Shown: piece after piece, positions 1 to 64,000 of the stretch
Position numbering within the stretch: position 1 is the first letter of the stretch
Layout: each line of letters opens with the position of its first letter
Source: Candidatus Aminicenantes bacterium
GTDB taxonomy: Bacteria; Acidobacteriota; Aminicenantia; Aminicenantales; UBA4085
Direction: 5' to 3'
Length of the DNA: 64,000 nucleotides
Assembly: GCA_026393855.1 (NCBI GenBank)
Contig: JAPKZJ010000071.1
Location: 12,567-76,566 of the forward strand
The notes under the pieces: generated by a model
Seen by the model: the letters and a program-made list of their open reading frames with translations, nothing else
Told to the model about the DNA's origin: nothing
Databases searched by the model: none
Program-made: the position numbers and the translations under genes

Positions 1-2
1 TC

Positions 3-917
3 TTCATCTGCCAGATCGGCCTGGCCTTCGGCCAGCCGTTCGTTCTGGGAGCCATCACCACCCTGGCCGCACGCTGGTTTCCGGCCAAAGAGCGGGCCAC
101 GGCGGCCGGCCTGGGCACGCTGGCCCTTTACCTCGGCCCCCTGGCCGCCATGTTCCTGACTCCGATGCTACTCGTCCGGGTGGGCATGGTCCGGATGTTG
201 ACGATCTACGGCATCGCGGCCGCCGTTTCGGCCGTCCTCTTCCTCCTGCTGGCCCGCGACCGCCCACCGACGCCGGTCGGCCGGGAGGAGCGGGCCCTGA
301 TGTTCGACGGCCTGCGCTCGATGATGAAGCGGCGGGATTTCCTGTTCCTCCTGGGCATCTTCTTCATCGGCCTGGGGCTGTTCAACTGCGTCTCGACCTG
401 GATCGAGGATATCGTCCGCCCCCGCGGCTTCAGCATCGCCCAGGCGGGCCGGGTCGGCGGCCTGATGCTCATCGGCGGCATCCTCGGCGCCGTGATCATG
501 CCCCTTCTCTCAGATAAGTTTCGCCGACGCAAGCCGTTCATCATCCTGGCCGTGGCCGGCCTCCTGCCGGGCCTTCTCGGCCTGACCTTCGCCGCGGATA
601 TCCGGCTGCTGATGCTGTCCGGGTTTTTCGTCGGCTTCTTCCTCTTGAGTGCCGGGCCGATCGGCTTCCAATACGCGGCCGAGATCACCCACCCGGCGCC
701 CGAAGGAACTTCGAACAGCCTGCTCCTTGTCTCCGGCCAAATCTCGGGCATCATCTTCATCCTGGCCATGGATGCCCTCAAGAACAAGGCCACCGGCTCG
801 ATGACGACCTCGCTCCTCGGGCTGGCCGGCCTGGTTGCGGGCGCCATCCTGCTGGCGCTGTTCCTGCCGGAATCGCCCGTCTGCCGGGAGGCCCAAAAGA
901 TCGACCCCCTGGGCTGA
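3..917 (+). CDS. MFS transporter, C-terminal part (5' end outside the window)
   Basis: The reading frame is open from position 3 and contains an ARWFPAKERA-type MFS signature. It continues into ORF 150..917, which has multiple hydrophobic TM stretches (GLMLIGGILGAVIMPLL, FILAVAGLLPGLLGL). Confidence 0.7.
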   Translation, partial: FICQIGLAFGQPFVLGAITTLAARWFPAKERATAAGLGTLALYLGPLAAMFLTPMLLVRVGMVRMLTIYGIAAAVSAVLFLLLARDRPPTPVGREERALMFDGLRSMMKRRDFLFLLGIFFIGLGLFNCVSTWIEDIVRPRGFSIAQAGRVGGLMLIGGILGAVIMPLLSDKFRRRKPFIILAVAGLLPGLLGLTFAADIRLLMLSGFFVGFFLLSAGPIGFQYAAEITHPAPEGTSNSLLLVSGQISGIIFILAMDALKNKATGSMTTSLLGLAGLVAGAILLALFLPESPVCREAQKIDPLG

Positions 918-954
918 TCGCCGGGCCGCCCGAAACGGGGCTTGAATAATGAAT

Positions 955-1293
955 CATCTCTCGATTTCGGGGAAGGTAAAGCGGTCCGGAGTGTCGGCCA
1001 ACGGCGAAATCGCGAGGGCCTAGCCTTTTTCCACCTCTCTCCGAGGGTAGCCAACCCTCGCGGGGACTGTCGCAACGACGTCCCGACAAGGACTGCGAAG
1101 CGCTGCAGCCGCCGGAGGATGTTTGAGCATGCATCCATCATGGGGAACGCGATGAAGTGGGTGGGCAGGTGGATTCGAGTGAATAAACGTGCGGAGTTCC
1201 GGAGGCGCCGAGGAGATCGGTGGGAAAAGGCGTTAAAGGCCCGAAGCCGCCGGGACGACGCTCCGGACCGCTCCCCCCGAAATCGGGAGATGG
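955..1293 (+). repeat. MITE-like intergenic repeat, copy A (rearranged module order)
   Basis: 5' end CATCTCTCGATTTCGGGGAAGG and 3' end CCCGAAATCGGGAGATG form an inverted pair. Contains the modules GGCCAACGGCGAAATCGCGAGGG, CCTCGCGGGGACTGTCGCAACGACGTCCC, GGACTGCGAAGCGCTG, TTTGAGCATG and GTGCGGAGTTCCGGAGGCGCCGAGGAG, which are shared with five other loci in the window. Confidence 0.6.
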
Positions 1294-1360
1294 GCCTTTT
1301 TTCATCCCGGCCCGGCTTGTGGTATCATCATCGACCGATTCGGAGAAAGGACTGAAGGAC

Positions 1361-3520
1361 GTGCAAATCGCGGAACGATTGGTCAAGGAATTCAACGCCG
1401 GCGCCGGCCAGATCCAGGCCACCCTGGCGCTTCTCGACGAGGGGGCGACCGTCCCCTTCATCGCCCGCTACCGCAAGGAGCGAACGGGCAACCTGGACGA
1501 GACGAAGCTCCGCGACATCGCCCATCGCTATGCCTACTACAAGGAGCTCGAGGCCCGCAAGGAAACGATCCTGGCCTCGATCCGCGAGCAGGGCAAGCTC
1601 ACGCCCGAGCTCGAGGCCCGGATCGGCGAAACGGCCGACAAGACCGAGCTCGAGGATCTCTACCTCCCCTTCAAGCCCAAGCGAACCACCCGGGCCTCCA
1701 AGGCCCGCGAAGCCGGACTGGAGCCGCTGGCCCGCTGGCTGGCCGACCTGTCCGAGCCCGAGGCGGACCTCAACGCCGAAGCCGAGAAATATCTCAACCC
1801 CGAGAAGGGCCTGGAAACGGCCGAGGCCGCCCTGGCCGGCGCCTGCGACATCCTGGCCGAGGAATGGTCGGATGATGCCGACGCCCGCAAAGAGCTGCGA
1901 ACGCTAGCCGCTGAGGAAGGCATCCTGGTCTCGGCTGTTCGCAAAGGTTTCGCCGACAAAAAGACCAAATACGAGATGTATCGCGACTACAGGGAGAAAG
2001 TCTCCACCTTGGCTTCGCACAGAGTCTTGGCCATGATGCGGGGAGAGCGGGAGAAGGTTCTGGCCCTCAAGCTCGACCTGCCTCAGGAGAAAGCCGTCCG
2101 TGCTCTTGTCTATCGCTTTGTCCGCCACCCGCACGCCGCCTCCGCGCCCCGCCTGGTCGAGACCGCGATCGACGCTTTGGGCCGCCTCCTGGCGCCCGCC
2201 GTCGAGACTGAAGTCCGGCAGGGGCTGATCGAGAAGGCCGAGAAGGAAGCCTTTCAGGTCTTCGGGGCCAACCTCAAAGACCTGCTCCTCTCCCCGCCGG
2301 CCGGCCGCCAGCCCGCGTTGGGTGTGGACCCCGGATTCCGCACGGGCTGCAAGCTGGCCGTGGTGGACGCGACCGGCAAGTTCCTCGAGAACGCCGCCAT
2401 CTATCCCAACGAGCCCCGCAACGATACCGACGGGGCCAAGCTGACCCTGCTGAAAATGATCGCCGAATACGCCATCGCCTATATCGCCGTCGGCAACGGC
2501 ACCGCCGGGCGCGAGACCGTCCAGTTCATCCGCGAATCGCTGGACGAGCTGCCGGCGGGCCGAAGGCCGGCCGTCGTCGTGGTCAATGAGGCTGGGGCCA
2601 GCGTGTACAGCGCCTCCGAAGCGGCGGTGCGGGAATTCCCCAGGCTCGACATCACCATCCGGGGGGCCATCTCCATCGCCCGCCGGCTGCAGGACCCTCT
2701 GGCTGAGATGGTCAAGATCGAGCCCCGCTCGATCGGCGTCGGGCAATACCAGCACGACGTCGAGCAGACCGGTCTCAAGACCGCTCTCGACGAAGTCGTG
2801 GAAAGCTGCGTCAATTCGGTCGGCGTCGACCTCAATCTGGCTTCGGAGGAGCTGCTCCGCCACGTCTCGGGGCTGAATAAGGCGACAGCAGAAGCTGTTG
2901 TCCGGCGCCGCAACGAGAGAGGCCCTTACGCCGCGCGGGCCGAGCTGATGGAGGTCAAGGGGCTGGGCGAGAAGACCTTCGAGCAGGCGGCAGGGTTCCT
3001 GCGCATCCCGGGCGCCGCCAACCCCTTGGACGGCTCGGCCGTCCATCCCGAGCGCTACGGCTTGGTCGAACGGATGGCCGAGTCCCTGTCCGCCTCCGTC
3101 GGCGACCTGATCGGCAACACGGCCCTGCTGCGCAAGATTTCCCCCAAATCCTTCGTAACCGAGGACGCCGGCCTGCCGACCATCGTCGACATCGTGCGCG
3201 AGCTGGAAAAGCCCGGCCGCGATCCCCGGGCGGCTTTCAACTACGCCTCGTTCCCCGAGGGCGTCAAGGACATCAAGGATCTGACTGAAGGGATGATCCT
3301 GGAAGGGGTCGTCTCCAACGTAGCCAACTTCGGCGCCTTCGTCGACATCGGCGTCCACCAGGACGGGTTGGTCCATGTCTCCGAGCTGGCCGAGAAGTTC
3401 GTCCGGGACCCCCGCCAGGCCGTCAAGGTCGGCCAGGTGGTCAAGGTCAAGGTTCTGTCGGTCGATCTGGTCTTGAAAAGAATCTCGCTGTCGCTCAAGC
3501 AGGCTGCGGCGTCGAAGTAA
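1361..3520 (+). CDS. tex: Transcription accessory protein Tex (YqgF/RuvC-like, HhH, S1 domains)
   Basis: IARYRKERTGNLDE motif near the N-terminus; C-terminal S1 domain (GMILEGVVSNVANFGAFVDIGVHQDGLVHVSEL). A GTG at 1361 is preceded by GGAGAAAGGA. The ORF-track start at 1220 lies inside repeat copy A and is unlikely to be the real start. Confidence 0.85.
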   Translation: MQIAERLVKEFNAGAGQIQATLALLDEGATVPFIARYRKERTGNLDETKLRDIAHRYAYYKELEARKETILASIREQGKLTPELEARIGETADKTELEDLYLPFKPKRTTRASKAREAGLEPLARWLADLSEPEADLNAEAEKYLNPEKGLETAEAALAGACDILAEEWSDDADARKELRTLAAEEGILVSAVRKGFADKKTKYEMYRDYREKVSTLASHRVLAMMRGEREKVLALKLDLPQEKAVRALVYRFVRHPHAASAPRLVETAIDALGRLLAPAVETEVRQGLIEKAEKEAFQVFGANLKDLLLSPPAGRQPALGVDPGFRTGCKLAVVDATGKFLENAAIYPNEPRNDTDGAKLTLLKMIAEYAIAYIAVGNGTAGRETVQFIRESLDELPAGRRPAVVVVNEAGASVYSASEAAVREFPRLDITIRGAISIARRLQDPLAEMVKIEPRSIGVGQYQHDVEQTGLKTALDEVVESCVNSVGVDLNLASEELLRHVSGLNKATAEAVVRRRNERGPYAARAELMEVKGLGEKTFEQAAGFLRIPGAANPLDGSAVHPERYGLVERMAESLSASVGDLIGNTALLRKISPKSFVTEDAGLPTIVDIVRELEKPGRDPRAAFNYASFPEGVKDIKDLTEGMILEGVVSNVANFGAFVDIGVHQDGLVHVSELAEKFVRDPRQAVKVGQVVKVKVLSVDLVLKRISLSLKQAAASK

Positions 3521-5252
3521 CCGGCCCGGCCAGTCCGGCTTCGAATTCCGGCCGGAACTTCGCCAGCATCGATCCCACAGCCGTGGCGAAAGCGTCTCCC
3601 AACGGGCATAAAGTCGTGCCTCCGATTCCCGAGCAGAGGGCGGCGGCCAGATTCAGGTCCCCGGCCGTCCCTTCTCCGCGCGCCAAGCGGCGGAGCAGCC
3701 GCCCAACGGCGTCCGAGCCTTCCCGACAGGGGACGCAGGCGCCGCACGATTCGCGGGCAAAAAAGGCCATGGTCCGTTCGGCCAAGGCCGGGATGGAGAC
3801 CGATTCGTCCAGGACGACTACGGCGCCCGAGCCCAGCATCGTCCCCCGCCGGCGGCAGGAGTCGAAATCCAGCTTGAGCCCGGCCGCCTCCGCCGCCGTC
3901 AGAATGGCCGACGATGCGCCGCCGACGAGGACGGCCTTCATCCGGCCGGTGGCCCCCCCGGCCAGATCAATCAGGTCTTCCAGCCCGACGCCCATGGGCA
4001 TCTCGTAGACGCCCGGCCGGGCGACCCGGCCGGAGACGCAATAGATCTTCGGTCCGTAATTGTCCGCTGATCCGATGGCCCGGAAAGCCTCGGCGCCCTT
4101 CCCGACGATGAACGGCAGGCAGGCCAGTGTTTCGACGTTGTGGACGACGGTGGGGCCGCCGAACAGCCCCCGTTCGGCCGGGTAAGGCGGCCGCAGGCGA
4201 GGCTGGCCGCGCTTGCCCTCCAGCGATTCAAGCAGCGCGGTCTCTTCGCCACAGATATAGGCCCCGGCACCGCGGTGGACGAGAAGATCGAAGACCCTCT
4301 CCCCCGCTCCCAGCCAGCCGGCCGCCCGGGCCTCCGCCAGCGCCGTCTCCAAGAGACCGGCAGCCCGATCGAATTCGCCTCGAATGTAAATATATCCCCG
4401 TTCAGCCCCCAGGGCTCGAGCCGCAATGGCCAGCCCCTCGATTAAAAGGTGCGGGTCGCCCTCCATAAGGACGCGGTCTTTAAAAGTACCGGGCTCGCCT
4501 TCGTCGGCATTGCAGACCACGGTCACAGGCGCGGAGGCGGCCAGGGCCACCTCCCATTTCAGGCCGGCCGGGAAGCCCGCGCCGCCGCGTCCGCGGAGAC
4601 GGGAGGCTTTGACTTCGGCGACGATCGCCTCCGGGCTCATCGAGCGGGCTTTGGCCAAAGCCCGGTAGCCGCCGTCGCGGACATACGCCGCCAAGCCTAC
4701 GGGCTCCCCTCGGGCGGCCCGGCCCAACAGGATGCCGCATTCGGACACGATGCGTCGATCGGCCGGCCAAGCCGCAACCCGGCCGCTTCGGAGCGCGTCC
4801 AACAGAACTCCCGCCCGTTCGGGCGTGACTCGTTCGCAAAGCCGTCCGGCCACTCGAACGATCGGGGCCGTATCCGATGAACCGAGATCTTCGACTTCCT
4901 CCAGCGAGAACAGCCCATCGGGCGTCGTTCCTCCCGCCTGGATGCCGAGCCCGGCCTCGAAAGCCCGCAGGGTTTCCTTGGCGCCCGCCAACCAGCCGGG
5001 AACCGACGTGTCCACCTGCAGGTGATGGGTCCCGACCGGCCGGTCATGGTAGAGCGAATAAAACGTTCGCACGCCGAACGCCCCGGCCAGGGAGACGCCC
5101 AGCAGGCGGGCCGCCGCGGCCAAGTCCTCCTGGAGCAGCGGGCCTCGGGTCAGGGATTGAAGCAGGCTCAAGACGGGCAGGAGCGCCGCCTCCCGGCGCG
5201 GATACCGGGCCGCCAGATCCAGGATTTTGCGCTCCAAGCCGGCGTCGATCAT
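3495..5252 (-). CDS. NAD(H)-linked formate dehydrogenase/hydrogenase beta subunit (NuoE-like + NuoF-like fusion, FdsB/HoxF-type)
   Basis: NuoF signature GAGAYICGEETALLESLEGKRGQPRLRPPY, FMN/NADH-site motifs and C-terminal 4Fe-4S ESCGACVPCREG. The N-terminal NuoE-like domain has lost most 2Fe-2S cysteines (LQVDTSVPGW). The start overlaps the fdhA stop (ATGA). Confidence 0.8.
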   Translation of the reverse strand: MIDAGLERKILDLAARYPRREAALLPVLSLLQSLTRGPLLQEDLAAAARLLGVSLAGAFGVRTFYSLYHDRPVGTHHLQVDTSVPGWLAGAKETLRAFEAGLGIQAGGTTPDGLFSLEEVEDLGSSDTAPIVRVAGRLCERVTPERAGVLLDALRSGRVAAWPADRRIVSECGILLGRAARGEPVGLAAYVRDGGYRALAKARSMSPEAIVAEVKASRLRGRGGAGFPAGLKWEVALAASAPVTVVCNADEGEPGTFKDRVLMEGDPHLLIEGLAIAARALGAERGYIYIRGEFDRAAGLLETALAEARAAGWLGAGERVFDLLVHRGAGAYICGEETALLESLEGKRGQPRLRPPYPAERGLFGGPTVVHNVETLACLPFIVGKGAEAFRAIGSADNYGPKIYCVSGRVARPGVYEMPMGVGLEDLIDLAGGATGRMKAVLVGGASSAILTAAEAAGLKLDFDSCRRRGTMLGSGAVVVLDESVSIPALAERTMAFFARESCGACVPCREGSDAVGRLLRRLARGEGTAGDLNLAAALCSGIGGTTLCPLGDAFATAVGSMLAKFRPEFEAGLAGPVTSTPQPA

Positions 5253-7963
5253 GCCTCGGCCTCCCCGGCCGCGATTTTGTCCAGCCGGGCCGCACAGACT
5301 TTGTATTCGGGGATCTTGGCCAGCGGATCGAGGACGTCGAGGGTCAGCCGGTTAGCCGCTGCCTCGGCGAAGTGGAAGGGGATGAAGATCGCCCCGGCCG
5401 CGACCCGGGGCGTTATCAGCACCGCGATATCGATCGTCCCGCGCCGGGTGGACACGCGGACGATCTCGCCGTCGATCAGGCCGAGGCAGGCCGCGTCCAC
5501 GGGATGGACTTCGACCATGCCCCGCGGCACGAGCCCGGACAGGACCTCGGACCGGCGGCTCATGCTGCCCGTATGGTAGTGCTGGAGGAGGCGCCCGGTG
5601 TTGAGACGGAAGGGATAGGAAGAGTCCGGCTCCTCGGCCGGAGGGACATAGGCCACGGCGGAAAGCTTGGCTTTGCCCCGAGGGAAAGAGGCGGCGTGAA
5701 GGATCGGCGTGCCGGGATGGCTTTCGTCGGGGCAGGGCCAGCGCAGGCCTTGGCCCGCAATCCGCTCATAGGTGATGCCCCGATAGGATGGCGTCAGATT
5801 TCGGATTTCCCGATACAGCTGCTCGGGCCCGGCCGGGAAGCCTTTCGCCCCAAGCCGGGCGGCCAGGTCGGCGATGATCTCCGAATCGGGCCGGGCTTGG
5901 CCGGGCGGGTCGAGCGCTTTGCGGCTGATCTGAACCCGGCGCTCGGAGTTGGTGTAGGTGCCTGTCTTTTCGAAGCTGCAGGCCGAGGGCAGGACGACAT
6001 CGGCCAGCTGGGCGGTTTCGGTCAGGAAAATGTCCTGGACGATGATCAGCTCGGCCCGCCGAAGCATTTTCTCGGCGTGGTTCAGGTTGGGATCGGCCAC
6101 CATGGGATTCTCGCCTATAATGTAGAGCCCCCGGATCGTGTCGCCGCAGGCGGCCACCATCTCGGTCATGGTCAACCCGGGTGCGGAATCCATGGCCGCC
6201 GGATCCGCCCCCCAGGCCGCGGCGAAGGCAGCCCGGACGGCCGGGTCGGTCACAGGCTGATACCCCGTAAAGACATTGGGCAAGGCACCCATATCCGACG
6301 CGCCCTGGACGTTGACCTGGCCGCGCAACGGATTGATGCCCGTGCCCTCGCGGCCGATGTTGCCGGTGATAAGGGCCAGGTTGGCCAAGGCTCGGACATT
6401 ATCCACCCCATGGGCGTGCTGGGCGACGCCCATGCCGAAGTAGATCGCGGCCGCGCCGGCCGAGGCATACAACCGCGCCGCCGCAGTCAGCGCATCAGCC
6501 GGGATGCCGGTGATCGATTCCACCGTCGCAGGGGTATAGAAGGCCAGGCTGTCGAGATAGGCGTCCCAGCCTTCGCAGCGCGCCCGGATGAATTCGGGCC
6601 TGTGCAGGCCGTCCCTGACAATGACGTGTTGCAGGCCCATCAGGACGGCGATGTCGGTGCCGTTGCGGTGGCGGAGGTGGATGTCGGCGCACTCGGCCAG
6701 TTCGATCCGGCGCGGGTCGGCTACGATGAGCTTCACGCCCCGCCGCTTGACGGCCCGCCGGATCATGCCGCCGAAGACGGGATGGCCCCAAGTCGTGTTG
6801 CTGCCGGTGACGAAGATCACGTCGGCCTTCTCGGCTTCCTGAAGACTGTTGGTCATGGAGCCGGAGCCGAGGACCTCGGACAGGGCGGCCACCGAGGAGG
6901 CGTGGCAGAGCCGGGCGCAATGGTCGATCGAATTCGTCCCCAGGACGCCCCGGGCCAAGCGCATCAGGGCGTAGTTTTCTTCGTTGGAGACCTTGGCCGA
7001 GCTGAAGACACCGAGCGAGCGCGGCCCATACTTGCTCTTGATCTCGGCCAAGCGGGCCGCCGCAAAGGACAGCGCCTCTTCCCAGGTCGCCGGCCGCAGC
7101 TCGCCGCCCTGCCGCAGGAACGGTGTCGTCAGGCGATCGGGCGAGGCGACGTAATCGAACCCGAAGCGGCCCTTGACGCAGAGCATACCGCGGTTGGGCA
7201 GCCCGGCCGCGCCGTCCTCGACCCCTTCCGACCACATCCAGCGATTGTCCTTGACCCGCAGATCGATGAGGCAGCCGACGCCGCAGTACGGGCAGACGAC
7301 CCGGTGCGCCTCGGTCTCCCAAGGCCGCGCCTTCCCCCGAGCCCGCTTGTAAACCAAGGCCCCGACCGGACAGACCTGGACGCACTCGCCGCATTGGACG
7401 CAGGTAGACCCGCCCATCGGTTGGCCGTCGTCGCAGACAAGCCGCGACCGGGCCCCGCGGCCGGCGAAGTCCAGCACTTCGTGAAGGACATTCTCCCCGC
7501 AGGAGGCGACACAGCGGCCGCACAGAATGCACTTGTCGAGGTCGCGGATGATGCCCTCGGAGGATTCATCGGGAGGCTCTTTGTCCCGGCCCGTGAGGAA
7601 GGCGGGCCTCTCGATGCCCAGCCGGTAGGCCAGACTCTGCAGCTCGCAAGCCCCATTGGCCTGGCAGGACAGGCAGTCGTGGCCGCCGCCCGCCAGGAGG
7701 AGCTCGACGACAAGGCGGCGGGCGGCCAGAACCCGCGGCGTCGCGGTCCGGATAGACATCCCTTCCCGCACCTCCAGGGCGCAGGCTTCCTTCAGGCGCT
7801 CCACTCCCTCCACCTCGACCAGGCAGGCCCGGCAGCGGCCGGCCGCACCGGTCCGGGGATGCCAGCAGAGGGAGGGGACGTCGATGCCGTTGGCCCGGGC
7901 CGCCTCGAGGGCGGTCAGGCCCGCCGGCACGGTGAAGGAAACGCCATCGATCAGAATGTTCAT
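5249..7963 (-). CDS. fdhA: Formate dehydrogenase alpha subunit, molybdopterin-dependent, Cys-type, with N-terminal NuoG-like 2Fe-2S/4Fe-4S domains
   Basis: N-terminus: Fe-S cysteine patterns (SLCWHPRTGAAGRCRAC..., HDCLSCQANGACELQ, CILCGRCVASC, CVQCGECVQVCPVGAL) followed by a molybdopterin oxidoreductase body. Active-site region IDHCARLCHASSVAAL carries Cys rather than Sec. There is no in-frame TGA. Confidence 0.85.
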   Translation of the reverse strand: MNILIDGVSFTVPAGLTALEAARANGIDVPSLCWHPRTGAAGRCRACLVEVEGVERLKEACALEVREGMSIRTATPRVLAARRLVVELLLAGGGHDCLSCQANGACELQSLAYRLGIERPAFLTGRDKEPPDESSEGIIRDLDKCILCGRCVASCGENVLHEVLDFAGRGARSRLVCDDGQPMGGSTCVQCGECVQVCPVGALVYKRARGKARPWETEAHRVVCPYCGVGCLIDLRVKDNRWMWSEGVEDGAAGLPNRGMLCVKGRFGFDYVASPDRLTTPFLRQGGELRPATWEEALSFAAARLAEIKSKYGPRSLGVFSSAKVSNEENYALMRLARGVLGTNSIDHCARLCHASSVAALSEVLGSGSMTNSLQEAEKADVIFVTGSNTTWGHPVFGGMIRRAVKRRGVKLIVADPRRIELAECADIHLRHRNGTDIAVLMGLQHVIVRDGLHRPEFIRARCEGWDAYLDSLAFYTPATVESITGIPADALTAAARLYASAGAAAIYFGMGVAQHAHGVDNVRALANLALITGNIGREGTGINPLRGQVNVQGASDMGALPNVFTGYQPVTDPAVRAAFAAAWGADPAAMDSAPGLTMTEMVAACGDTIRGLYIIGENPMVADPNLNHAEKMLRRAELIIVQDIFLTETAQLADVVLPSACSFEKTGTYTNSERRVQISRKALDPPGQARPDSEIIADLAARLGAKGFPAGPEQLYREIRNLTPSYRGITYERIAGQGLRWPCPDESHPGTPILHAASFPRGKAKLSAVAYVPPAEEPDSSYPFRLNTGRLLQHYHTGSMSRRSEVLSGLVPRGMVEVHPVDAACLGLIDGEIVRVSTRRGTIDIAVLITPRVAAGAIFIPFHFAEAAANRLTLDVLDPLAKIPEYKVCAARLDKIAAGEAEA

Positions 7964-8019
7964 GCCGTTTCGGGTTTTGCTATTATACTATACCCTCGAT
8001 CGGAACGATCGGGGCCGAA

Positions 8020-9135
8020 ATGCTGAAAGCGCTGAATGTCCTCCTGATCGGGGCGGCCGCCCGCAAGGCCGGCAAGACCGCCTTTTCCTGCCGGGTCATC
8101 CGCAGTCAGGCCGCCCGCCGCGAAGTCGTCGGCGTCAAGATCACACCGGTCCACGGCCCGGACGAGCCCTGCCCCCGGCCCGACGGCGGATGCGGCGAAT
8201 GCCGGGACTTCCCGGGGCGGTTCCGCATCCATGAGGAACGGCGAGCCTCGCCGGCTTCCGATACCGGCCGGATGCTTCTGGCAGGAGCCCGCAAGGCCTA
8301 TTGGCTGCAAACCCGGCGGGAGCACTTGGAGGAAGCCATGGCCGCCCTCTGGGCCCGGATTCCCGCGGGCGCCTGTATCGTGGCCGAGGGCAATTCAGCC
8401 CGGCGCGCCCTTGAACCCGGACTGTTCGTCCTGCTTCGGGAGCGGAACAATCCCGAGATGAAGGAATCCTTCCGGGAGCTGCTTCCAATGGCCCATCGGG
8501 TCGGGCTGTTCGACGGAACGGAATGGGATTTTCCGCCCGAGGACTGCCGATTCTTCGACGGCGGCTGGATGATCCGCCCACTGGCCTCGGCCGTCATCCT
8601 GGCCGGGGGCGACAGCCGCCGCATGGGACAGGACAAGGCCCTGCTCGAGATCGACGGCCGCCCCCTCATCGCGTTCATCGCCGGACGGCTGGCGGAGTTT
8701 TTCGACGAGATCGTCGTTGGAGCCAACCGGCCCGCCGACTATGCTTTCCTTGGCCGTCCAGTCATCCCCGACCGCGAGGCGGGGCTGGGCCCGCTGATGG
8801 GGATCGCCTCGTGCCTGGACCGAATCACGAACGACCTGGCCTTCGTCACGGCCTGCGACATCCCGTCGATCGACCTGCGGTTCGTCGCCTCGATGCTGGA
8901 ACAGGCCGAGGGTTATGACTGGGTCTTGCCGCAAGCCGGGCCCGAAACCTATGAACCGCTGTTCGCCGTCTATCGGAAGACGGTAGTCGCACCGGCCCTG
9001 GCCGTCCTGGCTGGCGGCGGACGCCGGATCGTCGAGCTTCTCGATCGGGTCCGGGTCCGCAGGTTGGCCCTGCCCGACTCGACCCGCATCCGCAACATCA
9101 ACACCCTCGACGATTACCGGGCCTTGAAAAAATAA
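8020..9135 (+). CDS. mobA: Molybdenum cofactor guanylyltransferase MobA with N-terminal MobB-like domain
   Basis: C-terminal half: LAGGDSRRMGQDKALLEIDGRPLI (MobA nucleotide-binding motif). N-terminal half: P-loop-like AARKAGKT and IVAEGN, resembling MobB GKT and LVEGFK. Lies divergent to the Mo-dependent fdhA. Confidence 0.7.
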   Translation: MLKALNVLLIGAAARKAGKTAFSCRVIRSQAARREVVGVKITPVHGPDEPCPRPDGGCGECRDFPGRFRIHEERRASPASDTGRMLLAGARKAYWLQTRREHLEEAMAALWARIPAGACIVAEGNSARRALEPGLFVLLRERNNPEMKESFRELLPMAHRVGLFDGTEWDFPPEDCRFFDGGWMIRPLASAVILAGGDSRRMGQDKALLEIDGRPLIAFIAGRLAEFFDEIVVGANRPADYAFLGRPVIPDREAGLGPLMGIASCLDRITNDLAFVTACDIPSIDLRFVASMLEQAEGYDWVLPQAGPETYEPLFAVYRKTVVAPALAVLAGGGRRIVELLDRVRVRRLALPDSTRIRNINTLDDYRALKK

Positions 9136-9144
9136 AAAGGAATC

Positions 9145-9429
9145 TCTTCCAATCTGTGCGGGTTGGTGAGGCGGCACGGTGTTTGGCCAACGGCGAAACC
9201 GCGCGGGTTTAGACTTTTTTGCGAGCCTCTTCGAGGGCACCCAACGGGCGCCGAGGGATGTTTGAGCACGTGATAATCATGGAGAATGAGACGGAGTGGG
9301 TGATCGTGCAGATTGGAGAGATCGAAGATGCGGAGTTCCGCAGGCGCCGAGAAGAGTAGCGCAAAAAAGGCGTGAAAAACCCGCGCCGCCGGGTCAAATA
9401 CCGTGACGCAGGCCGAACAGATTGGAAGA
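9145..9429 (+). repeat. MITE-like intergenic repeat, copy B (short variant)
   Basis: Ends TCTTCCAATCTGT ... ACAGATTGGAAGA form a perfect 13-bp inverted pair. Modules present: GGCCAACGGCGAAACCGCGCGGG, TTTGAGCACG, GGAGTGGGTGATC, ATGCGGAGTTCCGCAGGCGCCGAG and GCGCAAAAAAGGCGTGAAAAACCCGCGCCGCCGGG. Confidence 0.55.
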
Positions 9430-9440
9430 AAACCGCAAAA

Positions 9441-9490
9441 AAGAAGCCCTACCCCGGCCTCCCTCGCGGAGGCCTCGGCCGGGATAGGGC
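9441..9490 (-). terminator. Intrinsic terminator downstream of blaR1
   Basis: On the minus strand: CCCTATCCCGGCCGAGGCCTCCGCGAGGGAGGCCGGGGTAGGG hairpin followed by CTTCTTTTTT, immediately after the blaR1 stop. Confidence 0.5.
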
Positions 9491-9511
9491 GGGACGGCGT
9501 CGGTCGATCGC

Positions 9512-10996
9512 TTACTTCTCGGACTTGGCCTTCATCTCGGCCTGGACTTTCTGGGCCAGCTCCTTGAGGGCGGCCTGCTTCTCGAGGACCATCTGCAGGT
9601 TCCTCTTAAGCTCGTCGCGCTTCTCCGCGATCTCGGTCTTGTCGAGCTCGGCCCGGATGGCGGTCTCCTTCTCCTGCAGGGATTCCAGCTTGCTTTTCAG
9701 TTCGTCGAGCGACGGCAAAGCGGTCGGGGAAAGAGACGTCTTGGAGGCGGACTGCATCTCGGCCGCTTTCATCTTGAGCATCTGCAGCTCCTTCTCCAAC
9801 CCGGCTTTCGTCTCCGGATCCTGGGTCTTGGCCAGCTCGGCTTCGATCATTTCGGCCTTCTGCTTCAGCTTCATCATCTGCTCGGAAAGAGGGGCCGACG
9901 ACTTCAGATGGATGCCTTGGGCCTCCAGTTTGGCGCCCAGCTCCTGGCGCTTCTGGGCCAGCTTTTCGAGCTTGGCCTTGATCTCGCCGCGCCGGGACTC
10001 GTCCTCGGTCGCTTGGTAGGCTCCCTTGAGCTCGATCATGGTCTGATCGATCTTGCGAAGCTCGTCGGCGGCCTGAGCGGCCTTTTCCTGAGACATCTTC
10101 TCCATCTTAGCTTGGTCGGACTTGTCCTGTCCGGCGGGCGCCGCCGAGGCGGCGAACCGGGGGACGGCGAAAAGGGCGACCAGAGCCAGGGCCGCGGGCA
10201 CGGCCAGCAGACACTTCCAGCGAGAAACACCGGCGGACCGGTTTCGGGACATCATCGTCATTCTCCTTTTAATTAGAGACTGCTTGAAGCTGTTCCCCAC
10301 TCCAAACAATCGGGCGCCCACGTGCTGCTCGAACACGAGCCGCCGGTACCCGCTGCCGCCGAAGCCCTGCGCAATGACTCCGGCGTCGGCCAGATACTCG
10401 TGGGTCTCTTGTAGCGATTTCTTGAACGGCCAGACGAGAGGGTTGAACCAGACGAGGACGACGGCCAGCTCCATCAATAAGAGGTCCAGGGAGTGAAGCT
10501 GGCGGATATGGATGCGTTCGTGGGCCAGGATCCGGCGGAGATCGCCGGGCTCGAGCCCGCGCTCGTTGAGGAAAACGAAGCCGAGGAAGGAGAAAGGCGA
10601 GAACTCGGCGCCAACGGCCACGATTCGGGTTCCGTTCCGGCGGCGGATGCCGCTTTTGCGGATCACGGAGGCCAGACGGACCAGGTGGGCGCCGAAGCGG
10701 ATGAGGAAGGCCAGCGCCCCGGCCGCATAGACGACGGCCAGAACGTCGAGGAGCCCGAGGCCCCGGGCGGGCAGCGGGCCGGCCGGGCTGGGCATCCAAT
10801 CCAGGATGGCCGAAGCCGTCCGGAACGGCGATGCCACAGGGAAGGCGGGGATGAGAAACGAGAGGGCCAGAGCCGCGATGAGGAAGCCCCGGTTCAGGTG
10901 AAAATGGGTCTCGTTGCGGAGGAAGACGACGTAGAGGGCATAGAAGAGAGACAGCCCGAGGGCGGCCTTGGCGGCATAAACCAGGAGCGGGATCAT
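9512..10996 (-). CDS. blaR1: BlaR1/MecR1-family M56 metallopeptidase signal transducer with C-terminal extracytoplasmic coiled-coil domain
   Basis: HExxH motif ILAHERIHIRQLH in a 4-TM N-terminal domain typical of Peptidase_M56. After a fifth hydrophobic segment, the last ~220 aa are a K/E-rich coiled coil rather than a penicillin-binding sensor domain. The start overlaps the blaI stop. Confidence 0.8.
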   Translation of the reverse strand: MIPLLVYAAKAALGLSLFYALYVVFLRNETHFHLNRGFLIAALALSFLIPAFPVASPFRTASAILDWMPSPAGPLPARGLGLLDVLAVVYAAGALAFLIRFGAHLVRLASVIRKSGIRRRNGTRIVAVGAEFSPFSFLGFVFLNERGLEPGDLRRILAHERIHIRQLHSLDLLLMELAVVLVWFNPLVWPFKKSLQETHEYLADAGVIAQGFGGSGYRRLVFEQHVGARLFGVGNSFKQSLIKRRMTMMSRNRSAGVSRWKCLLAVPAALALVALFAVPRFAASAAPAGQDKSDQAKMEKMSQEKAAQAADELRKIDQTMIELKGAYQATEDESRRGEIKAKLEKLAQKRQELGAKLEAQGIHLKSSAPLSEQMMKLKQKAEMIEAELAKTQDPETKAGLEKELQMLKMKAAEMQSASKTSLSPTALPSLDELKSKLESLQEKETAIRAELDKTEIAEKRDELKRNLQMVLEKQAALKELAQKVQAEMKAKSEK

Positions 10997-11376
10997 TCCT
11001 TCCCTCCCCTCTGCCGCTCGATCTCCTCGTCCAGGAGCCGGCGGACGCTCTCGAGCTCGTCCAGGCTCATATCCCGGCCGCCGGCGAAGAAGGACACCAT
11101 TTCGGGAAAGGAATCGCCGAAGAAGCGGCGGACGAAGGATCGGACGAACTTCTTCTTGTACTCGTCGCGGGCGACGAGCGGGAAATATTCGTGGGTTTTC
11201 CCATAAGCCTTGTGGCCGACCACCTTTTTCTTTTCCAGGATGCGAAGGATGGTCGAAACGGTGTTGTAGGCGGGCTTCGGCTCGGGCAGCTTTTCAATGA
11301 CGTCTTTGACGAAGCCCTTCCCCAGGCCCCAGAGGACCTGCATGATCTCTTCTTCCGCCCTGGTGAGTTCTTTCAT
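10993..11376 (-). CDS. blaI: BlaI/MecI/CopY-family transcriptional repressor
   Basis: Winged-helix N-terminus LTRAEEEIMQVLWGLGKGFVKDVIEKL...YNTVSTILRILEKKKVV, 127 aa, immediately upstream of and overlapping the M56 gene. Confidence 0.85.
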   Translation of the reverse strand: MKELTRAEEEIMQVLWGLGKGFVKDVIEKLPEPKPAYNTVSTILRILEKKKVVGHKAYGKTHEYFPLVARDEYKKKFVRSFVRRFFGDSFPEMVSFFAGGRDMSLDELESVRRLLDEEIERQRGGKE

Positions 11377-11500
11377 TGCACCCCCAATATAAAACTAATC
11401 TTTTAGTTTGTCAACTATTATTTTCGTTTCATAACTAAACGCACTAATGATACGATCAAACTAAAGCTGCTGTTACAGATTAAAAACCAGCGAGATTTTA
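11377..11500 (-). promoter_or_regulatory. AT-rich blaI promoter/operator region with repeated AAACTAA/TTAGTTT half-sites
   Basis: Palindrome AAACTAA-tctt-TTAGTTT at 11392-11409; further AACTAAA / CAAACTAAAG / ACTAAT copies at 11434-11467. This is an AT-rich island in an otherwise ~68% GC region. Confidence 0.4.
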
Positions 11501-11910
11501 TTGATTCCGGGAAACATTGGCGGATCGGAGTACCGGCCAACGGCGAAACCGCGCGGGTTCCGGCTTTTTACGCCTCTCCGCGAGGGCAGCCAGTCCTCGC
11601 TGGAACTATCGAAGCGACGTTCCGACGAGGGCTGTTTGAGCACGCGACAATCTACCGGAATCGCAACGGAGTGGATGGTCACCGTAACCGGGAGATCTCG
11701 AATGCGGAGTTCCGCCCTCGCGGGGACTGTCGAAGCGACGTCCCTACGAGGACTGCGAAGCGCTGGAGGCGCCGAGGAGAGAAGCGCAAAAAAGCGTGAA
11801 AAACCCGACGCCGCCCTCGCGACGACGGGCGAAGCGCCGGTCGTTACGAGGACTACCAAAGCGTTGCCGGGCCGGATTCCCTGCCGCACAGCCCGGAGAT
11901 GGGAGAAGGA
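11500..11910 (+). repeat. MITE-like intergenic repeat, copy C (long variant with internal duplication of the hairpin module)
   Basis: Modules GGCCAACGGCGAAACCGCGCGGGTTCCGGCTTTTTACGCCTCTCCGCGAGGG, TTTGAGCACG and GGAGTGGATGGTC. The 75-nt core at 11702-11775 is identical to copies D and E. Confidence 0.6.
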
Positions 11911-11927
11911 CCGCTTGAATCGCCCGG

Positions 11928-14057
11928 TCAGCGCGGCAGGTAATACTTGGTGACGTATTCCTGAACCATGCGCCGGGTGTGGTAGCGGGGCGTCAGGCCG
12001 GAGACGGCGTTGCGGATCATCTTGATCCAGCGGCGCGGCAAGCCGGAAGCATCCCGCTCGTAGAAGGCCGGGACGACCTCTTCGGACAGCACCCGGAAAA
12101 GGTTCTCGGCATCCACCCGGTCCTGCTCCCCGACGTCGGCCGGGTGGGAATCGGGGCCGATGGCGAAGCCATTGGTCCCGTCGTAGGCCTCCCGCCACCA
12201 GCCGTCCATGATGCTCAAGTTGAGGCAGCCGTGCACTCCGCATTTCTGGCCCGACGTGCCAGAGGCCTCCAAGGGCCGGCGGGGATTGTTCAGCCAGACG
12301 TCGCAGCCCGAGATCATGCGCCGGGCCACCTGGACGTCGTAGTTCTCGATGAAGACGAGCGAGCCTTTGAGCGCAGTGTGCTTGCTCAAGTGGATGATCT
12401 GCTGGATGAACCGCTTGCCGTCGTCGTCCCGGGGATGTGCCTTGCCGGCGAAGACGAACTGGACGGGCCGTTGGGCGTCCTTGGCCAGCTCGACGATGGC
12501 TTCGAAATTCCGGAAGACAAGCGGCGCCCGCTTGTAGGTGGCGAAGCGGCGGGCGAAGCCGACCGTCAGGGCGTCGGGGTCGAGCAGGGCGTCATAGGTG
12601 ATGAAGTCGCCCTGGCCGACGATGCGGCCCTGAATGAGCAGGCGCTTGCGGCAGTACTCGATCAGCTTGCGCCGCAGCTCGTAGCGGAAGGCCCACAGCT
12701 CCTCGTCCGAGACGAAGGCCGGGTCCTCGACCTTGGCCCAGAAGGCCGAATCATCGACCCTGTCGGCCCAATCCCCCTCGGCCTTGCGCGACCAGAACCG
12801 GTAGGTCGTCCCGTTGAGCCAGGAAGGCACATGGACGCCGTTGGTGATATGGCCGATGGGCACCTCGGCTTCGGTCCGCTCGGGCCACAGCCCATGCCAC
12901 ATAGCCCGACTGACGCGGCCGTGGAGCTCGCTGACGCCGTTGGCCGCCCGCGAGCCCTTGAGGGCCAGGACCGTCATGCAGAACAGTTCGCACTCGTCGG
13001 CCGGGTGGACGCGGCCCAAGCCCAGAAGCCTCTCCCGCTCGTGGGGAAACGATTTGAGGTAGCGCGAGGCCGCATACTCGACCAGGTCGGCGCTGAATCG
13101 GTCGTGGCCGGCCTCGACGGGGGTGTGGGTCGTGAAGACGCACTCGGATCGAACCTCATCCCAGGCCTTCTCGAAGGTCAGGCCGGCCGCGGTCTTTTCG
13201 CGCAGAAGCTCCAGGGTCAGGAAGGCGGCGTGGCCCTCGTTCATATGGAAGACCGAGGGGTCGAGGCCCAGGGCGCGCAAAAGCCGCACGCCCCCGACAC
13301 CCAGCAGCAGCTCTTGCATGATCCGGGTCGTGTGGTCGCCGCCGTAGACGCGGCGAGTCAGGTCCCGATGGGAGGGCTCGTTCTCGGGCAGGTCGGTGTC
13401 GAGCAGATAGACGCAGACGCGGCCGATGTTGGCCCGCCAGGCCCGGAAGCGGACTTGGACGGCGGCGATCGGGACGGATCCGACGACCGGCTCTCCCCTG
13501 TCGTCGAGCACCGGCTCCAACGGCAGATTCCGCGGCTGGAGGGTGGGGTAGGATTCGATCTGCCAGTTCTGGTGGTCGACCGACTGCATGAAGTAGCCTT
13601 CGCGGTAGAACAGGCCGACCCCGACAAAGCCCAGGCCCAGATCGCTGGCCGATTTGGCGTGGTCGGCCGACAGGATGCCCAGTCCGCCGGCGGTGATGGG
13701 CAGCGACTCGTGGAAGCCGAACTCGGCGCTGAAATAGGCCACCGGATGGTCGAAAAGATCGGGGGCGTTCTCGCGGCCCCAGGTCCGCTCTTCCTTTAAA
13801 TAGGCGTCGAAGGCGGCGAGCACGGCTTTGGCCTTGGCGGCAAAGGAGGGGTCCATCAGGCGGACGCGCAATTCATAGGCCGAGACTTCGTGCAAAACGG
13901 CCACGGGATTGTGGTAGAGATTCTCCCAGGCCCGCGGCGAAAGGTCTTTGAACAGCCCCTGGGCCGGGGGGTTCCAGGACCACCAAAGATTGCGGGCCAG
14001 GCGGTTGAGTCCGGCCGTCAGGGCTTGGATCTGGGCATTTCCGTTCGTCGGTTTCAA
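11928..14057 (-). CDS. glgP: Alpha-glucan (glycogen/maltodextrin) phosphorylase, GT35 family
   Basis: N-terminal LARNLWWSWNP motif characteristic of the short alpha-glucan phosphorylase clade; 709 aa; ...GQKCGVHGCLNLSIMDGWW... near the C-terminus. Confidence 0.85.
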   Translation of the reverse strand: MKPTNGNAQIQALTAGLNRLARNLWWSWNPPAQGLFKDLSPRAWENLYHNPVAVLHEVSAYELRVRLMDPSFAAKAKAVLAAFDAYLKEERTWGRENAPDLFDHPVAYFSAEFGFHESLPITAGGLGILSADHAKSASDLGLGFVGVGLFYREGYFMQSVDHQNWQIESYPTLQPRNLPLEPVLDDRGEPVVGSVPIAAVQVRFRAWRANIGRVCVYLLDTDLPENEPSHRDLTRRVYGGDHTTRIMQELLLGVGGVRLLRALGLDPSVFHMNEGHAAFLTLELLREKTAAGLTFEKAWDEVRSECVFTTHTPVEAGHDRFSADLVEYAASRYLKSFPHERERLLGLGRVHPADECELFCMTVLALKGSRAANGVSELHGRVSRAMWHGLWPERTEAEVPIGHITNGVHVPSWLNGTTYRFWSRKAEGDWADRVDDSAFWAKVEDPAFVSDEELWAFRYELRRKLIEYCRKRLLIQGRIVGQGDFITYDALLDPDALTVGFARRFATYKRAPLVFRNFEAIVELAKDAQRPVQFVFAGKAHPRDDDGKRFIQQIIHLSKHTALKGSLVFIENYDVQVARRMISGCDVWLNNPRRPLEASGTSGQKCGVHGCLNLSIMDGWWREAYDGTNGFAIGPDSHPADVGEQDRVDAENLFRVLSEEVVPAFYERDASGLPRRWIKMIRNAVSGLTPRYHTRRMVQEYVTKYYLPR

Positions 14058-14312
14058 GAAGACCTCGCTTCGGGCGGTCCGGGCCGCGAAAATTCCCGGT
14101 CATGATAGTCCCATCAGAGGGCGCGATCAAGGGGGCTCCCCCTCACGGTAGCCTTATCCGATTGACTTGGATTTTATTTTCCAAGCAGCTTTATGACCAA
14201 GAACTCGTCCCAACACTGACGAGGGAGAGTAACGGGCTATCATGAAGGGCGCATCTGATCCCAATATTTCCGGCCAAGGCAACAATTCGGGTATGATGAG
14301 CGTATTTATCAG

Positions 14313-16508
14313 GTGGAGTCGTCCAAAATGAAGAAGCCGTTCCCGCTCGCCGCAGCCCTCCTCCTGGCCCTCACCCCGGCGCTGGCTGCCAACGCCGGCC
14401 CGGCCGCCCAGGGCCAGACCCTGCTCAAACCATATAAAACGGAGACGCCTCCCGTGCTCGACGGCAAACTGGACGACCCCGTCTGGGCCGCGGCGCCTTC
14501 GGTCTCCGACTTCGAGACCTTCATCCCCGAGTTCGGCAAGAAGCAGCCCGAGAAGACCGTGGCCTACATGGCCTACGACCGGGAAAACATCTATTTCGCC
14601 TTCCGCTGTTTCGACGACCAGCCCGACAAGATCAAAGCCGCCGTCTCCCGACGCGACGACGTCATGACCGACGACTTCGTCTGCATCAACCTGGACTCCT
14701 TCAACGATCAGCAGTCGCTCTATGCCTTCTACGTCAACCCACTGGGCATCCAGGGCGACAGCCGCTTCGCCTCCAACAAGGAGGATTTCAGCTTCGACAT
14801 GGTCTGGTGGAGCGCCGGCCGGATCGACGCGCAGGGCTATACGGTCGAGATCCGGATTCCGCTCAAGAGCATCCGCTACGCCCACGCCGACCGGGTCGTC
14901 ATGTCGATCTTCTTCGAGCGGGCCATCAACCGGCGTCAGGAGCACGGCTCCTACCCGGCCCTCGACCCCAAGCGCGGCTACGCCTTCCTGACCCAGATGG
15001 CGCCCATGGAATATTTCGGCCTGAAGCGCTACAACCTGTTCGAACTGCTGCCGGCCTTCACTTACGGCAGCGAGTCGGTACGGGAGGGTGGCAGCCTGCG
15101 GCGGGGCCAGGACTCGCACGAGCTGAGCCTGACCGGAAAGTACGGGATCACCCCGAGTCTCATCCTGGACGGCACGATCAATCCGGACTTCAGCCAGATC
15201 GAGGCCGACGCCGGGCAGGTCGACGCCAATCTCCGCTACGACCTCTTCTATCCCGAAAAGCGGCCCTTCTTCCTGGAGGGCGGCGAGAACTTCAACGTCG
15301 GCGCCGTCCTCACCAGCCCCCTGCAGGCCCTGGTCCACACCCGGACGATCGTCGATCCCAAGGCCGGATTCAAGCTGACCGGCAAGATCGGCCGCAACGA
15401 CACCATCGCCTCGATCTTCGCCGTCGACGCCTCCCCTTCGTCCAGCACGGGTATTTCGGACGCGCCAGACGCCTGGTTCTCGATCTTCCGTTACAAGCGG
15501 ACGACGAGCCAGGACGGGTATCTCGGCGTCTTCTATTCCGAGCGCGACCAGGACGGGCGAGTCAATCGAGTTCTCGGTCCGGACGGCCAGATCCGGATCA
15601 ACCAGTCCGGCATGCTCAGCTTCCACGCCTTCGGCTCGTTCACCCGGGCCGAGAGGGACTCGGGCTGGTCCAACGGCCGGGCCTTGAGCCTGGAGTACTA
15701 CCACGACTCCAGCACGCTCGGTGTGGACGCCTCCTTCCACGACATCTCCTCGGGCTTCGAGGCGGACACAGGCTACTTGACCCGGACCGGGCTGACCAGC
15801 GCCGTGGTCAACATCGCGCCCCGTTTCTACCCCAAATCCGCCTGGTTCCGCCGGGTTTCGGTCGGCCTGGGCCTGGGCGCCCTGCACGACTACGACAGCG
15901 GCCTCACCGAGTCCTCCGCCTCCATCGGAACCGTGGCCGTCCTCAAAGGTAATTCCTCCGTCTCGGCTATCCTTCTGGCTTCAAATGAAGTCTTCCTCGG
16001 CCGCCGCTTCAACACCAGCGGTTTCACTCTGACTAGCCGCACCCAGCTGTCCAAGATGTTGTCCTTGACGGCCAACTTCTGGACGGGGAAATCCATCCGC
16101 TACGTCGCCGACCCTTATCAAGGCCACGGCTCCCGGGCCACTTTGACAGCCACATATCGGCCTTCGGAGAACATCAATATCTACCTGGCCTGGCAGTACT
16201 CGGACCTGTTCAAGGACGCGACAGGGGAGAAAGTCTACGACTACAACATCCTGCGCGGGCGGCTGACCTACCAAGTCAACAAGTATCTCTTCTTCCGGGC
16301 CATCCTGGAGTCGAACTCCTATAAAAAGACGCTGCTGGCCGATTTCCTGGCCTCGTTCACCTACATCCCCGGGACGGTCATCCACGTCGGCTACGGCTCG
16401 CTCTACGAGAAGCTCTCCTGGGTGGAGGGCGAGTACCGCGAATCGGATCGCTTCCTGGAGATGCGGCGCGGATTCTTCTTCAAGGCTTCGTATCTCTGGC
16501 GGCTGTAA
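14313..16508 (+). CDS. Secreted/outer-membrane protein with N-terminal CBM9/DOMON-like domain (DUF5916-like)
   Basis: Signal peptide (KKPFPLAAALLLALTPALAANA). DGKLDDPVWAAAP...ENIYFAFRCFD resembles carbohydrate-binding family-9-like modules. The long C-terminal region is rich in alternating beta-strand-like segments and ends in an aromatic residue pattern. Confidence 0.4.
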   Translation: MESSKMKKPFPLAAALLLALTPALAANAGPAAQGQTLLKPYKTETPPVLDGKLDDPVWAAAPSVSDFETFIPEFGKKQPEKTVAYMAYDRENIYFAFRCFDDQPDKIKAAVSRRDDVMTDDFVCINLDSFNDQQSLYAFYVNPLGIQGDSRFASNKEDFSFDMVWWSAGRIDAQGYTVEIRIPLKSIRYAHADRVVMSIFFERAINRRQEHGSYPALDPKRGYAFLTQMAPMEYFGLKRYNLFELLPAFTYGSESVREGGSLRRGQDSHELSLTGKYGITPSLILDGTINPDFSQIEADAGQVDANLRYDLFYPEKRPFFLEGGENFNVGAVLTSPLQALVHTRTIVDPKAGFKLTGKIGRNDTIASIFAVDASPSSSTGISDAPDAWFSIFRYKRTTSQDGYLGVFYSERDQDGRVNRVLGPDGQIRINQSGMLSFHAFGSFTRAERDSGWSNGRALSLEYYHDSSTLGVDASFHDISSGFEADTGYLTRTGLTSAVVNIAPRFYPKSAWFRRVSVGLGLGALHDYDSGLTESSASIGTVAVLKGNSSVSAILLASNEVFLGRRFNTSGFTLTSRTQLSKMLSLTANFWTGKSIRYVADPYQGHGSRATLTATYRPSENINIYLAWQYSDLFKDATGEKVYDYNILRGRLTYQVNKYLFFRAILESNSYKKTLLADFLASFTYIPGTVIHVGYGSLYEKLSWVEGEYRESDRFLEMRRGFFFKASYLWRL

Positions 16509-16514
16509 AAGGAG

Positions 16515-16853
16515 CATCTCCCATCTCCGGGAAAAGCGGCCAGGGGGTATCGTCCCGGCGGCATCGGCCTCTGCTCGCCTTTTCCCACAGCTCTCTTCGG
16601 CGCCTCCAGCGCTTCGCAGTCCTCGTAGGGACGTCGCTTCGACAGTCCCCGCGAGGGCGGAACTCCGCATTCCAGATCAACCGGTCTTGGTGACCTCCCA
16701 CTCCGTTTCTTTTTCGATTTTTCTTTCCTAGCTCAAACAGCCCTCGGCGGCCGATGGCTTCCCTCGGAGAGCTATGGAAAAAGGCGCCGGCCTCGCGATT
16801 TCGCCGTTGGCCGATACCCCTATCCGCATTCCTTTCCCGGAGATGAGAGATGA
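16515..16853 (-). repeat. MITE-like intergenic repeat, copy D (inverted orientation)
   Basis: Ends CATCTCCCATCTCCGGGAAAAG (16515-16536) and CCTTTCCCGGAGATGAGAGATG (16832-16853) form a near-perfect 22-bp inverted pair. All shared modules are present in reverse complement, including the identical 75-nt core. Confidence 0.65.
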
Positions 16854-16960
16854 ATTTAATAAAAAAGCCCCCCCTCTCAGGTCCCACGGCCCGGTTGTCT
16901 CCCGGCCTTCGGATGTGATAGGTTGAACGGCGGAAACCCATCACTGTCCGGGAGAGAGCC

Positions 16961-18340
16961 ATGAGCAAACCCGCGTCCTTGTCCCGCCGCGATTTCATCA
17001 AAACGGCTTCCGCCGCCCTGACGATCCCGGCCGCAGCGGCTGGATCATTTAGGACAACTACGGAAGCCTCCGTCGCGGCGGGACCGACCATCGTCCCTTC
17101 GCGCGTCGTGACGGGCCGCATCCGGCCCAACGACACCCTGTCCTTCGGCTGCATCGGCGTCGGCCGCCAAGGCACGGGCGACATGCAGGAGCTGATCTAC
17201 CGAGGCCTGGAAGCGGGCGCCCGGGTCGTAGCCGTATGCGATGCCGACGCCCACCGCCGGGATAATGCCCAGTGGACGGCGGAGAAGATCTACGCCGCCG
17301 AGCTAGGGGCCACCGGCTACAAGGGCATCGACGTCTACGCCGATTTCCGCGAGCTTCTGGCCCGGCCGGACATCGACGGCGTGCTGATCGTCACCCCGGA
17401 CCATTGGCACGCCTGCCACGCCATCGCCGCGGCCGCGGCCGGCAAGGACATTTATCTCGAGAAGCCCCTGACCTACACCATCGCCGAGGGCCGCAAGCTG
17501 GTCGAGGCGGTGCGCCGGAACAAGCGCATCTTCCAGACCGGCTCCCAGCAGAGGTCGTCGGTCTATTTCCGGGTGGCGGCCGAAGCCGTCCGCAACGGCC
17601 GCATCGGCAAGCTGCGGACGATCAAGGTTCTCCTGCCGATCGACCAGGGCACCGGCGATCCCAAAGTCGTCCCCGTCCCCCGCTTCCTGGACTACAACGC
17701 CTGGCAGGGGCCGGCCGCCGAAATGCCCTACTCCGTCGACCGGGTCCACCCGGCGAACAGCCTGGACCGGCCCGGCTGGCTCCAGATCGAGCGCTACAGC
17801 CGGGGCATGATCACCGGCTGGGGCTCGCACATGATCGACAGCGCCCAGTGGGGCCATGGCACCGACGATACGGGCCCGGTCACGATCGAGGCCAAGGGCG
17901 AGTTCCCGGACCGCGGCCTGTTCGACGTCCACACGACGTTCAAGGGCCAGGCCGTCTTCGCCGACGGCGTCACGATGGACATGGAGACAGGCGAGGCGGG
18001 CGTGCGCTTCGAAGGGGACGCCGGCTGGGTTTACGCCGATCGCGGCAAGGTCCAGGCCTCCGACCCCGAGCTTCTGCGGGCCAAGCCGGGAGCGGGCGAG
18101 GTTAAGCTCCCGGTAAGCGGCAACCATATGAAGGACTTTCTCGAAGCCATGCGGACGCGCAAGGACCCCATCGCCCCGGTCGAAGTCGGGCACCGATCCA
18201 ACTCCATTTGCGTCCTGACCCACATCGCCATGAAGCTCGGCCGCAAGCTCCGCTGGGGCGCCAAGGCGGAGCGGTTCATCGACGACGCCGAGGCCGACCG
18301 TTGGCTGGACGTCCCGCACCGCGCACCCTGGACGCTGTAA
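16961..18340 (+). CDS. Gfo/Idh/MocA-family NAD(P)-dependent oxidoreductase, Tat-exported
   Basis: Twin-arginine signal SRRDFIKTASAALTIPAAAA; Rossmann motif FGCIGVGRQG; typical Gfo/Idh/MocA core (PDHWH, EKP). Confidence 0.8.
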   Translation: MSKPASLSRRDFIKTASAALTIPAAAAGSFRTTTEASVAAGPTIVPSRVVTGRIRPNDTLSFGCIGVGRQGTGDMQELIYRGLEAGARVVAVCDADAHRRDNAQWTAEKIYAAELGATGYKGIDVYADFRELLARPDIDGVLIVTPDHWHACHAIAAAAAGKDIYLEKPLTYTIAEGRKLVEAVRRNKRIFQTGSQQRSSVYFRVAAEAVRNGRIGKLRTIKVLLPIDQGTGDPKVVPVPRFLDYNAWQGPAAEMPYSVDRVHPANSLDRPGWLQIERYSRGMITGWGSHMIDSAQWGHGTDDTGPVTIEAKGEFPDRGLFDVHTTFKGQAVFADGVTMDMETGEAGVRFEGDAGWVYADRGKVQASDPELLRAKPGAGEVKLPVSGNHMKDFLEAMRTRKDPIAPVEVGHRSNSICVLTHIAMKLGRKLRWGAKAERFIDDAEADRWLDVPHRAPWTL

Positions 18341-18352
18341 GGGAAGACGGCG

Positions 18353-19324
18353 ATGACCCGGCGCTTGTCCGCGGGACTTCTGGCTCTTGGTCTCATCCTG
18401 GGAGCCAACGCCGCGCCTCCTTCACATATTGAGCTTCGCAATGACGATGCGGCAGGCCGCCTGCGGGTCCTTGTCGACGGCCGGGAGGCGTTCATTTACC
18501 AATACGCCGGCTCGCTCGACATGCCCCATTACTGGCCGCTGTCCACACCGGGCGGCCGCAATCTCCTGGTCCAGCAGACCGAGCCCTACCCCCACCACCG
18601 GTCCTTCTGGTTCGCCGACACGGTCCGTCTGAACGGCGGCCGCGACGTCAGCTTCTACAACGGGCTTTATTCCGGAGTGGAGCAGCCGACTGACCCCAAG
18701 ACCTACAAGCCCCCCTTCCGCGACCACATCCGTCATGTCCGATTCGCCAAGCTTGCGGCGCACGGCTCGCGCGCCGAGATCGAGGCCGAGCTCTTCTGGG
18801 AGATGGACGGCAATCAGGCCGTGCTCCGCGAGATGCGACGGCTCGTCGTCTACGGGCTGGGCGGAGGGGACTATCTTATGGATCTGTCCTTCGTCCTGAC
18901 GCCCGCCGGCGGCGAGGTCGAGTTCCGTAGCGACGACGTCCATTATGCCTGGCCCTACCTGCGCCTGCAGACGCGCTGGAGCGGCGAAGGCGGCGGCCGC
19001 CTAACGGCGGACGACGGCTCCGTCGGCCAGGAAACCACGAACATGCGGGCCGCCAAGTGGATCGACTACTCCAACACCATCGAAGGCGAGACGGCCGGCG
19101 CGGCCGTCTTCCAGTATCCCGACGGATTCAGCCACCGCTGGCTGACCCGCGAATACGGATGCTTCGGCCCGCGCCGCCCCGACGCGTTGAGCGGCAAGCC
19201 GTTCATCCTCGTTCCGGGCATGTCCCTGCGCCAGAGGATCGGCATCCTGATCCACGCTGGAGACGTCAAGAGCGGCCGGGTAGCCGAGCGCTACAAGGAC
19301 TACATCGGCGACCGCTGGAAATGA
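18353..19324 (+). CDS. PmoA-family / DUF6807 secreted protein
   Basis: Signal peptide plus MPHYWPLSTPGG...HHRSFWF motifs typical of the DUF6807 (methane-monooxygenase PmoA-like) family, which is recurrently paired with Gfo/Idh/MocA genes. Located 12 bp after the oxidoreductase gene. Confidence 0.6.
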   Translation: MTRRLSAGLLALGLILGANAAPPSHIELRNDDAAGRLRVLVDGREAFIYQYAGSLDMPHYWPLSTPGGRNLLVQQTEPYPHHRSFWFADTVRLNGGRDVSFYNGLYSGVEQPTDPKTYKPPFRDHIRHVRFAKLAAHGSRAEIEAELFWEMDGNQAVLREMRRLVVYGLGGGDYLMDLSFVLTPAGGEVEFRSDDVHYAWPYLRLQTRWSGEGGGRLTADDGSVGQETTNMRAAKWIDYSNTIEGETAGAAVFQYPDGFSHRWLTREYGCFGPRRPDALSGKPFILVPGMSLRQRIGILIHAGDVKSGRVAERYKDYIGDRWK

Positions 19325-20589
19325 TGGACCGAAGGAAATTCCTCAAAACGGCCCTGGCCGCTGCCGCGGCCGATGAGGCCTGGGCCTCGATTCCGTCGAG
19401 CCGGCTGACCTGGCCGCTTGTCGGGAGGCCGCTAATAGTCCCCCCGCCTACCCGCATCGCCCGAATCGATCTCTTCCCCGTCCTCTACCCCGTCTCGGGC
19501 TACTTCAAGTTCTTCGCCGGACCCGGCGGCCGGACCGGCCGGCCCGCGGTCATCATTAAAATCACGGCTGATGACGGGACCGTCGGCTGGGGCCAGTCCG
19601 TCCCGCTGTCCACATGGAGCGACGAGACCTGGGAAGGATCTGTCGCCGCCCTTCGAGTCTATTTCGCCCCCACCCTGATCGGCCTCGATCCCGAGAATCT
19701 CGAAGCGGCCCAGGCCGCCCTGGACAAGTCTGTTGCGGGCGGTTTCTCGACGGGGCTTCCCATCACCCGGGCCGGGCTTGACCTGGCTCTGCACGACTTG
19801 GCCGGCAAGCGCCGCGGCATCTCCCTGGCCCGCCTCTGGGGGAAGCCCGAAGGCGGACGCTTGACGCTGTCCTGGACGGTCAACGTCCGGACGCTGGGCG
19901 AAGCGGACGCCGTGATCGAGGAAGGCCGCCGCCGCGGCTATGCCCACTTCAACATCAAGATCGGCCCCGACCCGGACTTCGACATCGCCCTGGCCAAAGC
20001 CGTCCGCAAAGCAGCGCCCCAGGCTTTCTTATGGGCCGACGCCAACGGAGGGTACGATCAGGAGACCGCGCTACTGGCCGCCCCCCGGCTGGCGGATGCG
20101 GGGGTTGACGTCCTGGAATCTCCCCTGCGGCCCAACCGGATCTCGGGCTACCAGGCTCTCAAGAAGCAAGGCGCCCTGCCCATCCTGATGGACGAAGGCG
20201 TGGTCTCCCCCGCCGATTTGGAAGAGTTTATTCGGCTGGGCATGCTGGACGGGATCTCGGCCAAGCCCGCCCGCTGCGGCGGGCTGCGCTCCAACAAGCA
20301 CCAGATCGAGATCTGCCGCGAGCGCGGGCTGATGTGGCTCGGCAGCGGCCTGACCGATCCCGACATATCGCTGGCCGCGTCGCTGGCGCTTTACGGCGCC
20401 TTCGGACTGGCCAAGCCGGCGGCCCTGAACGGCCCGCAGTTCCTGGCCGCCGACGTGCTGAAGACGCCGCTTCGGATCGAGGGCGGCATCGCCCAAGTCC
20501 CGACCGGGCCCGGCTTGGGCATCGACGTCGACGAGGCCAAAGTCGTCGACCTCATGAAAAGAAGCGGCGGCGGCAAGCTGCTGGGCTGA
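19321..20589 (+). CDS. Enolase-superfamily enzyme (mandelate racemase/muconate lactonizing/dipeptide-epimerase-like), Tat-exported
   Basis: Tat motif MMDRRKFLKTALAAAAA. Enolase-superfamily metal ligands in the expected order (WADANGG, LESP, LMDEG) and the general-base region FNIKIG. The start overlaps the upstream stop (ATGA). The ORF-track start at 19057 lies inside the previous gene and is unlikely. Confidence 0.75.
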   Translation: MMDRRKFLKTALAAAAADEAWASIPSSRLTWPLVGRPLIVPPPTRIARIDLFPVLYPVSGYFKFFAGPGGRTGRPAVIIKITADDGTVGWGQSVPLSTWSDETWEGSVAALRVYFAPTLIGLDPENLEAAQAALDKSVAGGFSTGLPITRAGLDLALHDLAGKRRGISLARLWGKPEGGRLTLSWTVNVRTLGEADAVIEEGRRRGYAHFNIKIGPDPDFDIALAKAVRKAAPQAFLWADANGGYDQETALLAAPRLADAGVDVLESPLRPNRISGYQALKKQGALPILMDEGVVSPADLEEFIRLGMLDGISAKPARCGGLRSNKHQIEICRERGLMWLGSGLTDPDISLAASLALYGAFGLAKPAALNGPQFLAADVLKTPLRIEGGIAQVPTGPGLGIDVDEAKVVDLMKRSGGGKLLG

Positions 20590-20724
20590 TCCCCTTCCTT
20601 TTTCGCCATCCGATCGAAGCTCGCGTCGGCCCGTTCCTTGACTTATCAGGATGGAGTTGTTAAGTTTCATCTAGCGAAAGCGGATTACTCGATCTTACTC
20701 ATTGGGAATTATGGGGAGCGCCCT

Positions 20725-22176
20725 TTGAAGAGAGGCCTGATCTCGTCGATCCTTTTCCTTCTCGGAGCCATTCTCCCCGCCCCGGCCCAGGACAAGGAAT
20801 TCCGATTCGACGCCGGCGCTCGCCAGGCCCGCGATGTCTCGCTGTACCGTTCCAGCTACGCGCTTGTGATCGGCATTTCCAATTACACGGCCGGATGGCC
20901 GAAATTGCCGGGCGTTTTACGGGACATCGTGGACGTGGAGAGGGCTCTGAAAAAACAGGGCTTCGAAGTGACGGTCGTCCGGGACGTCGGGCAGGATCGG
21001 ATCAAGGGGGCTATCGAAGACTTCATCGGCCGCCATGGCGGCGAGCCGGAGAACCGCCTCCTGTTCTATTTCGCGGGCCACGGCCACACCTTGAGGACGG
21101 GCTACGGCGGAGAACTGGGCTTCATCGTTCCCTCCGACGCCCCCAATCCCGACGTCGACAAGGCGGGCTTCCGGGCCAAGGCCATCAGCATGCTGCTGTT
21201 CGAGAACTACGCGGTCAGCATCGACTCCAAACACGTGCTGTTCGTGTTCGACAGCTGCTTCGCCGGTTCGATCTTTGCCGCGAGCCGGTCCGCCTCCGTG
21301 GCGATCAGCGAGAAGACGGCCGCCCCCGTCCGACAGTTCATCACCTCGGGGAGCGCGGACGAGAAAGTCCCGGACGAAAGCATCTTCAAAGGGCAGTTCA
21401 TCGCCGGAATCGAAGGCGAGGCGGACATGAACCGCGACGGCTATGTCACCGGGGACGAGTTGGGGATCTTTCTTGCGACAAACGTCGTCAACTACTCGAA
21501 AGGCGCCCAGCATCCGAAGTACGGAAAGCTGATGAATGCCAAGCTGGATAAGGGCGATTTCGTCTTCATCCTGCCCAAGGGGGTTATCCAACCGGTTTCC
21601 AAAACCGAGGCGGATGTCGCCTCCCGGATCGAGCTGGAGTTCTGGAAGTCGACCAAGGAAAGCGATCGGGCGGAAGCCTACGCCGGCTACCTGGCAAAAT
21701 ATCCGGGCGGCGTCTTCACGGCCCTGGCCAAGCAGAGGCTGGACGAATTGGCCAAGGCCGAGGCGGCGGAGAAAGCGGGCAACCCGGCCGCAGAGAACCG
21801 GGAGGAGGCCGTTCCCGCAGTCCGGTTGATCCAGCTCCCCGGGGCCATGATCCGCGAATATAACGACAGGATCGGACGATTCTCTGTTTCCGGCGTTCCT
21901 GCGGACCTCAAGGCCGGCGGCCAGATCACCCTGGTCTATGCCGTCGCCCGGGACGGCCGGGTGTCCGTCGAATCGATGAACGATGCGGCTCTCGATGTCG
22001 TCCCCGAGGATAAAAAGCAAGCGGTTAAGGACGGCATCATCGCCGCGGCCCGGGAGATCGTCCTGCCTCCGCCCCGGGACAAAGAAGGGAACCGCGTCAC
22101 CGTGGTCCATTGGCCGGTCAGCTATCAGGTCGGCCGTTATCAAGACAGGCTCGTTTTCAACATCGTCGCTTTCTAA
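20725..22176 (+). CDS. Secreted caspase-domain (peptidase C14) protein with C-terminal TonB_C-like/unknown domain
   Basis: Signal peptide LKRGLISSILFLLGAILPAPAQ (TTG start after GGGGAG). Caspase p20 His (LFYFAGHGHT) and Cys (VLFVFDSCFAGS) dyad; YALVIGISNY block. C-terminal ~150 aa are unassigned. The ORF-track start at 20638 is probably too early. Confidence 0.75.
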   Translation: MKRGLISSILFLLGAILPAPAQDKEFRFDAGARQARDVSLYRSSYALVIGISNYTAGWPKLPGVLRDIVDVERALKKQGFEVTVVRDVGQDRIKGAIEDFIGRHGGEPENRLLFYFAGHGHTLRTGYGGELGFIVPSDAPNPDVDKAGFRAKAISMLLFENYAVSIDSKHVLFVFDSCFAGSIFAASRSASVAISEKTAAPVRQFITSGSADEKVPDESIFKGQFIAGIEGEADMNRDGYVTGDELGIFLATNVVNYSKGAQHPKYGKLMNAKLDKGDFVFILPKGVIQPVSKTEADVASRIELEFWKSTKESDRAEAYAGYLAKYPGGVFTALAKQRLDELAKAEAAEKAGNPAAENREEAVPAVRLIQLPGAMIREYNDRIGRFSVSGVPADLKAGGQITLVYAVARDGRVSVESMNDAALDVVPEDKKQAVKDGIIAAAREIVLPPPRDKEGNRVTVVHWPVSYQVGRYQDRLVFNIVAF

Positions 22177-22187
22177 GGAGGTGGCCG

Positions 22188-23222
22188 TTGAAATCGCAAG
22201 GTTCCGTCCGGAGAACCGCCCTGGCCGCCGTCTCGATCGCCGTCCTGTTCCTGTCCCTCGCCCGGCCGGCCGCCGCCCAGCAGAGCGAGCTGGAGAAGGC
22301 CAAGACCCTCATCAACGCCGGGGAGTTCGACGCGGGCATCAAGCTGCTGGAAGGCTACATCGCCACCATCAAGGACATCGCCAGCCGGCGAAAGTCCATC
22401 GCCGAAGCGTATTACCTGATCGCCAAGATCTACTTCTCCGTCGGAGAGGACGACAAGTCCGACGAAAATCTAGCGGCGGCCTTCGCCGCCTTTCCGGGCT
22501 TCATGGCTGAGGAGACGAACGCCGCTTTCCGCATCCGGGCGGAACGAGGCCGGGCTCTTGCGGCCCAGCGCCAGAGGGAGGAACAGGCCGCAGCCGCGGC
22601 GAACGGGGCGAAATCCGGCGGCAAGGGAAGCGCCGCCTTCCGCTTCAAGGTGCTGGGCGCATATTGTTTCTGCGACTCGAGCCGGACCACCGCTTTCGGA
22701 CAAAAAGTGAGTTCGTACTATCGCGTCGCCCCGGCCATAGGCGTGGGAGCCGAGTTCGGCTCAAGTCTGGTCCTGGACGTCGAGATATGGCTGCTGCCCA
22801 AAGGGGGCAATTTCACCTTCTCCTATCCCGCTGCCGGCGAGAGCTACTCTGAAGCCGTGGATGTGTACGTATTTCGCTGGGAGATCAGCCTGCCCGTCTT
22901 GGCCAAGCTCTACGTACTGCCCGCGGACTCCCGCATCCGGCCGTTCGTCCTGGGCGGCGGCGAGATCGCCCAGGTCACCTGGAATGTCCTGGAGGGGTAT
23001 TGGGGGGACATTCAGCAGAAAAGACAGACCCTGTCGAAACAGATGGATTACGGCCTGATCTTCGGCGCGGGAGCGGATTTCCGCCTGGGCGCTCGAATAT
23101 CCCTCTTCCTCGAGGGACGCCTTCATCTCGGGCTGGCCGAGCTCGACAATGGCGGCGATTACTACGGCCCGGCCCCCTCGAAGCCGTATATGCTCGGAAT
23201 ATTCACCGGGATCAAGTTCTGA
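22188..23222 (+). CDS. Putative outer-membrane beta-barrel protein with N-terminal helical (TPR-like) domain
   Basis: TTG start 6 nt after AGGAGG; signal peptide AAVSIAVLFLSLARPAAAQ; helical region KTLINAGEFDAGIKLLEGYI...AEAYYLIAKIYF. The C-terminal half is strand-rich and ends ...GIFTGIKF, a typical OMP C-terminal aromatic. Located 12 bp after the caspase gene. Confidence 0.45.
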   Translation: MKSQGSVRRTALAAVSIAVLFLSLARPAAAQQSELEKAKTLINAGEFDAGIKLLEGYIATIKDIASRRKSIAEAYYLIAKIYFSVGEDDKSDENLAAAFAAFPGFMAEETNAAFRIRAERGRALAAQRQREEQAAAAANGAKSGGKGSAAFRFKVLGAYCFCDSSRTTAFGQKVSSYYRVAPAIGVGAEFGSSLVLDVEIWLLPKGGNFTFSYPAAGESYSEAVDVYVFRWEISLPVLAKLYVLPADSRIRPFVLGGGEIAQVTWNVLEGYWGDIQQKRQTLSKQMDYGLIFGAGADFRLGARISLFLEGRLHLGLAELDNGGDYYGPAPSKPYMLGIFTGIKF

Positions 23223-23255
23223 TCAAACGCTTCTTTCGGGGAAGAGGAGGAGACC

Positions 23256-24926
23256 GTGCATCATTCATTTGCAAGAACCGTCGTGGCCTTGGCCGTCAGC
23301 CTCTTTCTGGCCGGTCTCTTCCTCGCGGCCGCCCAGGATCGGAATCCCGCCTGGCCCGGCCAGGGAGCCAAGCCCGGCGCTCCAAGCTCCCCCTCGGGCA
23401 AGCCGGCGCCGGCCGCCGATGATGGGCTCAAATTTGTCGGCCAAATCGTCGGGGAAACGACGTCCGTCGCGGGCTCGGCCGGCCATTACGAGCGCGTCCT
23501 GCTGGCCCCCCCCGACGACGGCCGCTTGAAGGCCGGAAATACGTGGGAGATCGGCATGGACGTGGCGGTCAAGCTCGGGCTCAAGAAGCCCGCCGAGCGA
23601 TGGGCGGTGATCCGCCGCAACCTCTTGTTGTCGCCGTCCGATCGGGAGGATCTCGTTCTTTGGACCGAGGTCGTCGATTCCCTCCTCGATCAGATCGGGA
23701 AGCTTCCTGCCGAGGAAAAGCCCGGAGTTCCCGGCTTCGGACTCCTTGTGGCATTCCCGGGGCAAGCCGCTTCCGACGACGCGAAAGCCAATGTGGCGCT
23801 CACATTCAACTCGAATCAGACCAGCCGCAAGGACAAGGAGCAAAAGAAGGACTTCGAAAGCGAATTGAGCCGGAGCGTCCGCGAGCCGCTGACCGGCGCG
23901 GAAGGCTTTCTGAACATCGTGGACGACCAGGGGGTCTCGTTGACGTCCGACGAAGCGCAAAACGCGCTGCTGAATGTGAAGCTCAAGCTCTATGACGGCG
24001 GCGGCAGGGAGGTGGATGCCGTTCCGGAGATGAAAGGCCGCTATTTTCGCTTCTCGCCTCTCACGGCCGATGGGGAGTTCGGAAGCGACTATTGGCTTAA
24101 GGTCCAATGGAGCGCCGAAGCGGCGGCCCAAAAAGGCGTCGCCGGGAAGGTCCTATCGGAGCATTACGTTCCCGTCCGGCAAGGCGCGCGGACGCGAATG
24201 GACGTCAGGCTGGCCTTGAGCAAGATCGTCCAAGCCGGCAAAGGCGACATCGGGCTTCCGGGAGCGCCGGCCGCCGTATCGCTTCTCTACCAGAATTTCG
24301 TGGCTTCGAATCCCCTGCTGGGAGTTCTGACCCAGGTCATGCCTTCGAACCCGGGCCTGCATCTCGGCGTACTCCAGATCAAAGACGCCGGCCCGCAGGT
24401 CTTCTGGTCGACACGCTTCCGCCTGCTGGCGGACATGCAGGACCGGAGCCCCCGCTTCATCACCCGGGGCTCCCTCCGGCTGCAGTGCATGACGGAAGCG
24501 GCAACCGACGGCCAGCCGTCTTGGCACTATGTAAAAATCACATGGTGCGGGAGCGTTGACGAGGATCAGCTGTCACTGAAATCCAGGAGAAATGCGAAAT
24601 TCCTGGGCTTGAAGAGGGATTTTCTGGGGATCGGCCTGGGCGTCGTGCCTTCCTTGGAGCCGTCTCTCTTCGCCGTGGGGGCAAGTCTCAAGCCTATCAA
24701 GGGCTGCGAGATCTTTCTCGGCGCCGGCATCCGCCAGGACTATCCGACCCGATTCGTGTACGGCCTGACGCTTGATGTCATGGACATGTTGAGCTTCTTA
24801 GGCATCGCCTCCCCGTCGGAAACGCCGGCCGCAGCGACCGCGGTCGCCGCGGAATCGTCGGGGGCGGCGGAGAAAGCGACCGGGCAACGTTTCGGACCCG
24901 CGCCTCCCCGGAAGAAATCGAACTGA
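23256..24926 (+). CDS. Secreted hypothetical protein (no recognisable domain)
   Basis: GTG start after GAGGAGGAG; signal peptide RTVVALAVSLFLAGLFLAAAQD; 556 aa; coding-like codon bias. Lies in the operon between the OMP-like gene and the second caspase gene. Confidence 0.5.
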   Translation: MHHSFARTVVALAVSLFLAGLFLAAAQDRNPAWPGQGAKPGAPSSPSGKPAPAADDGLKFVGQIVGETTSVAGSAGHYERVLLAPPDDGRLKAGNTWEIGMDVAVKLGLKKPAERWAVIRRNLLLSPSDREDLVLWTEVVDSLLDQIGKLPAEEKPGVPGFGLLVAFPGQAASDDAKANVALTFNSNQTSRKDKEQKKDFESELSRSVREPLTGAEGFLNIVDDQGVSLTSDEAQNALLNVKLKLYDGGGREVDAVPEMKGRYFRFSPLTADGEFGSDYWLKVQWSAEAAAQKGVAGKVLSEHYVPVRQGARTRMDVRLALSKIVQAGKGDIGLPGAPAAVSLLYQNFVASNPLLGVLTQVMPSNPGLHLGVLQIKDAGPQVFWSTRFRLLADMQDRSPRFITRGSLRLQCMTEAATDGQPSWHYVKITWCGSVDEDQLSLKSRRNAKFLGLKRDFLGIGLGVVPSLEPSLFAVGASLKPIKGCEIFLGAGIRQDYPTRFVYGLTLDVMDMLSFLGIASPSETPAAATAVAAESSGAAEKATGQRFGPAPPRKKSN

Positions 24927-24943
24927 TCCCAATCGGCCCAGCC

Positions 24944-27310
24944 ATGTCCGGAGCCCCTGGAACGTCCCGCCGCATGCGCCGCCGCCTGACGGTCTTGGGA
25001 CTTATCTGGATCTCGGCCGTGTTGGGTTTGCAGGCGGAGACACGCCGGGCTCTTCTCGTCGGCATCAACCAGTATGTTCCCCAAGGATCCCCTCCCAGCA
25101 TGATCAAGGATGCCTCTTATCTGGGAAGGCAGGAGTGGTGGAACTTGCGCGGATGCCTGAATGACGTCAAGGTCATGCGGGAACTTTTGGAAAAGAAGTT
25201 TCGTTTTCCGCCGCAAAACATCGAAGTCCTCCTGGACGCTCAAGCCACGCGCCAGGCGATCATCGACGCGATCCGAGGGCGGCTGATCGCAGCCTCGTCT
25301 CGCGGCGACGTCTCGCTGTTCTATTTCTCCGGCCACGGCTCGAGATTCATCAATACTCTGAATGGCGAACTGAAACGGAAGGACGAAACAATCGTCCCGG
25401 CCGATTCCTATGCCGGGGCCAAGGACATCCGCGACAAAGAGCTGGCCCGACTCTTCAACGAAGCTCTCGACAAAGGAGTCATCCTCACGGCCATCTTCGA
25501 CAGTTGCTGCAGCGGCTCGGTTTGCCGCGGCTTCTCGGCCCTGGACGCCGGCCAAAGCCGGTACCAGCCGGAAGTTCGCAGCGATGCCCTCGAGCCGCCC
25601 GACTCGACAAAAAAGCCCGAGGAGCGGACGGAGCTCAAGGAGCGCGGGATCCTCGTCTTGTCGGCAGCCCAGGATGACCAAATCGCCGAGGAAGCCTTCG
25701 ATGAGGAGGCCCGGGACAAGGAAAGCCGGCCGCGCGGCGCGTTCAGCCTGGCCCTGTCCAAAGTCCTTTCGGCCGCCTCTGAAAATGAGCCGGCCTCCCG
25801 GATCGAGCAGCGCTTGCGATCGATCATGCTTTCCGAAAACCGGGCTCAGATCCCTGTCTTCAGCGGGACAAGCGAGCGGATGTCCGGGCCGCTTTTCGGC
25901 GCCGGAACGGCCGTGTCGACGGGAGGGCTCTGCGTGGCGGCCGTTCAAGTCGAGGGCGACGCAGTGGAGATCCGAGGCGGATACGCGGTCGGCCTGGCGG
26001 AGGGCTGTGAGCTGAATTTAGAGGATGCCCGGAGGCCGTCCGAAGTGCGCATCCGCATCACCAAGGTGGAGGGCCTAGCCCAAGCGAAGGCGGCAGTGAT
26101 CGCGGGGTCGGCGTCCACCATCAAGCCGGGCTCGCTCTTTCGCGTTTACAAATGGACCTACTCCAACGCTCAGGGGGCTCTCAAGGTCTGGTGGCCCGCC
26201 TCGCCCCCAAAGCTCCAGGACCTCAACACCGCCCGAAGCGAGATTCAAGCGTTGAAGAGCTCCGGACAAATCGCCTGGGTTCGGGATCCGACCGAGGACA
26301 GTCCCGACTGGCAGGTCGGCTACGACGGCCGGTCGTGGATTCTTCTCGAGAAGGCCGCCGGACGGCGCATCGTCCTGAAACAGCCTTGGCGGGCGAAGGA
26401 CATCTTGGAAATTGTGTCAGTCCCGGGCGGTGGGCGGGCCAAGGTTTTCGTCGGCTTTCCCGCGCCGGTCGAGCTTACCGCGAAGCTGAACCTCGGCTCC
26501 GGAACGGCCAACGACGCCGTCATCCGGACCGTCTCCGAAAGCGAGGCGAATTACTCCTTGGTGGGGCGACTGGAAGACGGCGCCGTCCAGACGGCCTGGC
26601 TAGCGCGCAACGCAATCCGGGAGCCGTCAGAATCCCCCCTGCCGGTTCGAAGCGACTGGCGGACCGTGATGCCTTCGGCGGAGTCGTTGCGCGACGCGGC
26701 TGCCGCTCTGGAAGACGCGGCACTTCGACTTCAAAAAATCAAAGGCTGGCTCAACTTGCAATCTCAGGACGAGAGCCTGCGTCCCTTCCCCTACCACCTC
26801 GGCTTCAAAAACGCGGGGACCGGCCGAGTGACGAGCCCGAACGAGCCGCTTCAAGTCGGCGAACGCTATAATGCGGTCCTCATCCGCGACGAGGCTCCTT
26901 CAGGATCTCGGCCGGAGCAGCGACGCATCTACGTGTTCGCCATCAGCGGCGACGGCCGCGGGACGCTTCTCTATCCCCGTTTCGGCGAGGTCGAAAACTT
27001 TCTGCCGCCGGAAAATCAGCTTGTGAAGGGCGGGAATATCGTCCTCAAGGACGCGGCAGGCGCGTTCCAAATTCCGGAGACGACCGATCCCTGCGCTTAT
27101 TTCCTTCTGACGAGTGCCGATCCCCTTGGGAACCCCTGGGTCTTGGAGTTCGACGGAGTCAAAACAAGAGGGGCCGGCGTCGCGGAAGGCTCGAGCAATC
27201 CCCTCGCCCGGCTACTGCAGCAGGTCGGCGCCGCAACGCGAGGCAAACCTGCGGCGCCATCCCACTGGTCCGTCGAGCATTACATCGTCAAGAGCGTCCC
27301 GGCAAAATAG
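24944..27310 (+). CDS. Large secreted caspase-domain (peptidase C14) protein with ~500-aa uncharacterised C-terminal region
   Basis: Signal peptide (MRRRLTVLGLIWISAVLGLQA); caspase blocks ALLVGINQY, FYFSGHGS (His) and AIFDSCCSGS (Cys). The rest is unassigned. Located 18 bp after the previous gene. Confidence 0.75.
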   Translation: MSGAPGTSRRMRRRLTVLGLIWISAVLGLQAETRRALLVGINQYVPQGSPPSMIKDASYLGRQEWWNLRGCLNDVKVMRELLEKKFRFPPQNIEVLLDAQATRQAIIDAIRGRLIAASSRGDVSLFYFSGHGSRFINTLNGELKRKDETIVPADSYAGAKDIRDKELARLFNEALDKGVILTAIFDSCCSGSVCRGFSALDAGQSRYQPEVRSDALEPPDSTKKPEERTELKERGILVLSAAQDDQIAEEAFDEEARDKESRPRGAFSLALSKVLSAASENEPASRIEQRLRSIMLSENRAQIPVFSGTSERMSGPLFGAGTAVSTGGLCVAAVQVEGDAVEIRGGYAVGLAEGCELNLEDARRPSEVRIRITKVEGLAQAKAAVIAGSASTIKPGSLFRVYKWTYSNAQGALKVWWPASPPKLQDLNTARSEIQALKSSGQIAWVRDPTEDSPDWQVGYDGRSWILLEKAAGRRIVLKQPWRAKDILEIVSVPGGGRAKVFVGFPAPVELTAKLNLGSGTANDAVIRTVSESEANYSLVGRLEDGAVQTAWLARNAIREPSESPLPVRSDWRTVMPSAESLRDAAAALEDAALRLQKIKGWLNLQSQDESLRPFPYHLGFKNAGTGRVTSPNEPLQVGERYNAVLIRDEAPSGSRPEQRRIYVFAISGDGRGTLLYPRFGEVENFLPPENQLVKGGNIVLKDAAGAFQIPETTDPCAYFLLTSADPLGNPWVLEFDGVKTRGAGVAEGSSNPLARLLQQVGAATRGKPAAPSHWSVEHYIVKSVPAK

Positions 27311-27414
27311 GCTGGGATCTATGCCGAGGAAGGCGGGAACCTGCACTCGCGCAGCGATCCAAGGTCATCTGACATCCCTCAAGCTGCCAAGACGTCCGGG
27401 ATCAACCGGCCGGC

Positions 27415-30400
27415 TTATCGAACGATGATCTCGACGCTCCCGGAATGGCTGTTGAACTCGGGCGCGTACATGCACTCGATATGGGCCATGCCGTTCTGGT
27501 ATGTCCCGCGATGGACGACCCGCAGTTGGTACTCAAAGACATAGGTGCCCTTCGGCAGGTAGTCGATGAAGAAGTGGCTGGCCGTGTCCTTGGTCGCTTC
27601 ATAATAGGCCAGCCCGTCCTGGAACTTGTACTGCGACAGGACATTGACCGGCTCCAGGCCGCTGCCCCGGTGGTCCTTCATATGGACGTACTCCAGGTCC
27701 CGATCCGTTCGAAGCTCGATCCGAACGACGACCGTGTCGCCGACCGCGAGCGGCCCGCGAACCGGCTCGATGACCGGCCCCTTGGCCGTGGCCCGGCGGA
27801 CGAAGACCGTCTTCTTCAGAGTCAGTGGGTTCTGGGCATGGGGCGTGATCTTGCCGATGTCCTCGAGGTACTGCCAATGGACGCCGCCCCAGGCGATCCC
27901 GGGGTCCGTCTTCTTGACGACGATCTCGCCCATGGCGGGACGGATCTCGCCCGGCGCATACCTCTTTTCATAGAAGCCGGTCCCGGCCTCGACGGTTTCG
28001 GGCTTGACGGCCTGCCCGCCCAGCCGGACTTCAACGACCGCGTCCGAGGCCAGAATGTCCGTGCCTTTGAGGACCAGGGCATAGATCGCGTCGGCTGTGG
28101 CTTTGGTCGTCTTCCAGTCCTGGGTCTGCTTCTGCTTCAGCAGCCAGATCTTGCACTCCTCGACCGCCTTGGCATCGCCCAGGACCTCGTCGAAGGCCTC
28201 GATCATCATGGCCTGGGTCTCGATGGGCGCCCGGTACCACCACCAGGCGAGCTCGGTCTCGGCCCAGTAGCGGCCCAGCTCGGGGTCCAGCTTGCTCCGC
28301 TCTTTCATCGAGCGCATGATCTTGCCCGGCGTTGCCGCGTCCCCAAACCGTTTCAGGCCGACGGCCAGGTGGGCCTGGCTCTGCCGGTTGTCGAGCGGGA
28401 GCCAGAATTTCGCCCCTTGCCCGAGGAAATAATCAAAGGCTTTGCGGGCGGCATCCGGCACGGGCTTCTCTTTCAAGAAGAAGCTCCGGCCATAGAGAAA
28501 TAACGCGATCGTCGGGCTTAGGTGATTGAGGGCCTGGGTCTTGTCTTTGACGATCTCCCGATAGACCTTGTCGATCCATTCGTCCAGGTGATCGATCGCC
28601 TTCACGGCCAGATCTTGGGAAACGTCTGTGACTCCCAAACGCTTGAGGCGGCCGAAGCCGGTGACGAGGTAGAGGGTGATGTAGCTGTCGCCCCGGCCGC
28701 CGGGGAACCAGGGCCAGGACCCGTCGGCGAGCTGCATGGCCGCCAGCTTGCCGTAGGCGTTTTTCAAGCTCGAGGCCAGCGTGTTCTCGTCGAACAGCAG
28801 GCCGATGGCATGCTTGGCCTGGGTCTCATTCTTTGCCTCCAGCACCCAGGGCGATTCCTGAAGCAGGACGCTCTTAAGGTCCTGGTTCTTCTCCAGGTTG
28901 GAGACAAGCGCAGGCGTCCCCTTCCAAAGATCGAACACGCGCCGGATTTTGGGATCCGAAGCGGCGATGCGGCCGGCCAGGCCATTGGCGTAGAGGCGGT
29001 TGAAGATCTGCTCGGCGCATTCATAAGGGTATGCCATGAGATAGGGCAAGGCCTGAATGGCGTACCAAGCCGGGTTGGAAGCCATCTGCACGGTCAGGCC
29101 GAGCTGTCGAAGCGAGCCGGACCCGCCGGAGTCGGCCAGCTTATCGAAACGGAACGATTTCTCGCCCTTGTCCGATATCCACAGGGGGATCGATTCGCGG
29201 ACCAGCATCCTCCGGCTAAGGACGGGGAACGCCCCCTCCTCGCCGTCGGAAAAGTCCCCCGCCGCGGCCACGGCTTTATAGCCGACCGCTTCCAGCCCGT
29301 CCGGAACGGCGATGGGCCAGGCGAACGATCGGGACTGCTTGGCCGGCAAGGTGAAGGCTTGACGGCGGGACTTGTTGGCCAAGGCCGCGTCAAGCGGAGC
29401 CTCGGTCCGCGGGTCGAAAAAGGCCAGCTCGACAGCGCCGGCCTGTTCGGTCTCGGTCATATTGGTGACCTTGACGGTGAGCTCGATCACGTCTCCCTCG
29501 CGGAGGAAGCGGGGCGGATTCGGCTGGACCATGAGCTCCTTCTGGGTCACGGCCTCGGCTTCGATGGATCCGCTGCGCAGATCCTTGTCGTGGGCGAAGC
29601 CTAGGAACTTCCAGCGGGTCAAGGCCTCGGGGATCTTGAACTCGATCGTCACCGTGCCGTTCTTGTCGGCCAGAAGCTGGGGATAAAAGAATGCCGTTTC
29701 GGAGAGGTTCTTGCGGGCCTTGACGGCTGAGAGATCAACTTCGGCCGGCTTTTTCACGGGCGGCGGAGGAGCGGCGATACCGCCGACGACTCCGCCCACG
29801 ATTCCCCCGGCCATCGATTTGAGCTCGGAGGCCGGGGCAGCGGCCACATCCATAGCCATGCTCGGCTCAGCTTCCGGGATCGCGCCCGGCCGGGCCATCA
29901 TCCGGCGGGACGGATAGTCGAATCCGAACAGGCGCTCCACCACATCCTCTGGAAAACGTATATAGAGGGGCGTTGCGGTCGAGGGGATGGAGTTGAGTCG
30001 ATCGACATAGTCCCGCAGGTCCTGGCGCCGATTGCTGTAGCCGGACCGAAGATTAGTCGTGTCGGAGCGAAAGATGTTCATGACCCCGGGGAACCCGTGG
30101 CCAAGGAACTGGTCGAGAGAAGCGTCATAGAGCGAGGCGACCATTTCAGCCGCCGCCGCCGCGGCCTTGGGGCCTTTGATCTCGAGCGACCAGGTCTCGG
30201 CCTGGCCCGGGCGCAGCTTGGAGCGGAACGTCTTCCAGCGCAAGTCCAGGCGCTTATTCGACCAAGGGACCAACACCCGCCGGGTTTCCCGATAGAGCCG
30301 ATTGTCTTTGACCATGGTCAGGACGATCGTGAATCCGCCGCGGTGCTTTTCGGCTACCCGCACGGTGGTGCGGCCTTGGGTCGCCTCGGCCGAAGCCCAG

Positions 30401-33400
30401 GCCCGCTCGAGCCGGCGCCCGTTCTGATAGAAGTCGATCAGGATCGGGCCTTTCGCATACCCGGTCCCCCACCACAGTTCATAATCATCGCCGACGTCGA
30501 CAATATCCCGGCGGGAGGCGGCGTGGAATGGGACTTTGACGGGGAAGGATGTCGCCGCCGGATCGAGCACCAGGAAGGCGAACCGCGTTTCGACCGCGAC
30601 TCCATCCTTGTCCTTGGTCCGGAGCCTGGCTTGATACGCACCCGGCCCAAGATCGAACGGGATCCGGCAGGCCTGGCGTTCGTCGAGGACGGTCTCGAAG
30701 TCCCGTTTCACCACGACCGCCCCGGCCGGCCACTTGCGCCAATCCGCGGTCCGGGCGAACCCGGCTTCGGGCCCGGATGCCCCCGCTTCCGCCTCGAGGA
30801 CGGCGCTCTCGCCGATGAGGTCGGCCGGCTCGGGCCGCTCGGGCCCGAGGAGCGGGGACACCTCGATGACCCCCTTGGCCGCGACGCGCTTGCCGTTCAA
30901 GGTCAGCGTGGAAGCCGTGAGGACCACGGGCTTGCCCTTCTCCTGCCAGTCGGAGCCGGACAGCGAGGCCTCGAGCGAGGCGAACCCCACCCGGACCCGG
31001 CCTTCATCGCTGCGCGTTTCGCCCGTCCCATCGGTGACGTCGGCGGTAACCGCGAACGTGAAGACCGTACCGGGATCGGCCGGAACCGAAGCGTCGGGCT
31101 TGGCCGGAAAGCGAACCGTGAACTTTCCTTCGACGTCGGTGCGGACGGTGCCGTGGGCGATCTCCTGCGAGTCGCCGCCGGAGCCGCCGCGCCAATAGAA
31201 CCACCACCAGGGATACCGGACTTCGCGTACGACCCGGTATTTGACCGAGGCGCCGTCGACCGGAGCACCGGCATAGGTCGTCGCCGCGCCGGCGAACTCG
31301 ATCGTCTCGCCCAGCTTGAACTCCCGCTCGGGAACGGCCAGCTTGACCTCGAACTTGGGCCGTTTGTACTCCTCCACCCGGACCGACGCCTGCCCGGCCG
31401 GATTCTCCGCCTGAATGGTCATGGCCCCGGTCAGCCGGTCGGTCGGCGCGGAAAACGAGCCGCTGAAGGACCCGAAATCGTTCGTCGTCAGGCTCAAAGC
31501 CGCGATCTCCTCGCGGTTGGCGTCCCGGAAGACGACCCGCACGGACTGCTTGGGCAGGATCCGGTAATTGTCCGCGGCCCGGTCGACATTCAGGCAGAGG
31601 CCCTTGAAAAAGATCGTCTGCCCGGGACGGTAAATGGAGCGGTCGGTGAAGAAGACCGTGACGGGCGCCTCTCGTTCGGTCCGATCGTAGGACCGGTCGA
31701 TCTGCGTCTCGGCGATCTCTCCTCCATCGGCCGTCCGGACGTGAAAAACACGATTGCGATACGAGTCGCCGGCCTGAAGAAAGAAGGCGCCTTGGGCATC
31801 GGTCTTGGCCGTGCCGATCTTAACCAGGGCGGACTTGTTGTAATCCCATTCATAGGCAACGATGTCCGCGCCGGGGACCGGGTCGCCCGAGGCGGCCCGA
31901 ACGATGAGGCCTTCCGGAATGAGTCCGGCGGTCCCGGCCACGAAACCGAGGTCGGAAACCCAGAACGACGCGGCTTCGACTTTATTGGCCTTGTTCGCGA
32001 ACGACTCGTCATGGCTGGCCAACAGGTAATAAAAGCCGGGCTTGAGGGCCGGCATCTCCACCAATGCCCGGCGCGATTGATAGTCTTTGGTGGGCTTCAG
32101 GTCGGCCGACCAACGGGCCTGGGGCGCCCGGGTTAAAATCTTGGCCACGGCATCGTCGTTCAGCCAGAAGAGCGTCTCGGCCCCCCTGCCGGCCAACAGG
32201 CCGGCGAAATCCTCCCGCACGGCCCGAAAATGGAGCCGGGTGACGTTCCGGTATTCAACAACCAGCCGGGCCGGACGGTCCGGCGCCACCACCCCTTCGG
32301 TCCGGACATCGAACTCGCGGGCCGTGATGCGGGCCATCAGAACTCTGCAATTCGCCGCCCCGATCGACTTGGGGTGGGCATCGGCGCCCCGCTTGGCTAA
32401 GGCATAGGCCTGGATAAAATCGCCGGACTCGTGCACCGCTTCGGCCCAACGGGCCAGGGCGGAGGCTTGAAGCGGCGAGGCGGCATGCACCTCGACCAGT
32501 TCGCGCAGGCGCTGGATATAGCGATCGCGGGCGGCGTCGCCGGCCGAGGCTTTGGCGAAATCGAGCCGCTGGAGGTCGATATCGAACGCCGCATCGCCGT
32601 CGGCGTCGCCCTTGTGAAAGGCCAGCAGGCCCTGAAAGACTCGCAAAGCCCGCAAGGCGGGGGCTTCCTGATCCGTCGTCTCGGGTTCGTACTTCAAGAA
32701 TTCGGCCGCTGGGGCCAAGGCGGCCGAGTCAGCCGTAATCTCGAAAGCGTCCTCGGGACGGGCCGCGGCCTGCTCGCCGGAAGCATAAAACTCGAGCGCT
32801 TCGAAGGCCGCGAAATCATAGAGCGTCGGCCGCCGAGTAGACGGCTGGTCGCCCGGCAGAAGAAAGCCCAGGAAAGCCGCGATCGGAGTCTTCTTCAAGT
32901 TCTCCGCGTCCTTGAAGATGTCCTGATAGAGCCCGTCGATCGTCCGCAGCAGCCGGGGCAGGTCCCAAGTCGTGAAATCCTTGTCGTCGACACCCTCCGT
33001 CGCGGTCCGCCCGGTGAACCGCCAGCGGTTGCGCGAGAAATAGCTCCAGTACCAGCGGGCCAACACGATCCGCAGCATCGGCTTGAGCGATTCGGGAGCC
33101 TTCCCGATCTCCTCCTGCAGCCGGACGAGGCGCGGCCCCGGCTGGTTCCCTTCGATCGTCGCCTCCAGGATGAGCTGCCGGGTCAGAGCCCGCAGGGCTT
33201 CGGCCGGCTGGCGGTCCGCGGCGGAGGCGGTATAGATCTTCTTCAGCAGGTCGACGGCGGTCTGGGGCAGCCCATCCTTTTCGGCCTTGGCAACCTGGGC
33301 CCAGAGCTCGACCGTGTTCACCTTGGGTCGGTCTTGCATCGTTTTTCCTCGGATGGCGCCGGCCACGACGACGGCCAGGAGGACGAGAATGCCGATCAGC

Positions 33401-33429
33401 ATGTGCATCCGGACGGTTCTTTTGCGCAT
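27415..33429 (-). CDS. Alpha-2-macroglobulin family protein (bacterial A2M, ~2000 aa) with thioester motif
   Basis: Signal/anchor MLIGILVLLAVVVAGA; 2004 aa. Thioester-type motif AYPYECAEQIFNRL in the expected C-terminal third. Architecture consistent with bacterial MG-domain A2M proteins. Confidence 0.8.
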   Translation of the reverse strand: MRKRTVRMHMLIGILVLLAVVVAGAIRGKTMQDRPKVNTVELWAQVAKAEKDGLPQTAVDLLKKIYTASAADRQPAEALRALTRQLILEATIEGNQPGPRLVRLQEEIGKAPESLKPMLRIVLARWYWSYFSRNRWRFTGRTATEGVDDKDFTTWDLPRLLRTIDGLYQDIFKDAENLKKTPIAAFLGFLLPGDQPSTRRPTLYDFAAFEALEFYASGEQAAARPEDAFEITADSAALAPAAEFLKYEPETTDQEAPALRALRVFQGLLAFHKGDADGDAAFDIDLQRLDFAKASAGDAARDRYIQRLRELVEVHAASPLQASALARWAEAVHESGDFIQAYALAKRGADAHPKSIGAANCRVLMARITAREFDVRTEGVVAPDRPARLVVEYRNVTRLHFRAVREDFAGLLAGRGAETLFWLNDDAVAKILTRAPQARWSADLKPTKDYQSRRALVEMPALKPGFYYLLASHDESFANKANKVEAASFWVSDLGFVAGTAGLIPEGLIVRAASGDPVPGADIVAYEWDYNKSALVKIGTAKTDAQGAFFLQAGDSYRNRVFHVRTADGGEIAETQIDRSYDRTEREAPVTVFFTDRSIYRPGQTIFFKGLCLNVDRAADNYRILPKQSVRVVFRDANREEIAALSLTTNDFGSFSGSFSAPTDRLTGAMTIQAENPAGQASVRVEEYKRPKFEVKLAVPEREFKLGETIEFAGAATTYAGAPVDGASVKYRVVREVRYPWWWFYWRGGSGGDSQEIAHGTVRTDVEGKFTVRFPAKPDASVPADPGTVFTFAVTADVTDGTGETRSDEGRVRVGFASLEASLSGSDWQEKGKPVVLTASTLTLNGKRVAAKGVIEVSPLLGPERPEPADLIGESAVLEAEAGASGPEAGFARTADWRKWPAGAVVVKRDFETVLDERQACRIPFDLGPGAYQARLRTKDKDGVAVETRFAFLVLDPAATSFPVKVPFHAASRRDIVDVGDDYELWWGTGYAKGPILIDFYQNGRRLERAWASAEATQGRTTVRVAEKHRGGFTIVLTMVKDNRLYRETRRVLVPWSNKRLDLRWKTFRSKLRPGQAETWSLEIKGPKAAAAAAEMVASLYDASLDQFLGHGFPGVMNIFRSDTTNLRSGYSNRRQDLRDYVDRLNSIPSTATPLYIRFPEDVVERLFGFDYPSRRMMARPGAIPEAEPSMAMDVAAAPASELKSMAGGIVGGVVGGIAAPPPPVKKPAEVDLSAVKARKNLSETAFFYPQLLADKNGTVTIEFKIPEALTRWKFLGFAHDKDLRSGSIEAEAVTQKELMVQPNPPRFLREGDVIELTVKVTNMTETEQAGAVELAFFDPRTEAPLDAALANKSRRQAFTLPAKQSRSFAWPIAVPDGLEAVGYKAVAAAGDFSDGEEGAFPVLSRRMLVRESIPLWISDKGEKSFRFDKLADSGGSGSLRQLGLTVQMASNPAWYAIQALPYLMAYPYECAEQIFNRLYANGLAGRIAASDPKIRRVFDLWKGTPALVSNLEKNQDLKSVLLQESPWVLEAKNETQAKHAIGLLFDENTLASSLKNAYGKLAAMQLADGSWPWFPGGRGDSYITLYLVTGFGRLKRLGVTDVSQDLAVKAIDHLDEWIDKVYREIVKDKTQALNHLSPTIALFLYGRSFFLKEKPVPDAARKAFDYFLGQGAKFWLPLDNRQSQAHLAVGLKRFGDAATPGKIMRSMKERSKLDPELGRYWAETELAWWWYRAPIETQAMMIEAFDEVLGDAKAVEECKIWLLKQKQTQDWKTTKATADAIYALVLKGTDILASDAVVEVRLGGQAVKPETVEAGTGFYEKRYAPGEIRPAMGEIVVKKTDPGIAWGGVHWQYLEDIGKITPHAQNPLTLKKTVFVRRATAKGPVIEPVRGPLAVGDTVVVRIELRTDRDLEYVHMKDHRGSGLEPVNVLSQYKFQDGLAYYEATKDTASHFFIDYLPKGTYVFEYQLRVVHRGTYQNGMAHIECMYAPEFNSHSGSVEIIVR

Positions 33430-33542
33430 CGATCCTCCTGGCGCCGGGCGGCGGGCGCCGCGTTCTGGCTCCGCTCCGGATACAATCGCCCGGAGCGCTT
33501 ATTCCATTTTATATGTAAAAGCCGGCAAAGAAAAAGCCGGGA

Positions 33543-34754
33543 TTGCGCGAAAGCCGGGGCGAAGCTATATTGGGATTCCCGGAGGGCCCCATGAACGAAA
33601 GTCCAGCAGTGAATTCCCTGTCGGCAGGCGATCTGGTCGGCCTGGTCCACTCCGTCTTTCCACCCTTCCCCGGCGACAGGCTGCTGGCCGTTCTCGTGGA
33701 TCTGCCGCATGATCCCGCCTCCGACAACGCCCCCTGGCGCGAACGCCGCGGGTTGGCGGCGGCTTGGGCGGCAGCCCTGCGAGACGGAGCGACCGAGCTC
33801 CAACTGGAAGGGGTCGATCTTATCGCTTATCCCGATGTCGGCTCGAACAACGCCGATCTGCCCGCCGAGGCTTTCCTGATCGAGAGCGACCTGCCCGACG
33901 GAGCAGCCGGGCTGGCCGCGGCCGGCCGGGCGATCGCCTTTGAAGAAGTCTTCGCTTCCCATCAGCTCTACCTGGCGCCGACGGAGTTCTCGACTACGGC
34001 GCCGCTCAAGAACGCCGCCAAGCGGTTCGGCTTCCGGGCCGCGACTATGCCGGGCTTCGCCGCCTCCATGGTCCCCGCCCTGCGCATCGACTACGGGCTG
34101 GTGGCGGAACGGGTCATGGTCCTGAAAGACCGCCTCGACGCGGCGGCGCAAGCCGAAATCATTCTGGTCGCCGACGGCTTGCCGCACTTCCTGACTCTCG
34201 ACTTGCGGCACCGGACCGCGCACTCCTCGACCGGCCGTTTCCCGGAGGCCGGGACGGCCGGCAATCTGCCCTCGGGCGAAGCCTATATCGTCCCCTTCGA
34301 AGGCGGCCTCGGCGATCCGAGCCAAAGCGCGGGGACGCTGCCGGTGGATACGGGCCGGGGGCTCGTCGTTTTCACGATCGCCGCCAACCGGGCGGTCGAA
34401 GTCCGGGGCGAAGAGCCCGCGTGGACGGAGGAAGCCGATCATCTTCGGCGCGAGCCGGCCTACGGCAACATGGCCGAGCTGGGCTTCGGCGTGCTGGCCG
34501 ACTTCGGCCTCGACCCGGTCGGCGAGATCCTGCTCGACGAGAAGCTGGGCCTTCACATCGCCTTCGGACGCAGTGATCATTTCGGGGGCGCCGTCGGTCC
34601 CAAGGATTTTTCGACTCCGGCGGAGGTCATCCATCTGGACCGAATCTACATCCCGCAAAGCCAGCCCCGGGTCGCGGTTCGCTCGGTCGTCCTCGTCGGC
34701 CCGGACGGCGGCCGCGAGGAGATCATACGGGACGGGACCTACCGGATTTTCTAG
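33543..34754 (+). CDS. Putative M29-family (AmpS/PepS-like) aminopeptidase
   Basis: Blocks NLPSGEAYIVP, LHIAFGRSDHFGG and EVIHLDRIY match the conserved Glu/His/Asp metal- and substrate-binding blocks of thermophilic aminopeptidase M29. ~400 aa. The start may be the downstream ATG at 33591. Confidence 0.5.
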   Translation: MRESRGEAILGFPEGPMNESPAVNSLSAGDLVGLVHSVFPPFPGDRLLAVLVDLPHDPASDNAPWRERRGLAAAWAAALRDGATELQLEGVDLIAYPDVGSNNADLPAEAFLIESDLPDGAAGLAAAGRAIAFEEVFASHQLYLAPTEFSTTAPLKNAAKRFGFRAATMPGFAASMVPALRIDYGLVAERVMVLKDRLDAAAQAEIILVADGLPHFLTLDLRHRTAHSSTGRFPEAGTAGNLPSGEAYIVPFEGGLGDPSQSAGTLPVDTGRGLVVFTIAANRAVEVRGEEPAWTEEADHLRREPAYGNMAELGFGVLADFGLDPVGEILLDEKLGLHIAFGRSDHFGGAVGPKDFSTPAEVIHLDRIYIPQSQPRVAVRSVVLVGPDGGREEIIRDGTYRIF

Positions 34755-34763
34755 GACAGGAGC

Positions 34764-37700
34764 ATGACCATGCCGCGCCGCCTCGTTATCCTCAAAAATT
34801 GGATATTCTTTATCCTGACGGCTTTCGCTCTCCTCGGGCTTAGCTCCGCCTGTAGACCGAGGTCCGCCCCCCAAGGGGACGCCCAGATGCGGGCCGATCT
34901 CGAAGCGGGTTTTCGCCGGCCTCCGGATGAGGCCCGCCCCTGGGTCTATTGGTTCATCATGGACGGCAATTCGAGCCGGGAAGGGATCACCGCCGACCTG
35001 GAAGCCATGAAACGGGCCGGGATCGGAGGCGTCATCCTCCTCGAGGTCGACGTCGGCATCCCCCGCGGCCCGGTCGAATTCATGAGCCCGGCCTGGCGGG
35101 CCCTGTTCAAGCACGCCGTCGAGGAGGCCGAGCGGCTCGGCCTGGAGATCACTCTCAACGCCGGCCCCGGCTGGACGGGCAGCGGCGGCCCTTGGGTCGA
35201 ACCCGGCCAATCCATGCAGCATCTCGTCGCCTCGGCAACCGAGGCGGTAGGCCCGACCCATTTCGATGCCATCCTGCCGCAGCCCCCTCCCCGGCCCCGC
35301 TACTTTGGCGGGAAAGTGCCCGAGGCATTGGACAAGGCCCGGGAGTCGTTCTATGTCGATGTGGCGGTGCTGGCTGTTCCGACGACGCCTGCCGGGGCCC
35401 GCATTGCCGACATCGACGAGAAGGCGCTGTTTCTCCGGCACCCCTATTCCTCGATGGCCAAGGTCAAGCCCTTCCTGCCCGCGCCCGCAGCCTATCCGAC
35501 GGCGGCCGCATCCGCGGTCGTAGACCGCGGCCGCATCATCGACATCAGCGGCCGCCTGGAGGCGAACGGACGCGTGGCCTGGGACGTCCCGGCCGGGCGC
35601 TGGACGCTGCTGCGGTTCGGCCGCGTCAGCACCGGGGCCAACACCCGGCCGGCGCCCCTGCCCGGCTTGGGCTTGGAGTCCGACAAGTTCGATCCCGCCG
35701 CCCTGGACGCGCACTACAAAGCCTATATCGGCGCCCTGCTGGCCGAGATCGGTCCCCGCCCGGCCGGACGGCGGACGGGCTGGACGATGCTGCATATCGA
35801 CAGCTGGGAGATGGGAGCCCAGAACTGGAGCAGCGCTTTCCGGGAGGAATTCCGCAGGCGCCGCGGGTACGATCTCTTCTCCTTCCTACCGGTCTGGACG
35901 GGGCGCATCGTGGACAGTCCGGAAATCTCGGAGCGCTTTCTGTGGGATCTTCGCCGGACCGCCCAGGAGCTGGTCGTGGAGAACCACGCCCGGCACCTCA
36001 AGGAGCTGGGCCGTCGGGACGGCTTCGGCTTGTCCATCGAGCCGTATGATATGAACCCCTGCGCGGATTTGAGCCTGGGGGCGGAAGCCGACGTACCGAT
36101 GGGCGAGTTTTGGGCCCGCGGCTTCGGGTTCGACACCTCTTACAGCGTCTTCGAGGCCGTCTCGATCGCCCACACGCGGGGGCGGACGATCGTCGGGGCG
36201 GAGTCATTCACGGCGGACGACCGCGAAGCGTGGCGGCTCCATCCCGGGGCGATGAAGGACCAGGCCGATTGGGCCTTCGCGGCCGGGATCAACCGCTTCG
36301 TCATCCACCGCTACGCCCACCAGCCGCGTCTCGACCAGGCGCCCGGGATGACCATGGGGCCGTATGGAGTCCACTACGAGAGAACCCAAACCTGGTGGGA
36401 GATGTCGTCGGCCTGGAACCTCTACCTGGCCCGCTGCCAGTTCCTGCTGCGCCGCGGCTTGCCCGTGGCCGACATCCTCTACCTAGTTCCGGAGGGGGCA
36501 CCCCAGGTCTTTGTGCCGCCACCGTCGGCTCTCTGGGGACCGAAGCCCGTCCAGAATCGTGGCGTCTTCCAATTCGACGGCTGCGCCCCGGAAAATCTGA
36601 TCGAGCGGGCCTCGGTCCGGGACGGCCGAATTGTCTTCCCAGGCGGCTGCAGCTACGCCGTCCTTGTCCTGCCCGAGCGGGAGACCATGACGCCCTCCCT
36701 GCTCCGTAAGGTGCGGGATCTTGTCGCGGACGGGGCGACCGTCATGGGGCCACGCCCCTCGGCCTCGCTCGGGCTGGAAGGATATCCGGCCTCGAACGCT
36801 GAGATAAAAGGTCTGGCGGAGGAGGTCTGGGGGAACCGCCCGGCGCCGGAGCGGGTGATGAGACCGGCGCGCGCTTTCGGAAAGGGGCGGATTTTCGAAA
36901 CGCCCAGACCGGCCGCAAATCCGACGGCCGATGGCTCGATCCCCCAGTATCCCGAGTATGGCTTGACCGCCGGGGTGTTGACGGCATCGCGAACCCCGCC
37001 CGATTTCTCTTCGAACGGCGCGTTCCGTTTCCTTCATCGCCAAGACGGGGAGACAGATATCTATTTCGTCTCCAATCCGTCGGAGGAGGCCGTCAAGGTT
37101 GCCTGCAGCTTCCGCACGGCCGGCAAAACGGCTTCGTTGTGGGACGCCGTCACGGGCCGGATCCGTCCGGCGCCCGCGCTCGTCGAAGATCACGGCCAAA
37201 GCCGCATGGAATTGACGTTGGAAGCCCACGGCTCCATCTTCGTCGTCTTCCAGCCGCGCGGGGCCGCGTCGCGGACAGAGCCATCGAATGTGGCCGATCT
37301 TCGGCCGGCCGCGGAGATCCGCGGGCCGTGGGCCGTCTCGTTCGGGACGGGGCCGGAAGCGCCGGCCGAGTTCGTTCTCCCGGAATTAATCGACCTGGCC
37401 GGGCATGCCGACGAGGCTGTCCGGCATTTCAGCGGCACGACGGTCTACACCGCGGAATTCGCCGGCCCGAACCCGGCGGGCCGCGTCGTCCTGGACCTGG
37501 GCCGGGTCGAAGTCATGGCCAAGGTTCGCTTGAACGGCCGCGACCTCGGAGTTCTCTGGCACGCGCCCTTCCGGGTGGATGTCACCGATGCTTTGCGCCC
37601 GGGTCCCAACAAGCTCGATATCGAGGTCGCCAACCTCTGGCTCAACCGGCTGATCGGGGACGCCGCGCTTCCGCCCGACAAAAGGCCGGCCCGGACGACA

Positions 37701-37784
37701 TGGAATCCATACAAAGCCGACACTCCTCTGCCGCCCTCGGGGCTCATCGGCCCAGTTAGGCTGCTTGTCCCGGAAAGCCGCTGA
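34764..37784 (+). CDS. Secreted glycoside hydrolase (GH106/GH2-sugar-binding-domain-like) of ~1000 aa
   Basis: Signal peptide. N-terminal RPWVYWFIMDGNSSREGITADLEAMKRAGIGG block and C-terminal NGRDLGVLWHAPFRVDVTDALRPGPNKLDIEVANLWLNRLIGD block typical of the glycosyl hydrolase family-2 sugar-binding-like terminal domain found in GH106-type enzymes. Confidence 0.5.
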   Translation: MTMPRRLVILKNWIFFILTAFALLGLSSACRPRSAPQGDAQMRADLEAGFRRPPDEARPWVYWFIMDGNSSREGITADLEAMKRAGIGGVILLEVDVGIPRGPVEFMSPAWRALFKHAVEEAERLGLEITLNAGPGWTGSGGPWVEPGQSMQHLVASATEAVGPTHFDAILPQPPPRPRYFGGKVPEALDKARESFYVDVAVLAVPTTPAGARIADIDEKALFLRHPYSSMAKVKPFLPAPAAYPTAAASAVVDRGRIIDISGRLEANGRVAWDVPAGRWTLLRFGRVSTGANTRPAPLPGLGLESDKFDPAALDAHYKAYIGALLAEIGPRPAGRRTGWTMLHIDSWEMGAQNWSSAFREEFRRRRGYDLFSFLPVWTGRIVDSPEISERFLWDLRRTAQELVVENHARHLKELGRRDGFGLSIEPYDMNPCADLSLGAEADVPMGEFWARGFGFDTSYSVFEAVSIAHTRGRTIVGAESFTADDREAWRLHPGAMKDQADWAFAAGINRFVIHRYAHQPRLDQAPGMTMGPYGVHYERTQTWWEMSSAWNLYLARCQFLLRRGLPVADILYLVPEGAPQVFVPPPSALWGPKPVQNRGVFQFDGCAPENLIERASVRDGRIVFPGGCSYAVLVLPERETMTPSLLRKVRDLVADGATVMGPRPSASLGLEGYPASNAEIKGLAEEVWGNRPAPERVMRPARAFGKGRIFETPRPAANPTADGSIPQYPEYGLTAGVLTASRTPPDFSSNGAFRFLHRQDGETDIYFVSNPSEEAVKVACSFRTAGKTASLWDAVTGRIRPAPALVEDHGQSRMELTLEAHGSIFVVFQPRGAASRTEPSNVADLRPAAEIRGPWAVSFGTGPEAPAEFVLPELIDLAGHADEAVRHFSGTTVYTAEFAGPNPAGRVVLDLGRVEVMAKVRLNGRDLGVLWHAPFRVDVTDALRPGPNKLDIEVANLWLNRLIGDAALPPDKRPARTTWNPYKADTPLPPSGLIGPVRLLVPESR

Positions 37785-37799
37785 ATATGTAAACTCTGC

Positions 37800-37856
37800 C
37801 AATTCCGGGGAGAACAGAGCGGTTCGGCGTTTCGGCCAACGGCGAAACCGCGCGGA
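37800..37856 (+). repeat. Truncated copy (copy F) of the MITE-like repeat: 5' terminal region only
   Basis: ATTCCGGGGAGAACAGAGCGGTTCGGCGTTTCGGCCAACGGCGAAACCGCGCGG matches the 5' terminus and first module, then stops at the ABC-2 permease stop codon. Confidence 0.45.
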
Positions 37857-37859
37857 CGA

Positions 37860-38987
37860 TCACTCCAACCGTTTCTTGAAGCGGGCGATGCTCAAGGCCA
37901 GCACGACCGCGCCGAAGACGGCCATGGCCGCGGCCTCGTCCCACAGCTCCGCCCAACCCGATCCCTTGAGGAAGATGCCGCGGATGACCGAGAAGAAATA
38001 CTTGATCGGGACGACCGTGGTCACGGCCCGGAAGAAGCCGGGCATGGTCTCGATGGGAAAGACGAAGTTCGACAGCAGGATCATCGGGATCATGAAGAAG
38101 ACAGCCGTCAGCATGGCTTGTTGCTGGTTGCGGGAGATGGTCGAGATAAACAGGCCCAGGCTTAGGGTCGTCAGCATGAAGATGAGGCTCATGCCGCCAA
38201 GAAGCAGACCGCTCCCCCGGAGCGGGATATGGAATCCGAACACCACCAGGCTGGTCACCAAGACGACTTCAACGACTCCGATGAACAAGAACGGCAGGAG
38301 CTTGCCCAGGATGATCTGACCGGGACGGATCGGGGTCACAATGAGCTGCTCCAGGGTGCCCGTCTCTTTCTCCCGGACAATCCCCATCGAGCTCAGCATC
38401 ATGGTCATGATCATCAGAATCAATCCCAGGACCCCGGGCACGAGGAAGTTGCGGCTTTTCAAGTCGGGATTGTAGAAGACTCGGACCTCCGGCGTGATCA
38501 GCACCGGCTGCAGACGGGCACCGCGCAGGCGGACGAAAGTCTCCACAAGCAGGGATTGGGAGAATCGGGACGTGATCATGGCGGCGTAGTTGAGTCCGAT
38601 GGTCGCCGATTGGCTCTCCGTGCCGTCGGCGATGATCTGGGCTACGGCCCCCCGACCAGCCAGGAGCCGCTCGCCGAAGCCGCGGGGGATGATCATGGCC
38701 ATGGCGGCATCGCCGCGGTCGATCCGGACATCGATCTGATCGGGCCTTTCAACGTCTTCCAGCCGCGAGAAATAGCCGGAGTGGAAGAACGCGTCCAGAT
38801 AGGAGCGGCTCTGCGGCGTCCGGTCCTGGTCGCAGACGACCGAGGGGATGTCCCGCACGTCCATGTTCACGGCGTAACCCAGCAGCAGCAATTGGAGGAT
38901 AGGCGAAATAAAGAGGATAGGCGCCATTCGCTTGTCGCGGCGGAGCTGGATGAACTCCTTCTTCAGCACGGCCAGGATGGCTTTCAT
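37860..38987 (-). CDS. ABC-2 type transporter permease (YbhR/YbhS-like)
   Basis: N-terminal KKEFIQLRRDKR motif, large periplasmic loop, then 5 TM segments; 375 aa. The start overlaps the upstream gene's stop. Confidence 0.8.
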   Translation of the reverse strand: MKAILAVLKKEFIQLRRDKRMAPILFISPILQLLLLGYAVNMDVRDIPSVVCDQDRTPQSRSYLDAFFHSGYFSRLEDVERPDQIDVRIDRGDAAMAMIIPRGFGERLLAGRGAVAQIIADGTESQSATIGLNYAAMITSRFSQSLLVETFVRLRGARLQPVLITPEVRVFYNPDLKSRNFLVPGVLGLILMIMTMMLSSMGIVREKETGTLEQLIVTPIRPGQIILGKLLPFLFIGVVEVVLVTSLVVFGFHIPLRGSGLLLGGMSLIFMLTTLSLGLFISTISRNQQQAMLTAVFFMIPMILLSNFVFPIETMPGFFRAVTTVVPIKYFFSVIRGIFLKGSGWAELWDEAAAMAVFGAVVLALSIARFKKRLE

Positions 38988-40171
38988 CGCGCCCTCCCCT
39001 TGACCCGCTCCTCACCCGAGGTCCGGCGCAGGCGGGCCGTGCTGACGACGATGGTCAGGATCGCGAACGCCGCCAGGAAGAGCATCTGGTCCCAAAAGGC
39101 CGCAATCCCGACCCCCTTGATCATAAGGTCCCGCAGGGCGGACAGAAAATAGCGGGCCGGGACGAGGGCGCTCACGGCCCGGATGATCCCCGGCATGTTG
39201 CGGATCGGAAAGACAAAGCCCGACAGGATGAAAGTCGGCAGGAAAGTGGTCAAGATCGAGATCATGAACGCCACCTGCTGGGTCCGGGTCACGGTCGATA
39301 TGAGGATGCCCTGGCCCAGTCCGCCCAACAGGAACAGCCCCATGACCAACAGGAGAAGCGGGTAGCTGCCCCGGATGGGGACGCCGAACAAGATCCAGCC
39401 CAGGCCCAGGACTAGATGGGCCGAGAGAAGCGAGATCAGAACGTAAGGAACGGTCTTGCCGACGATCAGGGCGAAGGGCCGGACAGGCGAGACGAGAATC
39501 TGCTCCATGGTCCCCCGCTCCTTCTCCCGAACGATGGAGAACGCGGTCGAGATGACTACGATGATCATGAGGATAAAGGCCATCAGCCCCGGGACGAGAA
39601 AGAGGGCGCTGCGCAGTTCCGGGTTGTACCAGACCCGGACCTCGGCCTGAACGGGAAGCGCAGGGCCGCGAAAGCCACGCCCATCCAGGACTCGGGTCGT
39701 CATCCGGATCGAAGCACCCTGGACGATGGCAGCGATATAGCCGGCCGCCGTCCCCGCGCTGGTGGCGTTCGTGCCGTCCAGGAGGACCTGGATCTCCGCT
39801 CCGCCGGCCGAGGCCAGATCCTCGGCGAACCCGCGCGGAACGACGACAGCGACCCGGGCCTTGTCGAGCCCGAACAGGCCGTCCACCTGGCGAGGATCGT
39901 CCAGGCGGAATCGGATGTCGAAGTATTCCGTCGTCCCCAGCCGCTCCAGGAAATCCCGGCTCTCCGGGCTCCTGTCTTGGTCGCAGACGGCCATCGGGAT
40001 GTGCTTGAAGTCGAAATTCAGGGCATAGCCGTACATCAGCAGCAGGAAACCGGGCAGGGCCAGGAGGAAGATGAGGGTCCGCGGATCGCGGCGGATCTGC
40101 CTGAACTCCTTGCGGATGATGGGCCGAATGGAGGAGAACCCGGCCGCGAGTCCAAGCCGCCGCGCCCTCAC
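38984..40171 (-). CDS. ABC-2 type transporter permease (second paralog)
   Basis: IRKEFRQIRRDPRTL then the same topology as the previous gene. The likely GTG start at 40171 is preceded by GGGAGG and overlaps the ATPase stop (GTGA). The ORF-track extension to 40363 lies inside the ATPase gene. Confidence 0.8.
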   Translation of the reverse strand: MRARRLGLAAGFSSIRPIIRKEFRQIRRDPRTLIFLLALPGFLLLMYGYALNFDFKHIPMAVCDQDRSPESRDFLERLGTTEYFDIRFRLDDPRQVDGLFGLDKARVAVVVPRGFAEDLASAGGAEIQVLLDGTNATSAGTAAGYIAAIVQGASIRMTTRVLDGRGFRGPALPVQAEVRVWYNPELRSALFLVPGLMAFILMIIVVISTAFSIVREKERGTMEQILVSPVRPFALIVGKTVPYVLISLLSAHLVLGLGWILFGVPIRGSYPLLLLVMGLFLLGGLGQGILISTVTRTQQVAFMISILTTFLPTFILSGFVFPIRNMPGIIRAVSALVPARYFLSALRDLMIKGVGIAAFWDQMLFLAAFAILTIVVSTARLRRTSGEERVKGRAR

Positions 40172-41112
40172 CGGCCCGCCTCCCGGTCGCTGTCCTCGAT
40201 GCGGCGCAGAAAGACGTCCTCGAGTGAAGGAACGATGCGGTCGGCTCGCCGCAGCGCAATGCCGGCCTCCGCCAACCGGGCCGCGAGCCGCCGCCGCCCC
40301 TCCTCCTCGTCGGCGACCCCGACGTGCAGAAGGACGCCGAAGATCGAGATGTCGCGGACCCAAGGCTCCCGACGAAAAAGATCGAGAGCTTCGACGACCC
40401 GATCACATTCGACTTCCAGTATCGGATTGCGAATGGTGGCCGCCTTGAGTGCCGAGGGGCTGCCCGCGCCGACGATCCGGCCGGCATGGATGAGGCGGAT
40501 GTCGTTGCACGATTCGGCTTCGTCGAGATAATGGGTGGTGACGAAGATCGTAACGCCGGCTTCCGACAGCCGGTTGATGAGGTCCCAGAAGGCCCGCCGC
40601 GACACGGGATCGACACCGCCCGTCGGCTCGTCCAGAAAGACGATCCCCGGCTCATGCAGAACGGCGCAGCCAAGGGCCAGGCGCTGCCGCCAGCCTTGGG
40701 ACAGATGCCGGGTCAGGCTTCGCTCGCGACCTTTCAGGCCGGCCATCGCCAGGACCCAAGCCAGGCGTGCTTGCAGGGCCGCGGAGGCCATTCCGTAAAC
40801 GCCGCCGAAGAAGAGAATATTTTCCTCGACGGTCAGATCCTCATAGAGCGAGAATCGTTGCGACATGTAACCGATCGAGCGCTTGACCATTTCCGGGGCT
40901 CGGCGGATGTCATGGCCCGCCACCAGGGCCGTCCCCGAGGTCGGCTCGAGCAGGCCGCAGAGCATCCGGATGGTCGTCGATTTGCCGGCCCCATTGGCCC
41001 CGAGGAAGCCAAAGATATCCCCCCGCCGGACATCGAAGCTGATGGAGTCGACGGCGAGAAAGTCACCGAACCTCTTGCTTAGGTTCCGGACCTCGATCGC
41101 ACTCGTCGCCAT
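40168..41112 (-). CDS. ABC transporter ATP-binding protein
   Basis: Walker A GANGAGKST, signature LSQGWRQRL, Walker B IVFLDEPT, H-loop TTHYLDEA. The ATG at 41112 is preceded by GGAGG. The long N-terminal extension in the ORF track is not used. Confidence 0.85.
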   Translation of the reverse strand: MATSAIEVRNLSKRFGDFLAVDSISFDVRRGDIFGFLGANGAGKSTTIRMLCGLLEPTSGTALVAGHDIRRAPEMVKRSIGYMSQRFSLYEDLTVEENILFFGGVYGMASAALQARLAWVLAMAGLKGRERSLTRHLSQGWRQRLALGCAVLHEPGIVFLDEPTGGVDPVSRRAFWDLINRLSEAGVTIFVTTHYLDEAESCNDIRLIHAGRIVGAGSPSALKAATIRNPILEVECDRVVEALDLFRREPWVRDISIFGVLLHVGVADEEEGRRRLAARLAEAGIALRRADRIVPSLEDVFLRRIEDSDREAGR

Positions 41113-41126
41113 CCCCTTGCCTCCGC

Positions 41127-42494
41127 TCATGCCGCCGTCGCGCGGCGCAGCCGGGTCCTGGCCAGTTCGAGATCGATCAACGCCTGCGTCCGGCTGGTCT
41201 TGGCCTGCAGGACGAAGAGCTCGGCATCGAGGACATCGGAGCTCAGGGCGACGCCGTCTTTGAATCGATCGCCGGTGACGCGAAAATTCTCCTCGGCCTG
41301 GGCCGCGGCCGCGTCGGCGGCGGTGATTCTCTCCCGGGCTTGGCGGACAGCCAACCAGGCTTGGGTGACCTCGAGCGCGATCTGTTCGTTCAGGATCCCC
41401 AACGCGTCGCGGGCCTGAGTCCGCTGCGCCTCGGCCTGCTTCGTCTGCAAACCGGTTTGGTTGCCGTTCCAAAGATCGTACGAGACGGTCAAGCCTAGGT
41501 CCCAAGTTCCGTAGAACTTGTCTTCCGTGGGCAGAAGCCTCGGATTCGGCCGCAAGAGGTGATAGTTGCCGCCGACGAAGACTTGCGGGAGAAGGCCCGC
41601 CCGGGCCATGGCGACACTGGCTTCGGCCGCCTGGACGCGCAGGCCCATGGCTTTAAGCTCGGGCCGGCCGGCCAGGGCCCGGGCCATGAGCTCGTCCAGC
41701 GTCGTTCCTCCCTCGATCCCGTCGCCGACACCCAGGGCGATGTCGCAGACGCCGGTCCGGAGGTCGAACTCCGTAATGAGCGGCAAACCGAGCAGGCTGG
41801 CCAGGAAGACTTGCGAGGATTGAACGCCGGTCTTCCCCTCAACGAGTAGAAGGTCCGCGCCGGCCAGTTGGGCCTGGACCTTGAGGACATCGTTGCGGGT
41901 CGCCAGTCCCTGCGCCAGAAGGTTGGATACGTTCTTTAAGTGGGCCTCGAGGCGGCTCCGGTTCTCGCTAGCCACAGCCAGCATCTCCGAGGCCCGGAAA
42001 GCGGTCCAGTAGGCCGTCCGCGCCCCCGCCTCGACGTCGGCTTTGTCCTTGAGCCCGTCCTGGGTCGAGGCCTGTTCGGCCAGGCGCGAGGCCTCGGCCG
42101 CCTTTTTCAGCCGGAAGCCGGTGAAAACGGGCTGCTGCACGCTCAGCCGGACCGTGTAGTTGTTGAAGTAGACAGGCGAAACGACGAACTTGGAGGCTAC
42201 GGGAAACGGCAGGCTTGAGAGGAACGGCAGGCTGATCTCGAAAGGCGGGACTTCGCTCAACCGGGTATAGCCACCAGAGAAGCGCAGGGCCGGCAGGCGG
42301 GCCGCCGCGACTTCGCGGGTCCGGGCCGCCGCCTCGTCCGTCCGGGCCCGGGCGGCATCCAGCCCCAGGCTGTGGGCGACGGCTAGAGAGACCGCGTCCT
42401 CGACCGTCAGGGCTTTCCGCTCGGCTGCCGCGGCGGCCAGACAAGCGGCGATCGCCAGCGCGGCGGCAAAGGCCGTCCGTTTAGTTGATTTCAT
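41127..42494 (-). CDS. TolC-family outer-membrane efflux protein
   Basis: Signal peptide. Two repeated halves of alternating helical/strand segments; 455 aa; typical OEP-family N-terminus (LTVEDAVSLAVAHSLGLDAARARTDEAAAR). Confidence 0.8.
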   Translation of the reverse strand: MKSTKRTAFAAALAIAACLAAAAAERKALTVEDAVSLAVAHSLGLDAARARTDEAAARTREVAAARLPALRFSGGYTRLSEVPPFEISLPFLSSLPFPVASKFVVSPVYFNNYTVRLSVQQPVFTGFRLKKAAEASRLAEQASTQDGLKDKADVEAGARTAYWTAFRASEMLAVASENRSRLEAHLKNVSNLLAQGLATRNDVLKVQAQLAGADLLLVEGKTGVQSSQVFLASLLGLPLITEFDLRTGVCDIALGVGDGIEGGTTLDELMARALAGRPELKAMGLRVQAAEASVAMARAGLLPQVFVGGNYHLLRPNPRLLPTEDKFYGTWDLGLTVSYDLWNGNQTGLQTKQAEAQRTQARDALGILNEQIALEVTQAWLAVRQARERITAADAAAAQAEENFRVTGDRFKDGVALSSDVLDAELFVLQAKTSRTQALIDLELARTRLRRATAA

Positions 42495-43440
42495 GCTCGT
42501 TCTCCTGCCCGCCGCCCCGGGTAACGGCGATGAACACGTTTTCCAGGGAAGGCGGGATGACGCGCCAGCCGCGGATCTCGATGCCGGCCGCGGCTAAAGC
42601 GGCGGCGGCAATCGGGCGGGCCCGCTCAGCCGAGGCCGCAACGACGTGGATACGGTCGCCGAAAATCTGGACCCCGTCGAATTCGGGGTGCTCCTTGAGA
42701 AGGAAATAGGCTCGGCGGGTTTCGGAACAGACGAGCTCGGCCACCTGACCCGGCATCAGGGCCTTGACGGCTTGGGGCGTGTCCGCAGCGACAAGGCGGC
42801 CTCGGTCGAGCAATCCGACCTGTGAGGATCGCTCGGCCTCATCCAAATAGGGGGTCGTCATAAGAATGGTGATGCCCGTTCGGAGCAGGTCGGAGAGAAT
42901 CGTCCAAAACTCTCGCCGCGAGACGGGATCGACGCCGGTCGTCGGCTCGTCCAAGAGTAAAAGCCGGGGCTGATGGATGAGCGTGCAAGCCAGGCCCAGC
43001 TTTTGCCGCATGCCTCCGGACAGCCGGTCGGCCAGGCGTGTTCGGAAAGGGGCTAGCCGGGTAAAAGCCAGCAGCTCCTCGCGCCGGGATCGGTAATCGC
43101 GCTGACTATGGATCTCGGCAAAGAATTCGATGTTCTCGTCCACGGTCAGATCGCCATAGAGGCTGAAGCGCTGGGAAAGGTAGCCGATCCGGCTCTTAGC
43201 CGCCCCATCCGCTTGGGCGATATCGCCGCCGAGGACGACGGCCCGCCCGGATGTCGGCCGAAGGATGCCGCAGAGCATGCGGATCAGGGTGGTCTTTCCG
43301 GCCCCGTCGGGGCCGACCAGGCTGAACATCTCCCCTTCCCGGATCCGCAGATCGACCGAGCGGACCGCCTCCAAGCCGTCGAACGACTTCGACAGGGATT
43401 TGGTCTCGATCGCCCATCCGGCCATGGCGGCTCCGCTCAA
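42481..43440 (-). CDS. ABC transporter ATP-binding protein (second ATPase)
   Basis: Walker A GPDGAGKTT, signature LSGGMRQKL, Walker B LLLLDEPT. Overlaps the TolC start and the HlyD stop. Confidence 0.85.
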   Translation of the reverse strand: MSGAAMAGWAIETKSLSKSFDGLEAVRSVDLRIREGEMFSLVGPDGAGKTTLIRMLCGILRPTSGRAVVLGGDIAQADGAAKSRIGYLSQRFSLYGDLTVDENIEFFAEIHSQRDYRSRREELLAFTRLAPFRTRLADRLSGGMRQKLGLACTLIHQPRLLLLDEPTTGVDPVSRREFWTILSDLLRTGITILMTTPYLDEAERSSQVGLLDRGRLVAADTPQAVKALMPGQVAELVCSETRRAYFLLKEHPEFDGVQIFGDRIHVVAASAERARPIAAAALAAAGIEIRGWRVIPPSLENVFIAVTRGGGQENEHEIN

Positions 43441-44408
43441 CGGCCCTGATCGGTCAGAACGGCGTCCGCCGGCAGGCCCGGCTTGAGCAGGCCGTCCCGA
43501 TTGTCGATCTCGATCTTGACGCCGAAGACCAGCTTGACGCGGTCCTCGCGGGTCTGGACGTTTTTGGGCGTGAATTCGGCCTCGGGCGAGATGTAGGTGA
43601 TCGTCCCGGGGATTTTCCGCCCGGGGGCGCCGTCGATCGAGATGTCGGCCCGCCCTCCGAGCTTGACGCGGGCCAGCTCGACTTCGGTGACATAGATCAT
43701 CACGTGAACGCGATCCAATTCCGAAACGACGGCCACGGTCGCACCGGCCGCGATGAGCTCGCCCCGCTCGACCGGGACCTGGGTGACGACGCCGGAGACC
43801 GGTGAGACGAGGTCGCAGTCGGCGATCGCCTTGCGCAAAAGGTCGGATGCCGCCTGGGCTTGATCCAGGCGGGCCCGGGCGGCCCGAAGCTCCTCCGGCC
43901 GGGCCAAAGTCCGAGACTTTTTAAGGGCCTCGGCCGCGGCTGATGTTTGGGCCCGGGTTACGATCAGGCGGGACGCCGCATCCTCGGCTTGCTTGGCCGT
44001 GACGCTGCCCTTGGCCGCCAGATCGCGCATGCGGCGGTCGTCCTCCTCGGCCGTCTTGAGGACGGACTCGGCTTGGCGAAAAGCCTCTTCGACCTGCCGG
44101 ATGTCTTCGGCCCGGGCTCCGGACTTGAGCAGATCTAACTGGGCCTGGGCCAGGACGGCCCCCGCCTCGGCCTGCCGCAATTGGATATCGAGCCCGGCAT
44201 GGTCGATCGAAGCGATCGGGTCGCCCGGCTTGACGCGATCGCCTTCCTTGACCGGAAGCGCAAGTAGATCGCCCGCGATCTTAGCCGAAAGACGGACTTG
44301 GCGGGCCTCGATAGTCCCCGAAGCGCGAAGCGGCCCATCCGCCGGCCCTCGGACGCAGGCGGCAGCGAGGCAGAGAGGGATGACAGCCGCGAGGAGGCGT
44401 CGGCTCAT
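43437..44408 (-). CDS. HlyD-family membrane fusion (periplasmic adaptor) protein
   Basis: Signal/anchor; biotinyl/lipoyl-like hairpin-forming coiled-coil region; C-terminal beta-barrel domain; 323 aa. Confidence 0.8.
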   Translation of the reverse strand: MSRRLLAAVIPLCLAAACVRGPADGPLRASGTIEARQVRLSAKIAGDLLALPVKEGDRVKPGDPIASIDHAGLDIQLRQAEAGAVLAQAQLDLLKSGARAEDIRQVEEAFRQAESVLKTAEEDDRRMRDLAAKGSVTAKQAEDAASRLIVTRAQTSAAAEALKKSRTLARPEELRAARARLDQAQAASDLLRKAIADCDLVSPVSGVVTQVPVERGELIAAGATVAVVSELDRVHVMIYVTEVELARVKLGGRADISIDGAPGRKIPGTITYISPEAEFTPKNVQTREDRVKLVFGVKIEIDNRDGLLKPGLPADAVLTDQGR

Positions 44409-45100
44409 GATCGACCGTCCTTTGCCGGCGGAATGGAGCGCGGGAGCCGGCGGGAGAATTCCGAGCGGCCTCGATTCGTCAAGAGGCCTTGGAAAAAGAC
44501 CTGGAGGATCGCCCCGAACAGATCGGAAGCGGGGCGGCCGTAGCGCAGGATGGCGTCCGGGTTGAGATAGCGCTCGACGAGGCCGATATACATATCCAAA
44601 ACGAGGTCGATGTCGACGTCGCCGCGGAAGACGCCGTCGTCGATGCCTCCCCGCAAGACGAGCGAGAAATTAGCCCGCAGCTTCTCGCGGCGGAAGGCGT
44701 CGATAGCCGTCCAGATATGGGGCGCGCTACGGCGCAGATCGTCCAGGAAGAGCGGGCTGATCGAGGCAAACAGCGTCCCTATGGTGGCCATCAGGGCCGA
44801 GACCCGCTCGACGAAACCGGCCTTGCGGTCCGAAGCGGCGGCCTCGATGCGAGTCATCGTCTCGCCGATCGTACGCCGGACGACCGCCAGGAGAAGGTCC
44901 TCCTTGCCGGCGAAGACGGTATACAGGGTGGCTTTCCCGATCCCCAGCCGGGAGGCGATCTCGTCCATCGTCACCCGGTTGAAGCCGGAGCGGAAGAAGA
45001 GGCCCCGGGCCGTTTCGACGATCCGGTCGCGAAACGGGTCGGCGGGGCCCACTTTCTTCCCTTCCGGATCTAATACTTTAAAAACTTTCGAGGTTCTCAC
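44405..45100 (-). CDS. TetR/AcrR-family transcriptional regulator
   Basis: HTH block IVETARGLFFRSGFNRVTMDEIASRLGIGKATLYTVF. First gene of the coupled efflux operon. Confidence 0.8.
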   Translation of the reverse strand: MRTSKVFKVLDPEGKKVGPADPFRDRIVETARGLFFRSGFNRVTMDEIASRLGIGKATLYTVFAGKEDLLLAVVRRTIGETMTRIEAAASDRKAGFVERVSALMATIGTLFASISPLFLDDLRRSAPHIWTAIDAFRREKLRANFSLVLRGGIDDGVFRGDVDIDLVLDMYIGLVERYLNPDAILRYGRPASDLFGAILQVFFQGLLTNRGRSEFSRRLPRSIPPAKDGRS

Positions 45101-45156
45101 AGTTCTATGATCGTGCGTGAGGGCGCTCTTGTCAAGTCAGGATTTCAAAGAAACGG

Positions 45157-45843
45157 CTAGCGTCCGGACGAGGCGGCCGGCTCTGCCCCATCCGCGAGGC
45201 AGGATTCGATATGTTCCGCGGCGTCGTCCAGACAGGCGGCGATGTAATCGGCCGGCGAGAAATCGTGGCGTCGCGTATATTCGTTGGGAACGGCGATCAC
45301 ATAGCAGCCGGCCTGCCGGCCGGCCAGGACTCCGTTGCCCGAGTCTTCGAGCACGGCGCAGGCAGCTGGCGGAAGGCCTAGTCTCGCGCAAGTCGAGAGA
45401 AAAATCTCGGGATCGGGCTTCCCCGTGGCGATGTCGTCGGAATCCTGCAGGATGTCGAAGACGCCATCCAAGCGGAGCCTGGCGACGACGATGCGCAGGA
45501 ACTCGCTCTGCGCGCCGGTGGCCACCGCCAGCTTCAGCCGGCCGCGGAATCTCTGCAGGATCCGGCCGAGCCCGGGCATGGCCGCCACCTCGTTGCGCAG
45601 CTTGTCCCGCATCAAGCCATTTCGGATCTCATAGGCCTTCTCGGCCGAGATCGGCAGGCCCGTCTCGCGGACGTAGATCTCCAGGCTCTCGAGCGGCTTA
45701 CGGCCCATCATCTGCCGCAGGGTTTCTTCGCTCACCTCGCGGCCATAAGAGCGGGCCATCTCGTGCTCGGCGGTGAAGTAGAGCCGCTCGCTGTCGATCA
45801 TCAGCCCGTCCATGTCGAAGATCAGGGCGCGGAGGGAGGTCAT
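45157..45843 (-). CDS. HAD-IA family hydrolase (beta-phosphoglucomutase/phosphatase-like)
   Basis: Motif I LIFDMDGLMIDSE and motif III/IV GKPDP...VLEDSGNGVLAGRQAG. Likely start at MTSLRAL (45843). Confidence 0.75.
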   Translation of the reverse strand: MTSLRALIFDMDGLMIDSERLYFTAEHEMARSYGREVSEETLRQMMGRKPLESLEIYVRETGLPISAEKAYEIRNGLMRDKLRNEVAAMPGLGRILQRFRGRLKLAVATGAQSEFLRIVVARLRLDGVFDILQDSDDIATGKPDPEIFLSTCARLGLPPAACAVLEDSGNGVLAGRQAGCYVIAVPNEYTRRHDFSPADYIAACLDDAAEHIESCLADGAEPAASSGR

Positions 45844-45960
45844 GCGCAAATATCCTTTCCGGAAGGTCAAAGCGTCATTGTATCAGGTCGCTCCTCTCTT
45901 GCACATCCACTCACGTTCGATTATCATGAGGTTAATGATCGAAGAGTTGGAGGGTGCCCT

Positions 45961-47031
45961 TTGAAATCACTGCGCGTCGCCCTCATCTACAATTCCTACC
46001 AGGACTCCCAGCCCGGCGAAGCGACCGATCACGGCAGTGTCGACCATCTGCGCTCGATGATCCGCCGCATGGCCCGGGCCATCCGCCGCCTCGGGCATAC
46101 CGTGGAGATCGTTCCGCTGGCCGACGACCTGGCCGCCCTGCAGCGCAAGCTCCGCCGGATTCGGCCCGATGTCGTCTTCAATCAGTACGACGACGTCGTC
46201 CACGGAGCTCTCTACGAAATGCGCGTCGCCGCCTTCATCCGCATGCTGGGCTTTCCCATGACCGGATCGCCCGCCTTGAGCCTGGGATTAAGCCGGGACA
46301 AATTCATGGCCATCAGTCTGCTCAAGGGCGCCGAGATCCCCATCCCGCCCGACACCGCGCTCATCGAGCGCGTATCCCAGATCGAGACGCGCCAATGGCG
46401 CTTCCCGCTGATCATCCACCCGGGCCAGGAGCATGCCGGGATCGGCCTCGATCGCCAATCGGTCGTCGAAACCAAAAAAGCCCTGCGCGAGAAGGTCCGG
46501 GAGGTCATCCGCGAATACAACCAGCCCGTGCTCGTCCAGCGGTTCCTGCCGGGGCGCGAGTTCAACGTCGGTGTCATCGGCGGCCGCCGCCTGCGGATCC
46601 TGCCGCTGGCCGAGGTGGATTATTCCGGATTGCCGGAAAGCATCCCCCCGATCATGTCCTACGCCGCCAAGTGGATTTCAACTTCGGTCGAGTATAAGCG
46701 GACTCGGGTCATCTGCCCGGCCAAGGTCGATCCATCCTTGGCCGCCCGCATCGGCGAGGTCGCAGCCAAAGGCTTCCGGACCATCGGCGGATGGGGCTAC
46801 GGGCGGGTCGACATGCGGCTTGACGAAAACGGGGAGCCGCGCGTGCTCGAGGTCAACTGCAATCCTTGCCTGGACGACGGCATGGGTTTGGCCCGAGCGG
46901 CCAAGCGGGCCGGCATCTCCTACTCCGAGCTTCTGGGATTGGTCATTAAGACCGCTTTCGATCCCCCGCCCTTCGACCTGAACCTGCCGATCTTCACCCT
47001 CAAGCCGAAGCCCCTGCCCAGGGGCAAATAG
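45961..47031 (+). CDS. ATP-grasp enzyme of the D-alanine--D-alanine ligase family
   Basis: TTG start 6 nt after GGAGGG. N-terminal pre-ATP-grasp domain (RVALIYNSY...VEIVPL), central ATP-grasp with VLVQRFLPGREFNVGVIG, C-terminal GYGRVDMRLDENGEPRVLEVNCNP (Ddl-like). The ORF-track start at 45763 overlaps the HAD gene. Confidence 0.7.
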   Translation: MKSLRVALIYNSYQDSQPGEATDHGSVDHLRSMIRRMARAIRRLGHTVEIVPLADDLAALQRKLRRIRPDVVFNQYDDVVHGALYEMRVAAFIRMLGFPMTGSPALSLGLSRDKFMAISLLKGAEIPIPPDTALIERVSQIETRQWRFPLIIHPGQEHAGIGLDRQSVVETKKALREKVREVIREYNQPVLVQRFLPGREFNVGVIGGRRLRILPLAEVDYSGLPESIPPIMSYAAKWISTSVEYKRTRVICPAKVDPSLAARIGEVAAKGFRTIGGWGYGRVDMRLDENGEPRVLEVNCNPCLDDGMGLARAAKRAGISYSELLGLVIKTAFDPPPFDLNLPIFTLKPKPLPRGK

Positions 47032-47040
47032 GTTTCGGCC

Positions 47041-48078
47041 TCAACCGGTCAGGCGGCCGGTGTAGGCATAATCCATGGCCATGGCAGTTGCCAGCGAGAC
47101 GATGTCGAGCAGCTTTTCTTCGGCCCGCCGGGGACGATAATGCAGCCCCAAGACGCGAGCCCGGGACTCCAGCTTTCGCAGGATCGCCTCCCCCGACACC
47201 TCGGAGAGATTGGACCAGCGCACCACCCTACCGATGAGATGGTCGTGATGTTTTCGGAAAAGGTCCGCGGCAGGCCACAGGACTTCCCCTCGTAGAGGGG
47301 GGAAGACTTCGCGCAGCCGGTCATCGACGTAGCCGCGGGCGGCGCGGCGCAGTCGCTCAGCCCTTTTGCCGTAATGATCGGCCAGGGGATAAGTCATCCG
47401 CTCGATCGGTTTGAAGGTCCGGCCGCGATCAGCGAAGGGAGCCTCGTCCCGGATGCTCCGCATCAGGCCGTCGAGAAAGACGAGCTTGCGGTAAGCAGGC
47501 CAGAACCGGTAGCGCCGCCGCCACTCCCCCCGCGGCGTCAGCCAGACTGCAAAGGTTTCCGCGAAGTCCTCGTCGGGATGCTTCTGGGCGTATGTCCGGC
47601 CGTAGGGATAGGCGTCGATATGGCGGACGAATTCGCGGCTCGTCCGATCGGGGCGGAAGATGTCACGGTAAGGCCGGTGGAACACCCCGAAGTTCTCGAC
47701 CCAGCCGGGCCGCTTCCATAGCCGGTAAGCGTAGTTGACGGCGTGGCCGGCCTCGTGTCGGAGGAACATCATGATGCCGGGGCCGTCCTCCAGTTCCCCG
47801 TTCTGCTCCTCCTCGATCCGAGATAACCGGGGATCGGCCAGATAGAACGGGGCGCCGATAACCGGCGATCGGTCGGGACAGCCCCATCCGTCGGTCAGAT
47901 AGACTTGAGGGCGGAACGGAATCTTCTTGGCCTGAAGCTCGCGGTAGAGGCGCTGAACGGGCTTATCCAAGGGCGAACCTTCGACCCGCAGGCCGAGATC
48001 GGAGATCCGGGTGTTGAACAGCTCGCAACGGACCGTTTCCCAGCCCTGGACGAGCGATAGGACCGTTTTATCCGTCAC
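47041..48078 (-). CDS. Putative zinc-dependent metallopeptidase (HExxH; Peptidase_Mx-like)
   Basis: Single zincin motif MFLRHEAGHAVNYAY with a downstream E (DEDFAETFAVW); 345 aa; no signal peptide. Confidence 0.6.
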   Translation of the reverse strand: MTDKTVLSLVQGWETVRCELFNTRISDLGLRVEGSPLDKPVQRLYRELQAKKIPFRPQVYLTDGWGCPDRSPVIGAPFYLADPRLSRIEEEQNGELEDGPGIMMFLRHEAGHAVNYAYRLWKRPGWVENFGVFHRPYRDIFRPDRTSREFVRHIDAYPYGRTYAQKHPDEDFAETFAVWLTPRGEWRRRYRFWPAYRKLVFLDGLMRSIRDEAPFADRGRTFKPIERMTYPLADHYGKRAERLRRAARGYVDDRLREVFPPLRGEVLWPAADLFRKHHDHLIGRVVRWSNLSEVSGEAILRKLESRARVLGLHYRPRRAEEKLLDIVSLATAMAMDYAYTGRLTG

Positions 48079-48223
48079 TCCGCTTGCCTCCTCCGCCTTG
48101 GGCGGCGAGGGCCATTATATGGGAACCCGGACGATATGTCACTCCCGGCCCCCGTCCGGCCTTCGACCTTGTCTAAGTCCTCCCCCTGTGCTACTTATGG
48201 AACCGTTGGAAGGAGGAAGCCCC

Positions 48224-50236
48224 ATGACCAGCTTGAACCGCCGCGAATTCCTGACCCATATGACGGCCGGCGCGGTCGCCTTGGCGGCGCCCGGGCTGCC
48301 GGCCAAGGCCTCGGCCGGTGTTGCGGCCGATTTATCGGCCCCGGTTCCCTCGGGTCTGTCCGAACCCAAGTTCCGTCCGCTCCCCCTGGGCTCGATCCGG
48401 GCCCTCGGTTGGCTCGAACGCCAATTGCGCATCCAGGCCGACGGCTTGAGCGGCCATCTGGACGAATTCTGGCCCGATGTCCAACGCAGCAAATGGTTCG
48501 GGGGCGAGGCCGAAGGCTGGGAGCGCGCCCCTTATTGGATGGACGGCTTCATCCCTCTGGCCTGGAGCCTGGACGATCCAGGACTCAAAGCCAAAGCCTC
48601 GCGCCATATCGAGGAGATCGTCGCCGGCCAGCGGGCCGATGGCTGGTTCGCTCCCTACCCGGAGGACGCCGCGGTCAAGAAATACGACCTCTGGGCCATC
48701 CTCCTGGCCAATAAGATGCTGGCCCAGTATCATGACGCCACCGGCGACGACAAGGTCTTGCGGGCCGTCGAACGCAGCCTGCGGGCGATGGCGGCCGGGC
48801 TGGACCGCACGCCGCTATACGATTGGGGCCGCTACCGCTGGTTCGAAGGCCTTGTGCCGATCTTCCACGTCTACGAGCGGACTGGGGAGAAATGGCTGCT
48901 CGACTTGGGCCGCAAGCTGCGGGCCCAAGGCTTCGACTACGAAGCCTTCTACCGGGGCGAAGATGTGACCGTGCCGACTCCGCGCCGCGGCTTGTGGAAG
49001 TGGGCCAAGCACGTCGTCAACACGGGGATGGCCCCCAAAGCCTCGGCCCTGTCCTGGCGGCTCGGACCCGATCAGGGCGACCCGGCTTTCCCAGCCCGGA
49101 TGATCGCTCTGCTCGACCGCTACCACGGACAGGTCACGGGCATGTTCACCGGCGACGAGTGCCTGGCCGGCAAGAACCCTCTCCAAGGGACCGAGCTCTG
49201 CGCCGTGGTCGAGTTCATGTACTCACTTGAAGTCCTGCTCTCCGTGCTCGGCGATCCTGCCTTCGGGGACCGTCTGGAGCAAGTCGCCTTCAACGCCCTG
49301 CCGGCCGCCTTCACGCCGGACATGTGGGCTCACCAGTACGACCAGCAGGTCAATCAAATCCAGGCCACGATCAACCCCGACCACCTCTGGACCACCAACG
49401 GACCCGAGTCCAACATCTTCGGCCTGGAGCCGAACTTCGGCTGCTGCACGGCCAACATGCACCAGGGCTGGCCCAAGTTCGCGGCGCACCTCTGGATGAG
49501 GACGCCCGACGAAGGCCTGGCCGCCGTCGCCTACGCTCCCAGCCGGGCCCGCTTCCTCTCGCGCGGCGTCCCCGTGACGGCGGAGCTTCGGACCGACTAC
49601 CCGTTCCGGGAAACACTAACCGTGTCCGTGACGGCGGAACGGCCGGCCAAGTTCCCTCTCCTTCTCCGCGTCCCGGCCTGGGCTCAGGCCCCCACCCTGC
49701 GGGTCGCGGGCGGCGCAGCGACGCCGCTCCGGCCGGGAACGTTTCACCGGCTCGATCGCGAATGGGCCGGAACGGTAGAAATCGAGCTGCGTTTCCCGAT
49801 GCGGGCCGCAACAACAATCCGGTATAACGAGTCCGTCGCTGTCGAGCGGGGACCGCTGGTATACGCGCTCAAGCTGGGCGAAGAACGGACCCGGGTCAAC
49901 GCGGACAAGCCCCAGCGCGAACTGCCCCACGGCGATTTTGAGGTCCGGCCGACGACGCCATGGAACTACGGCCTCGTGGTGGACGACAAGGACGCGGCGG
50001 TCGGGTTGACGTTCGAGGAAAAGCCCGTCGGCGAGCGGCCCTTCTCACCCCAAGGGGCGGGCATGAGCGCCCGGGTCAAAGGGCGCCGGCTCAAATCCTG
50101 GCGCCTTGACCACGGCTGGGCGGCGGAGTATCCGCCGGGAATTCACGAATCCGCAGAGCCTCTGGAAGAACTGGAGCTTCTCCCCTACGGCTGCACCAAT
50201 ATCCGGCTGACCGAATTTCCGCGCTTAAAAAAATAG
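48224..50236 (+). CDS. Glycoside hydrolase family 127 (beta-L-arabinofuranosidase-like, DUF1680), Tat-exported
   Basis: ATG after AGGAGGA; Tat signal MTSLNRREFLTHMTAGAVALAAP. GH127 blocks including the ELCAVVEFMYSLE and NFGCCTANMHQGWPKF cysteine-containing regions. Confidence 0.75.
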   Translation: MTSLNRREFLTHMTAGAVALAAPGLPAKASAGVAADLSAPVPSGLSEPKFRPLPLGSIRALGWLERQLRIQADGLSGHLDEFWPDVQRSKWFGGEAEGWERAPYWMDGFIPLAWSLDDPGLKAKASRHIEEIVAGQRADGWFAPYPEDAAVKKYDLWAILLANKMLAQYHDATGDDKVLRAVERSLRAMAAGLDRTPLYDWGRYRWFEGLVPIFHVYERTGEKWLLDLGRKLRAQGFDYEAFYRGEDVTVPTPRRGLWKWAKHVVNTGMAPKASALSWRLGPDQGDPAFPARMIALLDRYHGQVTGMFTGDECLAGKNPLQGTELCAVVEFMYSLEVLLSVLGDPAFGDRLEQVAFNALPAAFTPDMWAHQYDQQVNQIQATINPDHLWTTNGPESNIFGLEPNFGCCTANMHQGWPKFAAHLWMRTPDEGLAAVAYAPSRARFLSRGVPVTAELRTDYPFRETLTVSVTAERPAKFPLLLRVPAWAQAPTLRVAGGAATPLRPGTFHRLDREWAGTVEIELRFPMRAATTIRYNESVAVERGPLVYALKLGEERTRVNADKPQRELPHGDFEVRPTTPWNYGLVVDDKDAAVGLTFEEKPVGERPFSPQGAGMSARVKGRRLKSWRLDHGWAAEYPPGIHESAEPLEELELLPYGCTNIRLTEFPRLKK

Positions 50237-50239
50237 GTT

Positions 50240-50576
50240 CTTCTCCCGTCTCCAGGAAACATCAGCGGTTCGGGGTGTCGGCCGACGGCGAAACCGCGCG
50301 GGTTCCGGCTTTTTACGCCTCTCCGCGAGGGGACCCAACGGGCGCCGAGGGCTGTTTGAGCACGCAACCGTTTAACGGAATCGAATGGGAGTGGGTGGTC
50401 TCCATGATCGGGCGATCTCGAATGCGGAGTTCCGCCCTCGCGGGGACTGTCGAAGCGACGTCCCTACGAGGACTGCGAAGCGCTGGAGGCGCCGAGCGGA
50501 TTAGCGTAAAAAGGAGTGGTGAACCCGCGCCGCCGGGACAACACCCCGGACCGCGTTTCCCGGAGTTGGGAGAACA
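50240..50576 (+). repeat. MITE-like intergenic repeat, copy E
   Basis: Ends TTCTCCCGTCTCCAGGAAAC / GTTTCCCGGAGTTGGGAGAA form an inverted pair. All modules are present, including the 75-nt core at 50422-50496 that is identical to copies C and D. Confidence 0.65.
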
Positions 50577-50591
50577 ACTAAAAAAAAAGAC

Positions 50592-51617
50592 TCAGAGCCG
50601 AATAGCCAGCCCTGCCGTCAGCTGAAACCCGGACAGCTCGCCGTTGGCGACCGTCGTTCCGGGCGCCGTGCTGTGGCCGATGGTGCTGAAGTTGGTCGTC
50701 AGGATGGGTGCCGCGTATTTTCCCCAGGCCGTCGTGGCGTTCTCCCAGCTGATGCCCCAGGTTCCGGAGAGGGAATAATCGGTCTCCGAAGGAACGGGGC
50801 TCTCCACGACCGTATGGATGGTGTGGGGGCCGTGGATCTTGGTCAGCTTGCGGAAGGCGTAGCCGCCCCGGCCGTAGATCTCCAAGAAGGGCAGGAGCTT
50901 GATCCTGATCTGGCCGCCCAGCTCGATGGCCACGCTGTCGGCGTGGCCCGTCAGCTCCATCGTCCGGGAGCTCGCGGACGTCGTCCCCGTCTCGGTGGTG
51001 ACGCTCTCGCGGCGTTGGTTCAAGACCTGGAAATCGGCCAGGATCGGGCCGCCCTGCAAGTATATTTCGGTCCGCAGGAACTTGAGCAGATTCCAGCCGA
51101 AATGGACCCCCAATTGAGGCATCCAGGCCTTGGCCGATACGACAAAGCCGGAGTTCGTATAGTGGGCGGTGAAGGGAACGCCGGTCGGTGGATTGGCAAC
51201 CTCGACATCCAGCCCCACGTCGGAGTTCTGAACGCCCTTCAAGTATTGCAAGCCGAAGGATAGGGCGAACGTCGGGCTGACCTGATAGCGCAGGTAGGCC
51301 CCGACCGGCGTCATCGCCGTGAGAGGCAGGAACGTCTTGCCCGCCGTGTAGCGGTATTCGGGCGTATAGGCGTCGCCGTACAAGTTGTCATAATAGGCAT
51401 ACTTCTTAACGTAGTAGTGTTGGAGATAAAGATTCTCGCCATCAACCGCACGGTTGATGTTGCCGGGCGCGATCCGGCTCCAGCCCCCGGTCAATTCGAT
51501 GGTGAAATTGGAGAAACTGAAAGGATTGCCTTCCTCCTGGGCTAGGCCGGGAGACGGCCAAAGAAAAGCGGCGGCGATGACGATGAAGGCGACGGCCGCG
51601 ATGGATTTATAATGCAC
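50592..51617 (-). CDS. Putative outer-membrane beta-barrel protein (porin-like), paralog 1
   Basis: GTG start 6 nt after AAGGAG; signal peptide IAAVAFIVIAAAFLWPSPGLAQE. The body alternates amphipathic strands and ends ...LTAGLAIRL. ~45% identical to the adjacent paralog. Confidence 0.5.
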   Translation of the reverse strand: MHYKSIAAVAFIVIAAAFLWPSPGLAQEEGNPFSFSNFTIELTGGWSRIAPGNINRAVDGENLYLQHYYVKKYAYYDNLYGDAYTPEYRYTAGKTFLPLTAMTPVGAYLRYQVSPTFALSFGLQYLKGVQNSDVGLDVEVANPPTGVPFTAHYTNSGFVVSAKAWMPQLGVHFGWNLLKFLRTEIYLQGGPILADFQVLNQRRESVTTETGTTSASSRTMELTGHADSVAIELGGQIRIKLLPFLEIYGRGGYAFRKLTKIHGPHTIHTVVESPVPSETDYSLSGTWGISWENATTAWGKYAAPILTTNFSTIGHSTAPGTTVANGELSGFQLTAGLAIRL

Positions 51618-51741
51618 GATTGGCTCCTTGGCCGATCCGCCCGCCTCGGCGGCCGGCGGACGCACTCGGCGGCGGAATTATGAAGCGGGATTGTAACGCG
51701 TTCCGGGAAACCGGGTCAACCGCAAAAGAACGGGGAGGATT

Positions 51742-52746
51742 TTAAAGCCGGATCGAGATTCCCGCCGTCATTTGAAAGCCGGACAGGTCGACGTTGGCGG
51801 ATGCCGTACCGAACATGCCGGAGTCAAAGGACCAAGCCTGGGTCCCATATTCGGTCGTCAGGGTAGGAGACGCATAGGCGCCCCAGGGGGTGTCGGCTTT
51901 CTCCCAAGTCCGGCCCCATATTCCTGTCAGCGAGTACAGCGTATCGGAAGGCACGGGGCTCTCCGCCACGGTCCGGATGGTTCGCGGGCCTCGGATTTTG
52001 GCCAGCTTGCGGAAGGCATAGCCGCCTTGTCCGTAGACTTCCAGAAAAGGCAGCAACTTGAACCGGACCTGGCCGCCCAGCTCGATGGCGACACTGGTGG
52101 AACGGCCCGTCATCTCCAGCGTCCGATAGCCGGACGCCGTCGTACATTCCGCGGCGGTCAGGCTCTCGCGACGCTGGCTCCAAATCCGGCAATCGCCCAG
52201 TATCGGGCCACCCAGTAAATAAATCTCCGTCCGCAAGGCCTTGAGCAGATCCCATCCGAAATGGGCCCCCAGTTGGGGCATCCAGGCCTTGACCGACTGG
52301 AGGAATCCCTGGTTCCGATAATGGGCGGTAAAGGGGATTCCGGCCGGGTCATTGCCGACTTCCACATCCAGCCCGACATCCGAAGTCCGCTCGCCGCGCA
52401 GATACTGCACGCCCAGAGACAGGGCAAAGGTAGGACTGACCTGGTAGCGAATGGAGGCGCCGATCGGTGTGACCGCTTCCAGCGGCAGGAAAGCCTTGCC
52501 GGCCGTATATCGATATACGGGCGCATAAGCGGCGTATTTTTTGAGGAAATAATGATCGAGGTAGAGATTCTCGTTCTGGGCAGCCGTTTTTAAATCGCCG
52601 AGTCCGGACCCGGCCCAGCCCCCCGCGAATTCGATCCGGAAGTTGGACCAGCGGAACGCATAGCCCTGCTCCTGGGCCCGGGCCAAAGAGGGCAAGAGAA
52701 CCGCCAGGGAAAGGCAGGCGATGATCCAGGCGCGACGACGGCTCAT
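51742..52746 (-). CDS. Putative outer-membrane beta-barrel protein (porin-like), paralog 2
   Basis: Signal peptide RRRAWIIACLSLAVLLPSLARAQE. Blocks shared with paralog 1 (RYQVSPTFALS, DVGLDVEV, GIPFTAHY, KAWMPQLG.HFGW, SVAIELGGQ.R.KLLPFLE.YG.GGYAFRKL); ends ...MTAGISIRL. Confidence 0.5.
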   Translation of the reverse strand: MSRRRAWIIACLSLAVLLPSLARAQEQGYAFRWSNFRIEFAGGWAGSGLGDLKTAAQNENLYLDHYFLKKYAAYAPVYRYTAGKAFLPLEAVTPIGASIRYQVSPTFALSLGVQYLRGERTSDVGLDVEVGNDPAGIPFTAHYRNQGFLQSVKAWMPQLGAHFGWDLLKALRTEIYLLGGPILGDCRIWSQRRESLTAAECTTASGYRTLEMTGRSTSVAIELGGQVRFKLLPFLEVYGQGGYAFRKLAKIRGPRTIRTVAESPVPSDTLYSLTGIWGRTWEKADTPWGAYASPTLTTEYGTQAWSFDSGMFGTASANVDLSGFQMTAGISIRL

Positions 52747-52813
52747 GGCAGTCCCCTTCAACCCCTTTAACGTCGGAACTTGCCGGAATTGTAACAAGAG
52801 CCGGAATTCTTTG

Positions 52814-53902
52814 TCAAACGGAGGGCGCGTCTGCGCCGCCCGGCAGGGGCAGGGCGACGAAGAAAGCGGCCCAGGCGCCGGGCTCGCTTTCGGCCCAGAT
52901 CCGCCCCTTGTGCTTCTCGACGATCGTGCGGCAGATGTAGAGCCCCAGGCCCGAGCCCTTGACGCCCTCGGTCCCCCGCTGTTTCAGGCGCTCGAAACGC
53001 TTGAACAAGCGGTTCCGGATGTCCTCGGGAGCGATCCCGACACCCTCGTTGCGGACGGACAGGACGATCTCGCCGCTCCGCCGCTCCAGCCCGATCCGGA
53101 CGGGCGTCTCGTCGCGGCCGTATTTCACGGCGTTGTTGACCAGGTTGCGGACGACGATCCGGAGAAGCTGGGGGTCCCCATGGATGGGCGGATCATCCGT
53201 GATCTCGGTCAGGATCGGCATCCGCCGCAGGTTGTCCCGGACCTCGGGCACCTCGACCACTTCCCGAATGACGTCGGCACCCAGCCGGATGTCCTTCTGG
53301 AAGGATTCGAGCCCGTCGATCTCCATCTTCGACAGATCGATGTACGAGCGGATGACGTCCTCCAGGTATTCGCAATTGCGGAGGATCGTCTCGACGATCT
53401 TGCGCTGGCCCGGCTCGAGTTTGCCGAAGTAGCCGCGGTAGAGGGTGTCAGCCGTAGTCTGGACGGTGGCCAGGGGGCTCTTGAGCTCATGCGAGACGAT
53501 AGCCATAAGGTCGAGCATGCGGGCCGGCCCCTTTTCGCGGCGCGCCCGGAAGGCATTGCGGACAACGTCCTTGATCTCCTCGGGCGTGAAGGGCTTGGGG
53601 ATGTAGTCGAAGGCGCCGTTCTTGAGCGCCTCGCGGGCCGTCTCGACGTTGGCGTAGCCGGTAAAAACGATGACGATGGTTTCCGGCCGCTCCTTGCGCA
53701 GGGCCTTGAGAACGTCGATGCCGCCCAAGCCGGGCATCTTAAGGTCGGTGACGACGACGTCGTAGTCGCGGCGGCGGGCCTTGTCCAGCCCCTCTTCGCC
53801 GGAGGTGGCGGTGTCGATCTCGATATCCTCGCGGGCGAAGATCCTGCGGCAGGACCGCAGGACGATGTCCTCGTCGTCGATGAACAGGATCGTGTCGGGC
53901 AT
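52814..53902 (-). CDS. Hybrid response regulator / histidine kinase (REC + HisKA + HATPase_c)
   Basis: REC domain MPDTILFIDDEDIVL...VVVTDLKMPGLGG; H-box IVSHELKSPL; N/G boxes NLVNNAVKYG and GSGLGLYICRTIV. Confidence 0.8.
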   Translation of the reverse strand: MPDTILFIDDEDIVLRSCRRIFAREDIEIDTATSGEEGLDKARRRDYDVVVTDLKMPGLGGIDVLKALRKERPETIVIVFTGYANVETAREALKNGAFDYIPKPFTPEEIKDVVRNAFRARREKGPARMLDLMAIVSHELKSPLATVQTTADTLYRGYFGKLEPGQRKIVETILRNCEYLEDVIRSYIDLSKMEIDGLESFQKDIRLGADVIREVVEVPEVRDNLRRMPILTEITDDPPIHGDPQLLRIVVRNLVNNAVKYGRDETPVRIGLERRSGEIVLSVRNEGVGIAPEDIRNRLFKRFERLKQRGTEGVKGSGLGLYICRTIVEKHKGRIWAESEPGAWAAFFVALPLPGGADAPSV

Positions 53903-53921
53903 GTCCCTTTTTCCCTTCGGT

Positions 53922-55840
<1,919 letters not shown>

Positions 55841-55844
<4 letters not shown>

Positions 55845-56245
55845 GGCAGGAGCCGGGCGATCACGGCCAAGAGCTCGTCGACATCGACGGGCTTGGTCAG
55901 GAAGGCCTCCACCCCAGGCAGGAAGTTGTCGGCCGGGTCGAGGCTGAAGCGCGAGTTCGTGACCTGGCCGATGGCGGTCAGGATGACGAGCGGGAGGTCC
56001 CGGACCTCGGCGTAGCGGGATCCGGGCCGCGGGTTGCGGATCTGGTCCGCAACCTCGAACCCGGCCGTGTCGGTCTCCATCATCACGTCCAGGATGACCA
56101 GGTCGGGCCGTTCGGCGAGGACGGCCCGCAAGCCGTCGGCGCCGCGATAGGCCGCCGCAACCTCGTAGCCTCGGACCCGCAGAACTTGGGACAGGCTTTC
56201 CACCAGGTCGCGGTCGTCGTCAACGATGAGAATCTTCTTGGCCAT
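55841..56245 (-). CDS. Single-domain response regulator (CheY-like receiver)
   Basis: MAKKILIVDDDRDLV...DLVILDVMME...TKPVDVDEL. Likely ATG at 56245 after GAGGG, directly downstream of hycG. Confidence 0.75.
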
Positions 56246-56253
56246 GGCCGCCC

Positions 56254-56784
56254 TCAATCCTTCAACAGCTTATAGATCGCGTTGCGATCTTCCCAGGCCT
56301 TGGTCCGCAGGGCGGCGTCGATCGGGAACTCGACCTGCTTCAGCTCGACCGGGGCCGACTTCTGGTCGACCAGGCCGAGGGCCAGGGCGACGCCGTAGAG
56401 AATGGCCTCGGGGCGCGGCGGGCAGCCCGGGATGTAATAGTCCACCGGGACGGCCGTGGCACCGCCGCCCGTGACGTGGTAGGTATCGAACCAGCAGCCG
56501 CCGCCGACGGCGCAGGATCCCACGCCGAAGACGAGCTTGGGAGCCGGCATGGCCTCGAAGGCCCGCTTGACGAGGGGGAAGGTCGGCCGGGTCACGGCGC
56601 CCGAGAGGAGCATGACGTCGGCGTGGCGGGGCGAGCCGACCAATTTGATCCCGAACCGCTCCACATCGTAGAACGGCGTCAGGATATTGAGGATCTCGAT
56701 GTCGCAGCCGTTGCAGGCGCCGCTGTTGCAGTGGTAGACCCAGAGGGATTTGGGAAATGCCTTTTTGGCCAGCTTGGTCAGCAT
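56254..56784 (-). CDS. hycG: Group-4 [NiFe]-hydrogenase small subunit (NuoB/HycG-like)
   Basis: NuoB-type cluster motifs WVYHCNSGACNGCDIE, GVGSCAVGGGCW and IPGCPPRPE. Confidence 0.8.
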   Translation of the reverse strand: MLTKLAKKAFPKSLWVYHCNSGACNGCDIEILNILTPFYDVERFGIKLVGSPRHADVMLLSGAVTRPTFPLVKRAFEAMPAPKLVFGVGSCAVGGGCWFDTYHVTGGGATAVPVDYYIPGCPPRPEAILYGVALALGLVDQKSAPVELKQVEFPIDAALRTKAWEDRNAIYKLLKD

Positions 56785-56785
56785 G

Positions 56786-57340
56786 TCACTCCTCCATCCG
56801 GGCCGGCCGCTCGACCCGTTCAGTCGCCGCCAGGGCGGCCGGATCGAAGCGGTCGGTCGTCCGGCGCAGGACCGTCCGCGCCTCGAGGCTGTCGTAGCGG
56901 TAGCCGCGCAGCCCCAGCTTATCCACGGCGTTGCGGATTTCCATGTCGTAGCAGCGCCCGCAGCGGTTGCAGGTGAGCATGAACAGCTCCAGGTTCTGGG
57001 TGATATCGGCCCGGTTCCCGGTAGCCAGCTCGAAATCGGAGGTCATGACGATGGCCTTTTCCGGGCACAGCTCGGCACAGCGGCCGCAGTAGGTGCAGCG
57101 CGAGCCGTCGTAGAGCAAAATCCGGATCTCGGGGCAGACATCCCGCACCAAGATGGTTCGGGCCGGGCAATGATCGGCGCAGCCGCCGCAGCCCAGGCAT
57201 TTGGTATGGTCCCAGGCGGGCTGGCCGCGAAAGTCCTTGGGCACAGGCCGTACCACCTTGGGATAGGCCAGGGTCACCCGGCCCGGCTTGAGAGCCAGGA
57301 CGATCTGTTTGAGCTTGCTGGCGAGCCACATGATTACCAT
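56786..57340 (-). CDS. hycF: 4Fe-4S ferredoxin subunit (NuoI/HycF-like)
   Basis: Two CxxCxxCxxxCP motifs (CLGCGGCADHCP, CTYCGRCAELCP) plus CNRCGRC. Confidence 0.75.
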   Translation of the reverse strand: MVIMWLASKLKQIVLALKPGRVTLAYPKVVRPVPKDFRGQPAWDHTKCLGCGGCADHCPARTILVRDVCPEIRILLYDGSRCTYCGRCAELCPEKAIVMTSDFELATGNRADITQNLELFMLTCNRCGRCYDMEIRNAVDKLGLRGYRYDSLEARTVLRRTTDRFDPAALAATERVERPARMEE

Positions 57341-58236
57341 CCCTTAACGGCCAGGCCGACGGCGGCCAAAGCCCAGACGATGAGGACGGCATAATAGCGG
57401 ACGGCCTGGTCGATCCGCAGGCGCGGGTTGGTGGCTCCGACCAGGCCGATGCCGGCGAAGAGGACCACCATGGCCAGGAGCTGCAGAACCAGGTCGAGCG
57501 GATAGATGCCGGTCCGCAGGACCGGAACGAAGGCCGAGACGAAGAGCCAAGCATAGAACATTCTCTTCATCATGGCCGCATACTTGAACAAGGCGAGGTT
57601 CGGCCCGCTGTACTCGATCATCGGGCCCTCGAGAAGCTCCACTTCGGCTTCGGCGATGTCGAAGGGCTGGCGGGCGACGAAGGCCTGCAGGGCCAGAAGA
57701 TAGACGGCCAGCATCAGCACGGACGACAGGCCGAAGCCCGCGCCCGCCGCGGACGGCATGGCCGCCGCCAGGGTCAGGGTCTTGAGCTTGACGGCGCCGA
57801 GGACAAGGGTCATGGCCAGGACCGGCTCGACCATGATCATGGTCACCATCTCCCGGCTGGCTCCGATCATCCCGAAAGTGTTCCGGCCGGCCAGGGCGCC
57901 CATCAGAACGGCGACGCCACCCAGGGTCAACAGGTAGACGACCAGGATGCCGTCCATCCGGCCGGCCAAGGCGTTCATCCGGAAGCCGAACGGCACGGCG
58001 GCAACGACGACCAGAATGGCGGCGAACGCCAGGAGCGGCGCCAGCCGGAAGGGCCAGGTGCCGGCCGAGTTCAGGCTCTCCTTGCCCAGCAGCTTGAATA
58101 AGTCGTAGTAGGGCTGGACGAGCGGCGGGCCCTGGCGCGACTGGATGCGGGCCGTGAGCTTGCGCAGCAGGCCCTCGAAGAGGGGCGCCAGGAGGAGGAA
58201 GATCAGGATGTTGATCAGGGGTAGGAAGTATCGCAT
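57334..58236 (-). CDS. hycD: Membrane subunit NuoH/HycD-like
   Basis: Eight predicted TM helices; EGLLRKLTARIQSRQGPP... characteristic of the NuoH/HycD family. Confidence 0.8.
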   Translation of the reverse strand: MRYFLPLINILIFLLLAPLFEGLLRKLTARIQSRQGPPLVQPYYDLFKLLGKESLNSAGTWPFRLAPLLAFAAILVVVAAVPFGFRMNALAGRMDGILVVYLLTLGGVAVLMGALAGRNTFGMIGASREMVTMIMVEPVLAMTLVLGAVKLKTLTLAAAMPSAAGAGFGLSSVLMLAVYLLALQAFVARQPFDIAEAEVELLEGPMIEYSGPNLALFKYAAMMKRMFYAWLFVSAFVPVLRTGIYPLDLVLQLLAMVVLFAGIGLVGATNPRLRIDQAVRYYAVLIVWALAAVGLAVKGW

Positions 58237-58246
58237 CGCTGACTCC

Positions 58247-59917
58247 TCACATCCGCCCGGCCCGCGACAGGGCCGTCAGCTCGGGCCGTCCCAAGACGCG
58301 GCGGCGGCCCGTCCCCTGTTCCACGACGACCGCCCGATCCGTGCAGGAGAAGCAGGGATCGATGCTGCCGACGATGATCGGGAAGTCGGCGAACTGGTTG
58401 TCGAGAAGCATCCGCGGGACGCCTTGCAGGTTATTGTAAGTCGGGGCTCGGACGCGCCAGCGCTCGGGCCGGTTCTCTTCCCCGGTGATGACATAGTGAA
58501 CCGACTCGCCGCGCGGCGCCTCGACCATGGACAGGCCGTGGCGGTAGGCGGGAAGCGCCTCGAGCGGCTCGGCCAGGATCGGCCCGGCCGGCATCTTGTC
58601 CAAGGCCTGGCGCATGATCTTGACGGACTCGAAAACCTCCAGGAGGCGGACGAGGACGGTGCCCCAGACGTCGCACGAATCGGCCGTCGGGACGTCGAAG
58701 GCCAGCTCGTCATAGGCCGCGTAGGGATGGTCGCGGCGGGCGTCGATGTCGATGCCCCGGGCCCGGGCCACCGGCCCAAGCAGACCCCAGAGGACGGCCT
58801 CGGCCTTGGGCATGTGGCCGACGCCCTTGGTCCGTTTATGGATGGACGAGTCCTTCAGGACGGCGGCCTTGAGGCCCAGGACCTCGGTCTCGACCGTCTT
58901 GAGGACCGACCGGATATCCGCGGCCGTCTCCGGCGAGATGTCCCGCCGGACGCCGCCCAGGACGACCATGCCGTAGGTCTTGCGGTTGCCCGTGATCCGC
59001 TCGGACAGCCACATGACCGGCTCGCGGACACGCCAGGCGTGCATGAAGATGGTGTCGAAGCCGATCAGGTGGCCGGCGACACCGAGCCAGAGAAGATGGG
59101 AGTGGATCCGCTCCAGCTCCAGCATCAGAACCCGGATAAACTCGGCCCGGCGCGGCACCGGCAGCCCGGCCGCCTCCTCCACCGCCTGGGCGTAAGCCGT
59201 GGCGTGGACCGAGCCGCAGATGCCGCAAATCCGTTCGGCCACGAAAGGGATCTCGTTGTAGCTGACTTGCGTCTGGCACAACTTCTCGATCCCGCGGTGA
59301 GTCATGAACCCGCGGTAGTCGCAGCCCTTGATCGTCTCGCCGTCCACATAGACGGCGAAATGGGCCGGCTCGTGCAGGCTGGTATGGAACGGACCGACCG
59401 GGACCGTCGTCGTCCCGGGAGGGGCCTCGTCCAGCTCATAGGCGACATCCTCGGCCGAAGGCGGAACGAGGTTGTACGGCACGTCTTTGCGCAAAGGGTA
59501 GATCCCGTCCGGCCAGTCGTCGGCGAGGATGAGCTTCTTGGGCTTGGGATGGCCGGGGAATCGGAAGCCGAGCAGGTCCCTGTACTCGCGCTCGGTCCAG
59601 CCCGCCGCCGGGATATCGGGGGTGATCGAGGGGAATTCGGGGGCTTCGGCCGGGGCCGAGGAACAGACGGCGACCGCGAACCCGTCTCTGTCGAAGGCGA
59701 ACAGATGGATGATGCCGAAGCCTGCGCCGCGGGCCCGATCGTCGGTGCCGACGCCGACTTGATAGCGGCCGCCTTCCGCGATCAGTCGACGGGCGATCTC
59801 GGGCAAGCGAGCCCGGTCGATGTCGACGAGCAGGCGCTTGGGGGCGGCGGGATCGGGACCGGCGAGAGCGGCGCCGAACTCGGCCTGAAGTGTGCAGAGA
59901 AGCGTCTCTTGAGTCAT
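58247..59917 (-). CDS. hycE: Group-4 [NiFe]-hydrogenase large subunit (NuoC-NuoD fusion, HycE-like)
   Basis: N-terminal Ni-binding RICGICGSVH and C-terminal DPCFSCTDR motifs. N-terminal NuoC-like domain. The ATG at 59917 is preceded by AAGGAATGAG. Confidence 0.85.
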   Translation of the reverse strand: MTQETLLCTLQAEFGAALAGPDPAAPKRLLVDIDRARLPEIARRLIAEGGRYQVGVGTDDRARGAGFGIIHLFAFDRDGFAVAVCSSAPAEAPEFPSITPDIPAAGWTEREYRDLLGFRFPGHPKPKKLILADDWPDGIYPLRKDVPYNLVPPSAEDVAYELDEAPPGTTTVPVGPFHTSLHEPAHFAVYVDGETIKGCDYRGFMTHRGIEKLCQTQVSYNEIPFVAERICGICGSVHATAYAQAVEEAAGLPVPRRAEFIRVLMLELERIHSHLLWLGVAGHLIGFDTIFMHAWRVREPVMWLSERITGNRKTYGMVVLGGVRRDISPETAADIRSVLKTVETEVLGLKAAVLKDSSIHKRTKGVGHMPKAEAVLWGLLGPVARARGIDIDARRDHPYAAYDELAFDVPTADSCDVWGTVLVRLLEVFESVKIMRQALDKMPAGPILAEPLEALPAYRHGLSMVEAPRGESVHYVITGEENRPERWRVRAPTYNNLQGVPRMLLDNQFADFPIIVGSIDPCFSCTDRAVVVEQGTGRRRVLGRPELTALSRAGRM

Positions 59918-59921
59918 AGGC

Positions 59922-61784
59922 TCATTCCTTGGGTCCCATCCGGCCGCCGGTCCAGCGAAACAGGTCTTTAAGGGAGGCAAACATCCCGCGGTCGGTGAAG
60001 CGAGTCCGTTCGTCGAGGGACCGGTAGCCGCAGAGCCAGGTCGGCACGGCCCGTTCGCGGCTGCCGGCCGAGCGACGAAGCCACGCCCCGAGAGCCAGGG
60101 CGGCCAAGAGGAGCCCCAGGACGAGGGGCGGCGAGAAGGCCGCGCTCACCGCCGGCCCGAGGAGCTTGCCGATCCTGAGCCCGGACACGGAGGCGTCAAG
60201 GACGCGGTTCCAGCCGCCGGACTGGAAAAGCCAGCCCAGGGCGAAGCCGGGCGAATTCACCAGCGCGCCGGCGATGAACCGGACGAAAAGGAAAGGCAGA
60301 AGGCCCTGGGCCAGACAGATCGCGGCTAATCCGATCTTGGCCGCCAGCATCGAGCCGGGGACTTCATGGATGGGCTTGGGGGCGTACGCCTCGGCGCCGG
60401 AGGCGGTGAAGGCCAGGCCGAAGAATTTGACATAGCAGGCCAGGGTGACGGCGCTGGTGAAGAGGGCGACGATACCGAAGGGGACTAGCATGACCCAGCC
60501 TTGGCCGGCCAGCAGGGTCGAGGCGATGATCGTCCACTTGCTGGCGAAGCCGCTGCCCGGCGGCATCCCGGCGATCGCCAGCGAGGCCACCGCGGCCAGG
60601 ACAGTACTCACCGGCATCCAACGGACCAGTCCGCCCAGCCGATTGAGGTCTTTGGTCCCGGTGGCGTAAAAAAGGCTTCCGCCGGTCAGGAACAGCAAGC
60701 CTTTGAAGATGGCGTGATTGAGGACATGGCAAAGGGCTCCCAGGACGGCCACGGCGGCTAATCCTATCAGGGCCGGTTCTTCGGCGGCCGAGAGATAGAG
60801 AGCCGCGCCCAGGCCCAACACGATGTAGCCGATCTGGCCGATCGAGCTATAGGCCAGGAGGCGCTTGGCGTCGCTCTGCTTGACCGATTGAAGCGTCCCT
60901 ATAAACAGCGTCGCCGCTCCGATCGTCGCCAGAATCGCGCCCCACGGCCGCGGGTCGAAGCCCGAGCCGGCTCCGGGGGCCAGGAAGAAGAAAGTCCGAA
61001 TCAGCCCGAAAATGCCCGTCTTGAGCATGACGCCGGAGAGGAGCGCCGAGACGGGGGAAGGGGCCACGGAGTGTGCGTCCGGCAGCCAAAGCTGGCCGAG
61101 AGGAAAAACGCCGGCTTTGAGCCCGAACCCGAGAAGAAGAAGCGCCAGCGCTCCCGCCAGGACAGTCGGGCTCGCGGTCCCCGCCTTTATTCCCAGCTCG
61201 TGGAGCGAATCCCCCGCCCGCCCGCCCAATAGGAAGCCGGCCGCCACGATCAAGGCCCAAGCCAGTTCCATCAGCAGGAGATAGCGGTTCGCAACCCGGA
61301 TATTGGTCCTCTCCTTGTATTCGAACCGGATCAGCAGGAACGAGGCGATGGTCATGATCTGCCAAGCCAGGCTGAACCCGATTGAGAGATCGTCGATCGT
61401 CACTAGGGCGGCCAGGCCCAGGATGAAGAGGGGCAGCCGGAAATAATATCCGCGCAGGCTATAGCCGGCATAATGGTCCATGTAGCGGACCGAATAGAGG
61501 GCGGCGGCGGCGGAGACGATCCCGATCACGACGAGAAAGAGACCGGCCAGGCCGTCGATGAGGAAAGGGACGGCGAACGGCCCGATCCGGACCAGCACGG
61601 CTTCCTCCATGCCGCCGCCGACGGCGGCCCGGAGGCCGGTCCAGACCAGAAACGCAGCCGCCTCGGCGGCCAGGGCAAAGTGCAGCCAGCCGGTGAACCG
61701 GCGGGCCCGGGCCGTTGCCGCCGACAGGACGGCGGCGGCGGCCAGAAGAAGGAAGGCCAGGAAGAGCGGCGTCAGGAGTCTCAT
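59922..61784 (-). CDS. hycC: Antiporter-like membrane subunit (NuoL/MnhA/HycC-HyfB family)
   Basis: 620 aa, ~16 TM. Conserved ...WLPDAHSVAPSPVSALLSGVMLKTGIFGLIR... proton-translocation block. The start overlaps the upstream stop (ATGA). Confidence 0.8.
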   Translation of the reverse strand: MRLLTPLFLAFLLLAAAAVLSAATARARRFTGWLHFALAAEAAAFLVWTGLRAAVGGGMEEAVLVRIGPFAVPFLIDGLAGLFLVVIGIVSAAAALYSVRYMDHYAGYSLRGYYFRLPLFILGLAALVTIDDLSIGFSLAWQIMTIASFLLIRFEYKERTNIRVANRYLLLMELAWALIVAAGFLLGGRAGDSLHELGIKAGTASPTVLAGALALLLLGFGLKAGVFPLGQLWLPDAHSVAPSPVSALLSGVMLKTGIFGLIRTFFFLAPGAGSGFDPRPWGAILATIGAATLFIGTLQSVKQSDAKRLLAYSSIGQIGYIVLGLGAALYLSAAEEPALIGLAAVAVLGALCHVLNHAIFKGLLFLTGGSLFYATGTKDLNRLGGLVRWMPVSTVLAAVASLAIAGMPPGSGFASKWTIIASTLLAGQGWVMLVPFGIVALFTSAVTLACYVKFFGLAFTASGAEAYAPKPIHEVPGSMLAAKIGLAAICLAQGLLPFLFVRFIAGALVNSPGFALGWLFQSGGWNRVLDASVSGLRIGKLLGPAVSAAFSPPLVLGLLLAALALGAWLRRSAGSRERAVPTWLCGYRSLDERTRFTDRGMFASLKDLFRWTGGRMGPKE

Positions 61785-62626
61785 CAGATCTGCTCCCCTA
61801 GCGTCTTGATCTGCTTATAGGTGTAGACAGGGCCGTCGGTACAGACCAGGGTCCGGCCGATGGCGCAGTGCTGGCATTTGCCGAGGCCGCACTTCATATG
61901 GCGCTCAAGCGTCGAGATAATGCAATCGTCCCGGAGGCCGCGGCCGGAGAGCTCCTGGATGACGGCGTTGAACATGATCGGGGGGCCGCAGACAAAAGCC
62001 ACGGTGTTCTCCACCGGGACCTTGGCCTTCTCGATCAGGGTGTGGACGAAGCCCGTCTCCCCCGTCCAGCCGGGTTCGGGCCGGTCGATCGTGACATAGG
62101 TCTCGAATCCCGCAGTCCCGCGCCAGCCCTCGATCGTCTCCCGGTACATCAGGTCCTTGGGCGCCCGAGCGCCGTAAAGAAGGATCAAGCGGCCGAACTC
62201 GGCCCGGTGCCGGAGGACGTGGACGATGGACGAGCGCAACGGGATGAGGCCGATCCCGCCGGCGACATAGATGATTGACTTGCCTTTGATGTCCTCGAAC
62301 GGGAAACCGTTGCCGAAGGGTCCGCGGATGCCGATCTTGTCGCCGACAACGAGGCCGGCCAAAGCACCGGTGACCTTGCCCACGGACCGCACTGAGAGGT
62401 GCCGCCGATCGGCCTCGGGGCTCCAGGGCAGCGAAACGGCGAACTCGCCCGACCCGAAGACGGTGCACATGACGAATTGCCCGGAGCGGACGGCGAAGGT
62501 CCTCTCCAGCTCGGGGTCCTCGAACCGGAAGTAGTAGGTCCGGACGTCCTCGATCTCGTCCCGGATCTCCTCGATCACGGCTGCGGCCGGGACGGTCGTG
62601 ATGACGGCGGGGTTGCGGTCGTTCAT
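61784..62626 (-). CDS. FAD/NAD(P)H-binding oxidoreductase with C-terminal 2Fe-2S cluster (sulfhydrogenase gamma HydG / AsrB-like)
   Basis: FNR-like fold motifs (RTYYFRF, GGIGLIPL) and C-terminal CGLGKCQHCAIGRTLVCTDGPV. Likely ATG at 62626 (MNDRNPAVITTV). Confidence 0.7.
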   Translation of the reverse strand: MNDRNPAVITTVPAAAVIEEIRDEIEDVRTYYFRFEDPELERTFAVRSGQFVMCTVFGSGEFAVSLPWSPEADRRHLSVRSVGKVTGALAGLVVGDKIGIRGPFGNGFPFEDIKGKSIIYVAGGIGLIPLRSSIVHVLRHRAEFGRLILLYGARAPKDLMYRETIEGWRGTAGFETYVTIDRPEPGWTGETGFVHTLIEKAKVPVENTVAFVCGPPIMFNAVIQELSGRGLRDDCIISTLERHMKCGLGKCQHCAIGRTLVCTDGPVYTYKQIKTLGEQI

Positions 62627-63693
62627 GGCTTCGATCCCGTGGTTTCCCGGCGGATGGCGGTGACGACGTTGGGCAGGCCGATATCGCCCGGACAGACCCG
62701 GGCGCAGCGGCCGCAGCCGACGCACCCCGGCCGGAGGTACTTTTTGGACTGGGAATAGGACAGCTTGCAAAAGAAACGCTTGTTGCGGCGGTCTTCAACC
62801 GGCCGCCGGGGATTGTGCTCGCCGGCCATGCGCGCATAGCCCTCGAAGGAGCACGAGTCCCAGGTCCGCAGGCGGTCGGTCGGCCCGGCTTGGGTTGCGA
62901 CATCCTCGATGTTGAAACAGGAGCAGGAGGGGCAGACGAAAGAGCAGGCCCCGCACTCGAAGCACTGCCGGCCGATGTATTCCCAGGTCTCGGGCTTGAC
63001 GAATCCCGTGGTCAGGCGGTTCACGGCCCGCGAGATCCAGGCTTTGTTTTCGACCGCCTGCCCGTCGAAGAGGCCGATGGAATGATTGACCGCGGCGTCG
63101 CGGGCCGCCGCATCGGCCGGGCCGGCGGCAGCCAGCCCCAGCTCGACGGCCAGGGCGGCGCCCTTCTCGCTGCCCGTCTCGAAGAGATAGGCGGATCCGA
63201 GGTCCGTTAGATTGACGTCATATCCTTCGGCGGCGTAGGGGCCGCTGTCCGTGCAGACGCAGAAGCATTGGACGAAGGGCCGGACGCAGGTGTTGGTCAC
63301 GATCAGCATCTTGCGGCGGTGGTCGCGATAAACTTCATCGACGTATTCCTGGCCCAGGAAGAAGCGGTCGAAGCAGAGCAGGCCGTTCAGGTCGCAGGAC
63401 CGGACGCCGACCAGGGCCTTGGGCCGGACGAGGTCGTCCCGGACGATGTCCAGGTCCTTGCTGTCCCGGTCGTAGCGGAAGGACAAGATCCGTTCCAGGT
63501 GCGGGAAGACGGTGAATTTGGGCGTGTTGACGGGGATGGGCGCGTCCAGCCGGAGGTCTTCCGGCGAGGCGGCCCGGTCGAAGAGCGTCTCACCGGAGAC
63601 CGGGTCGACGATCGGGCCGAACAGCTCGTACCGATCGGCGAGCGTCCGCAGCAGCATTGGGAGATCGGACTTGGGCAGGATGTACATGCTCAC
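62623..63693 (-). CDS. 4Fe-4S dicluster protein (sulfhydrogenase beta HydB / AsrA-like)
   Basis: Cys clusters CFECGACSFVCPSCSC and CVGCGRCARVCP plus FVQCFCVCTDSG. 356 aa. Overlaps both neighbours. Confidence 0.7.
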   Translation of the reverse strand: MSMYILPKSDLPMLLRTLADRYELFGPIVDPVSGETLFDRAASPEDLRLDAPIPVNTPKFTVFPHLERILSFRYDRDSKDLDIVRDDLVRPKALVGVRSCDLNGLLCFDRFFLGQEYVDEVYRDHRRKMLIVTNTCVRPFVQCFCVCTDSGPYAAEGYDVNLTDLGSAYLFETGSEKGAALAVELGLAAAGPADAAARDAAVNHSIGLFDGQAVENKAWISRAVNRLTTGFVKPETWEYIGRQCFECGACSFVCPSCSCFNIEDVATQAGPTDRLRTWDSCSFEGYARMAGEHNPRRPVEDRRNKRFFCKLSYSQSKKYLRPGCVGCGRCARVCPGDIGLPNVVTAIRRETTGSKP

Positions 63694-64000
63694 ACCTTCT
63701 CGATTCGGACGGGAATGACGCCGTCTTCCCCGCGCTCGACGGCCCCCGCTTCGGGCTTGAGAAAGCCCTCGATCATCGGCCCGATGAAATAGGGAGCGTA
63801 GACCATGCCGGGCAGGACGTCGGTCGTCACCCGGGCTTGGACGGTCATGCTTCCGCGGGCCGAAACGACTTTGACCGGCCGCTTGTCGCGCAGGCCAAGC
63901 CGGGCGGCGTCGCCGGGGTGAATCTCGACCAATCCTTGAGGATATAGGAGAAGCAAGGCGTTGTACTCCCGGCGCGGGATGAACGTCTTCTTCATGATGT
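63690..64000 (-). CDS. Molybdopterin oxidoreductase C-terminal (MopB_CT) domain, probably the formate dehydrogenase H (FdhF)-like catalytic subunit; 5' part outside the window
   Basis: LVEIHPGDAARLGLRDKRPVKVVSARGSMTVQARVTTDVLPGMVYAP is the typical molybdopterin-dinucleotide-binding C-terminal barrel. The frame is open to the window edge. Confidence 0.6.
   Translation of the reverse strand, partial: IMKKTFIPRREYNALLLLYPQGLVEIHPGDAARLGLRDKRPVKVVSARGSMTVQARVTTDVLPGMVYAPYFIGPMIEGFLKPEAGAVERGEDGVIPVRIEKV

Follow-up and report, generated by a model that had tools for sequence, protein, structure and literature searches.

An intergenic repeat family of Aminicenantes is very probably a non-autonomous MITE with ISL3-type ends that lands in T-rich terminator tails

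Classical bacterial MITEs, such as QMITE2 of Coxiella, Correia/NEMIS, RUP and ERIC, are shorter than 500 bp and are bounded by terminal inverted repeats, with direct repeats beside them that become less distinct as a copy ages; their insertion sites are AT-rich and intergenic, and very stable stem-loops are predicted for their transcripts (PMC10969869). The repeats described here share with these elements the size, the inverted repeats, the fading flanking repeats, the AT-rich intergenic sites and the stem-loops. They differ in their hosts, which are metagenome-assembled genomes (MAGs) labelled Aminicenantes or Acidobacteriota, in a target duplication that is 8 bp long rather than TA, and in that the parent insertion sequence (IS) family was identified. 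This family is ISL3, for which an 8-bp target duplication is the established description. A further difference from the classical elements lies in the interior, where covariation, invariant motifs, a strand-specific fold advantage and hairpins nested at fixed points were observed.

Class C group II introns and the attC sites of integrons resemble the repeats by function only. The introns home just downstream of intrinsic terminators, in "safe" sites at gene ends; unlike the present elements, they belong to the retroelements, carrying a ribozyme and a reverse transcriptase but neither inverted repeats nor a target duplication, and no ribozyme family was matched by Rfam in the window or in copy F. 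The attC sites (57-141 bp) are substrates of a tyrosine integrase, whose recombination duplicates no target, and the likeness is that of imperfect palindromes with structure conserved over sequence and a strand-specific fold; no component of an integron was noticed in the neighborhood of the copies.

The repeats in the window, which is the whole stretch of 64,000 nucleotides that was analyzed, are very probably copies of a ~292-bp non-autonomous MITE with ISL3-type ends, landing in the T-rich tails of terminators. The family is new and the kind of element is well known; a literature search found nothing specific on Aminicenantes MITEs or on ISL3 MITEs at terminators. It represents a previously undescribed, abundant MITE family of an uncultured lineage, tied to an identifiable IS family, and its copies should be masked or annotated during assembly, binning and annotation and not be taken for sRNA genes.

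The repeat family and its copies

The window holds one repeat family, present as five full copies and one 5' fragment (Table 1). The copies were linked pairwise by a repeat search (up to 290 nt at 77% and 185 nt at 86%), and the 22-mer GGCCAACGGCGAAACCGCGCGG was found six times at up to three mismatches, compared to none in 100 shuffles. The first-pass annotation had assigned the six loci to a single family, and this was borne out by a MAFFT alignment in which indels were allowed. The ordered motifs that it had listed were all present, being invariant or nearly so over 36 copies from several genomes, and every window copy was indeed intergenic. The nhmmer search that it had proposed for further copies returned ~60 full ones outside the window, distributed over 70 genome loci of six MAGs labelled Aminicenantes or Acidobacteriota; the exact 22-mer occurs in at least 35 copies in one MAG labelled Aminicenantes. 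Plasmid and phage collections searched with copy B (blastn, distant mode) gave no match.

The base form is 291-294 bp long, with variants of up to ~480 bp, and its ends conform to GGWTCWTC...GAWGAACC (termini GGWTCWTCKCCCRWYTCCGGG on the left and CCCGGARWTGGGMGATGAACC on the right). The inverted repeats span ~22 bp, or up to ~40 bp if imperfect pairing is accepted, and 15 to 21 of the 22 terminal positions are complementary in 36 copies, these being the copies kept at a cut-off of at least 15. The inverted pairs reported earlier for the ends are therefore real: the terminal helix is 93.9% paired in these copies, and its variable positions covary, with 11 of 12 pairs changed on both sides. Copy boundaries were refined from the family termini, which, like the 8-bp length of the duplication, are fixed by the IS copies described below. 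Hairpin modules of 44-59 nt are nested at fixed points of the interior and may be helix-tip expansions passed down within subfamilies.

Table 1. Copies of the repeat family in the window and the hairpin modules nested in them
Feature	Position	Strand	Description
Copy A	951-1296	+	346 bp, base element plus one hairpin module
Copy A, nested hairpin module	1053-1108	+	Insertion point i, after GCCAA; module HMM E=2.7e-16
Copy B	9139-9434	+	296 bp, base form without module; convergent genes on either side
Copy C	11491-11912	+	422 bp, three modules, degenerate 5' inverted repeat
Copy C, nested hairpin modules	11592-11635, 11713-11769, 11812-11869	+	Insertion points i, ii and iii
Copy D	16511-16856	-	346 bp, one module (16603-16659)
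Copy E	37789-37857	+	Truncated 5' fragment, left inverted repeat up to and including the GGCCAACGGCGAAACCGCGCGG motif
Copy F	50236-50579	+	344 bp, one module (50433-50489); convergent genes on either side

Copy A, with the ends GAATCATC...GATGGGCC, has an MFS transporter gene on one side and tex on the other. The 3' side of copy B adjoins an A-run and a hairpin, which together make up the terminator of gene 9512-10996 (minus strand), and that of copy F meets the T-tract of a terminator-like hairpin at 50593-50614 (minus strand). Copy C is antisense to both of its neighboring genes, which are on the minus strand, and copy D is antisense to the two plus-strand genes around it, its 3' end lying 3 nt past the stop codon of gene 14313-16508. 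Copy E was matched by nhmmer at positions 7-79 (E=1.9e-11) and breaks off beside the stop codon of the minus-strand gene 37860-38987. Truncated 5' remnants resembling copy E were seen elsewhere, at about position 4630 of locus L004 and at 5499 of L065.

No conserved ORF or reading frame was found on either strand. A small protein was considered for the 33-codon ORF of copy B (starting ATGTTTGAGCAC) and rejected: the ATG is missing in 16 of 36 copies, many copies stop after 7 codons, and the frame is broken by indels. Coding on the minus strand was likewise dismissed, as the long open frames are three different frames over the same conserved DNA.

Target sites and ISL3 elements with the same ends

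The major data for movement of the repeats were obtained from their flanks, which point to an 8-bp direct duplication of an A/T-rich target. Flanking 8-mers of the same copy were identical at 4.94 of 8 positions, compared to 2.85 between copies and 1.71 in the inverted comparison (permutation p<5e-5), and they matched at 7 or more positions in 11 of 34 copies. Exact duplications were observed, for example, at loci L001 (CAAAAAAA) and L020 (AAAAGAAT). Within the window, the best preserved pair is that of copy F (AAAAAATA at 50228-50235 and AAAAAAAA at 50580-50587, 7/8), followed by copy B (AATAAAAA at 9131-9138 and GCAAAAAA at 9435-9442, 5/8) and copy D (TTTTATTA and TTTTACAG on the minus strand, 5/8); the pair of copy A has decayed (TGAATAAT at 943-950 versus TTTTTTCA at 1297-1304, 2/8). 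The AT-rich flanks remarked on in the first-pass annotation are a property of the family, since the 8-mers adjoining the ends are 82-84% A+T against a background of 35%. When the flanks of 36 copies were classified as 9-mers, 13 were T/T, 11 were A/A and 1 was A/T.

Mobility is also indicated by an empty site for copy B. At the syntenic locus L045, the orthologous intergenic region measures 87 nt, compared to 376 nt here; this single site constitutes the presence/absence evidence. Copy C, by contrast with copy B, is represented at L045 by an internally deleted derivative of ~140-170 bp at the same site (nhmmer match 3358-3496), with the same orientation and the same mismatched pair of end types, although the genes flanking it in that genome are only ~80% identical. 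Copy C is an old insertion common to both. The recent proliferation suggested from the density of copies was not upheld by these data or by the window itself, where identity among copies is only ~73-89% and where, among the four duplications checked by eye, those of A (2/8) and D (5/8) have decayed. The family is old and not recently expanded.

As had been proposed earlier, a full-length IS with the same ends plus a transposase was looked for, and such elements were identified on metagenome contigs and a Cupriavidus plasmid. The element at L186 (638-1972) encodes a 411-aa protein that matches DDE_Tnp_ISL3 (PF01610, E=3.4e-60) as well as PF13542 (E=3.9e-16) and PF14690 (E=2.9e-10), the ISL3 HTH and zinc ribbon domains. 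Seven further copies are near full length (1309-1334 bp), the ORF being frame-disrupted in two of them; they share these ends and are flanked by an 8-bp duplication. The full-length elements range from 1.31 to 1.34 kb. Their duplications include GTAATCAT at L137 (8/8), T8/T8 at L136 and a 7/8 match at L190; L186 is an exception, as its flanks are inverted rather than direct. The plasmid element, on pRK1-1 of Cupriavidus basilensis, is annotated as an "ISL3 family transposase" element (WP_116318649.1); it has the same ends, with T-runs of at least 8 on both sides, and sits directly after a hairpin. Several of the ISL3 copies likewise sit behind terminator hairpins, in the T-tract. The right inverted repeat of the ISL3 elements encodes the C terminus of the transposase (..AFPGIGR*).

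The closest match to the MITE is the subgroup with GGTTCTTC... ends (the pRK1-1 element, L186, L137 and L136), in which ~22-25 nt of the left end and ~30 nt of the right end agree. When L186 was compared to the MITE copy at L064, the left ends agreed at 24 of 25 positions by eye. The 8-bp duplication, the A/T-rich target and the T-tract behind terminator hairpins are also common to both. The MITE differs in having no transposase gene, in being 292 bp rather than 1.31-1.34 kb long, and in its dissimilar core of ~210 bp. The repeats are therefore more than the termini of a known IS, as ~25-40 nt per end are common and the ~210-nt core is unrelated; this core was absent from all 120 metagenome loci retrieved by the end pattern. 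The absence of a transposase from the window, claimed earlier, held for relatives of the ISL3 transposase (tblastn, ISL3 only), and none was detected by tblastn in the ~0.5 Mb sampled from MITE-bearing MAGs (L001-L070). The ISL3 elements are thus known from metagenome contigs and the Cupriavidus plasmid, not from the MITE-bearing genomes sampled. When the window and L001-L070 were searched for inexact matches to the ends, nothing was returned beyond the ends of elements, three truncated remnants of the 5' part and chance matches within genes. The original proposal of a MITE-like element that is non-autonomous, prefers AT-rich targets and draws its transposase from elsewhere is supported by the target duplications, the empty site and the ISL3 ends.

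The T-tract that directly follows a terminator hairpin is often the target. For 13 of 34 copies, a hairpin in the flank fell below the 5th percentile of the control windows (binomial p=9e-6). A strong upstream hairpin was present at 38% of insertion sites compared to 6-10% of other T6+ runs in the sampled loci, which is suggestive of the terminator hairpin plus T-tract, beyond the T-tract alone, being the target, the comparison being a rough one with two flanks per insertion site and a biased sample of loci. The gene context was convergent for 25 copies, tandem for 21 (13 sense and 8 antisense) and divergent for 5, and the flanking genes are housekeeping genes unrelated to one another. It is proposed that an ISL3 DDE transposase acting in trans would bind both ends of the MITE and move it into an A/T-rich 8-bp target, which would be duplicated. 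In a genome of ~65% G+C, such a target would usually be the U-tract DNA of an intrinsic terminator. Upstream of the insertion, the hairpin and one copy of the T-tract would survive, and the site would therefore be largely harmless. The bias towards the 3' ends of genes would be explained by such harmless U-tracts being the usual targets. Landing in the T-tract behind intrinsic terminators, by both the ISL3 subgroup and the MITEs, would amount to a "safe-site" strategy that leaves the terminator intact.

The folded interior and alternative explanations

The interior of ~210 bp is predicted to fold together with the ends into a long rod. In the consensus fold, 96.8% of cells are paired, a value attained by none of 500 shuffles, in which 87.2% were paired; slid partners gave 40-52%. 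Changes on both sides were found for 32 of 58 pairs, and for 16 of 46 outside the terminal helix; the covariation score, counted per cell and not per event, was 0.304 compared to 0.136 for shuffles and 0.04-0.09 for slid partners. Invariant purine-rich motifs lie between the covarying helices. Folding is more favorable for the plus strand in every one of the 36 copies (mean of -151.8 versus -133.6 kcal/mol for the minus strand), and the stability z-score is about -8 on both strands. G-U cells exceed A-C cells by ~81 to 28 in our own tally, with three pairs supplying most of the excess. Pairing is lost in copy C, and some copies (L020 and L045) have a replaced or deleted apical domain. The interior covariation, the invariant motifs and the plus-strand advantage are not accounted for by a plain DDE-transposase model alone.

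These features could be read as those of a dispersed structured ncRNA gene on the plus strand, acting in trans or in cis, with the terminal pairing as its closing helix and the motifs as functional loops. The paired fraction, the two-sided changes, the invariant blocks between covarying helices, the uniform strand advantage and the G-U excess are all as expected for such an RNA. This reading was nevertheless deemed unlikely. Spread at the DNA level is shown by the duplicated targets, by the empty site and by ends of the IS type. The Rfam search proposed in the first-pass annotation, which had offered a structured RNA as an alternative, gave no match at the gathering score in the 64-kb window and only chance-level hits for copy F (E up to 10). 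No promoter or terminator conserved across copies was seen by eye in the alignment; consensus scans placed no promoter in the window copies and a single weak terminator-like match, at the 3' end of copy D. Orientation is not preferred, as tandem copies are sense in 13 cases and antisense in 8, and there is no conserved neighbor gene. The loss of pairing in the old copy C, the variable apical domain and the restriction of most of the G-U excess to three pairs also speak against it. What remains of the RNA alternative is the covariation and strand bias of the interior; an Rfam match, a promoter and a preferred orientation were not found. The internal T5-6 run was considered as a terminator tail and rejected, since it pairs with an A-run on the other arm. 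A role for the hairpins in the host, as extra terminators, insulators between convergent genes or stabilizers of mRNA 3' ends, would fit the enrichment between convergent genes (25 of 51), the placement right behind terminators and the very high stability on both strands. Comparable host roles have been proposed for ERIC and Correia elements. MITE transcripts are described as forming stable stem-loops able to affect expression (PMC10969869). The autonomous IS has the same site preference, however, and placement therefore follows target choice; in addition, a related genome lacks copy B without anything visible in its place, copy C is decaying, and a generic hairpin needs no sequence motifs conserved across genomes. 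Retention by the host was accordingly judged improbable. Still far less probable, to the point of being negligible, is a derivation from REP/REPIN-like or IS200/IS605 palindromes, which a Y1 (HUH) transposase would mobilize in single-stranded form. Such an origin would agree with the strand asymmetry and with the palindromic, rod-like fold, but elements of this type have neither target duplications nor terminal inverted repeats, and the 8-bp duplication and the inverted repeats shared with ISL3 contradict it.

It is possible, if somewhat doubtful, that the rod and its compensatory changes are without function and reflect correction of one arm by the other, through intrastrand template switching or mismatch repair of the extruded hairpin during replication, with subfamily structure inflating the covariation counts. 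Consistent with this, rods without strand bias are also predicted for unrelated MITE families that have these ends, covariation was counted per cell, and pairing is not lower as the duplication decays. Arm-to-arm correction should, however, erase bulges and wobbles, whereas asymmetric motifs persist (GGCCAACGGCGAAAYCGCG facing GCCGCCGGG), as do, across subfamilies, the U-G pairs of columns 86/254 and 92/250, and the pairing of copy C was lost. The invariant unpaired blocks imply purifying selection on sequence, beyond complementarity.

Within the preferred reading of an ISL3-type MITE, the rod may have been kept because lineages that were still transposing needed it, with the joining of the ends of a very short element, or a single-stranded DNA or RNA form, as candidate roles. 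We tentatively hypothesize, while regarding it as rather unlikely, that the rod and its purine-rich loops are a functional plus-strand RNA or folded single-stranded DNA that captures the ISL3 transposase or joins the ends. If this were true, the MITE would be propagated by structure in addition to inverted repeats, and the rod shape of ISL3-type MITEs would be mechanistically required. With the compensatory evolution of its interior, the family lends itself to testing whether foldback is required for very short transposons to move.

The relation of pairing to age was uninformative, because the homopolymer targets make duplication identity a noisy proxy: the fraction of pairs kept in the core gave a Spearman coefficient of 0.07 against it (n=18), and core pairing was 0.983 in "young" and 0.982 in "old" copies (n=15). 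The other MITE families with the same ends, of ~190 and ~325 nt, for which the rod without strand bias was likewise predicted, are bordered by A/T-rich 8-bp flanking repeats that match at 6-7 of 8 positions by eye.

The MITE and its insertion sites

The six repeat loci of the window (copies A to F) were deduced to be a single family, as the first-pass annotation had proposed. This was supported by a repeat search that linked the loci as direct and as inverted repeats (matches reaching 290 nt at 77% and 185 nt at 86%) and by MAFFT alignment allowing indels. The 22-mer GGCCAACGGCGAAACCGCGCGG occurred six times in the window at no more than three mismatches and in none of 100 dinucleotide-preserving shuffles. 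All six copies lie between genes, again as previously stated, when genes are called with a home-made GC3/GC1/GC2 frame rule.

Copies of the repeat family in the window
Copy	Position	Strand	Remarks
A	951-1296	+	family termini
B	9139-9434	+	family termini; base form
C	11491-11912	+	family termini
D	16511-16856	minus	family termini
E	37789-37857	+	5' fragment
F	50236-50579	+	family termini

Ten neighbor genes compared to Pfam (MFS transporter, Tex, MobA-like transferase, a BlaR1/BlaI pair, glycogen phosphorylase, a GH127 enzyme, and others) had no shared theme and included no transposase. Minus-strand ORFs of 577 and 229 aa (14154-16670) are antisense to the real plus-strand gene 14313-16508 and reach copy D. 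Shadow ORFs of this kind are typical in high-GC sequence, and because of them an ORF list could misplace copy D inside a gene.

The element is a mobile element at the DNA level, with ISL3-type ends, an 8-bp target duplication, and a preference for terminator tails. Its termini read GGWTCWTC...GAWGAACC, with 15 to 21 of the outer 22 positions of the two ends complementary. When the flanking 8-mers were compared as direct repeats, each copy's own flanks matched at 4.94 of 8 positions, versus 2.85 between copies and 1.71 in the inverted comparison; the own-flank sum was reached in none of 20,000 permutations, and 11 of 34 copies matched at 7 or more positions. Among 36 copies classified by 9-mers, 13 had T-rich and 11 had A-rich flanks on both sides, while one was A/T. 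Since the flanks match as direct repeats of the T/T or A/A class, they represent a duplicated target and do not extend the terminal stem. The suggested AT-rich target preference was borne out, the flanking 8-mers being 82 to 84% A+T versus 35% in the surrounding DNA.

Many copies have duplicated the T-run of an intrinsic terminator, whose GC-rich hairpin stands immediately outside it, on the 5' side of T-run flanks and the 3' side of A-run flanks in the example copies. A flank hairpin was present in 13 of 34 copies at a strict energy threshold (binomial p=9e-6). Copy B adjoins the terminator of gene 9512-10996, and copy F adjoins a terminator-like hairpin (50593-50614). A strong terminator hairpin was found at 38% of insertion sites versus 6 to 10% of other T-runs, which in this rough comparison of weak design suggests that insertion sites are richer in such hairpins. 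For 51 copies with callable neighbors, the context was convergent in 25, tandem in 21 (13 sense, 8 antisense), and divergent in 5, and thus biased to gene 3' ends without a preferred orientation. Terminator tails may be targeted as the chief A/T-rich 8-mers of a GC-rich genome; a further reason would be that insertion there spares the hairpin and one copy of the T-tract.

The reading frame of the GH127-like gene 48011-50236 ends precisely at copy F, because its stop codon TAG (50234-50236) consists of the final two bases of the duplicated target and the first G of the element; the insertion may have altered the C terminus of the protein. On the other side of copy F, a 300-nt direct repeat of 73% identity (50694-50993 and 51853-52152) lies inside the adjacent minus-strand genes 50592-51665 and 51742-52797, which are probably tandem paralogues; the former had no Pfam match at E values up to 1e-5.

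ISL3 relatives

At least 120 metagenome loci matched the end pattern GGWTCWTCKCCCRWYTCCGGG, and the core of the window MITE was absent from all 120 matches listed. They do include full-length insertion sequences (IS) with the same terminal repeats plus a transposase, for which the first-pass annotation had recommended a search. Locus L186 encodes a 411-aa protein (638-1972) with DDE_Tnp_ISL3 (E=3.4e-60), HTH_Tnp_ISL3, and Zn_ribbon_ISL3 domains, and seven further copies among the matches listed are 1309 to 1334 bp, with proteins 51 to 72% identical. Their ends are GGTTCTTC[TG]CC... and ...TTCCCCGGAGTTGGGAGATGAACC. The right inverted repeat codes for the final residues and stop of the transposase (..AFPGIGR*), which accounts for the conserved CCCGGA center noticed previously. 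An exact 8-bp duplication, GTAATCAT, flanks the copy at L137, and T8/T8 that at L136; at least five IS copies sit in a T-tract immediately behind a terminator hairpin. The closest plasmid relative (61.6% identical) is carried by Cupriavidus basilensis pRK1-1 and is annotated as an "ISL3 family transposase" element. Its ends are the same, and it immediately follows the hairpin GCCCAGCAAACTGCTGGGC, with a T-run of at least 8 on each side.

By eye, the left 25 nt of the L186 IS match those of a MITE copy (L064) at all but one position. The likeness between MITE and IS stops about 25 to 40 nt in from each end. The window repeats were therefore assigned as an ISL3-type MITE, the ends and flanks being shared with full-length ISL3 elements, and the main reading of the first-pass annotation, a MITE-like element, is upheld by the ends, the duplication, and an empty site. 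Its statement that the window has no transposase holds for an ISL3 gene and for the ten Pfam-checked neighbors; no ISL3 gene was found in the window or in about 0.5 Mb from MITE-bearing metagenome-assembled genomes (MAGs). An ISL3 transposase would act in trans to mobilize the MITE. The L186 IS is flanked by inverted symmetry of about 28 nt (604-637 and 1973-2003; ATAATCCCCCCATCCCCCCCTTTAGAAA / TTTCTAAAGGGGGGTGGGGGGGATTAT) instead of a direct 8-bp duplication, and it may be nested in a palindromic hairpin or another foldback element.

Other metagenome contigs carry MITE families of about 190 nt (L093, L099, L132, L150, L163, L178) and 325 nt (L084, L179) with the same ISL3-type ends, A/T-rich 8-bp flanking repeats (6 to 7 of 8 by eye), and unrelated cores. 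A 2024 review (PMC10969869) describes prokaryotic MITEs as elements shorter than 500 bp that have inverted repeats and fading direct repeats, target AT-rich intergenic DNA, and give transcripts with stable stem-loops; the window MITE fits this general description. A literature search of incomplete coverage returned no account of this family, of MITEs in Aminicenantes, or of terminator-tail targeting by ISL3 elements. The repeats are a new family, with a structured interior, within a known kind of element.

Age and distribution

A locus of Acidobacteriota STD1_136 (L045) shows synteny with window 9510-16410, with about 80% identity. Downstream of the MobA-like gene, its intergenic region measures 87 nt and holds only a terminator hairpin, versus 376 nt in the window including copy B, and L045 thus provides the empty site that had been sought. 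At the copy C site, L045 has an internally deleted derivative of about 140 to 170 bp (nhmmer match 3358-3496). Since it shares the site, the orientation, and the mismatched ends of copy C (left GATTCC, right AGATGG), the copy C insertion was deduced to be older than the divergence of these genomes and to have decayed later. The window copies are mutually only about 73 to 89% alike; the family is old and not freshly expanded, contrary to the recent proliferation first suggested.

Beside copy C, an AT-rich block is kept in both genomes (window 11386-11476; L045 3250-3310), upstream of the minus-strand BlaI-like repressor gene 10993-11376 (Penicillinase_R) and the BlaR1-like gene 9512-10996. Within the block lies a sigma-70-type match of 11/12 (TTGACA, 17 nt, TATATT). 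The block is probably the promoter/operator of this operon and is not related to the adjoining MITE.

A scan of one genome per species for exact GGCCRACGGCGAAAYCGCGMGG gave 70 loci, of which 65 came from six MAGs, labeled in the records as Candidatus Aminicenantes MFD04716.bin.2.239 (about 33 loci), Acidobacteriota STD1_136 (20), Aminicenantes UBA4085 (5), two "Eubacteriales" bins (8), and one "Coriobacteriia" bin (1). An nhmmer profile of the five full window copies located about 60 full-length copies in these loci. The "Eubacteriales" and "Coriobacteriia" MAGs contain full copies, and those labels merit checking. Five loci from other phyla (L011, L013, L027, L028, L056; MAGs labeled Verrucomicrobiota, Thermoguttaceae, Gammaproteobacteria, and Bacteroidetes) have the exact 22-mer with no nhmmer hit and no element, and appear to be chance matches.

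Interior fold and nested modules

The base form, which lacks nested hairpin modules, is uniform in length (291 to 294 bp). The whole element is predicted to fold as a long rod (copy B, −132.7 kcal/mol, z=−7.7). The proposed covariation check, made by RNAalifold on 36 base-form copies, gave 58 consensus pairs, 32 with compensatory changes; 16 covarying pairs lie outside the terminal helix. Cells were paired in 96.8%, versus 87.2% in shuffles (0 of 500 reaching the observed value) and 40 to 52% with partners slid by 1 to 3 columns; the corresponding covariation scores were 0.304, 0.136, and 0.04 to 0.09. Between the helices, the blocks GGCCAACGGCGAAAYCGCGMGG, TGTTTGAGC, GAGTGGG, AGTT, AGGCGCCGA, and GCCGCCGGG are invariant across genomes.

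Three readings of the rod were considered. It may be required for mobilization, for example by bringing together the two ends of so short an element or by serving as a folded single strand. Alternatively, it may be a neutral outcome of arm-to-arm correction, although correction alone is hard to reconcile with the conserved bulges, the wobble pairs, and the invariant loops.

The remaining reading is a role at the RNA level. The plus strand (the element orientation), which is the counterpart of the IS transposase sense strand, is purine-rich (G 34%, A 24%, C 25.5%, T 16.6%) and gives a more stable predicted fold than the minus strand in each of the 36 copies (means of −151.8 versus −133.6 kcal/mol). 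G-U cells outnumber A-C cells (about 81 versus 28 by tally), the excess coming mostly from three pairs, and the terminal helix is unbiased (12 versus 11). The 190- and 325-nt families are also predicted rods but without this plus-strand advantage. For the dispersed structured RNA first offered as an alternative, Rfam gave no match to the element. A conserved ORF was absent from both strands. The decay of the old copy C argues against maintenance at the level of the host.

Hairpin modules of 44 to 59 nt, with their own covarying stems and in most cases an AAG loop, occur 27 times, always inside the element and in its orientation, at three recurring points as judged from the window copies and module sequence types. 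Some copies have a fourth expansion of about 83 nt plus a replaced apical domain: in L020 (76-158; also L010, L037, and L059; Acidobacteriota STD1_136), the insert, which has an 11-bp stem (CCATATGCCGT/ACGGCATATGG), lies in the 5' arm, and a short hairpin takes the place of the apical domain. The conserved apical motifs are therefore dispensable in some subfamilies, and the modules and expansions look like helix-tip expansions passed down within subfamilies.

Follow-up and report, generated by a model that had tools for sequence, protein, structure and literature searches.

Two caspase-family proteases with predicted export leaders, encoded with an outer-membrane barrel and an orphan protein in Candidatus Aminicenantes

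Caspase-family proteases in and beyond the bacterial cytoplasm

Caspase homologues of bacteria are usually expected to be effectors of abortive infection or cell death, and those of anti-phage systems (TPR-CHAT of Craspase, SAVED-CHAT of CBASS and the gasdermin-activating proteases) are cytoplasmic and coupled to nucleotide or RNA sensors. The PorU-PorV attachment complex and the gingipains of Bacteroidota belong to clan CD, family C25, and rely on type IX secretion and on C-terminal-domain signals. A survey by Asplund-Samuelsson et al. (2012) described an N-terminal transmembrane helix or signal peptide in many prokaryotic metacaspases, 20 multi-metacaspase operons, all from Alphaproteobacteria, Bacteroidetes, Cyanobacteria and Deltaproteobacteria, and OmpA-domain proteins in 14 metacaspase operons, without assigning a function (PMC3501461). 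DdvA of Myxococcus, an anti-sigma factor that spans the membrane and carries a periplasmic TPR-CHAT (caspase-fold) domain, is a single membrane-anchored CHAT-family polypeptide whose active site is incomplete and which is linked to an ECF sigma factor (PMC11506125).

Here we describe a four-gene cluster (G1 to G4) in a Candidatus Aminicenantes MAG, located in a stretch of 64,000 nucleotides (the window), where its neighbours encode GFO/IDH/MocA, DUF6807, MR_MLE and alpha-2-macroglobulin (A2M) proteins. The cluster has in common with the 2012 survey the likely extracellular or periplasmic C14 proteases, the occurrence of two or more metacaspases in an operon and the outer-membrane proteins, but neither the approximately 780-aa architecture of G4 nor the G3 family is defined in the survey, and the same holds for the pairs G1-G2 and G3-G4 (PMC3501461). 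Exported metacaspases and multi-metacaspase operons have been known since 2012 and this cluster is a variant among them; the preliminary description, which considered an exported caspase pair with an outer-membrane protein unusual, overstated the case, as such arrangements had been catalogued and the G4 architecture alone occurs in at least 348 clusters. DdvA likewise combines a periplasmic caspase-fold protease domain with a helical-repeat partner module (PMC11506125), and its tie to an ECF sigma factor is paralleled by some G4 subfamilies encoded beside ECF sigma/anti-sigma genes, yet G1 and G4 are of the C14 metacaspase type and soluble-type exported, and the window cluster has no such regulator. 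G1 and G4 also differ from PorU-PorV and the gingipains in belonging to C14 and not C25, with no type IX components or signals seen here, and from the anti-phage effectors in their predicted export leaders.

Layout and products of the cluster

The features are as follows (nucleotide positions in the window, strand, description).
20638..20666, +, promoter-like TTGACT-17-TAAGTT, proposed in the preliminary description; weak and unsupported
20725..22176, +, G1, predicted exported C14 caspase-like protease, 483 aa, TTG start
20725-20787, +, G1 signal-peptide-like residues 1-21
20836-21579, +, G1 C14 domain, about residues 38-285
21079-21081 and 21256-21258, +, G1 catalytic H119 and C178
21424-21459, +, G1 EF-hand-like loop DMNRDGYVTGDE, residues 234-245
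within G1, +, helical motif ELEFW...YLAKYP, before the C-terminal domain
21787-22173, +, G1 C-terminal domain, about 130 aa, last residues ...NIVAF
22188..23222, +, G2, predicted outer-membrane beta-barrel protein, 344 aa, TTG start
22188-22277, +, G2 signal-peptide-like residues 1-30
within G2, +, helical N-domain, about residues 31-135, then an Ala/Gln/Glu-rich linker
22635-23219, +, G2 barrel, about residues 150-344, C-terminal GIKF
23256..24926, +, G3, predicted exported protein of a rare orphan family, 556 aa, GTG start
23256-23333, +, G3 signal-peptide-like residues 1-26
within G3, +, disordered Pro/Ala-rich segment after the leader
within G3, +, alpha/beta N-domain, about residues 60-200
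within G3, +, transthyretin/CnaB-like beta-sandwich, about residues 214-320
within G3, +, eight-strand barrel-like C-domain, about residues 367-507, then a disordered tail
24974..27310, +, G4, predicted exported metacaspase-like protease, 778 aa, start as in public gene calls
24944, +, alternative G4 start giving 788 aa; the start is ambiguous
24974-25036, +, G4 signal-peptide-like residues 1-21
25037-25903, +, G4 metacaspase domain, p20 and p10-like part, about residues 22-310
25334-25336 and 25505-25507, +, G4 catalytic H121 and C178 (778-aa numbering)
within G4, +, S1-pocket motifs GCLND (residues 60-64) and D176
within G4, +, disordered Arg/Lys-rich linker, residues 180-222
25925-27307, +, G4 conserved non-catalytic C-terminal region, about 460 aa
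within that region, +, small beta-barrels, an alpha/beta unit, a long helix and a DUF4384-like beta-sandwich
27415..33429, -, bacterial A2M-type protease trap, 2004 aa (Pfam MG2, A2M, bMG10), possibly associated

The four open reading frames all lie on the + strand where the preliminary description had placed them, separated by spacers of 11, 33 and 17 nt (47 nt with the later G4 start), and not by the 12, 34 and 18 bp given there. Terminator-like hairpins inside the cluster show no excess (8 found against 8.0 expected from shuffled controls), and the genes probably share one transcript as an operon-like set. An SD-like sequence had been attributed to each gene: good ones are present at G1 (GGGGAG, 6 nt 5' of the TTG), G2 (AAGGAGG) and G3 (GAGGAGGAG), but at neither candidate start of G4 was a convincing one found. 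The proposed sigma70-like promoter, first put at about 20632-20660, fared worse, its -10 hexamer TAAGTT matching TATAAT at 3 of 6 positions and a promoter scan of 20400-27600 returning no sites.

Both G1 (61.9 bits, E 9e-17) and G4 (80.4 bits, E 2e-22) match Pfam Peptidase_C14 (PF00656) above its gathering threshold of 21.4 bits. Their catalytic residues, already noticed in the preliminary description, lie in the motifs YFAGHG and FDSCFAGS (G1) and YFSGHG and FDSCCSGS (G4), align in profile comparisons with the catalytic His and Cys of solved metacaspases and are invariant in homologues, namely 4 of 4 G1 orthologues, in which the EF-hand-like loop is unchanged as well, and 43 homologues of G4. 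With the G4 profile, PDB metacaspase-9 was matched at E 4e-35 with His and Cys aligned. G4 resembles the metacaspases and orthocaspases of C14B (Arabidopsis MC9 and MC4, yeast Yca1, Trypanosoma MCA2 and Geobacter GSU0716) in the His-Cys dyad, the S1-pocket motifs GCxND and D-x-C, the p10-like part and a disordered linker past the catalytic Cys that is rich in basic residues. The pocket, formed by GCxND and the Asp two residues ahead of the catalytic Cys, is of the acidic metacaspase type, which in solved metacaspases confers Arg/Lys specificity. G4 differs from these enzymes in its conserved non-catalytic region with beta-barrel and Ig-like domains and in its predicted Sec-type leader, whereas the characterised enzymes of C14B stay inside the cell or leave it by eukaryotic secretion routes. 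G1 shares the dyad and the D-S-C motif with C14B, but has the embedded EF-hand-like loop and is in sequence nearer to the paracaspase MALT1. Its tail had been suggested to be TonB_C-like, an assignment that found no support, with no TonB_C match obtained even at E<=5. The G4 family is widespread, with a length of about 780 aa and a genuine metacaspase domain; its architecture is conserved full-length in public data, in 90%-identity clusters labelled 'caspase family protein'.

G2 had been described as a helical, TPR-like N-domain joined to an outer-membrane-protein-like C-terminus; the barrel stands (Pfam OMP_b-brl_2, 34.8 bits, threshold 27; last residue F), but the TPR assignment is not supported, the N-domain scoring 18.1 bits against TPR_14 with a threshold of 23.5. 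The family comprises 4 clusters only. As both termini of even-stranded barrels face the periplasm, the helical extension of G2 would be expected there. G3 is a lineage-specific protein for which no match was found in Pfam, NCBIfam or PADLOC, in line with the missing homology signature reported before. Its family was found as eight 90%-identity clusters, and a search of 1.84 billion proteins gave about 31 representatives at 50% identity and no link to a known family. In its structure model (pLDDT 62, moderate confidence) the barrel-like domain precedes a helix and the tail, and there is no terminal aromatic residue.

Signal peptides had been claimed for all four proteins, and each indeed begins with a basic n-region, a hydrophobic core and an AxA-like site, as called by a home-made heuristic in which the core, measured as a 10-residue Kyte-Doolittle mean, reaches 2.5-3.0. 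The same heuristic finds this signature in 89 of 111 G4-family and 17 of 19 G3-family members. G1 and G4 are predicted to be soluble-type exported proteins without a transmembrane anchor or cytoplasmic domain and, judged from their sequences, probably sit outside the cytoplasmic membrane.

Two separable gene pairs

The operon-like cluster of two C14 proteases, a barrel and an orphan protein is present as first described, dyads and leaders included, but synteny of the quartet as a unit holds within its own lineage only (L001-L004 identical, L100 about 90%), while its pairs recur elsewhere, so that their adjacency is not due to chance. G1-G2 homologues (62% and 52% identity) are found with the same 11-nt spacer in L099, followed by unrelated genes, and the G3-G4 pair in five other contigs, in the same order in L101, L102 and L104 and reversed in L005 and L006, at 46-54% and 37-58% identity. 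In L104 the pair (47% and 58%) is preceded by an opposite-strand gene, with no G1-G2 upstream; in L005 and L006 the order is G4-like, G3-like and then a WD40+C14 protein. Since the pairs part in L099 and L104, the quartet is not a unit but two modules side by side, and G1-G2 and G3-G4 are two separable, conserved gene pairs. G3 is not strictly dependent on a caspase, as seven independent loci of its family have none nearby; their neighbours are SHOCT or unknown genes, or a tricorn-like protease on one side and MR_MLE on the other.

A second exported C14 gene is strongly enriched beside G4-type genes: one lies within 6 kb in 31 of 83 G4 loci, and in 18 of the 35 whose flanks both extend for 3 kb or more (10 directly adjacent), whereas no C14 ORF occurs either in 120 kb of Aminicenantes-type control loci or in the rest of the window (about 57 kb). 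Orthologues of G1 abut those of G4 in L032 (54%) and L034 (45%), and the second-caspase neighbours in these two loci and in L099, L005 and L006 have basic-hydrophobic leaders too. This recurrent pairing is compatible with a two-protease mechanism, which it does not in itself show.

The A2M protein encoded convergently with G4, at a gap of 104 nt, has a signal- or anchor-like N-terminus and the thioester motif YECAEQ (CxEQ) at residue 1471. In L016 and L017 a G4 homologue of 55% identity and a second C14 gene are followed by a gene of the A2M family that differs from the one in the window, and a serpin gene lies upstream. No A2M gene was found in the other approximately 80 G4 loci, and its link to the cluster is therefore unproven.

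Candidate function and alternative explanations

Taking these observations together, we put about even confidence in the cluster being a periplasm- or outer-membrane-associated paired-metacaspase module for limited proteolysis. Among the alternatives, a rather unlikely one is that G1 and G4 are ordinary exported digestive peptidases feeding a protein-fermenting cell, with G2 and G3 being unrelated envelope proteins that share the transcript by chance. The export-type leaders on all products agree with it, as do G4/G3-type loci containing Peptidase_C1 (L018), Peptidase_S9 (L006, L018), trypsin-like (L103) or tricorn-like S41 (L009, L015) proteases or a serpin and A2M (L016), and the A2M of the window itself; however, metacaspase-type enzymes are narrow-specificity processing proteases, the large non-catalytic domains of G4 are conserved full-length, partner genes are kept across 37-58% protein identity even with reversed gene order, and paired caspase genes are far rarer in control DNA. 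We deem it improbable that the exported caspases are site-1-type proteases that cut a regulator in the membrane (anti-sigma factor or sensor kinase) on an extracytoplasmic cue, a mode of action that has been proposed for DdvA: although in some G4 subfamilies an ECF sigma/anti-sigma pair (8-9 loci) or a CHASE2 sensor protein (5 loci) is encoded next door, most G4 loci have no such regulators, the window cluster is not flanked by a gene for a sigma factor, anti-sigma factor, kinase or CHASE2 protein, and the soluble-type nature of G1 and G4 speaks against this role.

That four functionally unlinked genes came to lie together by chance would accord with the restriction of the quartet to near-identical contigs and with the parting of its modules, but is very improbable given that each pair recurs independently in distant relatives, that G1-type genes abut G4-type genes in two loci, and that the spacers measure 11-47 nt without terminator excess. 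Least credible of all is a system of cytoplasmic effectors of abortive infection or programmed death, a reading that takes the hydrophobic N-terminal segments for membrane anchors or for the result of misread starts. In its favour, both G1 and G4 match the generic 'caspase' model of PADLOC, the only one of its models hit in the cluster, and the EACC1-associated caspase type is matched weakly, below threshold; against it stand NCBIfam scores of 55 and 40, far under the cutoff of 140, the conservation of leaders across the families, the outer-membrane barrel inside the operon, and the lack in the cluster of a STAND/NTPase, SAVED, TIR, gasdermin, CRISPR or other sensor partner.

In the paired-metacaspase module that we favour, two C14 cysteine proteases would be placed beyond the cytoplasmic membrane, with the periplasm or the outer membrane as their site of action. 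G2, with its helical extension on the periplasmic side, might tether or present G1, and G3 might serve as adaptor, anchor or substrate of G4. We infer a possible protease cascade, in which one protease may activate the other via the Arg/Lys-rich inter-subunit linker and calcium may gate proteolysis. Together the two proteases would perform a regulated, limited proteolysis of envelope proteins.

Gene layout, export signals and the outer-membrane barrel

All four genes attributed to the cluster region (20590-27310) by the preliminary description were recovered as co-oriented open reading frames on the forward strand.

Genes of the cluster (coordinates, strand, product)
20725-22176, +, G1, caspase-like protease, TTG start, 483 aa
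22188-23222, +, G2, outer-membrane barrel, TTG start, 344 aa
23256-24926, +, G3, orphan protein, GTG start, 556 aa
24944-27310, +, G4, metacaspase-like protease, ATG start, 788 aa (public gene calls: start 24974, 778 aa; G4 residue numbers follow this version)

Successive genes are separated by 11, 33 and 17 or 47 nt, the last value depending on the G4 start, and are probably co-transcribed. A Shine-Dalgarno-like sequence had been assigned to each gene, which holds for G1, G2 and G3, where it is strong, but not for G4, where none precedes either candidate start. The promoter proposed upstream (TTGACT-17-TAAGTT) sits at 20638-20666 and its -10 element matches the consensus at only 3/6 positions; since a consensus scan of 20400-27600 also returned no sigma-70 promoter-like site, this promoter was rejected. 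Terminator-like hairpins numbered 8, against 8.0 expected from shuffled sequence. The third-position G+C content (20638-27310) differs slightly, being 0.76-0.79 in the cluster genes compared to 0.81-0.92 in most neighbours.

Signal-peptide-like features, as ascribed to the N-termini of G1-G4, are present in 4/4 proteins by our own heuristic, which looks for a basic n-region followed by a hydrophobic core and an AxA-type site; the G2 leader ends at AAA/QQ. G2 is also the OMP-like barrel ending in F that had been described, scoring 34.8 bits with OMP_b-brl_2 (PF13568; threshold 27) and terminating in ...GIFTGIKF. The TPR scores of its N-domain stay below threshold (TPR_14 18.1 vs 23.5 bits, TPR_8 13.3 vs 25.7 bits), and the G2 family comprises four clusters only. 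Given the export leaders on all four proteins and the outer-membrane barrel of G2, we infer from these sequence features that the system would sit in the periplasm or at the outer membrane.

Two caspase-like proteases and an orphan protein

The catalytic His and Cys motifs claimed for both members of the caspase peptidase family (C14) are present, and both dyads lie in the correct structural context and are invariant in homologues. G4 matches Peptidase_C14 (Pfam PF00656) with 80.4 bits (gathering threshold 21.4), and its H121 and C178 occupy the positions of the catalytic His and Cys (the latter mutated) in AtMC9, and align likewise with Yca1. The G4 family profile hits solved metacaspases with an E-value of 4e-35, placing GHG and DSC on the catalytic residues, with a further stretch of the alignment extending over the p10 part; this gives a metacaspase fold with a p10-like part. 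In an alignment of 43 G4 sequences H121, C178, D64, D176 and many C-terminal residues are invariant. LRGCLND (D64) and D176-S-C178 align to the same motifs in Yca1 and AtMC9; because the Asp residues of GCxND and D-x-C build what we take to be the acidic S1 pocket of metacaspases (as in the TbMCA2 and Yca1 structures), G4 is predicted from its sequence to cleave after Arg/Lys. Metacaspases autoprocess in the loop following the catalytic Cys, and the corresponding stretch of G4 (residues 180-222) is a disordered, Arg/Lys-rich loop, which is an indirect hint of Arg/Lys cleavage or autoprocessing.

The G4 family spans at least 348 clusters at 90% identity that cover the full ~780 aa with 33-58% identity, and occurs in Aminicenantes, Terriglobia, Thermoanaerobaculia, Verrucomicrobia and Nitrospira, its named members being annotated as 'caspase family protein' only. 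Several homologues contain DUF4384 (PF14326), for instance protein P0038 at residues 670-737 (27.2 bits, threshold 27). Pfam gave no DUF4384 match in the window G4; the equivalent position, residues ~650-715, is aligned and conserved.

G1 scores 61.9 bits with Peptidase_C14 (PF00656; threshold 21.4), and its H119 and C178 align with the G4 dyad. The kinship of both proteases is distant (30% identity over the p20 core), and the closest solved relative of G1 by sequence is MALT1. Among G1 orthologues the dyad, D67 and D176-S-C178 are invariant, as is an EF-hand-type loop (DxNxDGxVTxxE, residues 234-245; Pfam EF-hand_5, E 0.018), an indirect hint of calcium dependence. C-terminal domains differ among G1-type proteins: that of locus L032 is an FGE-sulfatase domain, that of L034 another unassigned domain, and that of the window G1 is shared with the orthologue in L099 only. 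This tail had been called TonB_C-like; neither G1 nor the L099 orthologue gave a Pfam TonB_C match even at E<=5, so this identity was dropped.

That the third gene lacks a homology signature proved correct, as G3 matched nothing in Pfam, NCBIfam or PADLOC. Word-indexed, segment-wise Pfam and profile searches, the latter against 1.84 billion representatives, found no remote homology beyond a generic beta-sandwich/barrel likeness. The family is rare: eight clusters were retrieved by the word-indexed search, and a full HMM scan of 1.84 billion proteins yielded ~31 representatives at 50% identity and no bridge to a known family. All 7 family loci from reference genomes belong to uncultured MAGs, 4 of them labelled Candidatus Aminicenantes. 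The C-terminal domain shows a weak likeness to small barrels, among them OmpX, Ail, Tsx, PcoB and designed TM barrels, and the final strands are OMP-like (…EIFLGAGIR…FVYGLTLD), but a helix and a tail of variable sequence come after them.

Conservation of gene pairs and neighbourhoods of related loci

One rival reading of the cluster is that four genes adjoin by chance. As a unit the quartet is indeed not conserved across related genomes, being complete only in the identical contigs L001-L004, while a ~90% identical relative (L100) shows G1-G2-G3; G1-G2 and G3-G4, however, recur as separate pairs. In L099 a G2 member of 52% identity stands immediately after a G1 orthologue of 62% identity, the spacer being 11 nt as in the window, and unrelated genes for a 186-aa uncharacterised protein and a Reg_prop protein come next. 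The G3-G4 pair recurs in five more independent contigs.

Independent contigs with the G3-G4 pair (gene order, identity to the window proteins)
L101, G3 then G4, G3-like 54%, G4-like 57%
L102, G3 then G4, G3-like 53%, G4-like 56%
L104, G3 then G4, G3-like 47%, G4-like 58%
L005 (=L011), G4 then G3, G3-like 46%, G4-like 37%
L006, G4 then G3, G3-like 46%, G4-like 37%

In L104 the gene 5' of G3 lies on the opposite strand, so that G1-G2 is not part of that locus. The window cluster is thus best read as two conserved caspase-plus-partner modules side by side.

Caspase genes are absent from the surroundings of the more distant G3 relatives (37-42% identity), which fall into two groups of loci. In the first (L007, L008, L012, L013, L014), the most distant clade, the G3-family gene is constantly divergent from genes for a 125-aa SHOCT-domain membrane protein and a ~420-aa uncharacterised protein without Pfam match; a SHOCT gene also lies downstream of the G3-G4-WD40 set of L102. 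In the second (L009, L010, L015), the G3-like gene is flanked by a tricorn-like S41 protease and, just downstream, an MR_MLE gene. The latter is homologous (E ~1e-22) to an MR_MLE (enolase-superfamily) gene with Tat-like leader just upstream of G1 in the window. As this homologue adjoins G3-like genes in caspase-free loci, G3-family and MR_MLE genes may be old neighbours to which caspase genes were added later.

G3-family genes and their neighbours
L007 835-2482, -, SHOCT/G3 clade
L012 2575-4295, -, SHOCT/G3 clade
L013 8093-9728, -, SHOCT/G3 clade
L014 9345-9722, -, SHOCT/G3 clade
window 19321-20589, +, MR_MLE gene
L009 11436-12584, MR_MLE gene
L015 11544-12692, MR_MLE gene

In high-G+C loci, where antisense ORFs confound longest-ORF calling, gene content was settled by Pfam scans. 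We sampled 83 neighbourhoods of G4-type genes, 80 of them from metagenomes. In 31 of these a further C14 gene occurs no more than 6 kb away; when the count is restricted to loci whose flanks both reach at least 3 kb it is present in 18/35, directly adjacent in 10. Control loci totalling 120 kb contained no C14 gene, nor did the remainder of the window. In L032 and L034 a G1 orthologue stands immediately beside a G4 orthologue, and some loci hold three consecutive C14 genes (L034 6995-13829, in the order 421-aa C14, G4-type, G1-type; L083 2409-12126). Next after the G3-G4 pair of L005 and L006 comes the gene of an exported WD40 protein of 1200 aa that ends in a C14 domain. WD40-caspases are generally regarded as cytoplasmic, STAND-type proteins; judged from its sequence, this one would join the two domains in an exported protein. 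Large WD40 (beta-propeller) proteins (900-1400 aa), of which several have signal-like leaders, are repeatedly present beside G4-type caspases (L005 11356-14961; L006 10571-14200; L083, L086, L089, L032).

Subfamilies of G4 have other neighbours: a ~370-aa Tat-leader protein (26 loci), a ~150-aa secreted protein (13 loci), a ~440-aa protein (12 loci), CHASE2 proteins (5 loci) and a ~350-aa protein (12 loci) accompanied by an ECF sigma/anti-sigma pair (8-9 loci). In the last subfamily (L038, L044, L047, L055, L059, L074, L082, L098) the ECF sigma factor and the anti-sigma-like gene are consistently present on the opposite strand and the gene for the ~350-aa uncharacterised protein lies upstream, an arrangement reminiscent of envelope signalling modules. 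None of the partner families compared by hhalign (cl3, cl5, cl6, cl8) is homologous to G3, and a divergent relationship of G3 to them was rejected at probabilities <1%. A G4-type gene is also present in L103 (region noted, 10433-11983), a 3.9-Mb, complete-genome-level record of Nitrospira sp. Kam-Ns4a, preceded by a trypsin-like gene and followed by genes for a 168-aa uncharacterised protein and a DUF4384 protein of 314 aa that stands alone; experiments might be easier in this organism.

Convergent with G4 in the window, after a 104-nt gap, lies an alpha-2-macroglobulin (A2M) gene with intact thioester motif.

A2M and serpin side observations
window 27415-33429, -, alpha-2-macroglobulin, 2004 aa (Pfam MG2, A2M, bMG10; thioester YECAEQ, CxEQ, at residue 1471)
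L016 5679-6905 (-) and 15281-18505 (+), A2M/serpin coordinates

L016/L017 carry a G4 homologue of 55% identity and another C14 gene, after which a different bacterial A2M lies on the same strand; upstream there is a serpin. The other ~80 G4 loci showed no A2M, and the two A2Ms have no mutual phmmer match; a recurrent linkage was therefore rejected, and a protease/inhibitor link between G4-type caspases and A2M is possible, unproven.

Possible function and significance

We propose that the two proteases would perform regulated limited proteolysis, in which G2 might tether or present G1 and G3 might serve G4 as adaptor, anchor or substrate; cross-activation of the two proteases is suggested by the recurrent pairing of caspase genes only. 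Rival readings take the proteins for digestive exoproteases or for signalling site-1 proteases, as proposed for DdvA (PMC11506125). Another would make them cytoplasmic defence effectors. PADLOC did match G1 and G4, with its generic caspase model PDLC02987 alone, and matched neither G2 nor G3, so that membership of a known anti-phage system was rejected. The EACC1-associated caspase model (NCBIfam NF047832) scored 55 bits on G1 and 40.2 bits on G4 against a curated cutoff of 140, and the locus holds no EACC1 or NTPase partner.

A broader and, in our judgement, rather improbable extension is that exported G4-type metacaspases and adjacent second caspases constitute a widespread extracytoplasmic two-protease cascade with lineage-specific adaptors. 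Ranging over Acidobacteriota, Verrucomicrobia and Nitrospira, it would have a scaffold-bearing 'initiator' (G4-type) at the envelope that activates an 'effector' with variable domains (G1-type, WD40-C14 or FGE-sulfatase-C14), with G3 and G2 as lineage-specific adaptors or anchors supplying specificity. Such a cascade would be a periplasmic analogue of initiator/executioner caspase logic, and would be used in envelope remodelling, kin or phage sensing, or regulated lysis.

To our knowledge, current work on bacterial caspase homologues deals almost exclusively with their part as cytoplasmic immune or death effectors, and exported ones are numerous, yet without known substrate or role. An exported caspase pair with an outer-membrane barrel had been considered unusual; the general kind was, however, already catalogued, since the 2012 survey of Asplund-Samuelsson et al. 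(PMC3501461) reported N-terminal TM helices or signal peptides in prokaryotic metacaspases, suggested an extracellular location, and listed 20 multi-metacaspase operons as well as OmpA-domain proteins in 14 operons. No study in the literature searched addressed the function of an exported bacterial C14 protease that has an outer-membrane partner. New are the delineation of the G4 architecture, which is often paired with another exported caspase, the G1-G2 pair, and the orphan family of G3 together with its link to G4.

The G4-type family, with a good structural model and a predicted Arg/Lys specificity, offers a starting point, with candidate partners defined by locus (G3, the second caspase and the outer-membrane barrel). 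Were the proteins merely digestive enzymes, the finding would be routine. If instead the pairing reflects cross-activation or tethering, it would mean caspase-type regulated proteolysis in the bacterial envelope and, if true, would provide a function for the hundreds of proteins that are annotated as 'caspase family protein' in phyla of soil and sediment.

Follow-up and report, generated by a model that had tools for sequence, protein, structure and literature searches.

The closest described counterparts of the hydrogenase locus analysed here are E. coli FHL-1 (hydrogenase-3; PDB 7Z0S, group 4a) and hydrogenase-4 (Hyf), which share with it homologues of HycC/HyfB, HycD, HycE, HycF and HycG at 31–51% identity and a fusion of NuoC- and NuoD-like domains with a C-terminal extension. 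FHL-1 also shares an FdhF-like subunit that has one 4Fe-4S cluster and a HycI-type protease, which most relatives of the cluster encode within the operon. In contrast to FHL-1, the cluster lacks HycB, has the hydrogenase gene order C-E-D-F-G, adds subunits similar to HydB/AsrA and HydG/AsrB, and carries two-component genes, whereas HycA and HycH were not found in it. The same domains as in these added subunits, a multi-cluster Fer4_22 protein and an FNR-like FAD/NAD(P) protein with a PyrK-type 2Fe-2S domain, occur in the Pyrococcus sulfhydrogenase subunits HydBG/ShyBC (group 3b) and in AsrAB of anaerobic sulfite reductase; their partner here, however, is a membrane group-4 hydrogenase and not a soluble group-3b alpha-delta dimer or the sirohaem protein AsrC. 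Complex I likewise joins an NAD(P)H-oxidizing flavoprotein module to NuoB/C/D/H/I/L homologues and contains a formate-dehydrogenase-derived domain that has lost its catalytic residues and retained only an iron-sulfur cluster. Regulatory hydrogenases (HoxBC/HupUV with HoxJ/HupT and HoxA/HupR, group 2b) are also linked to genes for a kinase and a response regulator, but those are soluble sensors with an NtrC-type DNA-binding regulator; the hydrogenase here is a complete membrane complex of group 4, accompanied by a Cache kinase and stand-alone receivers. Group-4 hydrogenases in Aminicenantes bins are routinely annotated as formate hydrogenlyases (PMC5459899). An "enigmatic" group-4 region of Saganbacteria encodes, beside asrA- and asrB-like genes, an FdhH-like Mo-pterin protein that carries one 4Fe-4S cluster and could not be classified, and its function was left open (PMC6349859); that region is described as containing a CooF-like protein and a membrane module of the Mrp-Mbh type, whereas the present cluster is Hyc-type, lacks CooF/HycB and includes a signalling module.

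The analysed window is a 64,000-nt stretch of Candidatus Aminicenantes bacterium (GCA_026393855.1, contig JAPKZJ010000071.1, positions 12,567–76,566 of the forward strand). Its minus strand carries, at 52814–64000, a single tightly packed string of genes that runs from an FdhF-like molybdopterin-fold subunit, here called MoX and cut by the window edge, through the HydB/AsrA-like and HydG/AsrB-like subunits, HycC, HycE, HycD, HycF and HycG to a receiver, a Cache kinase and a hybrid kinase (Table 1). All the hydrogenase genes of the initial annotation, including those for the sulfhydrogenase/AsrAB-like subunits, were recovered on this strand, and every listed gene is supported by Pfam and NCBIfam profile matches. 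Gene calls on an overlapping contig, L001, place the junctions between a 4-nt overlap and a 10-nt gap; this contig is 99.96% identical to the window across 7,594 nt and supplied the full-length MoX gene. The starts in the open reading frame list were over-extended for three genes, whose true starts are 62626 (HydG-like), 59917 (HycE) and 53902 (hybrid kinase). As noted earlier for hyp and hycI, no homologues of hyp, hycI, hycH or hycB were detected in the window (tblastn, E ≤ 1e-5, and scans of the remaining genes with Pfam). Of 72 related loci, 64 have a hycI protease gene within the operon. The gene order of the cluster is kept in 80 species-level genomes from Aminicenantes, Spirochaetota and a few other groups, all of them metagenome-assembled.

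Table 1. Location of the predicted genes and gene parts in the 64,000-nt window
Feature	Position	Strand	Supporting matches and residues
MoX, C-terminal 102 residues	63690..64000	-	Molydop_binding-type matches
HydB/ShyB/AsrA-like iron-sulfur subunit, 354-356 aa	62623..63693	-	Fer4_22 2e-27; NCBIfam ShyB, HydB, AsrA 1e-35 to 1e-37
HydG/ShyC/AsrB-like FAD/NAD(P)H-binding 2Fe-2S flavoprotein, 280 aa	61784..62626	-	NAD_binding_1 + DHODB_Fe-S_bind; PRK08345, HydG, ShyC, AsrB 1e-50 to 1e-65
HycC/HyfB-like antiporter-like membrane subunit, 620 aa	59922..61784	-	Proton_antipo_M 6e-49; best NCBIfam match hydrogenase 4 subunit B, 3e-110
HycE-like [NiFe] large subunit fused to NuoC-like domain, 556 aa	58247..59917	-	Pfam Complex1_30kDa + NiFeSe_Hases + Complex1_49kDa
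HycD/NuoH-like membrane subunit, 300 aa	57334..58236	-	NADHdh 7e-53; 32% identity to E. coli HycD
HycF/NuoI-like iron-sulfur subunit with two [4Fe-4S] motifs, 181 aa	56786..57331	-	Fer4 families; formate hydrogenlyase iron-sulfur subunit model 2.4e-30
HycG/NuoB-like small subunit, 176 aa	56254..56784	-	Oxidored_q6 1.6e-27; 51% identity to E. coli HycG
REC1, single-domain CheY-like response regulator, 134 aa	55841..56245	-	Response_reg; D9/D10, D53, T90, K118 conserved
HK1, Cache-domain sensor histidine kinase, 640 aa	53922..55844	-	dCache_3/sCache_3_3 + HisKA + HATPase_c
Hybrid REC-HisKA-HATPase kinase, 362 aa	52814..53902	-	Pfam
Canonical FdsA-type NAD-type formate dehydrogenase	5249-7963		All tested motifs intact

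The large subunit, as initially proposed, is a genuine group-4 [NiFe]-hydrogenase of the Hyc/Hyf type, with E. coli HycE as its nearest solved relative (PDB 7z0s_E; 428 bits, 4.6e-127, 39% identity over the full length), as opposed to 265 bits for MbhL and about 200 bits for NuoD. It contains the motifs RICGICGSVH and DPCFSCTDR and a 28-aa C-terminal tail that is predicted to be an extension for endoproteolytic maturation; across 66 family members, RICGICGSVH and the consensus IDPCxSCTxR do not vary. In contrast to complex I, the NiFe site is intact and nothing points to a quinone site. Conservation is highest in HycG, where 55% of positions are at least 95% identical and C24, C27, C91 and C121 are invariant; all 12 cysteines of HycF are invariant as well. 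The HycC-like subunit is the sole antiporter-like protein, again in contrast to complex I, and together with HycD makes up the entire membrane arm; Mrp/Mnh subunits are absent, so the suggested likeness to archaeal Fdh-Mfh-Mnh modules is not supported. Equivalents of NuoL K229, H334, H338, K342 and K399 are conserved in HycC, but the TM5 Glu144 position, otherwise conserved, is occupied by Gln in 67 of 67 family members, a difference from the E. coli subunit that makes canonical proton pumping questionable.

The electron-input subunits have similarly well-preserved ligands. In the HydB-like protein, 17 cysteines are invariant in 79–80 of 80 family members, and it is likely to serve as the electron hub in place of HycB, for which no homologue was found by comparison with the E. 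coli subunits or by tblastn in the window. The HydG-like flavoprotein, which begins with an ATG that overlaps the preceding gene's stop codon, retains RxxS, GGIGxIPLRS and CGxGKCQHC...C at 95% conservation or more; it is of the FNR/PyrK type with FAD and, unlike the rest of the complex I resemblance, unrelated to the FMN-containing NuoEF. Although the sulfhydrogenase and AsrAB families provide the best NCBIfam matches, the scores of both subunits fall far below every equivalog cut-off (for example, 188 vs 650 and 129 vs 690), so their substrate is only putative.

Full-length MoX (660 aa, L001:2565–4547) comprises the Molybdop_Fe4S4, Molybdopterin and Molydop_binding domains and, as a polypeptide of its own, lacks the N-terminal clusters found in NuoG. 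The cysteines of its 4Fe-4S cluster (C8, C11, C15 and C43) are invariant in every covering sequence among the best 120 homologues. Its nearest relatives are formate dehydrogenase alpha subunits (F420-FDH, 4e-97; FdhF, 5.5e-67), but it reaches only 354 bits against the Fdh-alpha model TIGR01591, about half of the cut-off of 666, and alignment with F420-FDH and FdhF puts W130, Y131 and V321 at the positions of FdhF Sec/Cys140, His141 and Arg333. Among the best 120 homologues, the Sec/Cys position is held by Gly in 104, by Trp in 11 and otherwise by Phe, Arg or Ala, and never by Cys; the Arg position has Thr, Ala, Val or Pro and never Arg. The adjacent His is kept in 94 of the 120. Gln335 and many MGD-binding-type residues are replaced, too. 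Five real Mo-bisMGD enzymes are identical to one another in 60 alignment columns, of which MoX retains 32, mostly Gly, Pro and Cys, and E. coli NuoG 26; the polar residues common to these enzymes are mostly lost (among them K44, R138, N176, H181, Q301, D429, D478, R581 and H585), and the substitutions K44R, N176D and Q301G are common to MoX and NuoG. The FdsA-type formate dehydrogenase elsewhere in the window, which adjoins a NuoEF fusion and a MobA-like gene, serves as an internal control, since every motif lost from MoX is intact there. MoX therefore probably carries no molybdenum cofactor. It is the least conserved subunit, with 17% near-invariant positions vs 37–55% in the others, and yet evidently remains under selection. 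This selection, the invariant family-specific motifs (such as WHxNxxM...IPxREYxA) and the frequent retention of the His suggest that MoX may have a role beyond that of a scaffold, which counts against the reading favoured below.

The signalling genes are co-oriented with the hydrogenase genes and almost abut them. The ATG of REC1 lies 8 nt past the hycG stop codon, matching the initial estimate, HK1 overlaps REC1 by 4 nt, and the hybrid kinase, also called as a gene in the relative L091, follows 19 nt after HK1. This linkage extends across phyla: of 65 loci, 64 have a receiver gene immediately behind hycG, with 57–90% identity, and in 46 loci HK1 comes after REC1, although in several Spirochaetota loci the hybrid kinase follows REC1 rather than HK1. 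No DNA-binding output domain was found within the cluster.

The reading that we favour, and to which we give an even chance, is that the cluster encodes an FHL-derived (Hyc/Hyf-type, group-4a-like) eight-subunit membrane-bound [NiFe]-hydrogenase that is fed by NAD(P)H and retains MoX as a cofactor-less relic, together with its own phosphorelay. The formate-oxidizing unit of FdhF and HycB would have been functionally replaced by the HydG/AsrB-like flavoprotein (FAD, 2Fe-2S) and the HydB/AsrA-like iron-sulfur protein, and MoX would be what survives of FdhF, its N-terminal [4Fe-4S] cluster being kept as in the C-terminal domain of NuoG. Electrons would pass from NAD(P)H via FAD, the 2Fe-2S center, the HydB-like clusters, HycF and HycG to the NiFe site, or in reverse, giving NAD(P)H + H+ <-> NAD(P)+ + H2 at the membrane, and HycD and HycC would probably couple this reaction to ion movement. 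The hycI gene in the operon of most related loci and the invariant NiFe motifs count for a working hydrogenase module, and the conserved FAD/NAD(P) motif, the 2Fe-2S and HydB cysteines and the lack of HycB for an NAD(P)H module. Reduction of protons by NAD(P)H is endergonic under standard conditions (-320 mV vs -414 mV), so a low H2 pressure or an ion gradient would be needed, which counts against this reading. The periplasmic Cache kinase, the hybrid kinase and the single-domain receivers may control expression of the complex or, given the lack of a DNA-binding output, possibly its activity.

Because MoX lacks the catalytic residues, NAD(P)H is a more likely electron source than formate. The initial annotation as a formate hydrogenlyase, in which MoX oxidizes formate, the electrons reach HycF, HycG and HycE by way of the HydB-like protein, and NAD(P)H forms a side branch, agrees with the top matches of MoX, the Hyc-like hydrogenase arm and the customary annotation of such Aminicenantes enzymes. 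Nevertheless, the 5' continuation on L001 completes the molybdopterin gene and contradicts a formate function: the reading fails on the missing Sec/Cys, Arg and, in this genome, His, on the score below the Fdh-alpha cut-off and on the altered MGD-binding-type positions, and a canonical formate dehydrogenase is encoded elsewhere in the window. We consider it very unlikely.

Arsenite oxidase is a Mo-bisMGD enzyme that works without a protein ligand to Mo, and MoX might likewise be active without one, as a novel type of Mo/W-pterin enzyme with a substrate X. The complete four-domain architecture and family motifs, the predominance of Gly at the ligand position next to a mostly retained His, the capacity of the genome to make MGD (the MobA-like gene and the canonical formate dehydrogenase) and the tungstopterin AOR genes near the cluster in close relatives are all compatible with such an activity, as is the similar Mo-pterin protein left unclassified by Matheus Carnevali et al. 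(PMC6349859). The NuoG-like pattern of polar losses and an evolution faster than that of any other subunit argue against it; moreover, no TorD/NarJ-type chaperone and no Moco riboswitch were found, and the conserved 173-aa protein encoded upstream has a confidently predicted helical fold with no match in the PDB. An active MoX thus appears unlikely, and so does its corollary of three linked redox sites (X, NAD(P)H and H2), possibly joined by electron confurcation or bifurcation. Finally, the complex might be mainly a redox or H2 sensor feeding the adjacent phosphorelay, much like the regulatory hydrogenase HoxBC-HoxJ, rather than a bulk metabolic enzyme. The constant receiver/kinase linkage, the lack of a DNA-binding output and the Gln in TM5 would suit this role, but the strongly conserved catalytic and FeS ligands, both membrane subunits and the in-operon protease fit a working enzyme, the Cache kinase has a periplasmic sensor domain of its own, and one Spirochaetota locus carries an ordinary REC-GerE regulator upstream of the cluster. 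We regard a sensor as the least probable reading, and a very improbable one.

Beyond the kinases lie two paralogues that are 63% identical and weakly OMP-like (OmpA_membrane, E = 0.033). They had been proposed to be co-transcribed with the hydrogenase, but both genes have strong sigma70-like promoter matches of their own, and the second is followed by a terminator-like site, so they probably form separate transcription units.

From the window edge at position 64000 to position 52814, in a window of approximately 65% G+C, the minus strand carries an unbroken string of genes, neighbouring members of which overlap by up to 4 nt or are set apart by up to 19 nt. The gene content and order that the initial annotation had listed from sequence alone proved accurate, as Pfam and NCBIfam identities were obtained for every gene and the large hydrogenase subunit contains both [NiFe]-binding motifs, RICGICGSVH and DPCFSCTDR. 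We also agree that hyp and hycI genes are missing from the window, where homologues of hycH and hycB were likewise not found.

Features of the hydrogenase operon, the formate dehydrogenase locus and other genes of the window
Feature	Position	Strand	Evidence or remark
Molybdopterin protein (MoX), C-terminus	63690-64000	-	Pfam, NCBIfam
HydB/ShyB/AsrA-like Fer4_22 protein	62623-63693	-	Pfam, NCBIfam
HydG/ShyC/AsrB-like FAD/NAD(P)/2Fe-2S protein	61784-62626	-	Pfam, NCBIfam
HyfB/HycC-like antiporter-like subunit	59922-61784	-	Proton_antipo_M
NuoC-NuoD fusion, [NiFe] large subunit	58247-59917	-	Pfam, NCBIfam
NuoH/HycD	57334-58236	-	NADHdh
NuoI/HycF	56786-57331	-	Fer4
NuoB/HycG	56254-56784	-	Oxidored_q6
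Receiver REC1, single-domain	55841-56245	-	Pfam; ATG 8 nt past hycG stop codon
Cache histidine kinase HK1	53922-55844	-	Pfam
Hybrid kinase, REC-HisKA-HATPase	52814-53902	-	Pfam
Two putative OMP paralogues, tandem	50592-52797		63% identical
Alpha-2-macroglobulin, bacterial, 2004 aa	27415-33429	-	next after caspase-domain genes
Caspase-domain protein	24944-27310		Peptidase_C14
Caspase-domain protein	20638-22176		Peptidase_C14
MobA-like NTP-transferase domain gene, divergent	8020-9135	+	
FdsA/FdhA-like alpha subunit, NAD-type, 904 aa	5249-7963	-	all catalytic and MGD-type motifs intact
NuoE-NuoF fusion protein	3495-5252	-	beside FdsA-type gene

The operon was extended upstream through exact-protein matches of HycD to metagenome contigs, including one (L001) that overlaps the window by 7,594 nt with 3 mismatches. 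Upstream, this contig encodes, in order, the complete FdhF-like molybdopterin-fold subunit (660 aa, here MoX), a 173-aa protein without a known family, separated from MoX by a 225-nt gap, and a second single-domain receiver. Because a terminator-like hairpin lies 3' of the 173-aa gene, within the non-coding gap, the hydrogenase operon probably begins at MoX. Upstream of MoX there was no match to Rfam families, the Moco riboswitch included. The 173-aa protein (L001:1819-2340, just past window position 64000) has homologues in 48 related loci and is always found with the hydrogenase and signalling cluster. It belongs to no Pfam or NCBIfam family; its AlphaFold model is all-helical and confident (pLDDT 93), and a Foldseek search with this model gave no PDB fold match. 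In some loci (L091/L009:9189-9809, L008, L010, L013) a gene for a DUF4405 membrane protein stands between the 173-aa gene and MoX; it was rejected as a conserved subunit, being present in four close relatives only.

A scan of one genome per species with family-specific peptide patterns found a relative of the cluster in 200 genomes, and 80 loci were retrieved, belonging to Aminicenantes/Saccharicenans and further Acidobacteriota, to many Spirochaetota (Leptospirales-like bins) and to a few Thermodesulfobacteriota. According to tblastn searches with the window proteins, the order MoX-HydB-HydG-(HycI)-HycC-HycE-HycD-HycF-HycG-REC is kept almost everywhere. The cluster is rearranged in two loci from delta-proteobacterial/Thermodesulfobacteriota metagenome-assembled genomes (L070 and L086), where hycC- and hycD-like genes lie upstream of MoX rather than on either side of hycE.

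The hydrogenase arm of the complex has the features of group 4, namely a NuoB-like small subunit with the four cysteines of a proximal [4Fe-4S] cluster, a NuoI-like subunit with two [4Fe-4S] motifs, and NuoH-like and NuoL/Mrp-antiporter-like membrane subunits. In the large subunit, RICGICGSVH and IDPCFSCTDR are both invariant among 66 family members, and the family alignment shows Cys24, Cys27, Cys91 and Cys121 of HycG and all 12 cysteines of HycF to be invariant as well. The best match of the large subunit among solved structures is HycE of group 4a (428 bits, 4.6e-127), ahead of MbhL of group 4d (265 bits) and of NuoD/NdhH (about 200 bits or less), a proxy for subgroup placement in which groups 4b, 4c, 4e, 4f and 4g have no reference. 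It is of the HycE/HyfG type, with a fused NuoC-like domain and a C-terminal extension of the kind that a HycI protease removes, and is 39% identical to Escherichia coli HycE over the full length; the corresponding values are 51% for HycG, 32% for HycC, 32% for HycD and 31% for HycF. The assignment to the Hyc-like group-4 enzymes is thus borne out by the [NiFe] motifs, the FeS cysteines and the best structural match, and the complex is predicted to be a working Hyc/Hyf-type hydrogenase. Group 4f (Ehf) was rejected as its home, on motif grounds only; in the literature this label covers other complexes, often without [NiFe] ligands.

Of 72 related loci, 64 (e.g. L014-L086) have a gene for the maturation protease HycI at the junction of the hydG-like gene with hycC; it is missing from that junction only in the clade of the window (L007-L013) and in one other locus. 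No hycI is present at the corresponding junction in this clade (window position 61784), yet the large subunit keeps its C-terminal extension, with a 28-aa tail following DPCFSCTDR. In the HycC-like subunit, the equivalents of NuoL Lys229, His334, His338, Lys342 and Lys399 (the Lys/His residues of TM7, TM8 and TM12) are conserved. The TM5 glutamate (NuoL Glu144), otherwise conserved in antiporter-like subunits, is replaced by glutamine in all 67 of the family members compared, a substitution by which ion coupling may be altered or absent. The C-terminal Cys motif of HycF was considered as a family-specific extra cluster replacing HycB and rejected, as E. coli HycF has the same motif.

MoX does not appear to be a formate dehydrogenase. 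Aligned with the F420-dependent formate dehydrogenase (9t1s_L) and E. coli FdhF, it has Trp130, Tyr131 and Val321 in place of Sec/Cys140, His141 and Arg333, so that the catalytic residues of FdhF are lacking. The 120 best homologues of MoX, at 45-100% identity, have Gly (104 sequences), Trp (11), Phe, Arg or Ala at the Cys position, never Cys, and Thr, Ala, Val or Pro at the Arg position, never Arg. The N-terminal 4Fe-4S cysteines Cys8, Cys11, Cys15 and Cys43 (CxxCxxxC...C) do not vary in any sequence that extends over them. MoX scores 354.4 bits with TIGR01591, the model of the formate dehydrogenase alpha subunit, compared with a curated cut-off of 666.25. In a library-wide search the MoX signature was confined to the top few 50%-identity clusters, and canonical formate dehydrogenases (K-R-C-H-N-H-R-Q-D at the diagnostic positions) appeared from approximately 34-36% identity. 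The formate dependence of the hydrogenase proposed in the initial annotation is not upheld, given the missing Cys/His/Arg residues and the low TIGR01591 score.

Whether MoX could still hold the pterin cofactor was assessed in an alignment of 40 MoX homologues with E. coli NuoG and with five bona fide Mo-bisMGD enzymes, namely FdhF, NapA and FdnG of E. coli, Bacillus subtilis YjgC and the F420-dependent formate dehydrogenase. Of 60 columns identical in the five Mo-bisMGD enzymes, MoX keeps 32 and E. coli NuoG 26; the columns that MoX keeps are for the most part Gly, Pro and Cys, together with a few shared with NuoG, and most polar ones are gone. The losses include Lys44, Arg138, Asn176, His181, Gln301, Asp429, Asp478, Arg581 and His585, and three of the substitutions (K44R, N176D, Q301G) are identical to those in NuoG. 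This pattern points to a probable loss of bis-MGD from MoX. Arsenite oxidase, however, is functional without a protein ligand to Mo, and MoX keeps family-specific invariant motifs. Among the subunits of the complex MoX evolves fastest, with 17% near-invariant positions versus 37-55% elsewhere. The FdsA-type alpha subunit encoded in the same window served as an internal control and is intact at every motif compared; the genome therefore makes real MGD enzymes, and MoX is the degenerate paralogue. Other FdhF-like groups in public data (P0183-P0323) also lack the canonical Cys/His/Arg signature, one of them, of 600-650 aa, having R-R-A-Y-D-H-A-R-D at the nine diagnostic positions. With many such groups, degenerate formate-dehydrogenase-like subunits may be common and under-recognised.

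No blastp or tblastn match to E. coli HycB, the four-cluster ferredoxin of the HycB/HyfA type that connects FdhF with HycF, was found in the operon, the window or the 80 related loci. The HydBG-like subunits named in the initial annotation are present, as judged by their domains, conserved cysteines and nucleotide-binding motifs. The HydG/AsrB-like protein has an FNR-type FAD/NAD(P) fold, the motif GGIGxIPLRS and a four-Cys 2Fe-2S site, and the HydB/AsrA-like protein, of the multi-[4Fe-4S] type, has 17 cysteines that are invariant; both proteins are strongly conserved, and together they have the domain architecture of beta-gamma/AsrAB pairs. Scores against the NCBIfam models (cut-offs in parentheses) were 221.8 (395), 187.7 (650) and 172.1 (288.6) for the gamma/AsrB-like protein and 128.7 (690), 122 (750) and 120.4 (323) for the beta/AsrA-like protein. 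Being well under these equivalog cut-offs, the two proteins are relatives rather than orthologues of HydBG/AsrAB, and the cluster contains no gene for their cognate catalytic partners, a group-3b hydrogenase or AsrC.

The operon is descended from formate hydrogenlyase (FHL) of the Hyc/Hyf type and is predicted to work in a similar way, but it lacks two defining features of that system, a catalytic FdhF and HycB; the type of its NAD(P)H module is borrowed from the soluble beta-gamma/AsrAB systems. In the beta-gamma subunits of Pyrococcus sulfhydrogenase and in AsrAB, electrons pass between NAD(P)H on one side and the catalytic partner on the other. Beyond the identity of the subunits, we infer every functional step. 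On the most parsimonious reading, NAD(P)H would be the partner substrate of the hydrogenase, with the HydB-like protein serving as a putative hub towards HycF in place of HycB and MoX possibly retained as a relic with a structural or FeS role. Under standard conditions the evolution of H2 from NAD(P)H is uphill, which implies that H2 pressure is low, that an ion gradient is used or that the complex runs in the uptake direction. We consider the chances evenly balanced that the complex is an energy-converting hydrogenase derived from FHL and linked to NAD(P)H, in which one subunit is a formate dehydrogenase relic and whose operon also encodes a phosphorelay. If its link to NAD(P)H is real, this would be an energy-converting hydrogenase type not yet described, and would be relevant to the way in which strict fermenters get rid of NAD(P)H in the form of H2.

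The operon resembles complex I in pairing a formate dehydrogenase domain that has decayed with a module for NAD(P)H input, and the family offers a present-day analogue of the transition from FHL to complex I that has been proposed. A more tentative proposal, which we regard as rather unlikely, makes the complex a membrane-bound NAD(P)H:H+ oxidoreductase whose reaction is coupled to an ion gradient, in effect a hydrogen-handling counterpart of complex I. Such a counterpart would provide for NAD(P)H-to-H2 conversion in fermenters such as Aminicenantes and uncultured Spirochaetota without electron-confurcating [FeFe] hydrogenases. It would also be an independent repeat of two proposed steps in the evolution of complex I, the decay of a formate dehydrogenase subunit to a NuoG-like relic and the recruitment of an NAD(P)H flavoprotein. 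The FdsA locus (3495-9135) and the hydrogenase operon could constitute a route from formate via NADH to H2; with such a counterpart of complex I, the NAD-linked formate dehydrogenase could make up a 'split' FHL with NADH as the diffusible intermediate.

In the searchable literature, the nearest description is of an 'enigmatic' region of Saganbacteria in which an FdhH-like protein that defies classification is accompanied by asrA/asrB-like genes and a hydrogenase of the Mrp-Mbh type; the function of this region, according to the authors, 'could not be determined' (PMC6349859). Group-4 hydrogenases of Aminicenantes have simply been called formate hydrogenlyase (PMC5459899), and our search found no paper on the Hyc-type variant, on the missing catalytic residues or on the invariant link to a receiver. 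Although group-4 hydrogenases in bins of Aminicenantes and the like are routinely given the FHL label, it is probably wrong for the present family, which occurs in approximately 200 species-level genomes; metabolic models that send formate to H2 through this complex would then be wrong as well. The family is relevant both to hydrogenase bioenergetics and to the annotation of uncultured anaerobes.

Gene order strongly supports the suggestion that the hydrogenase has its own signalling module. Of 65 loci, 64 have a receiver gene after hycG and the remaining one is cut by a contig end; in 53 loci that receiver is in turn followed by a kinase gene. The receiver REC1 is 57-90% identical across phyla and retains all phosphorylation-site residues, with Asp9/Asp10, Asp53, Thr90 and Lys118 at least 95% conserved; the complete receiver pocket and the HisKA and HATPase_c domains of the kinases (Pfam) are those of a two-component system. 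Wide conservation among related loci extends to the second receiver, upstream of the operon, and to the 173-aa protein. Both receivers are single-domain proteins in which an output (e.g. DNA-binding) domain is absent, and a REC-GerE regulator was seen only in one Spirochaetota locus. If the complex is a counterpart of complex I as tentatively proposed above, the CheY-like receiver encoded 8 nt past hycG could tune its activity directly. It is uncommon for a hydrogenase to have invariant receiver and kinase genes within its operon, and this mode of regulation is open to testing.

The tandem genes downstream of the hybrid kinase encode putative outer-membrane proteins (OMPs) without a convincing family match. 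Each is preceded by a strong, near-consensus sigma70-like promoter match (52817-52788 and 51719-51690), and the second is followed by a terminator-like hairpin (50614-50593). Co-transcription of these genes with the hydrogenase operon, as initially suggested, is not supported by these sites, and no homologues were found in the retrieved DNA of the other loci; they were rejected as operon members and are treated as separate units. Elsewhere in the window (20638-33429), the two genes for caspase-domain proteins flank genes for a beta-barrel OMP and for a protein of 556 aa without a family, and are followed by the alpha-2-macroglobulin gene.
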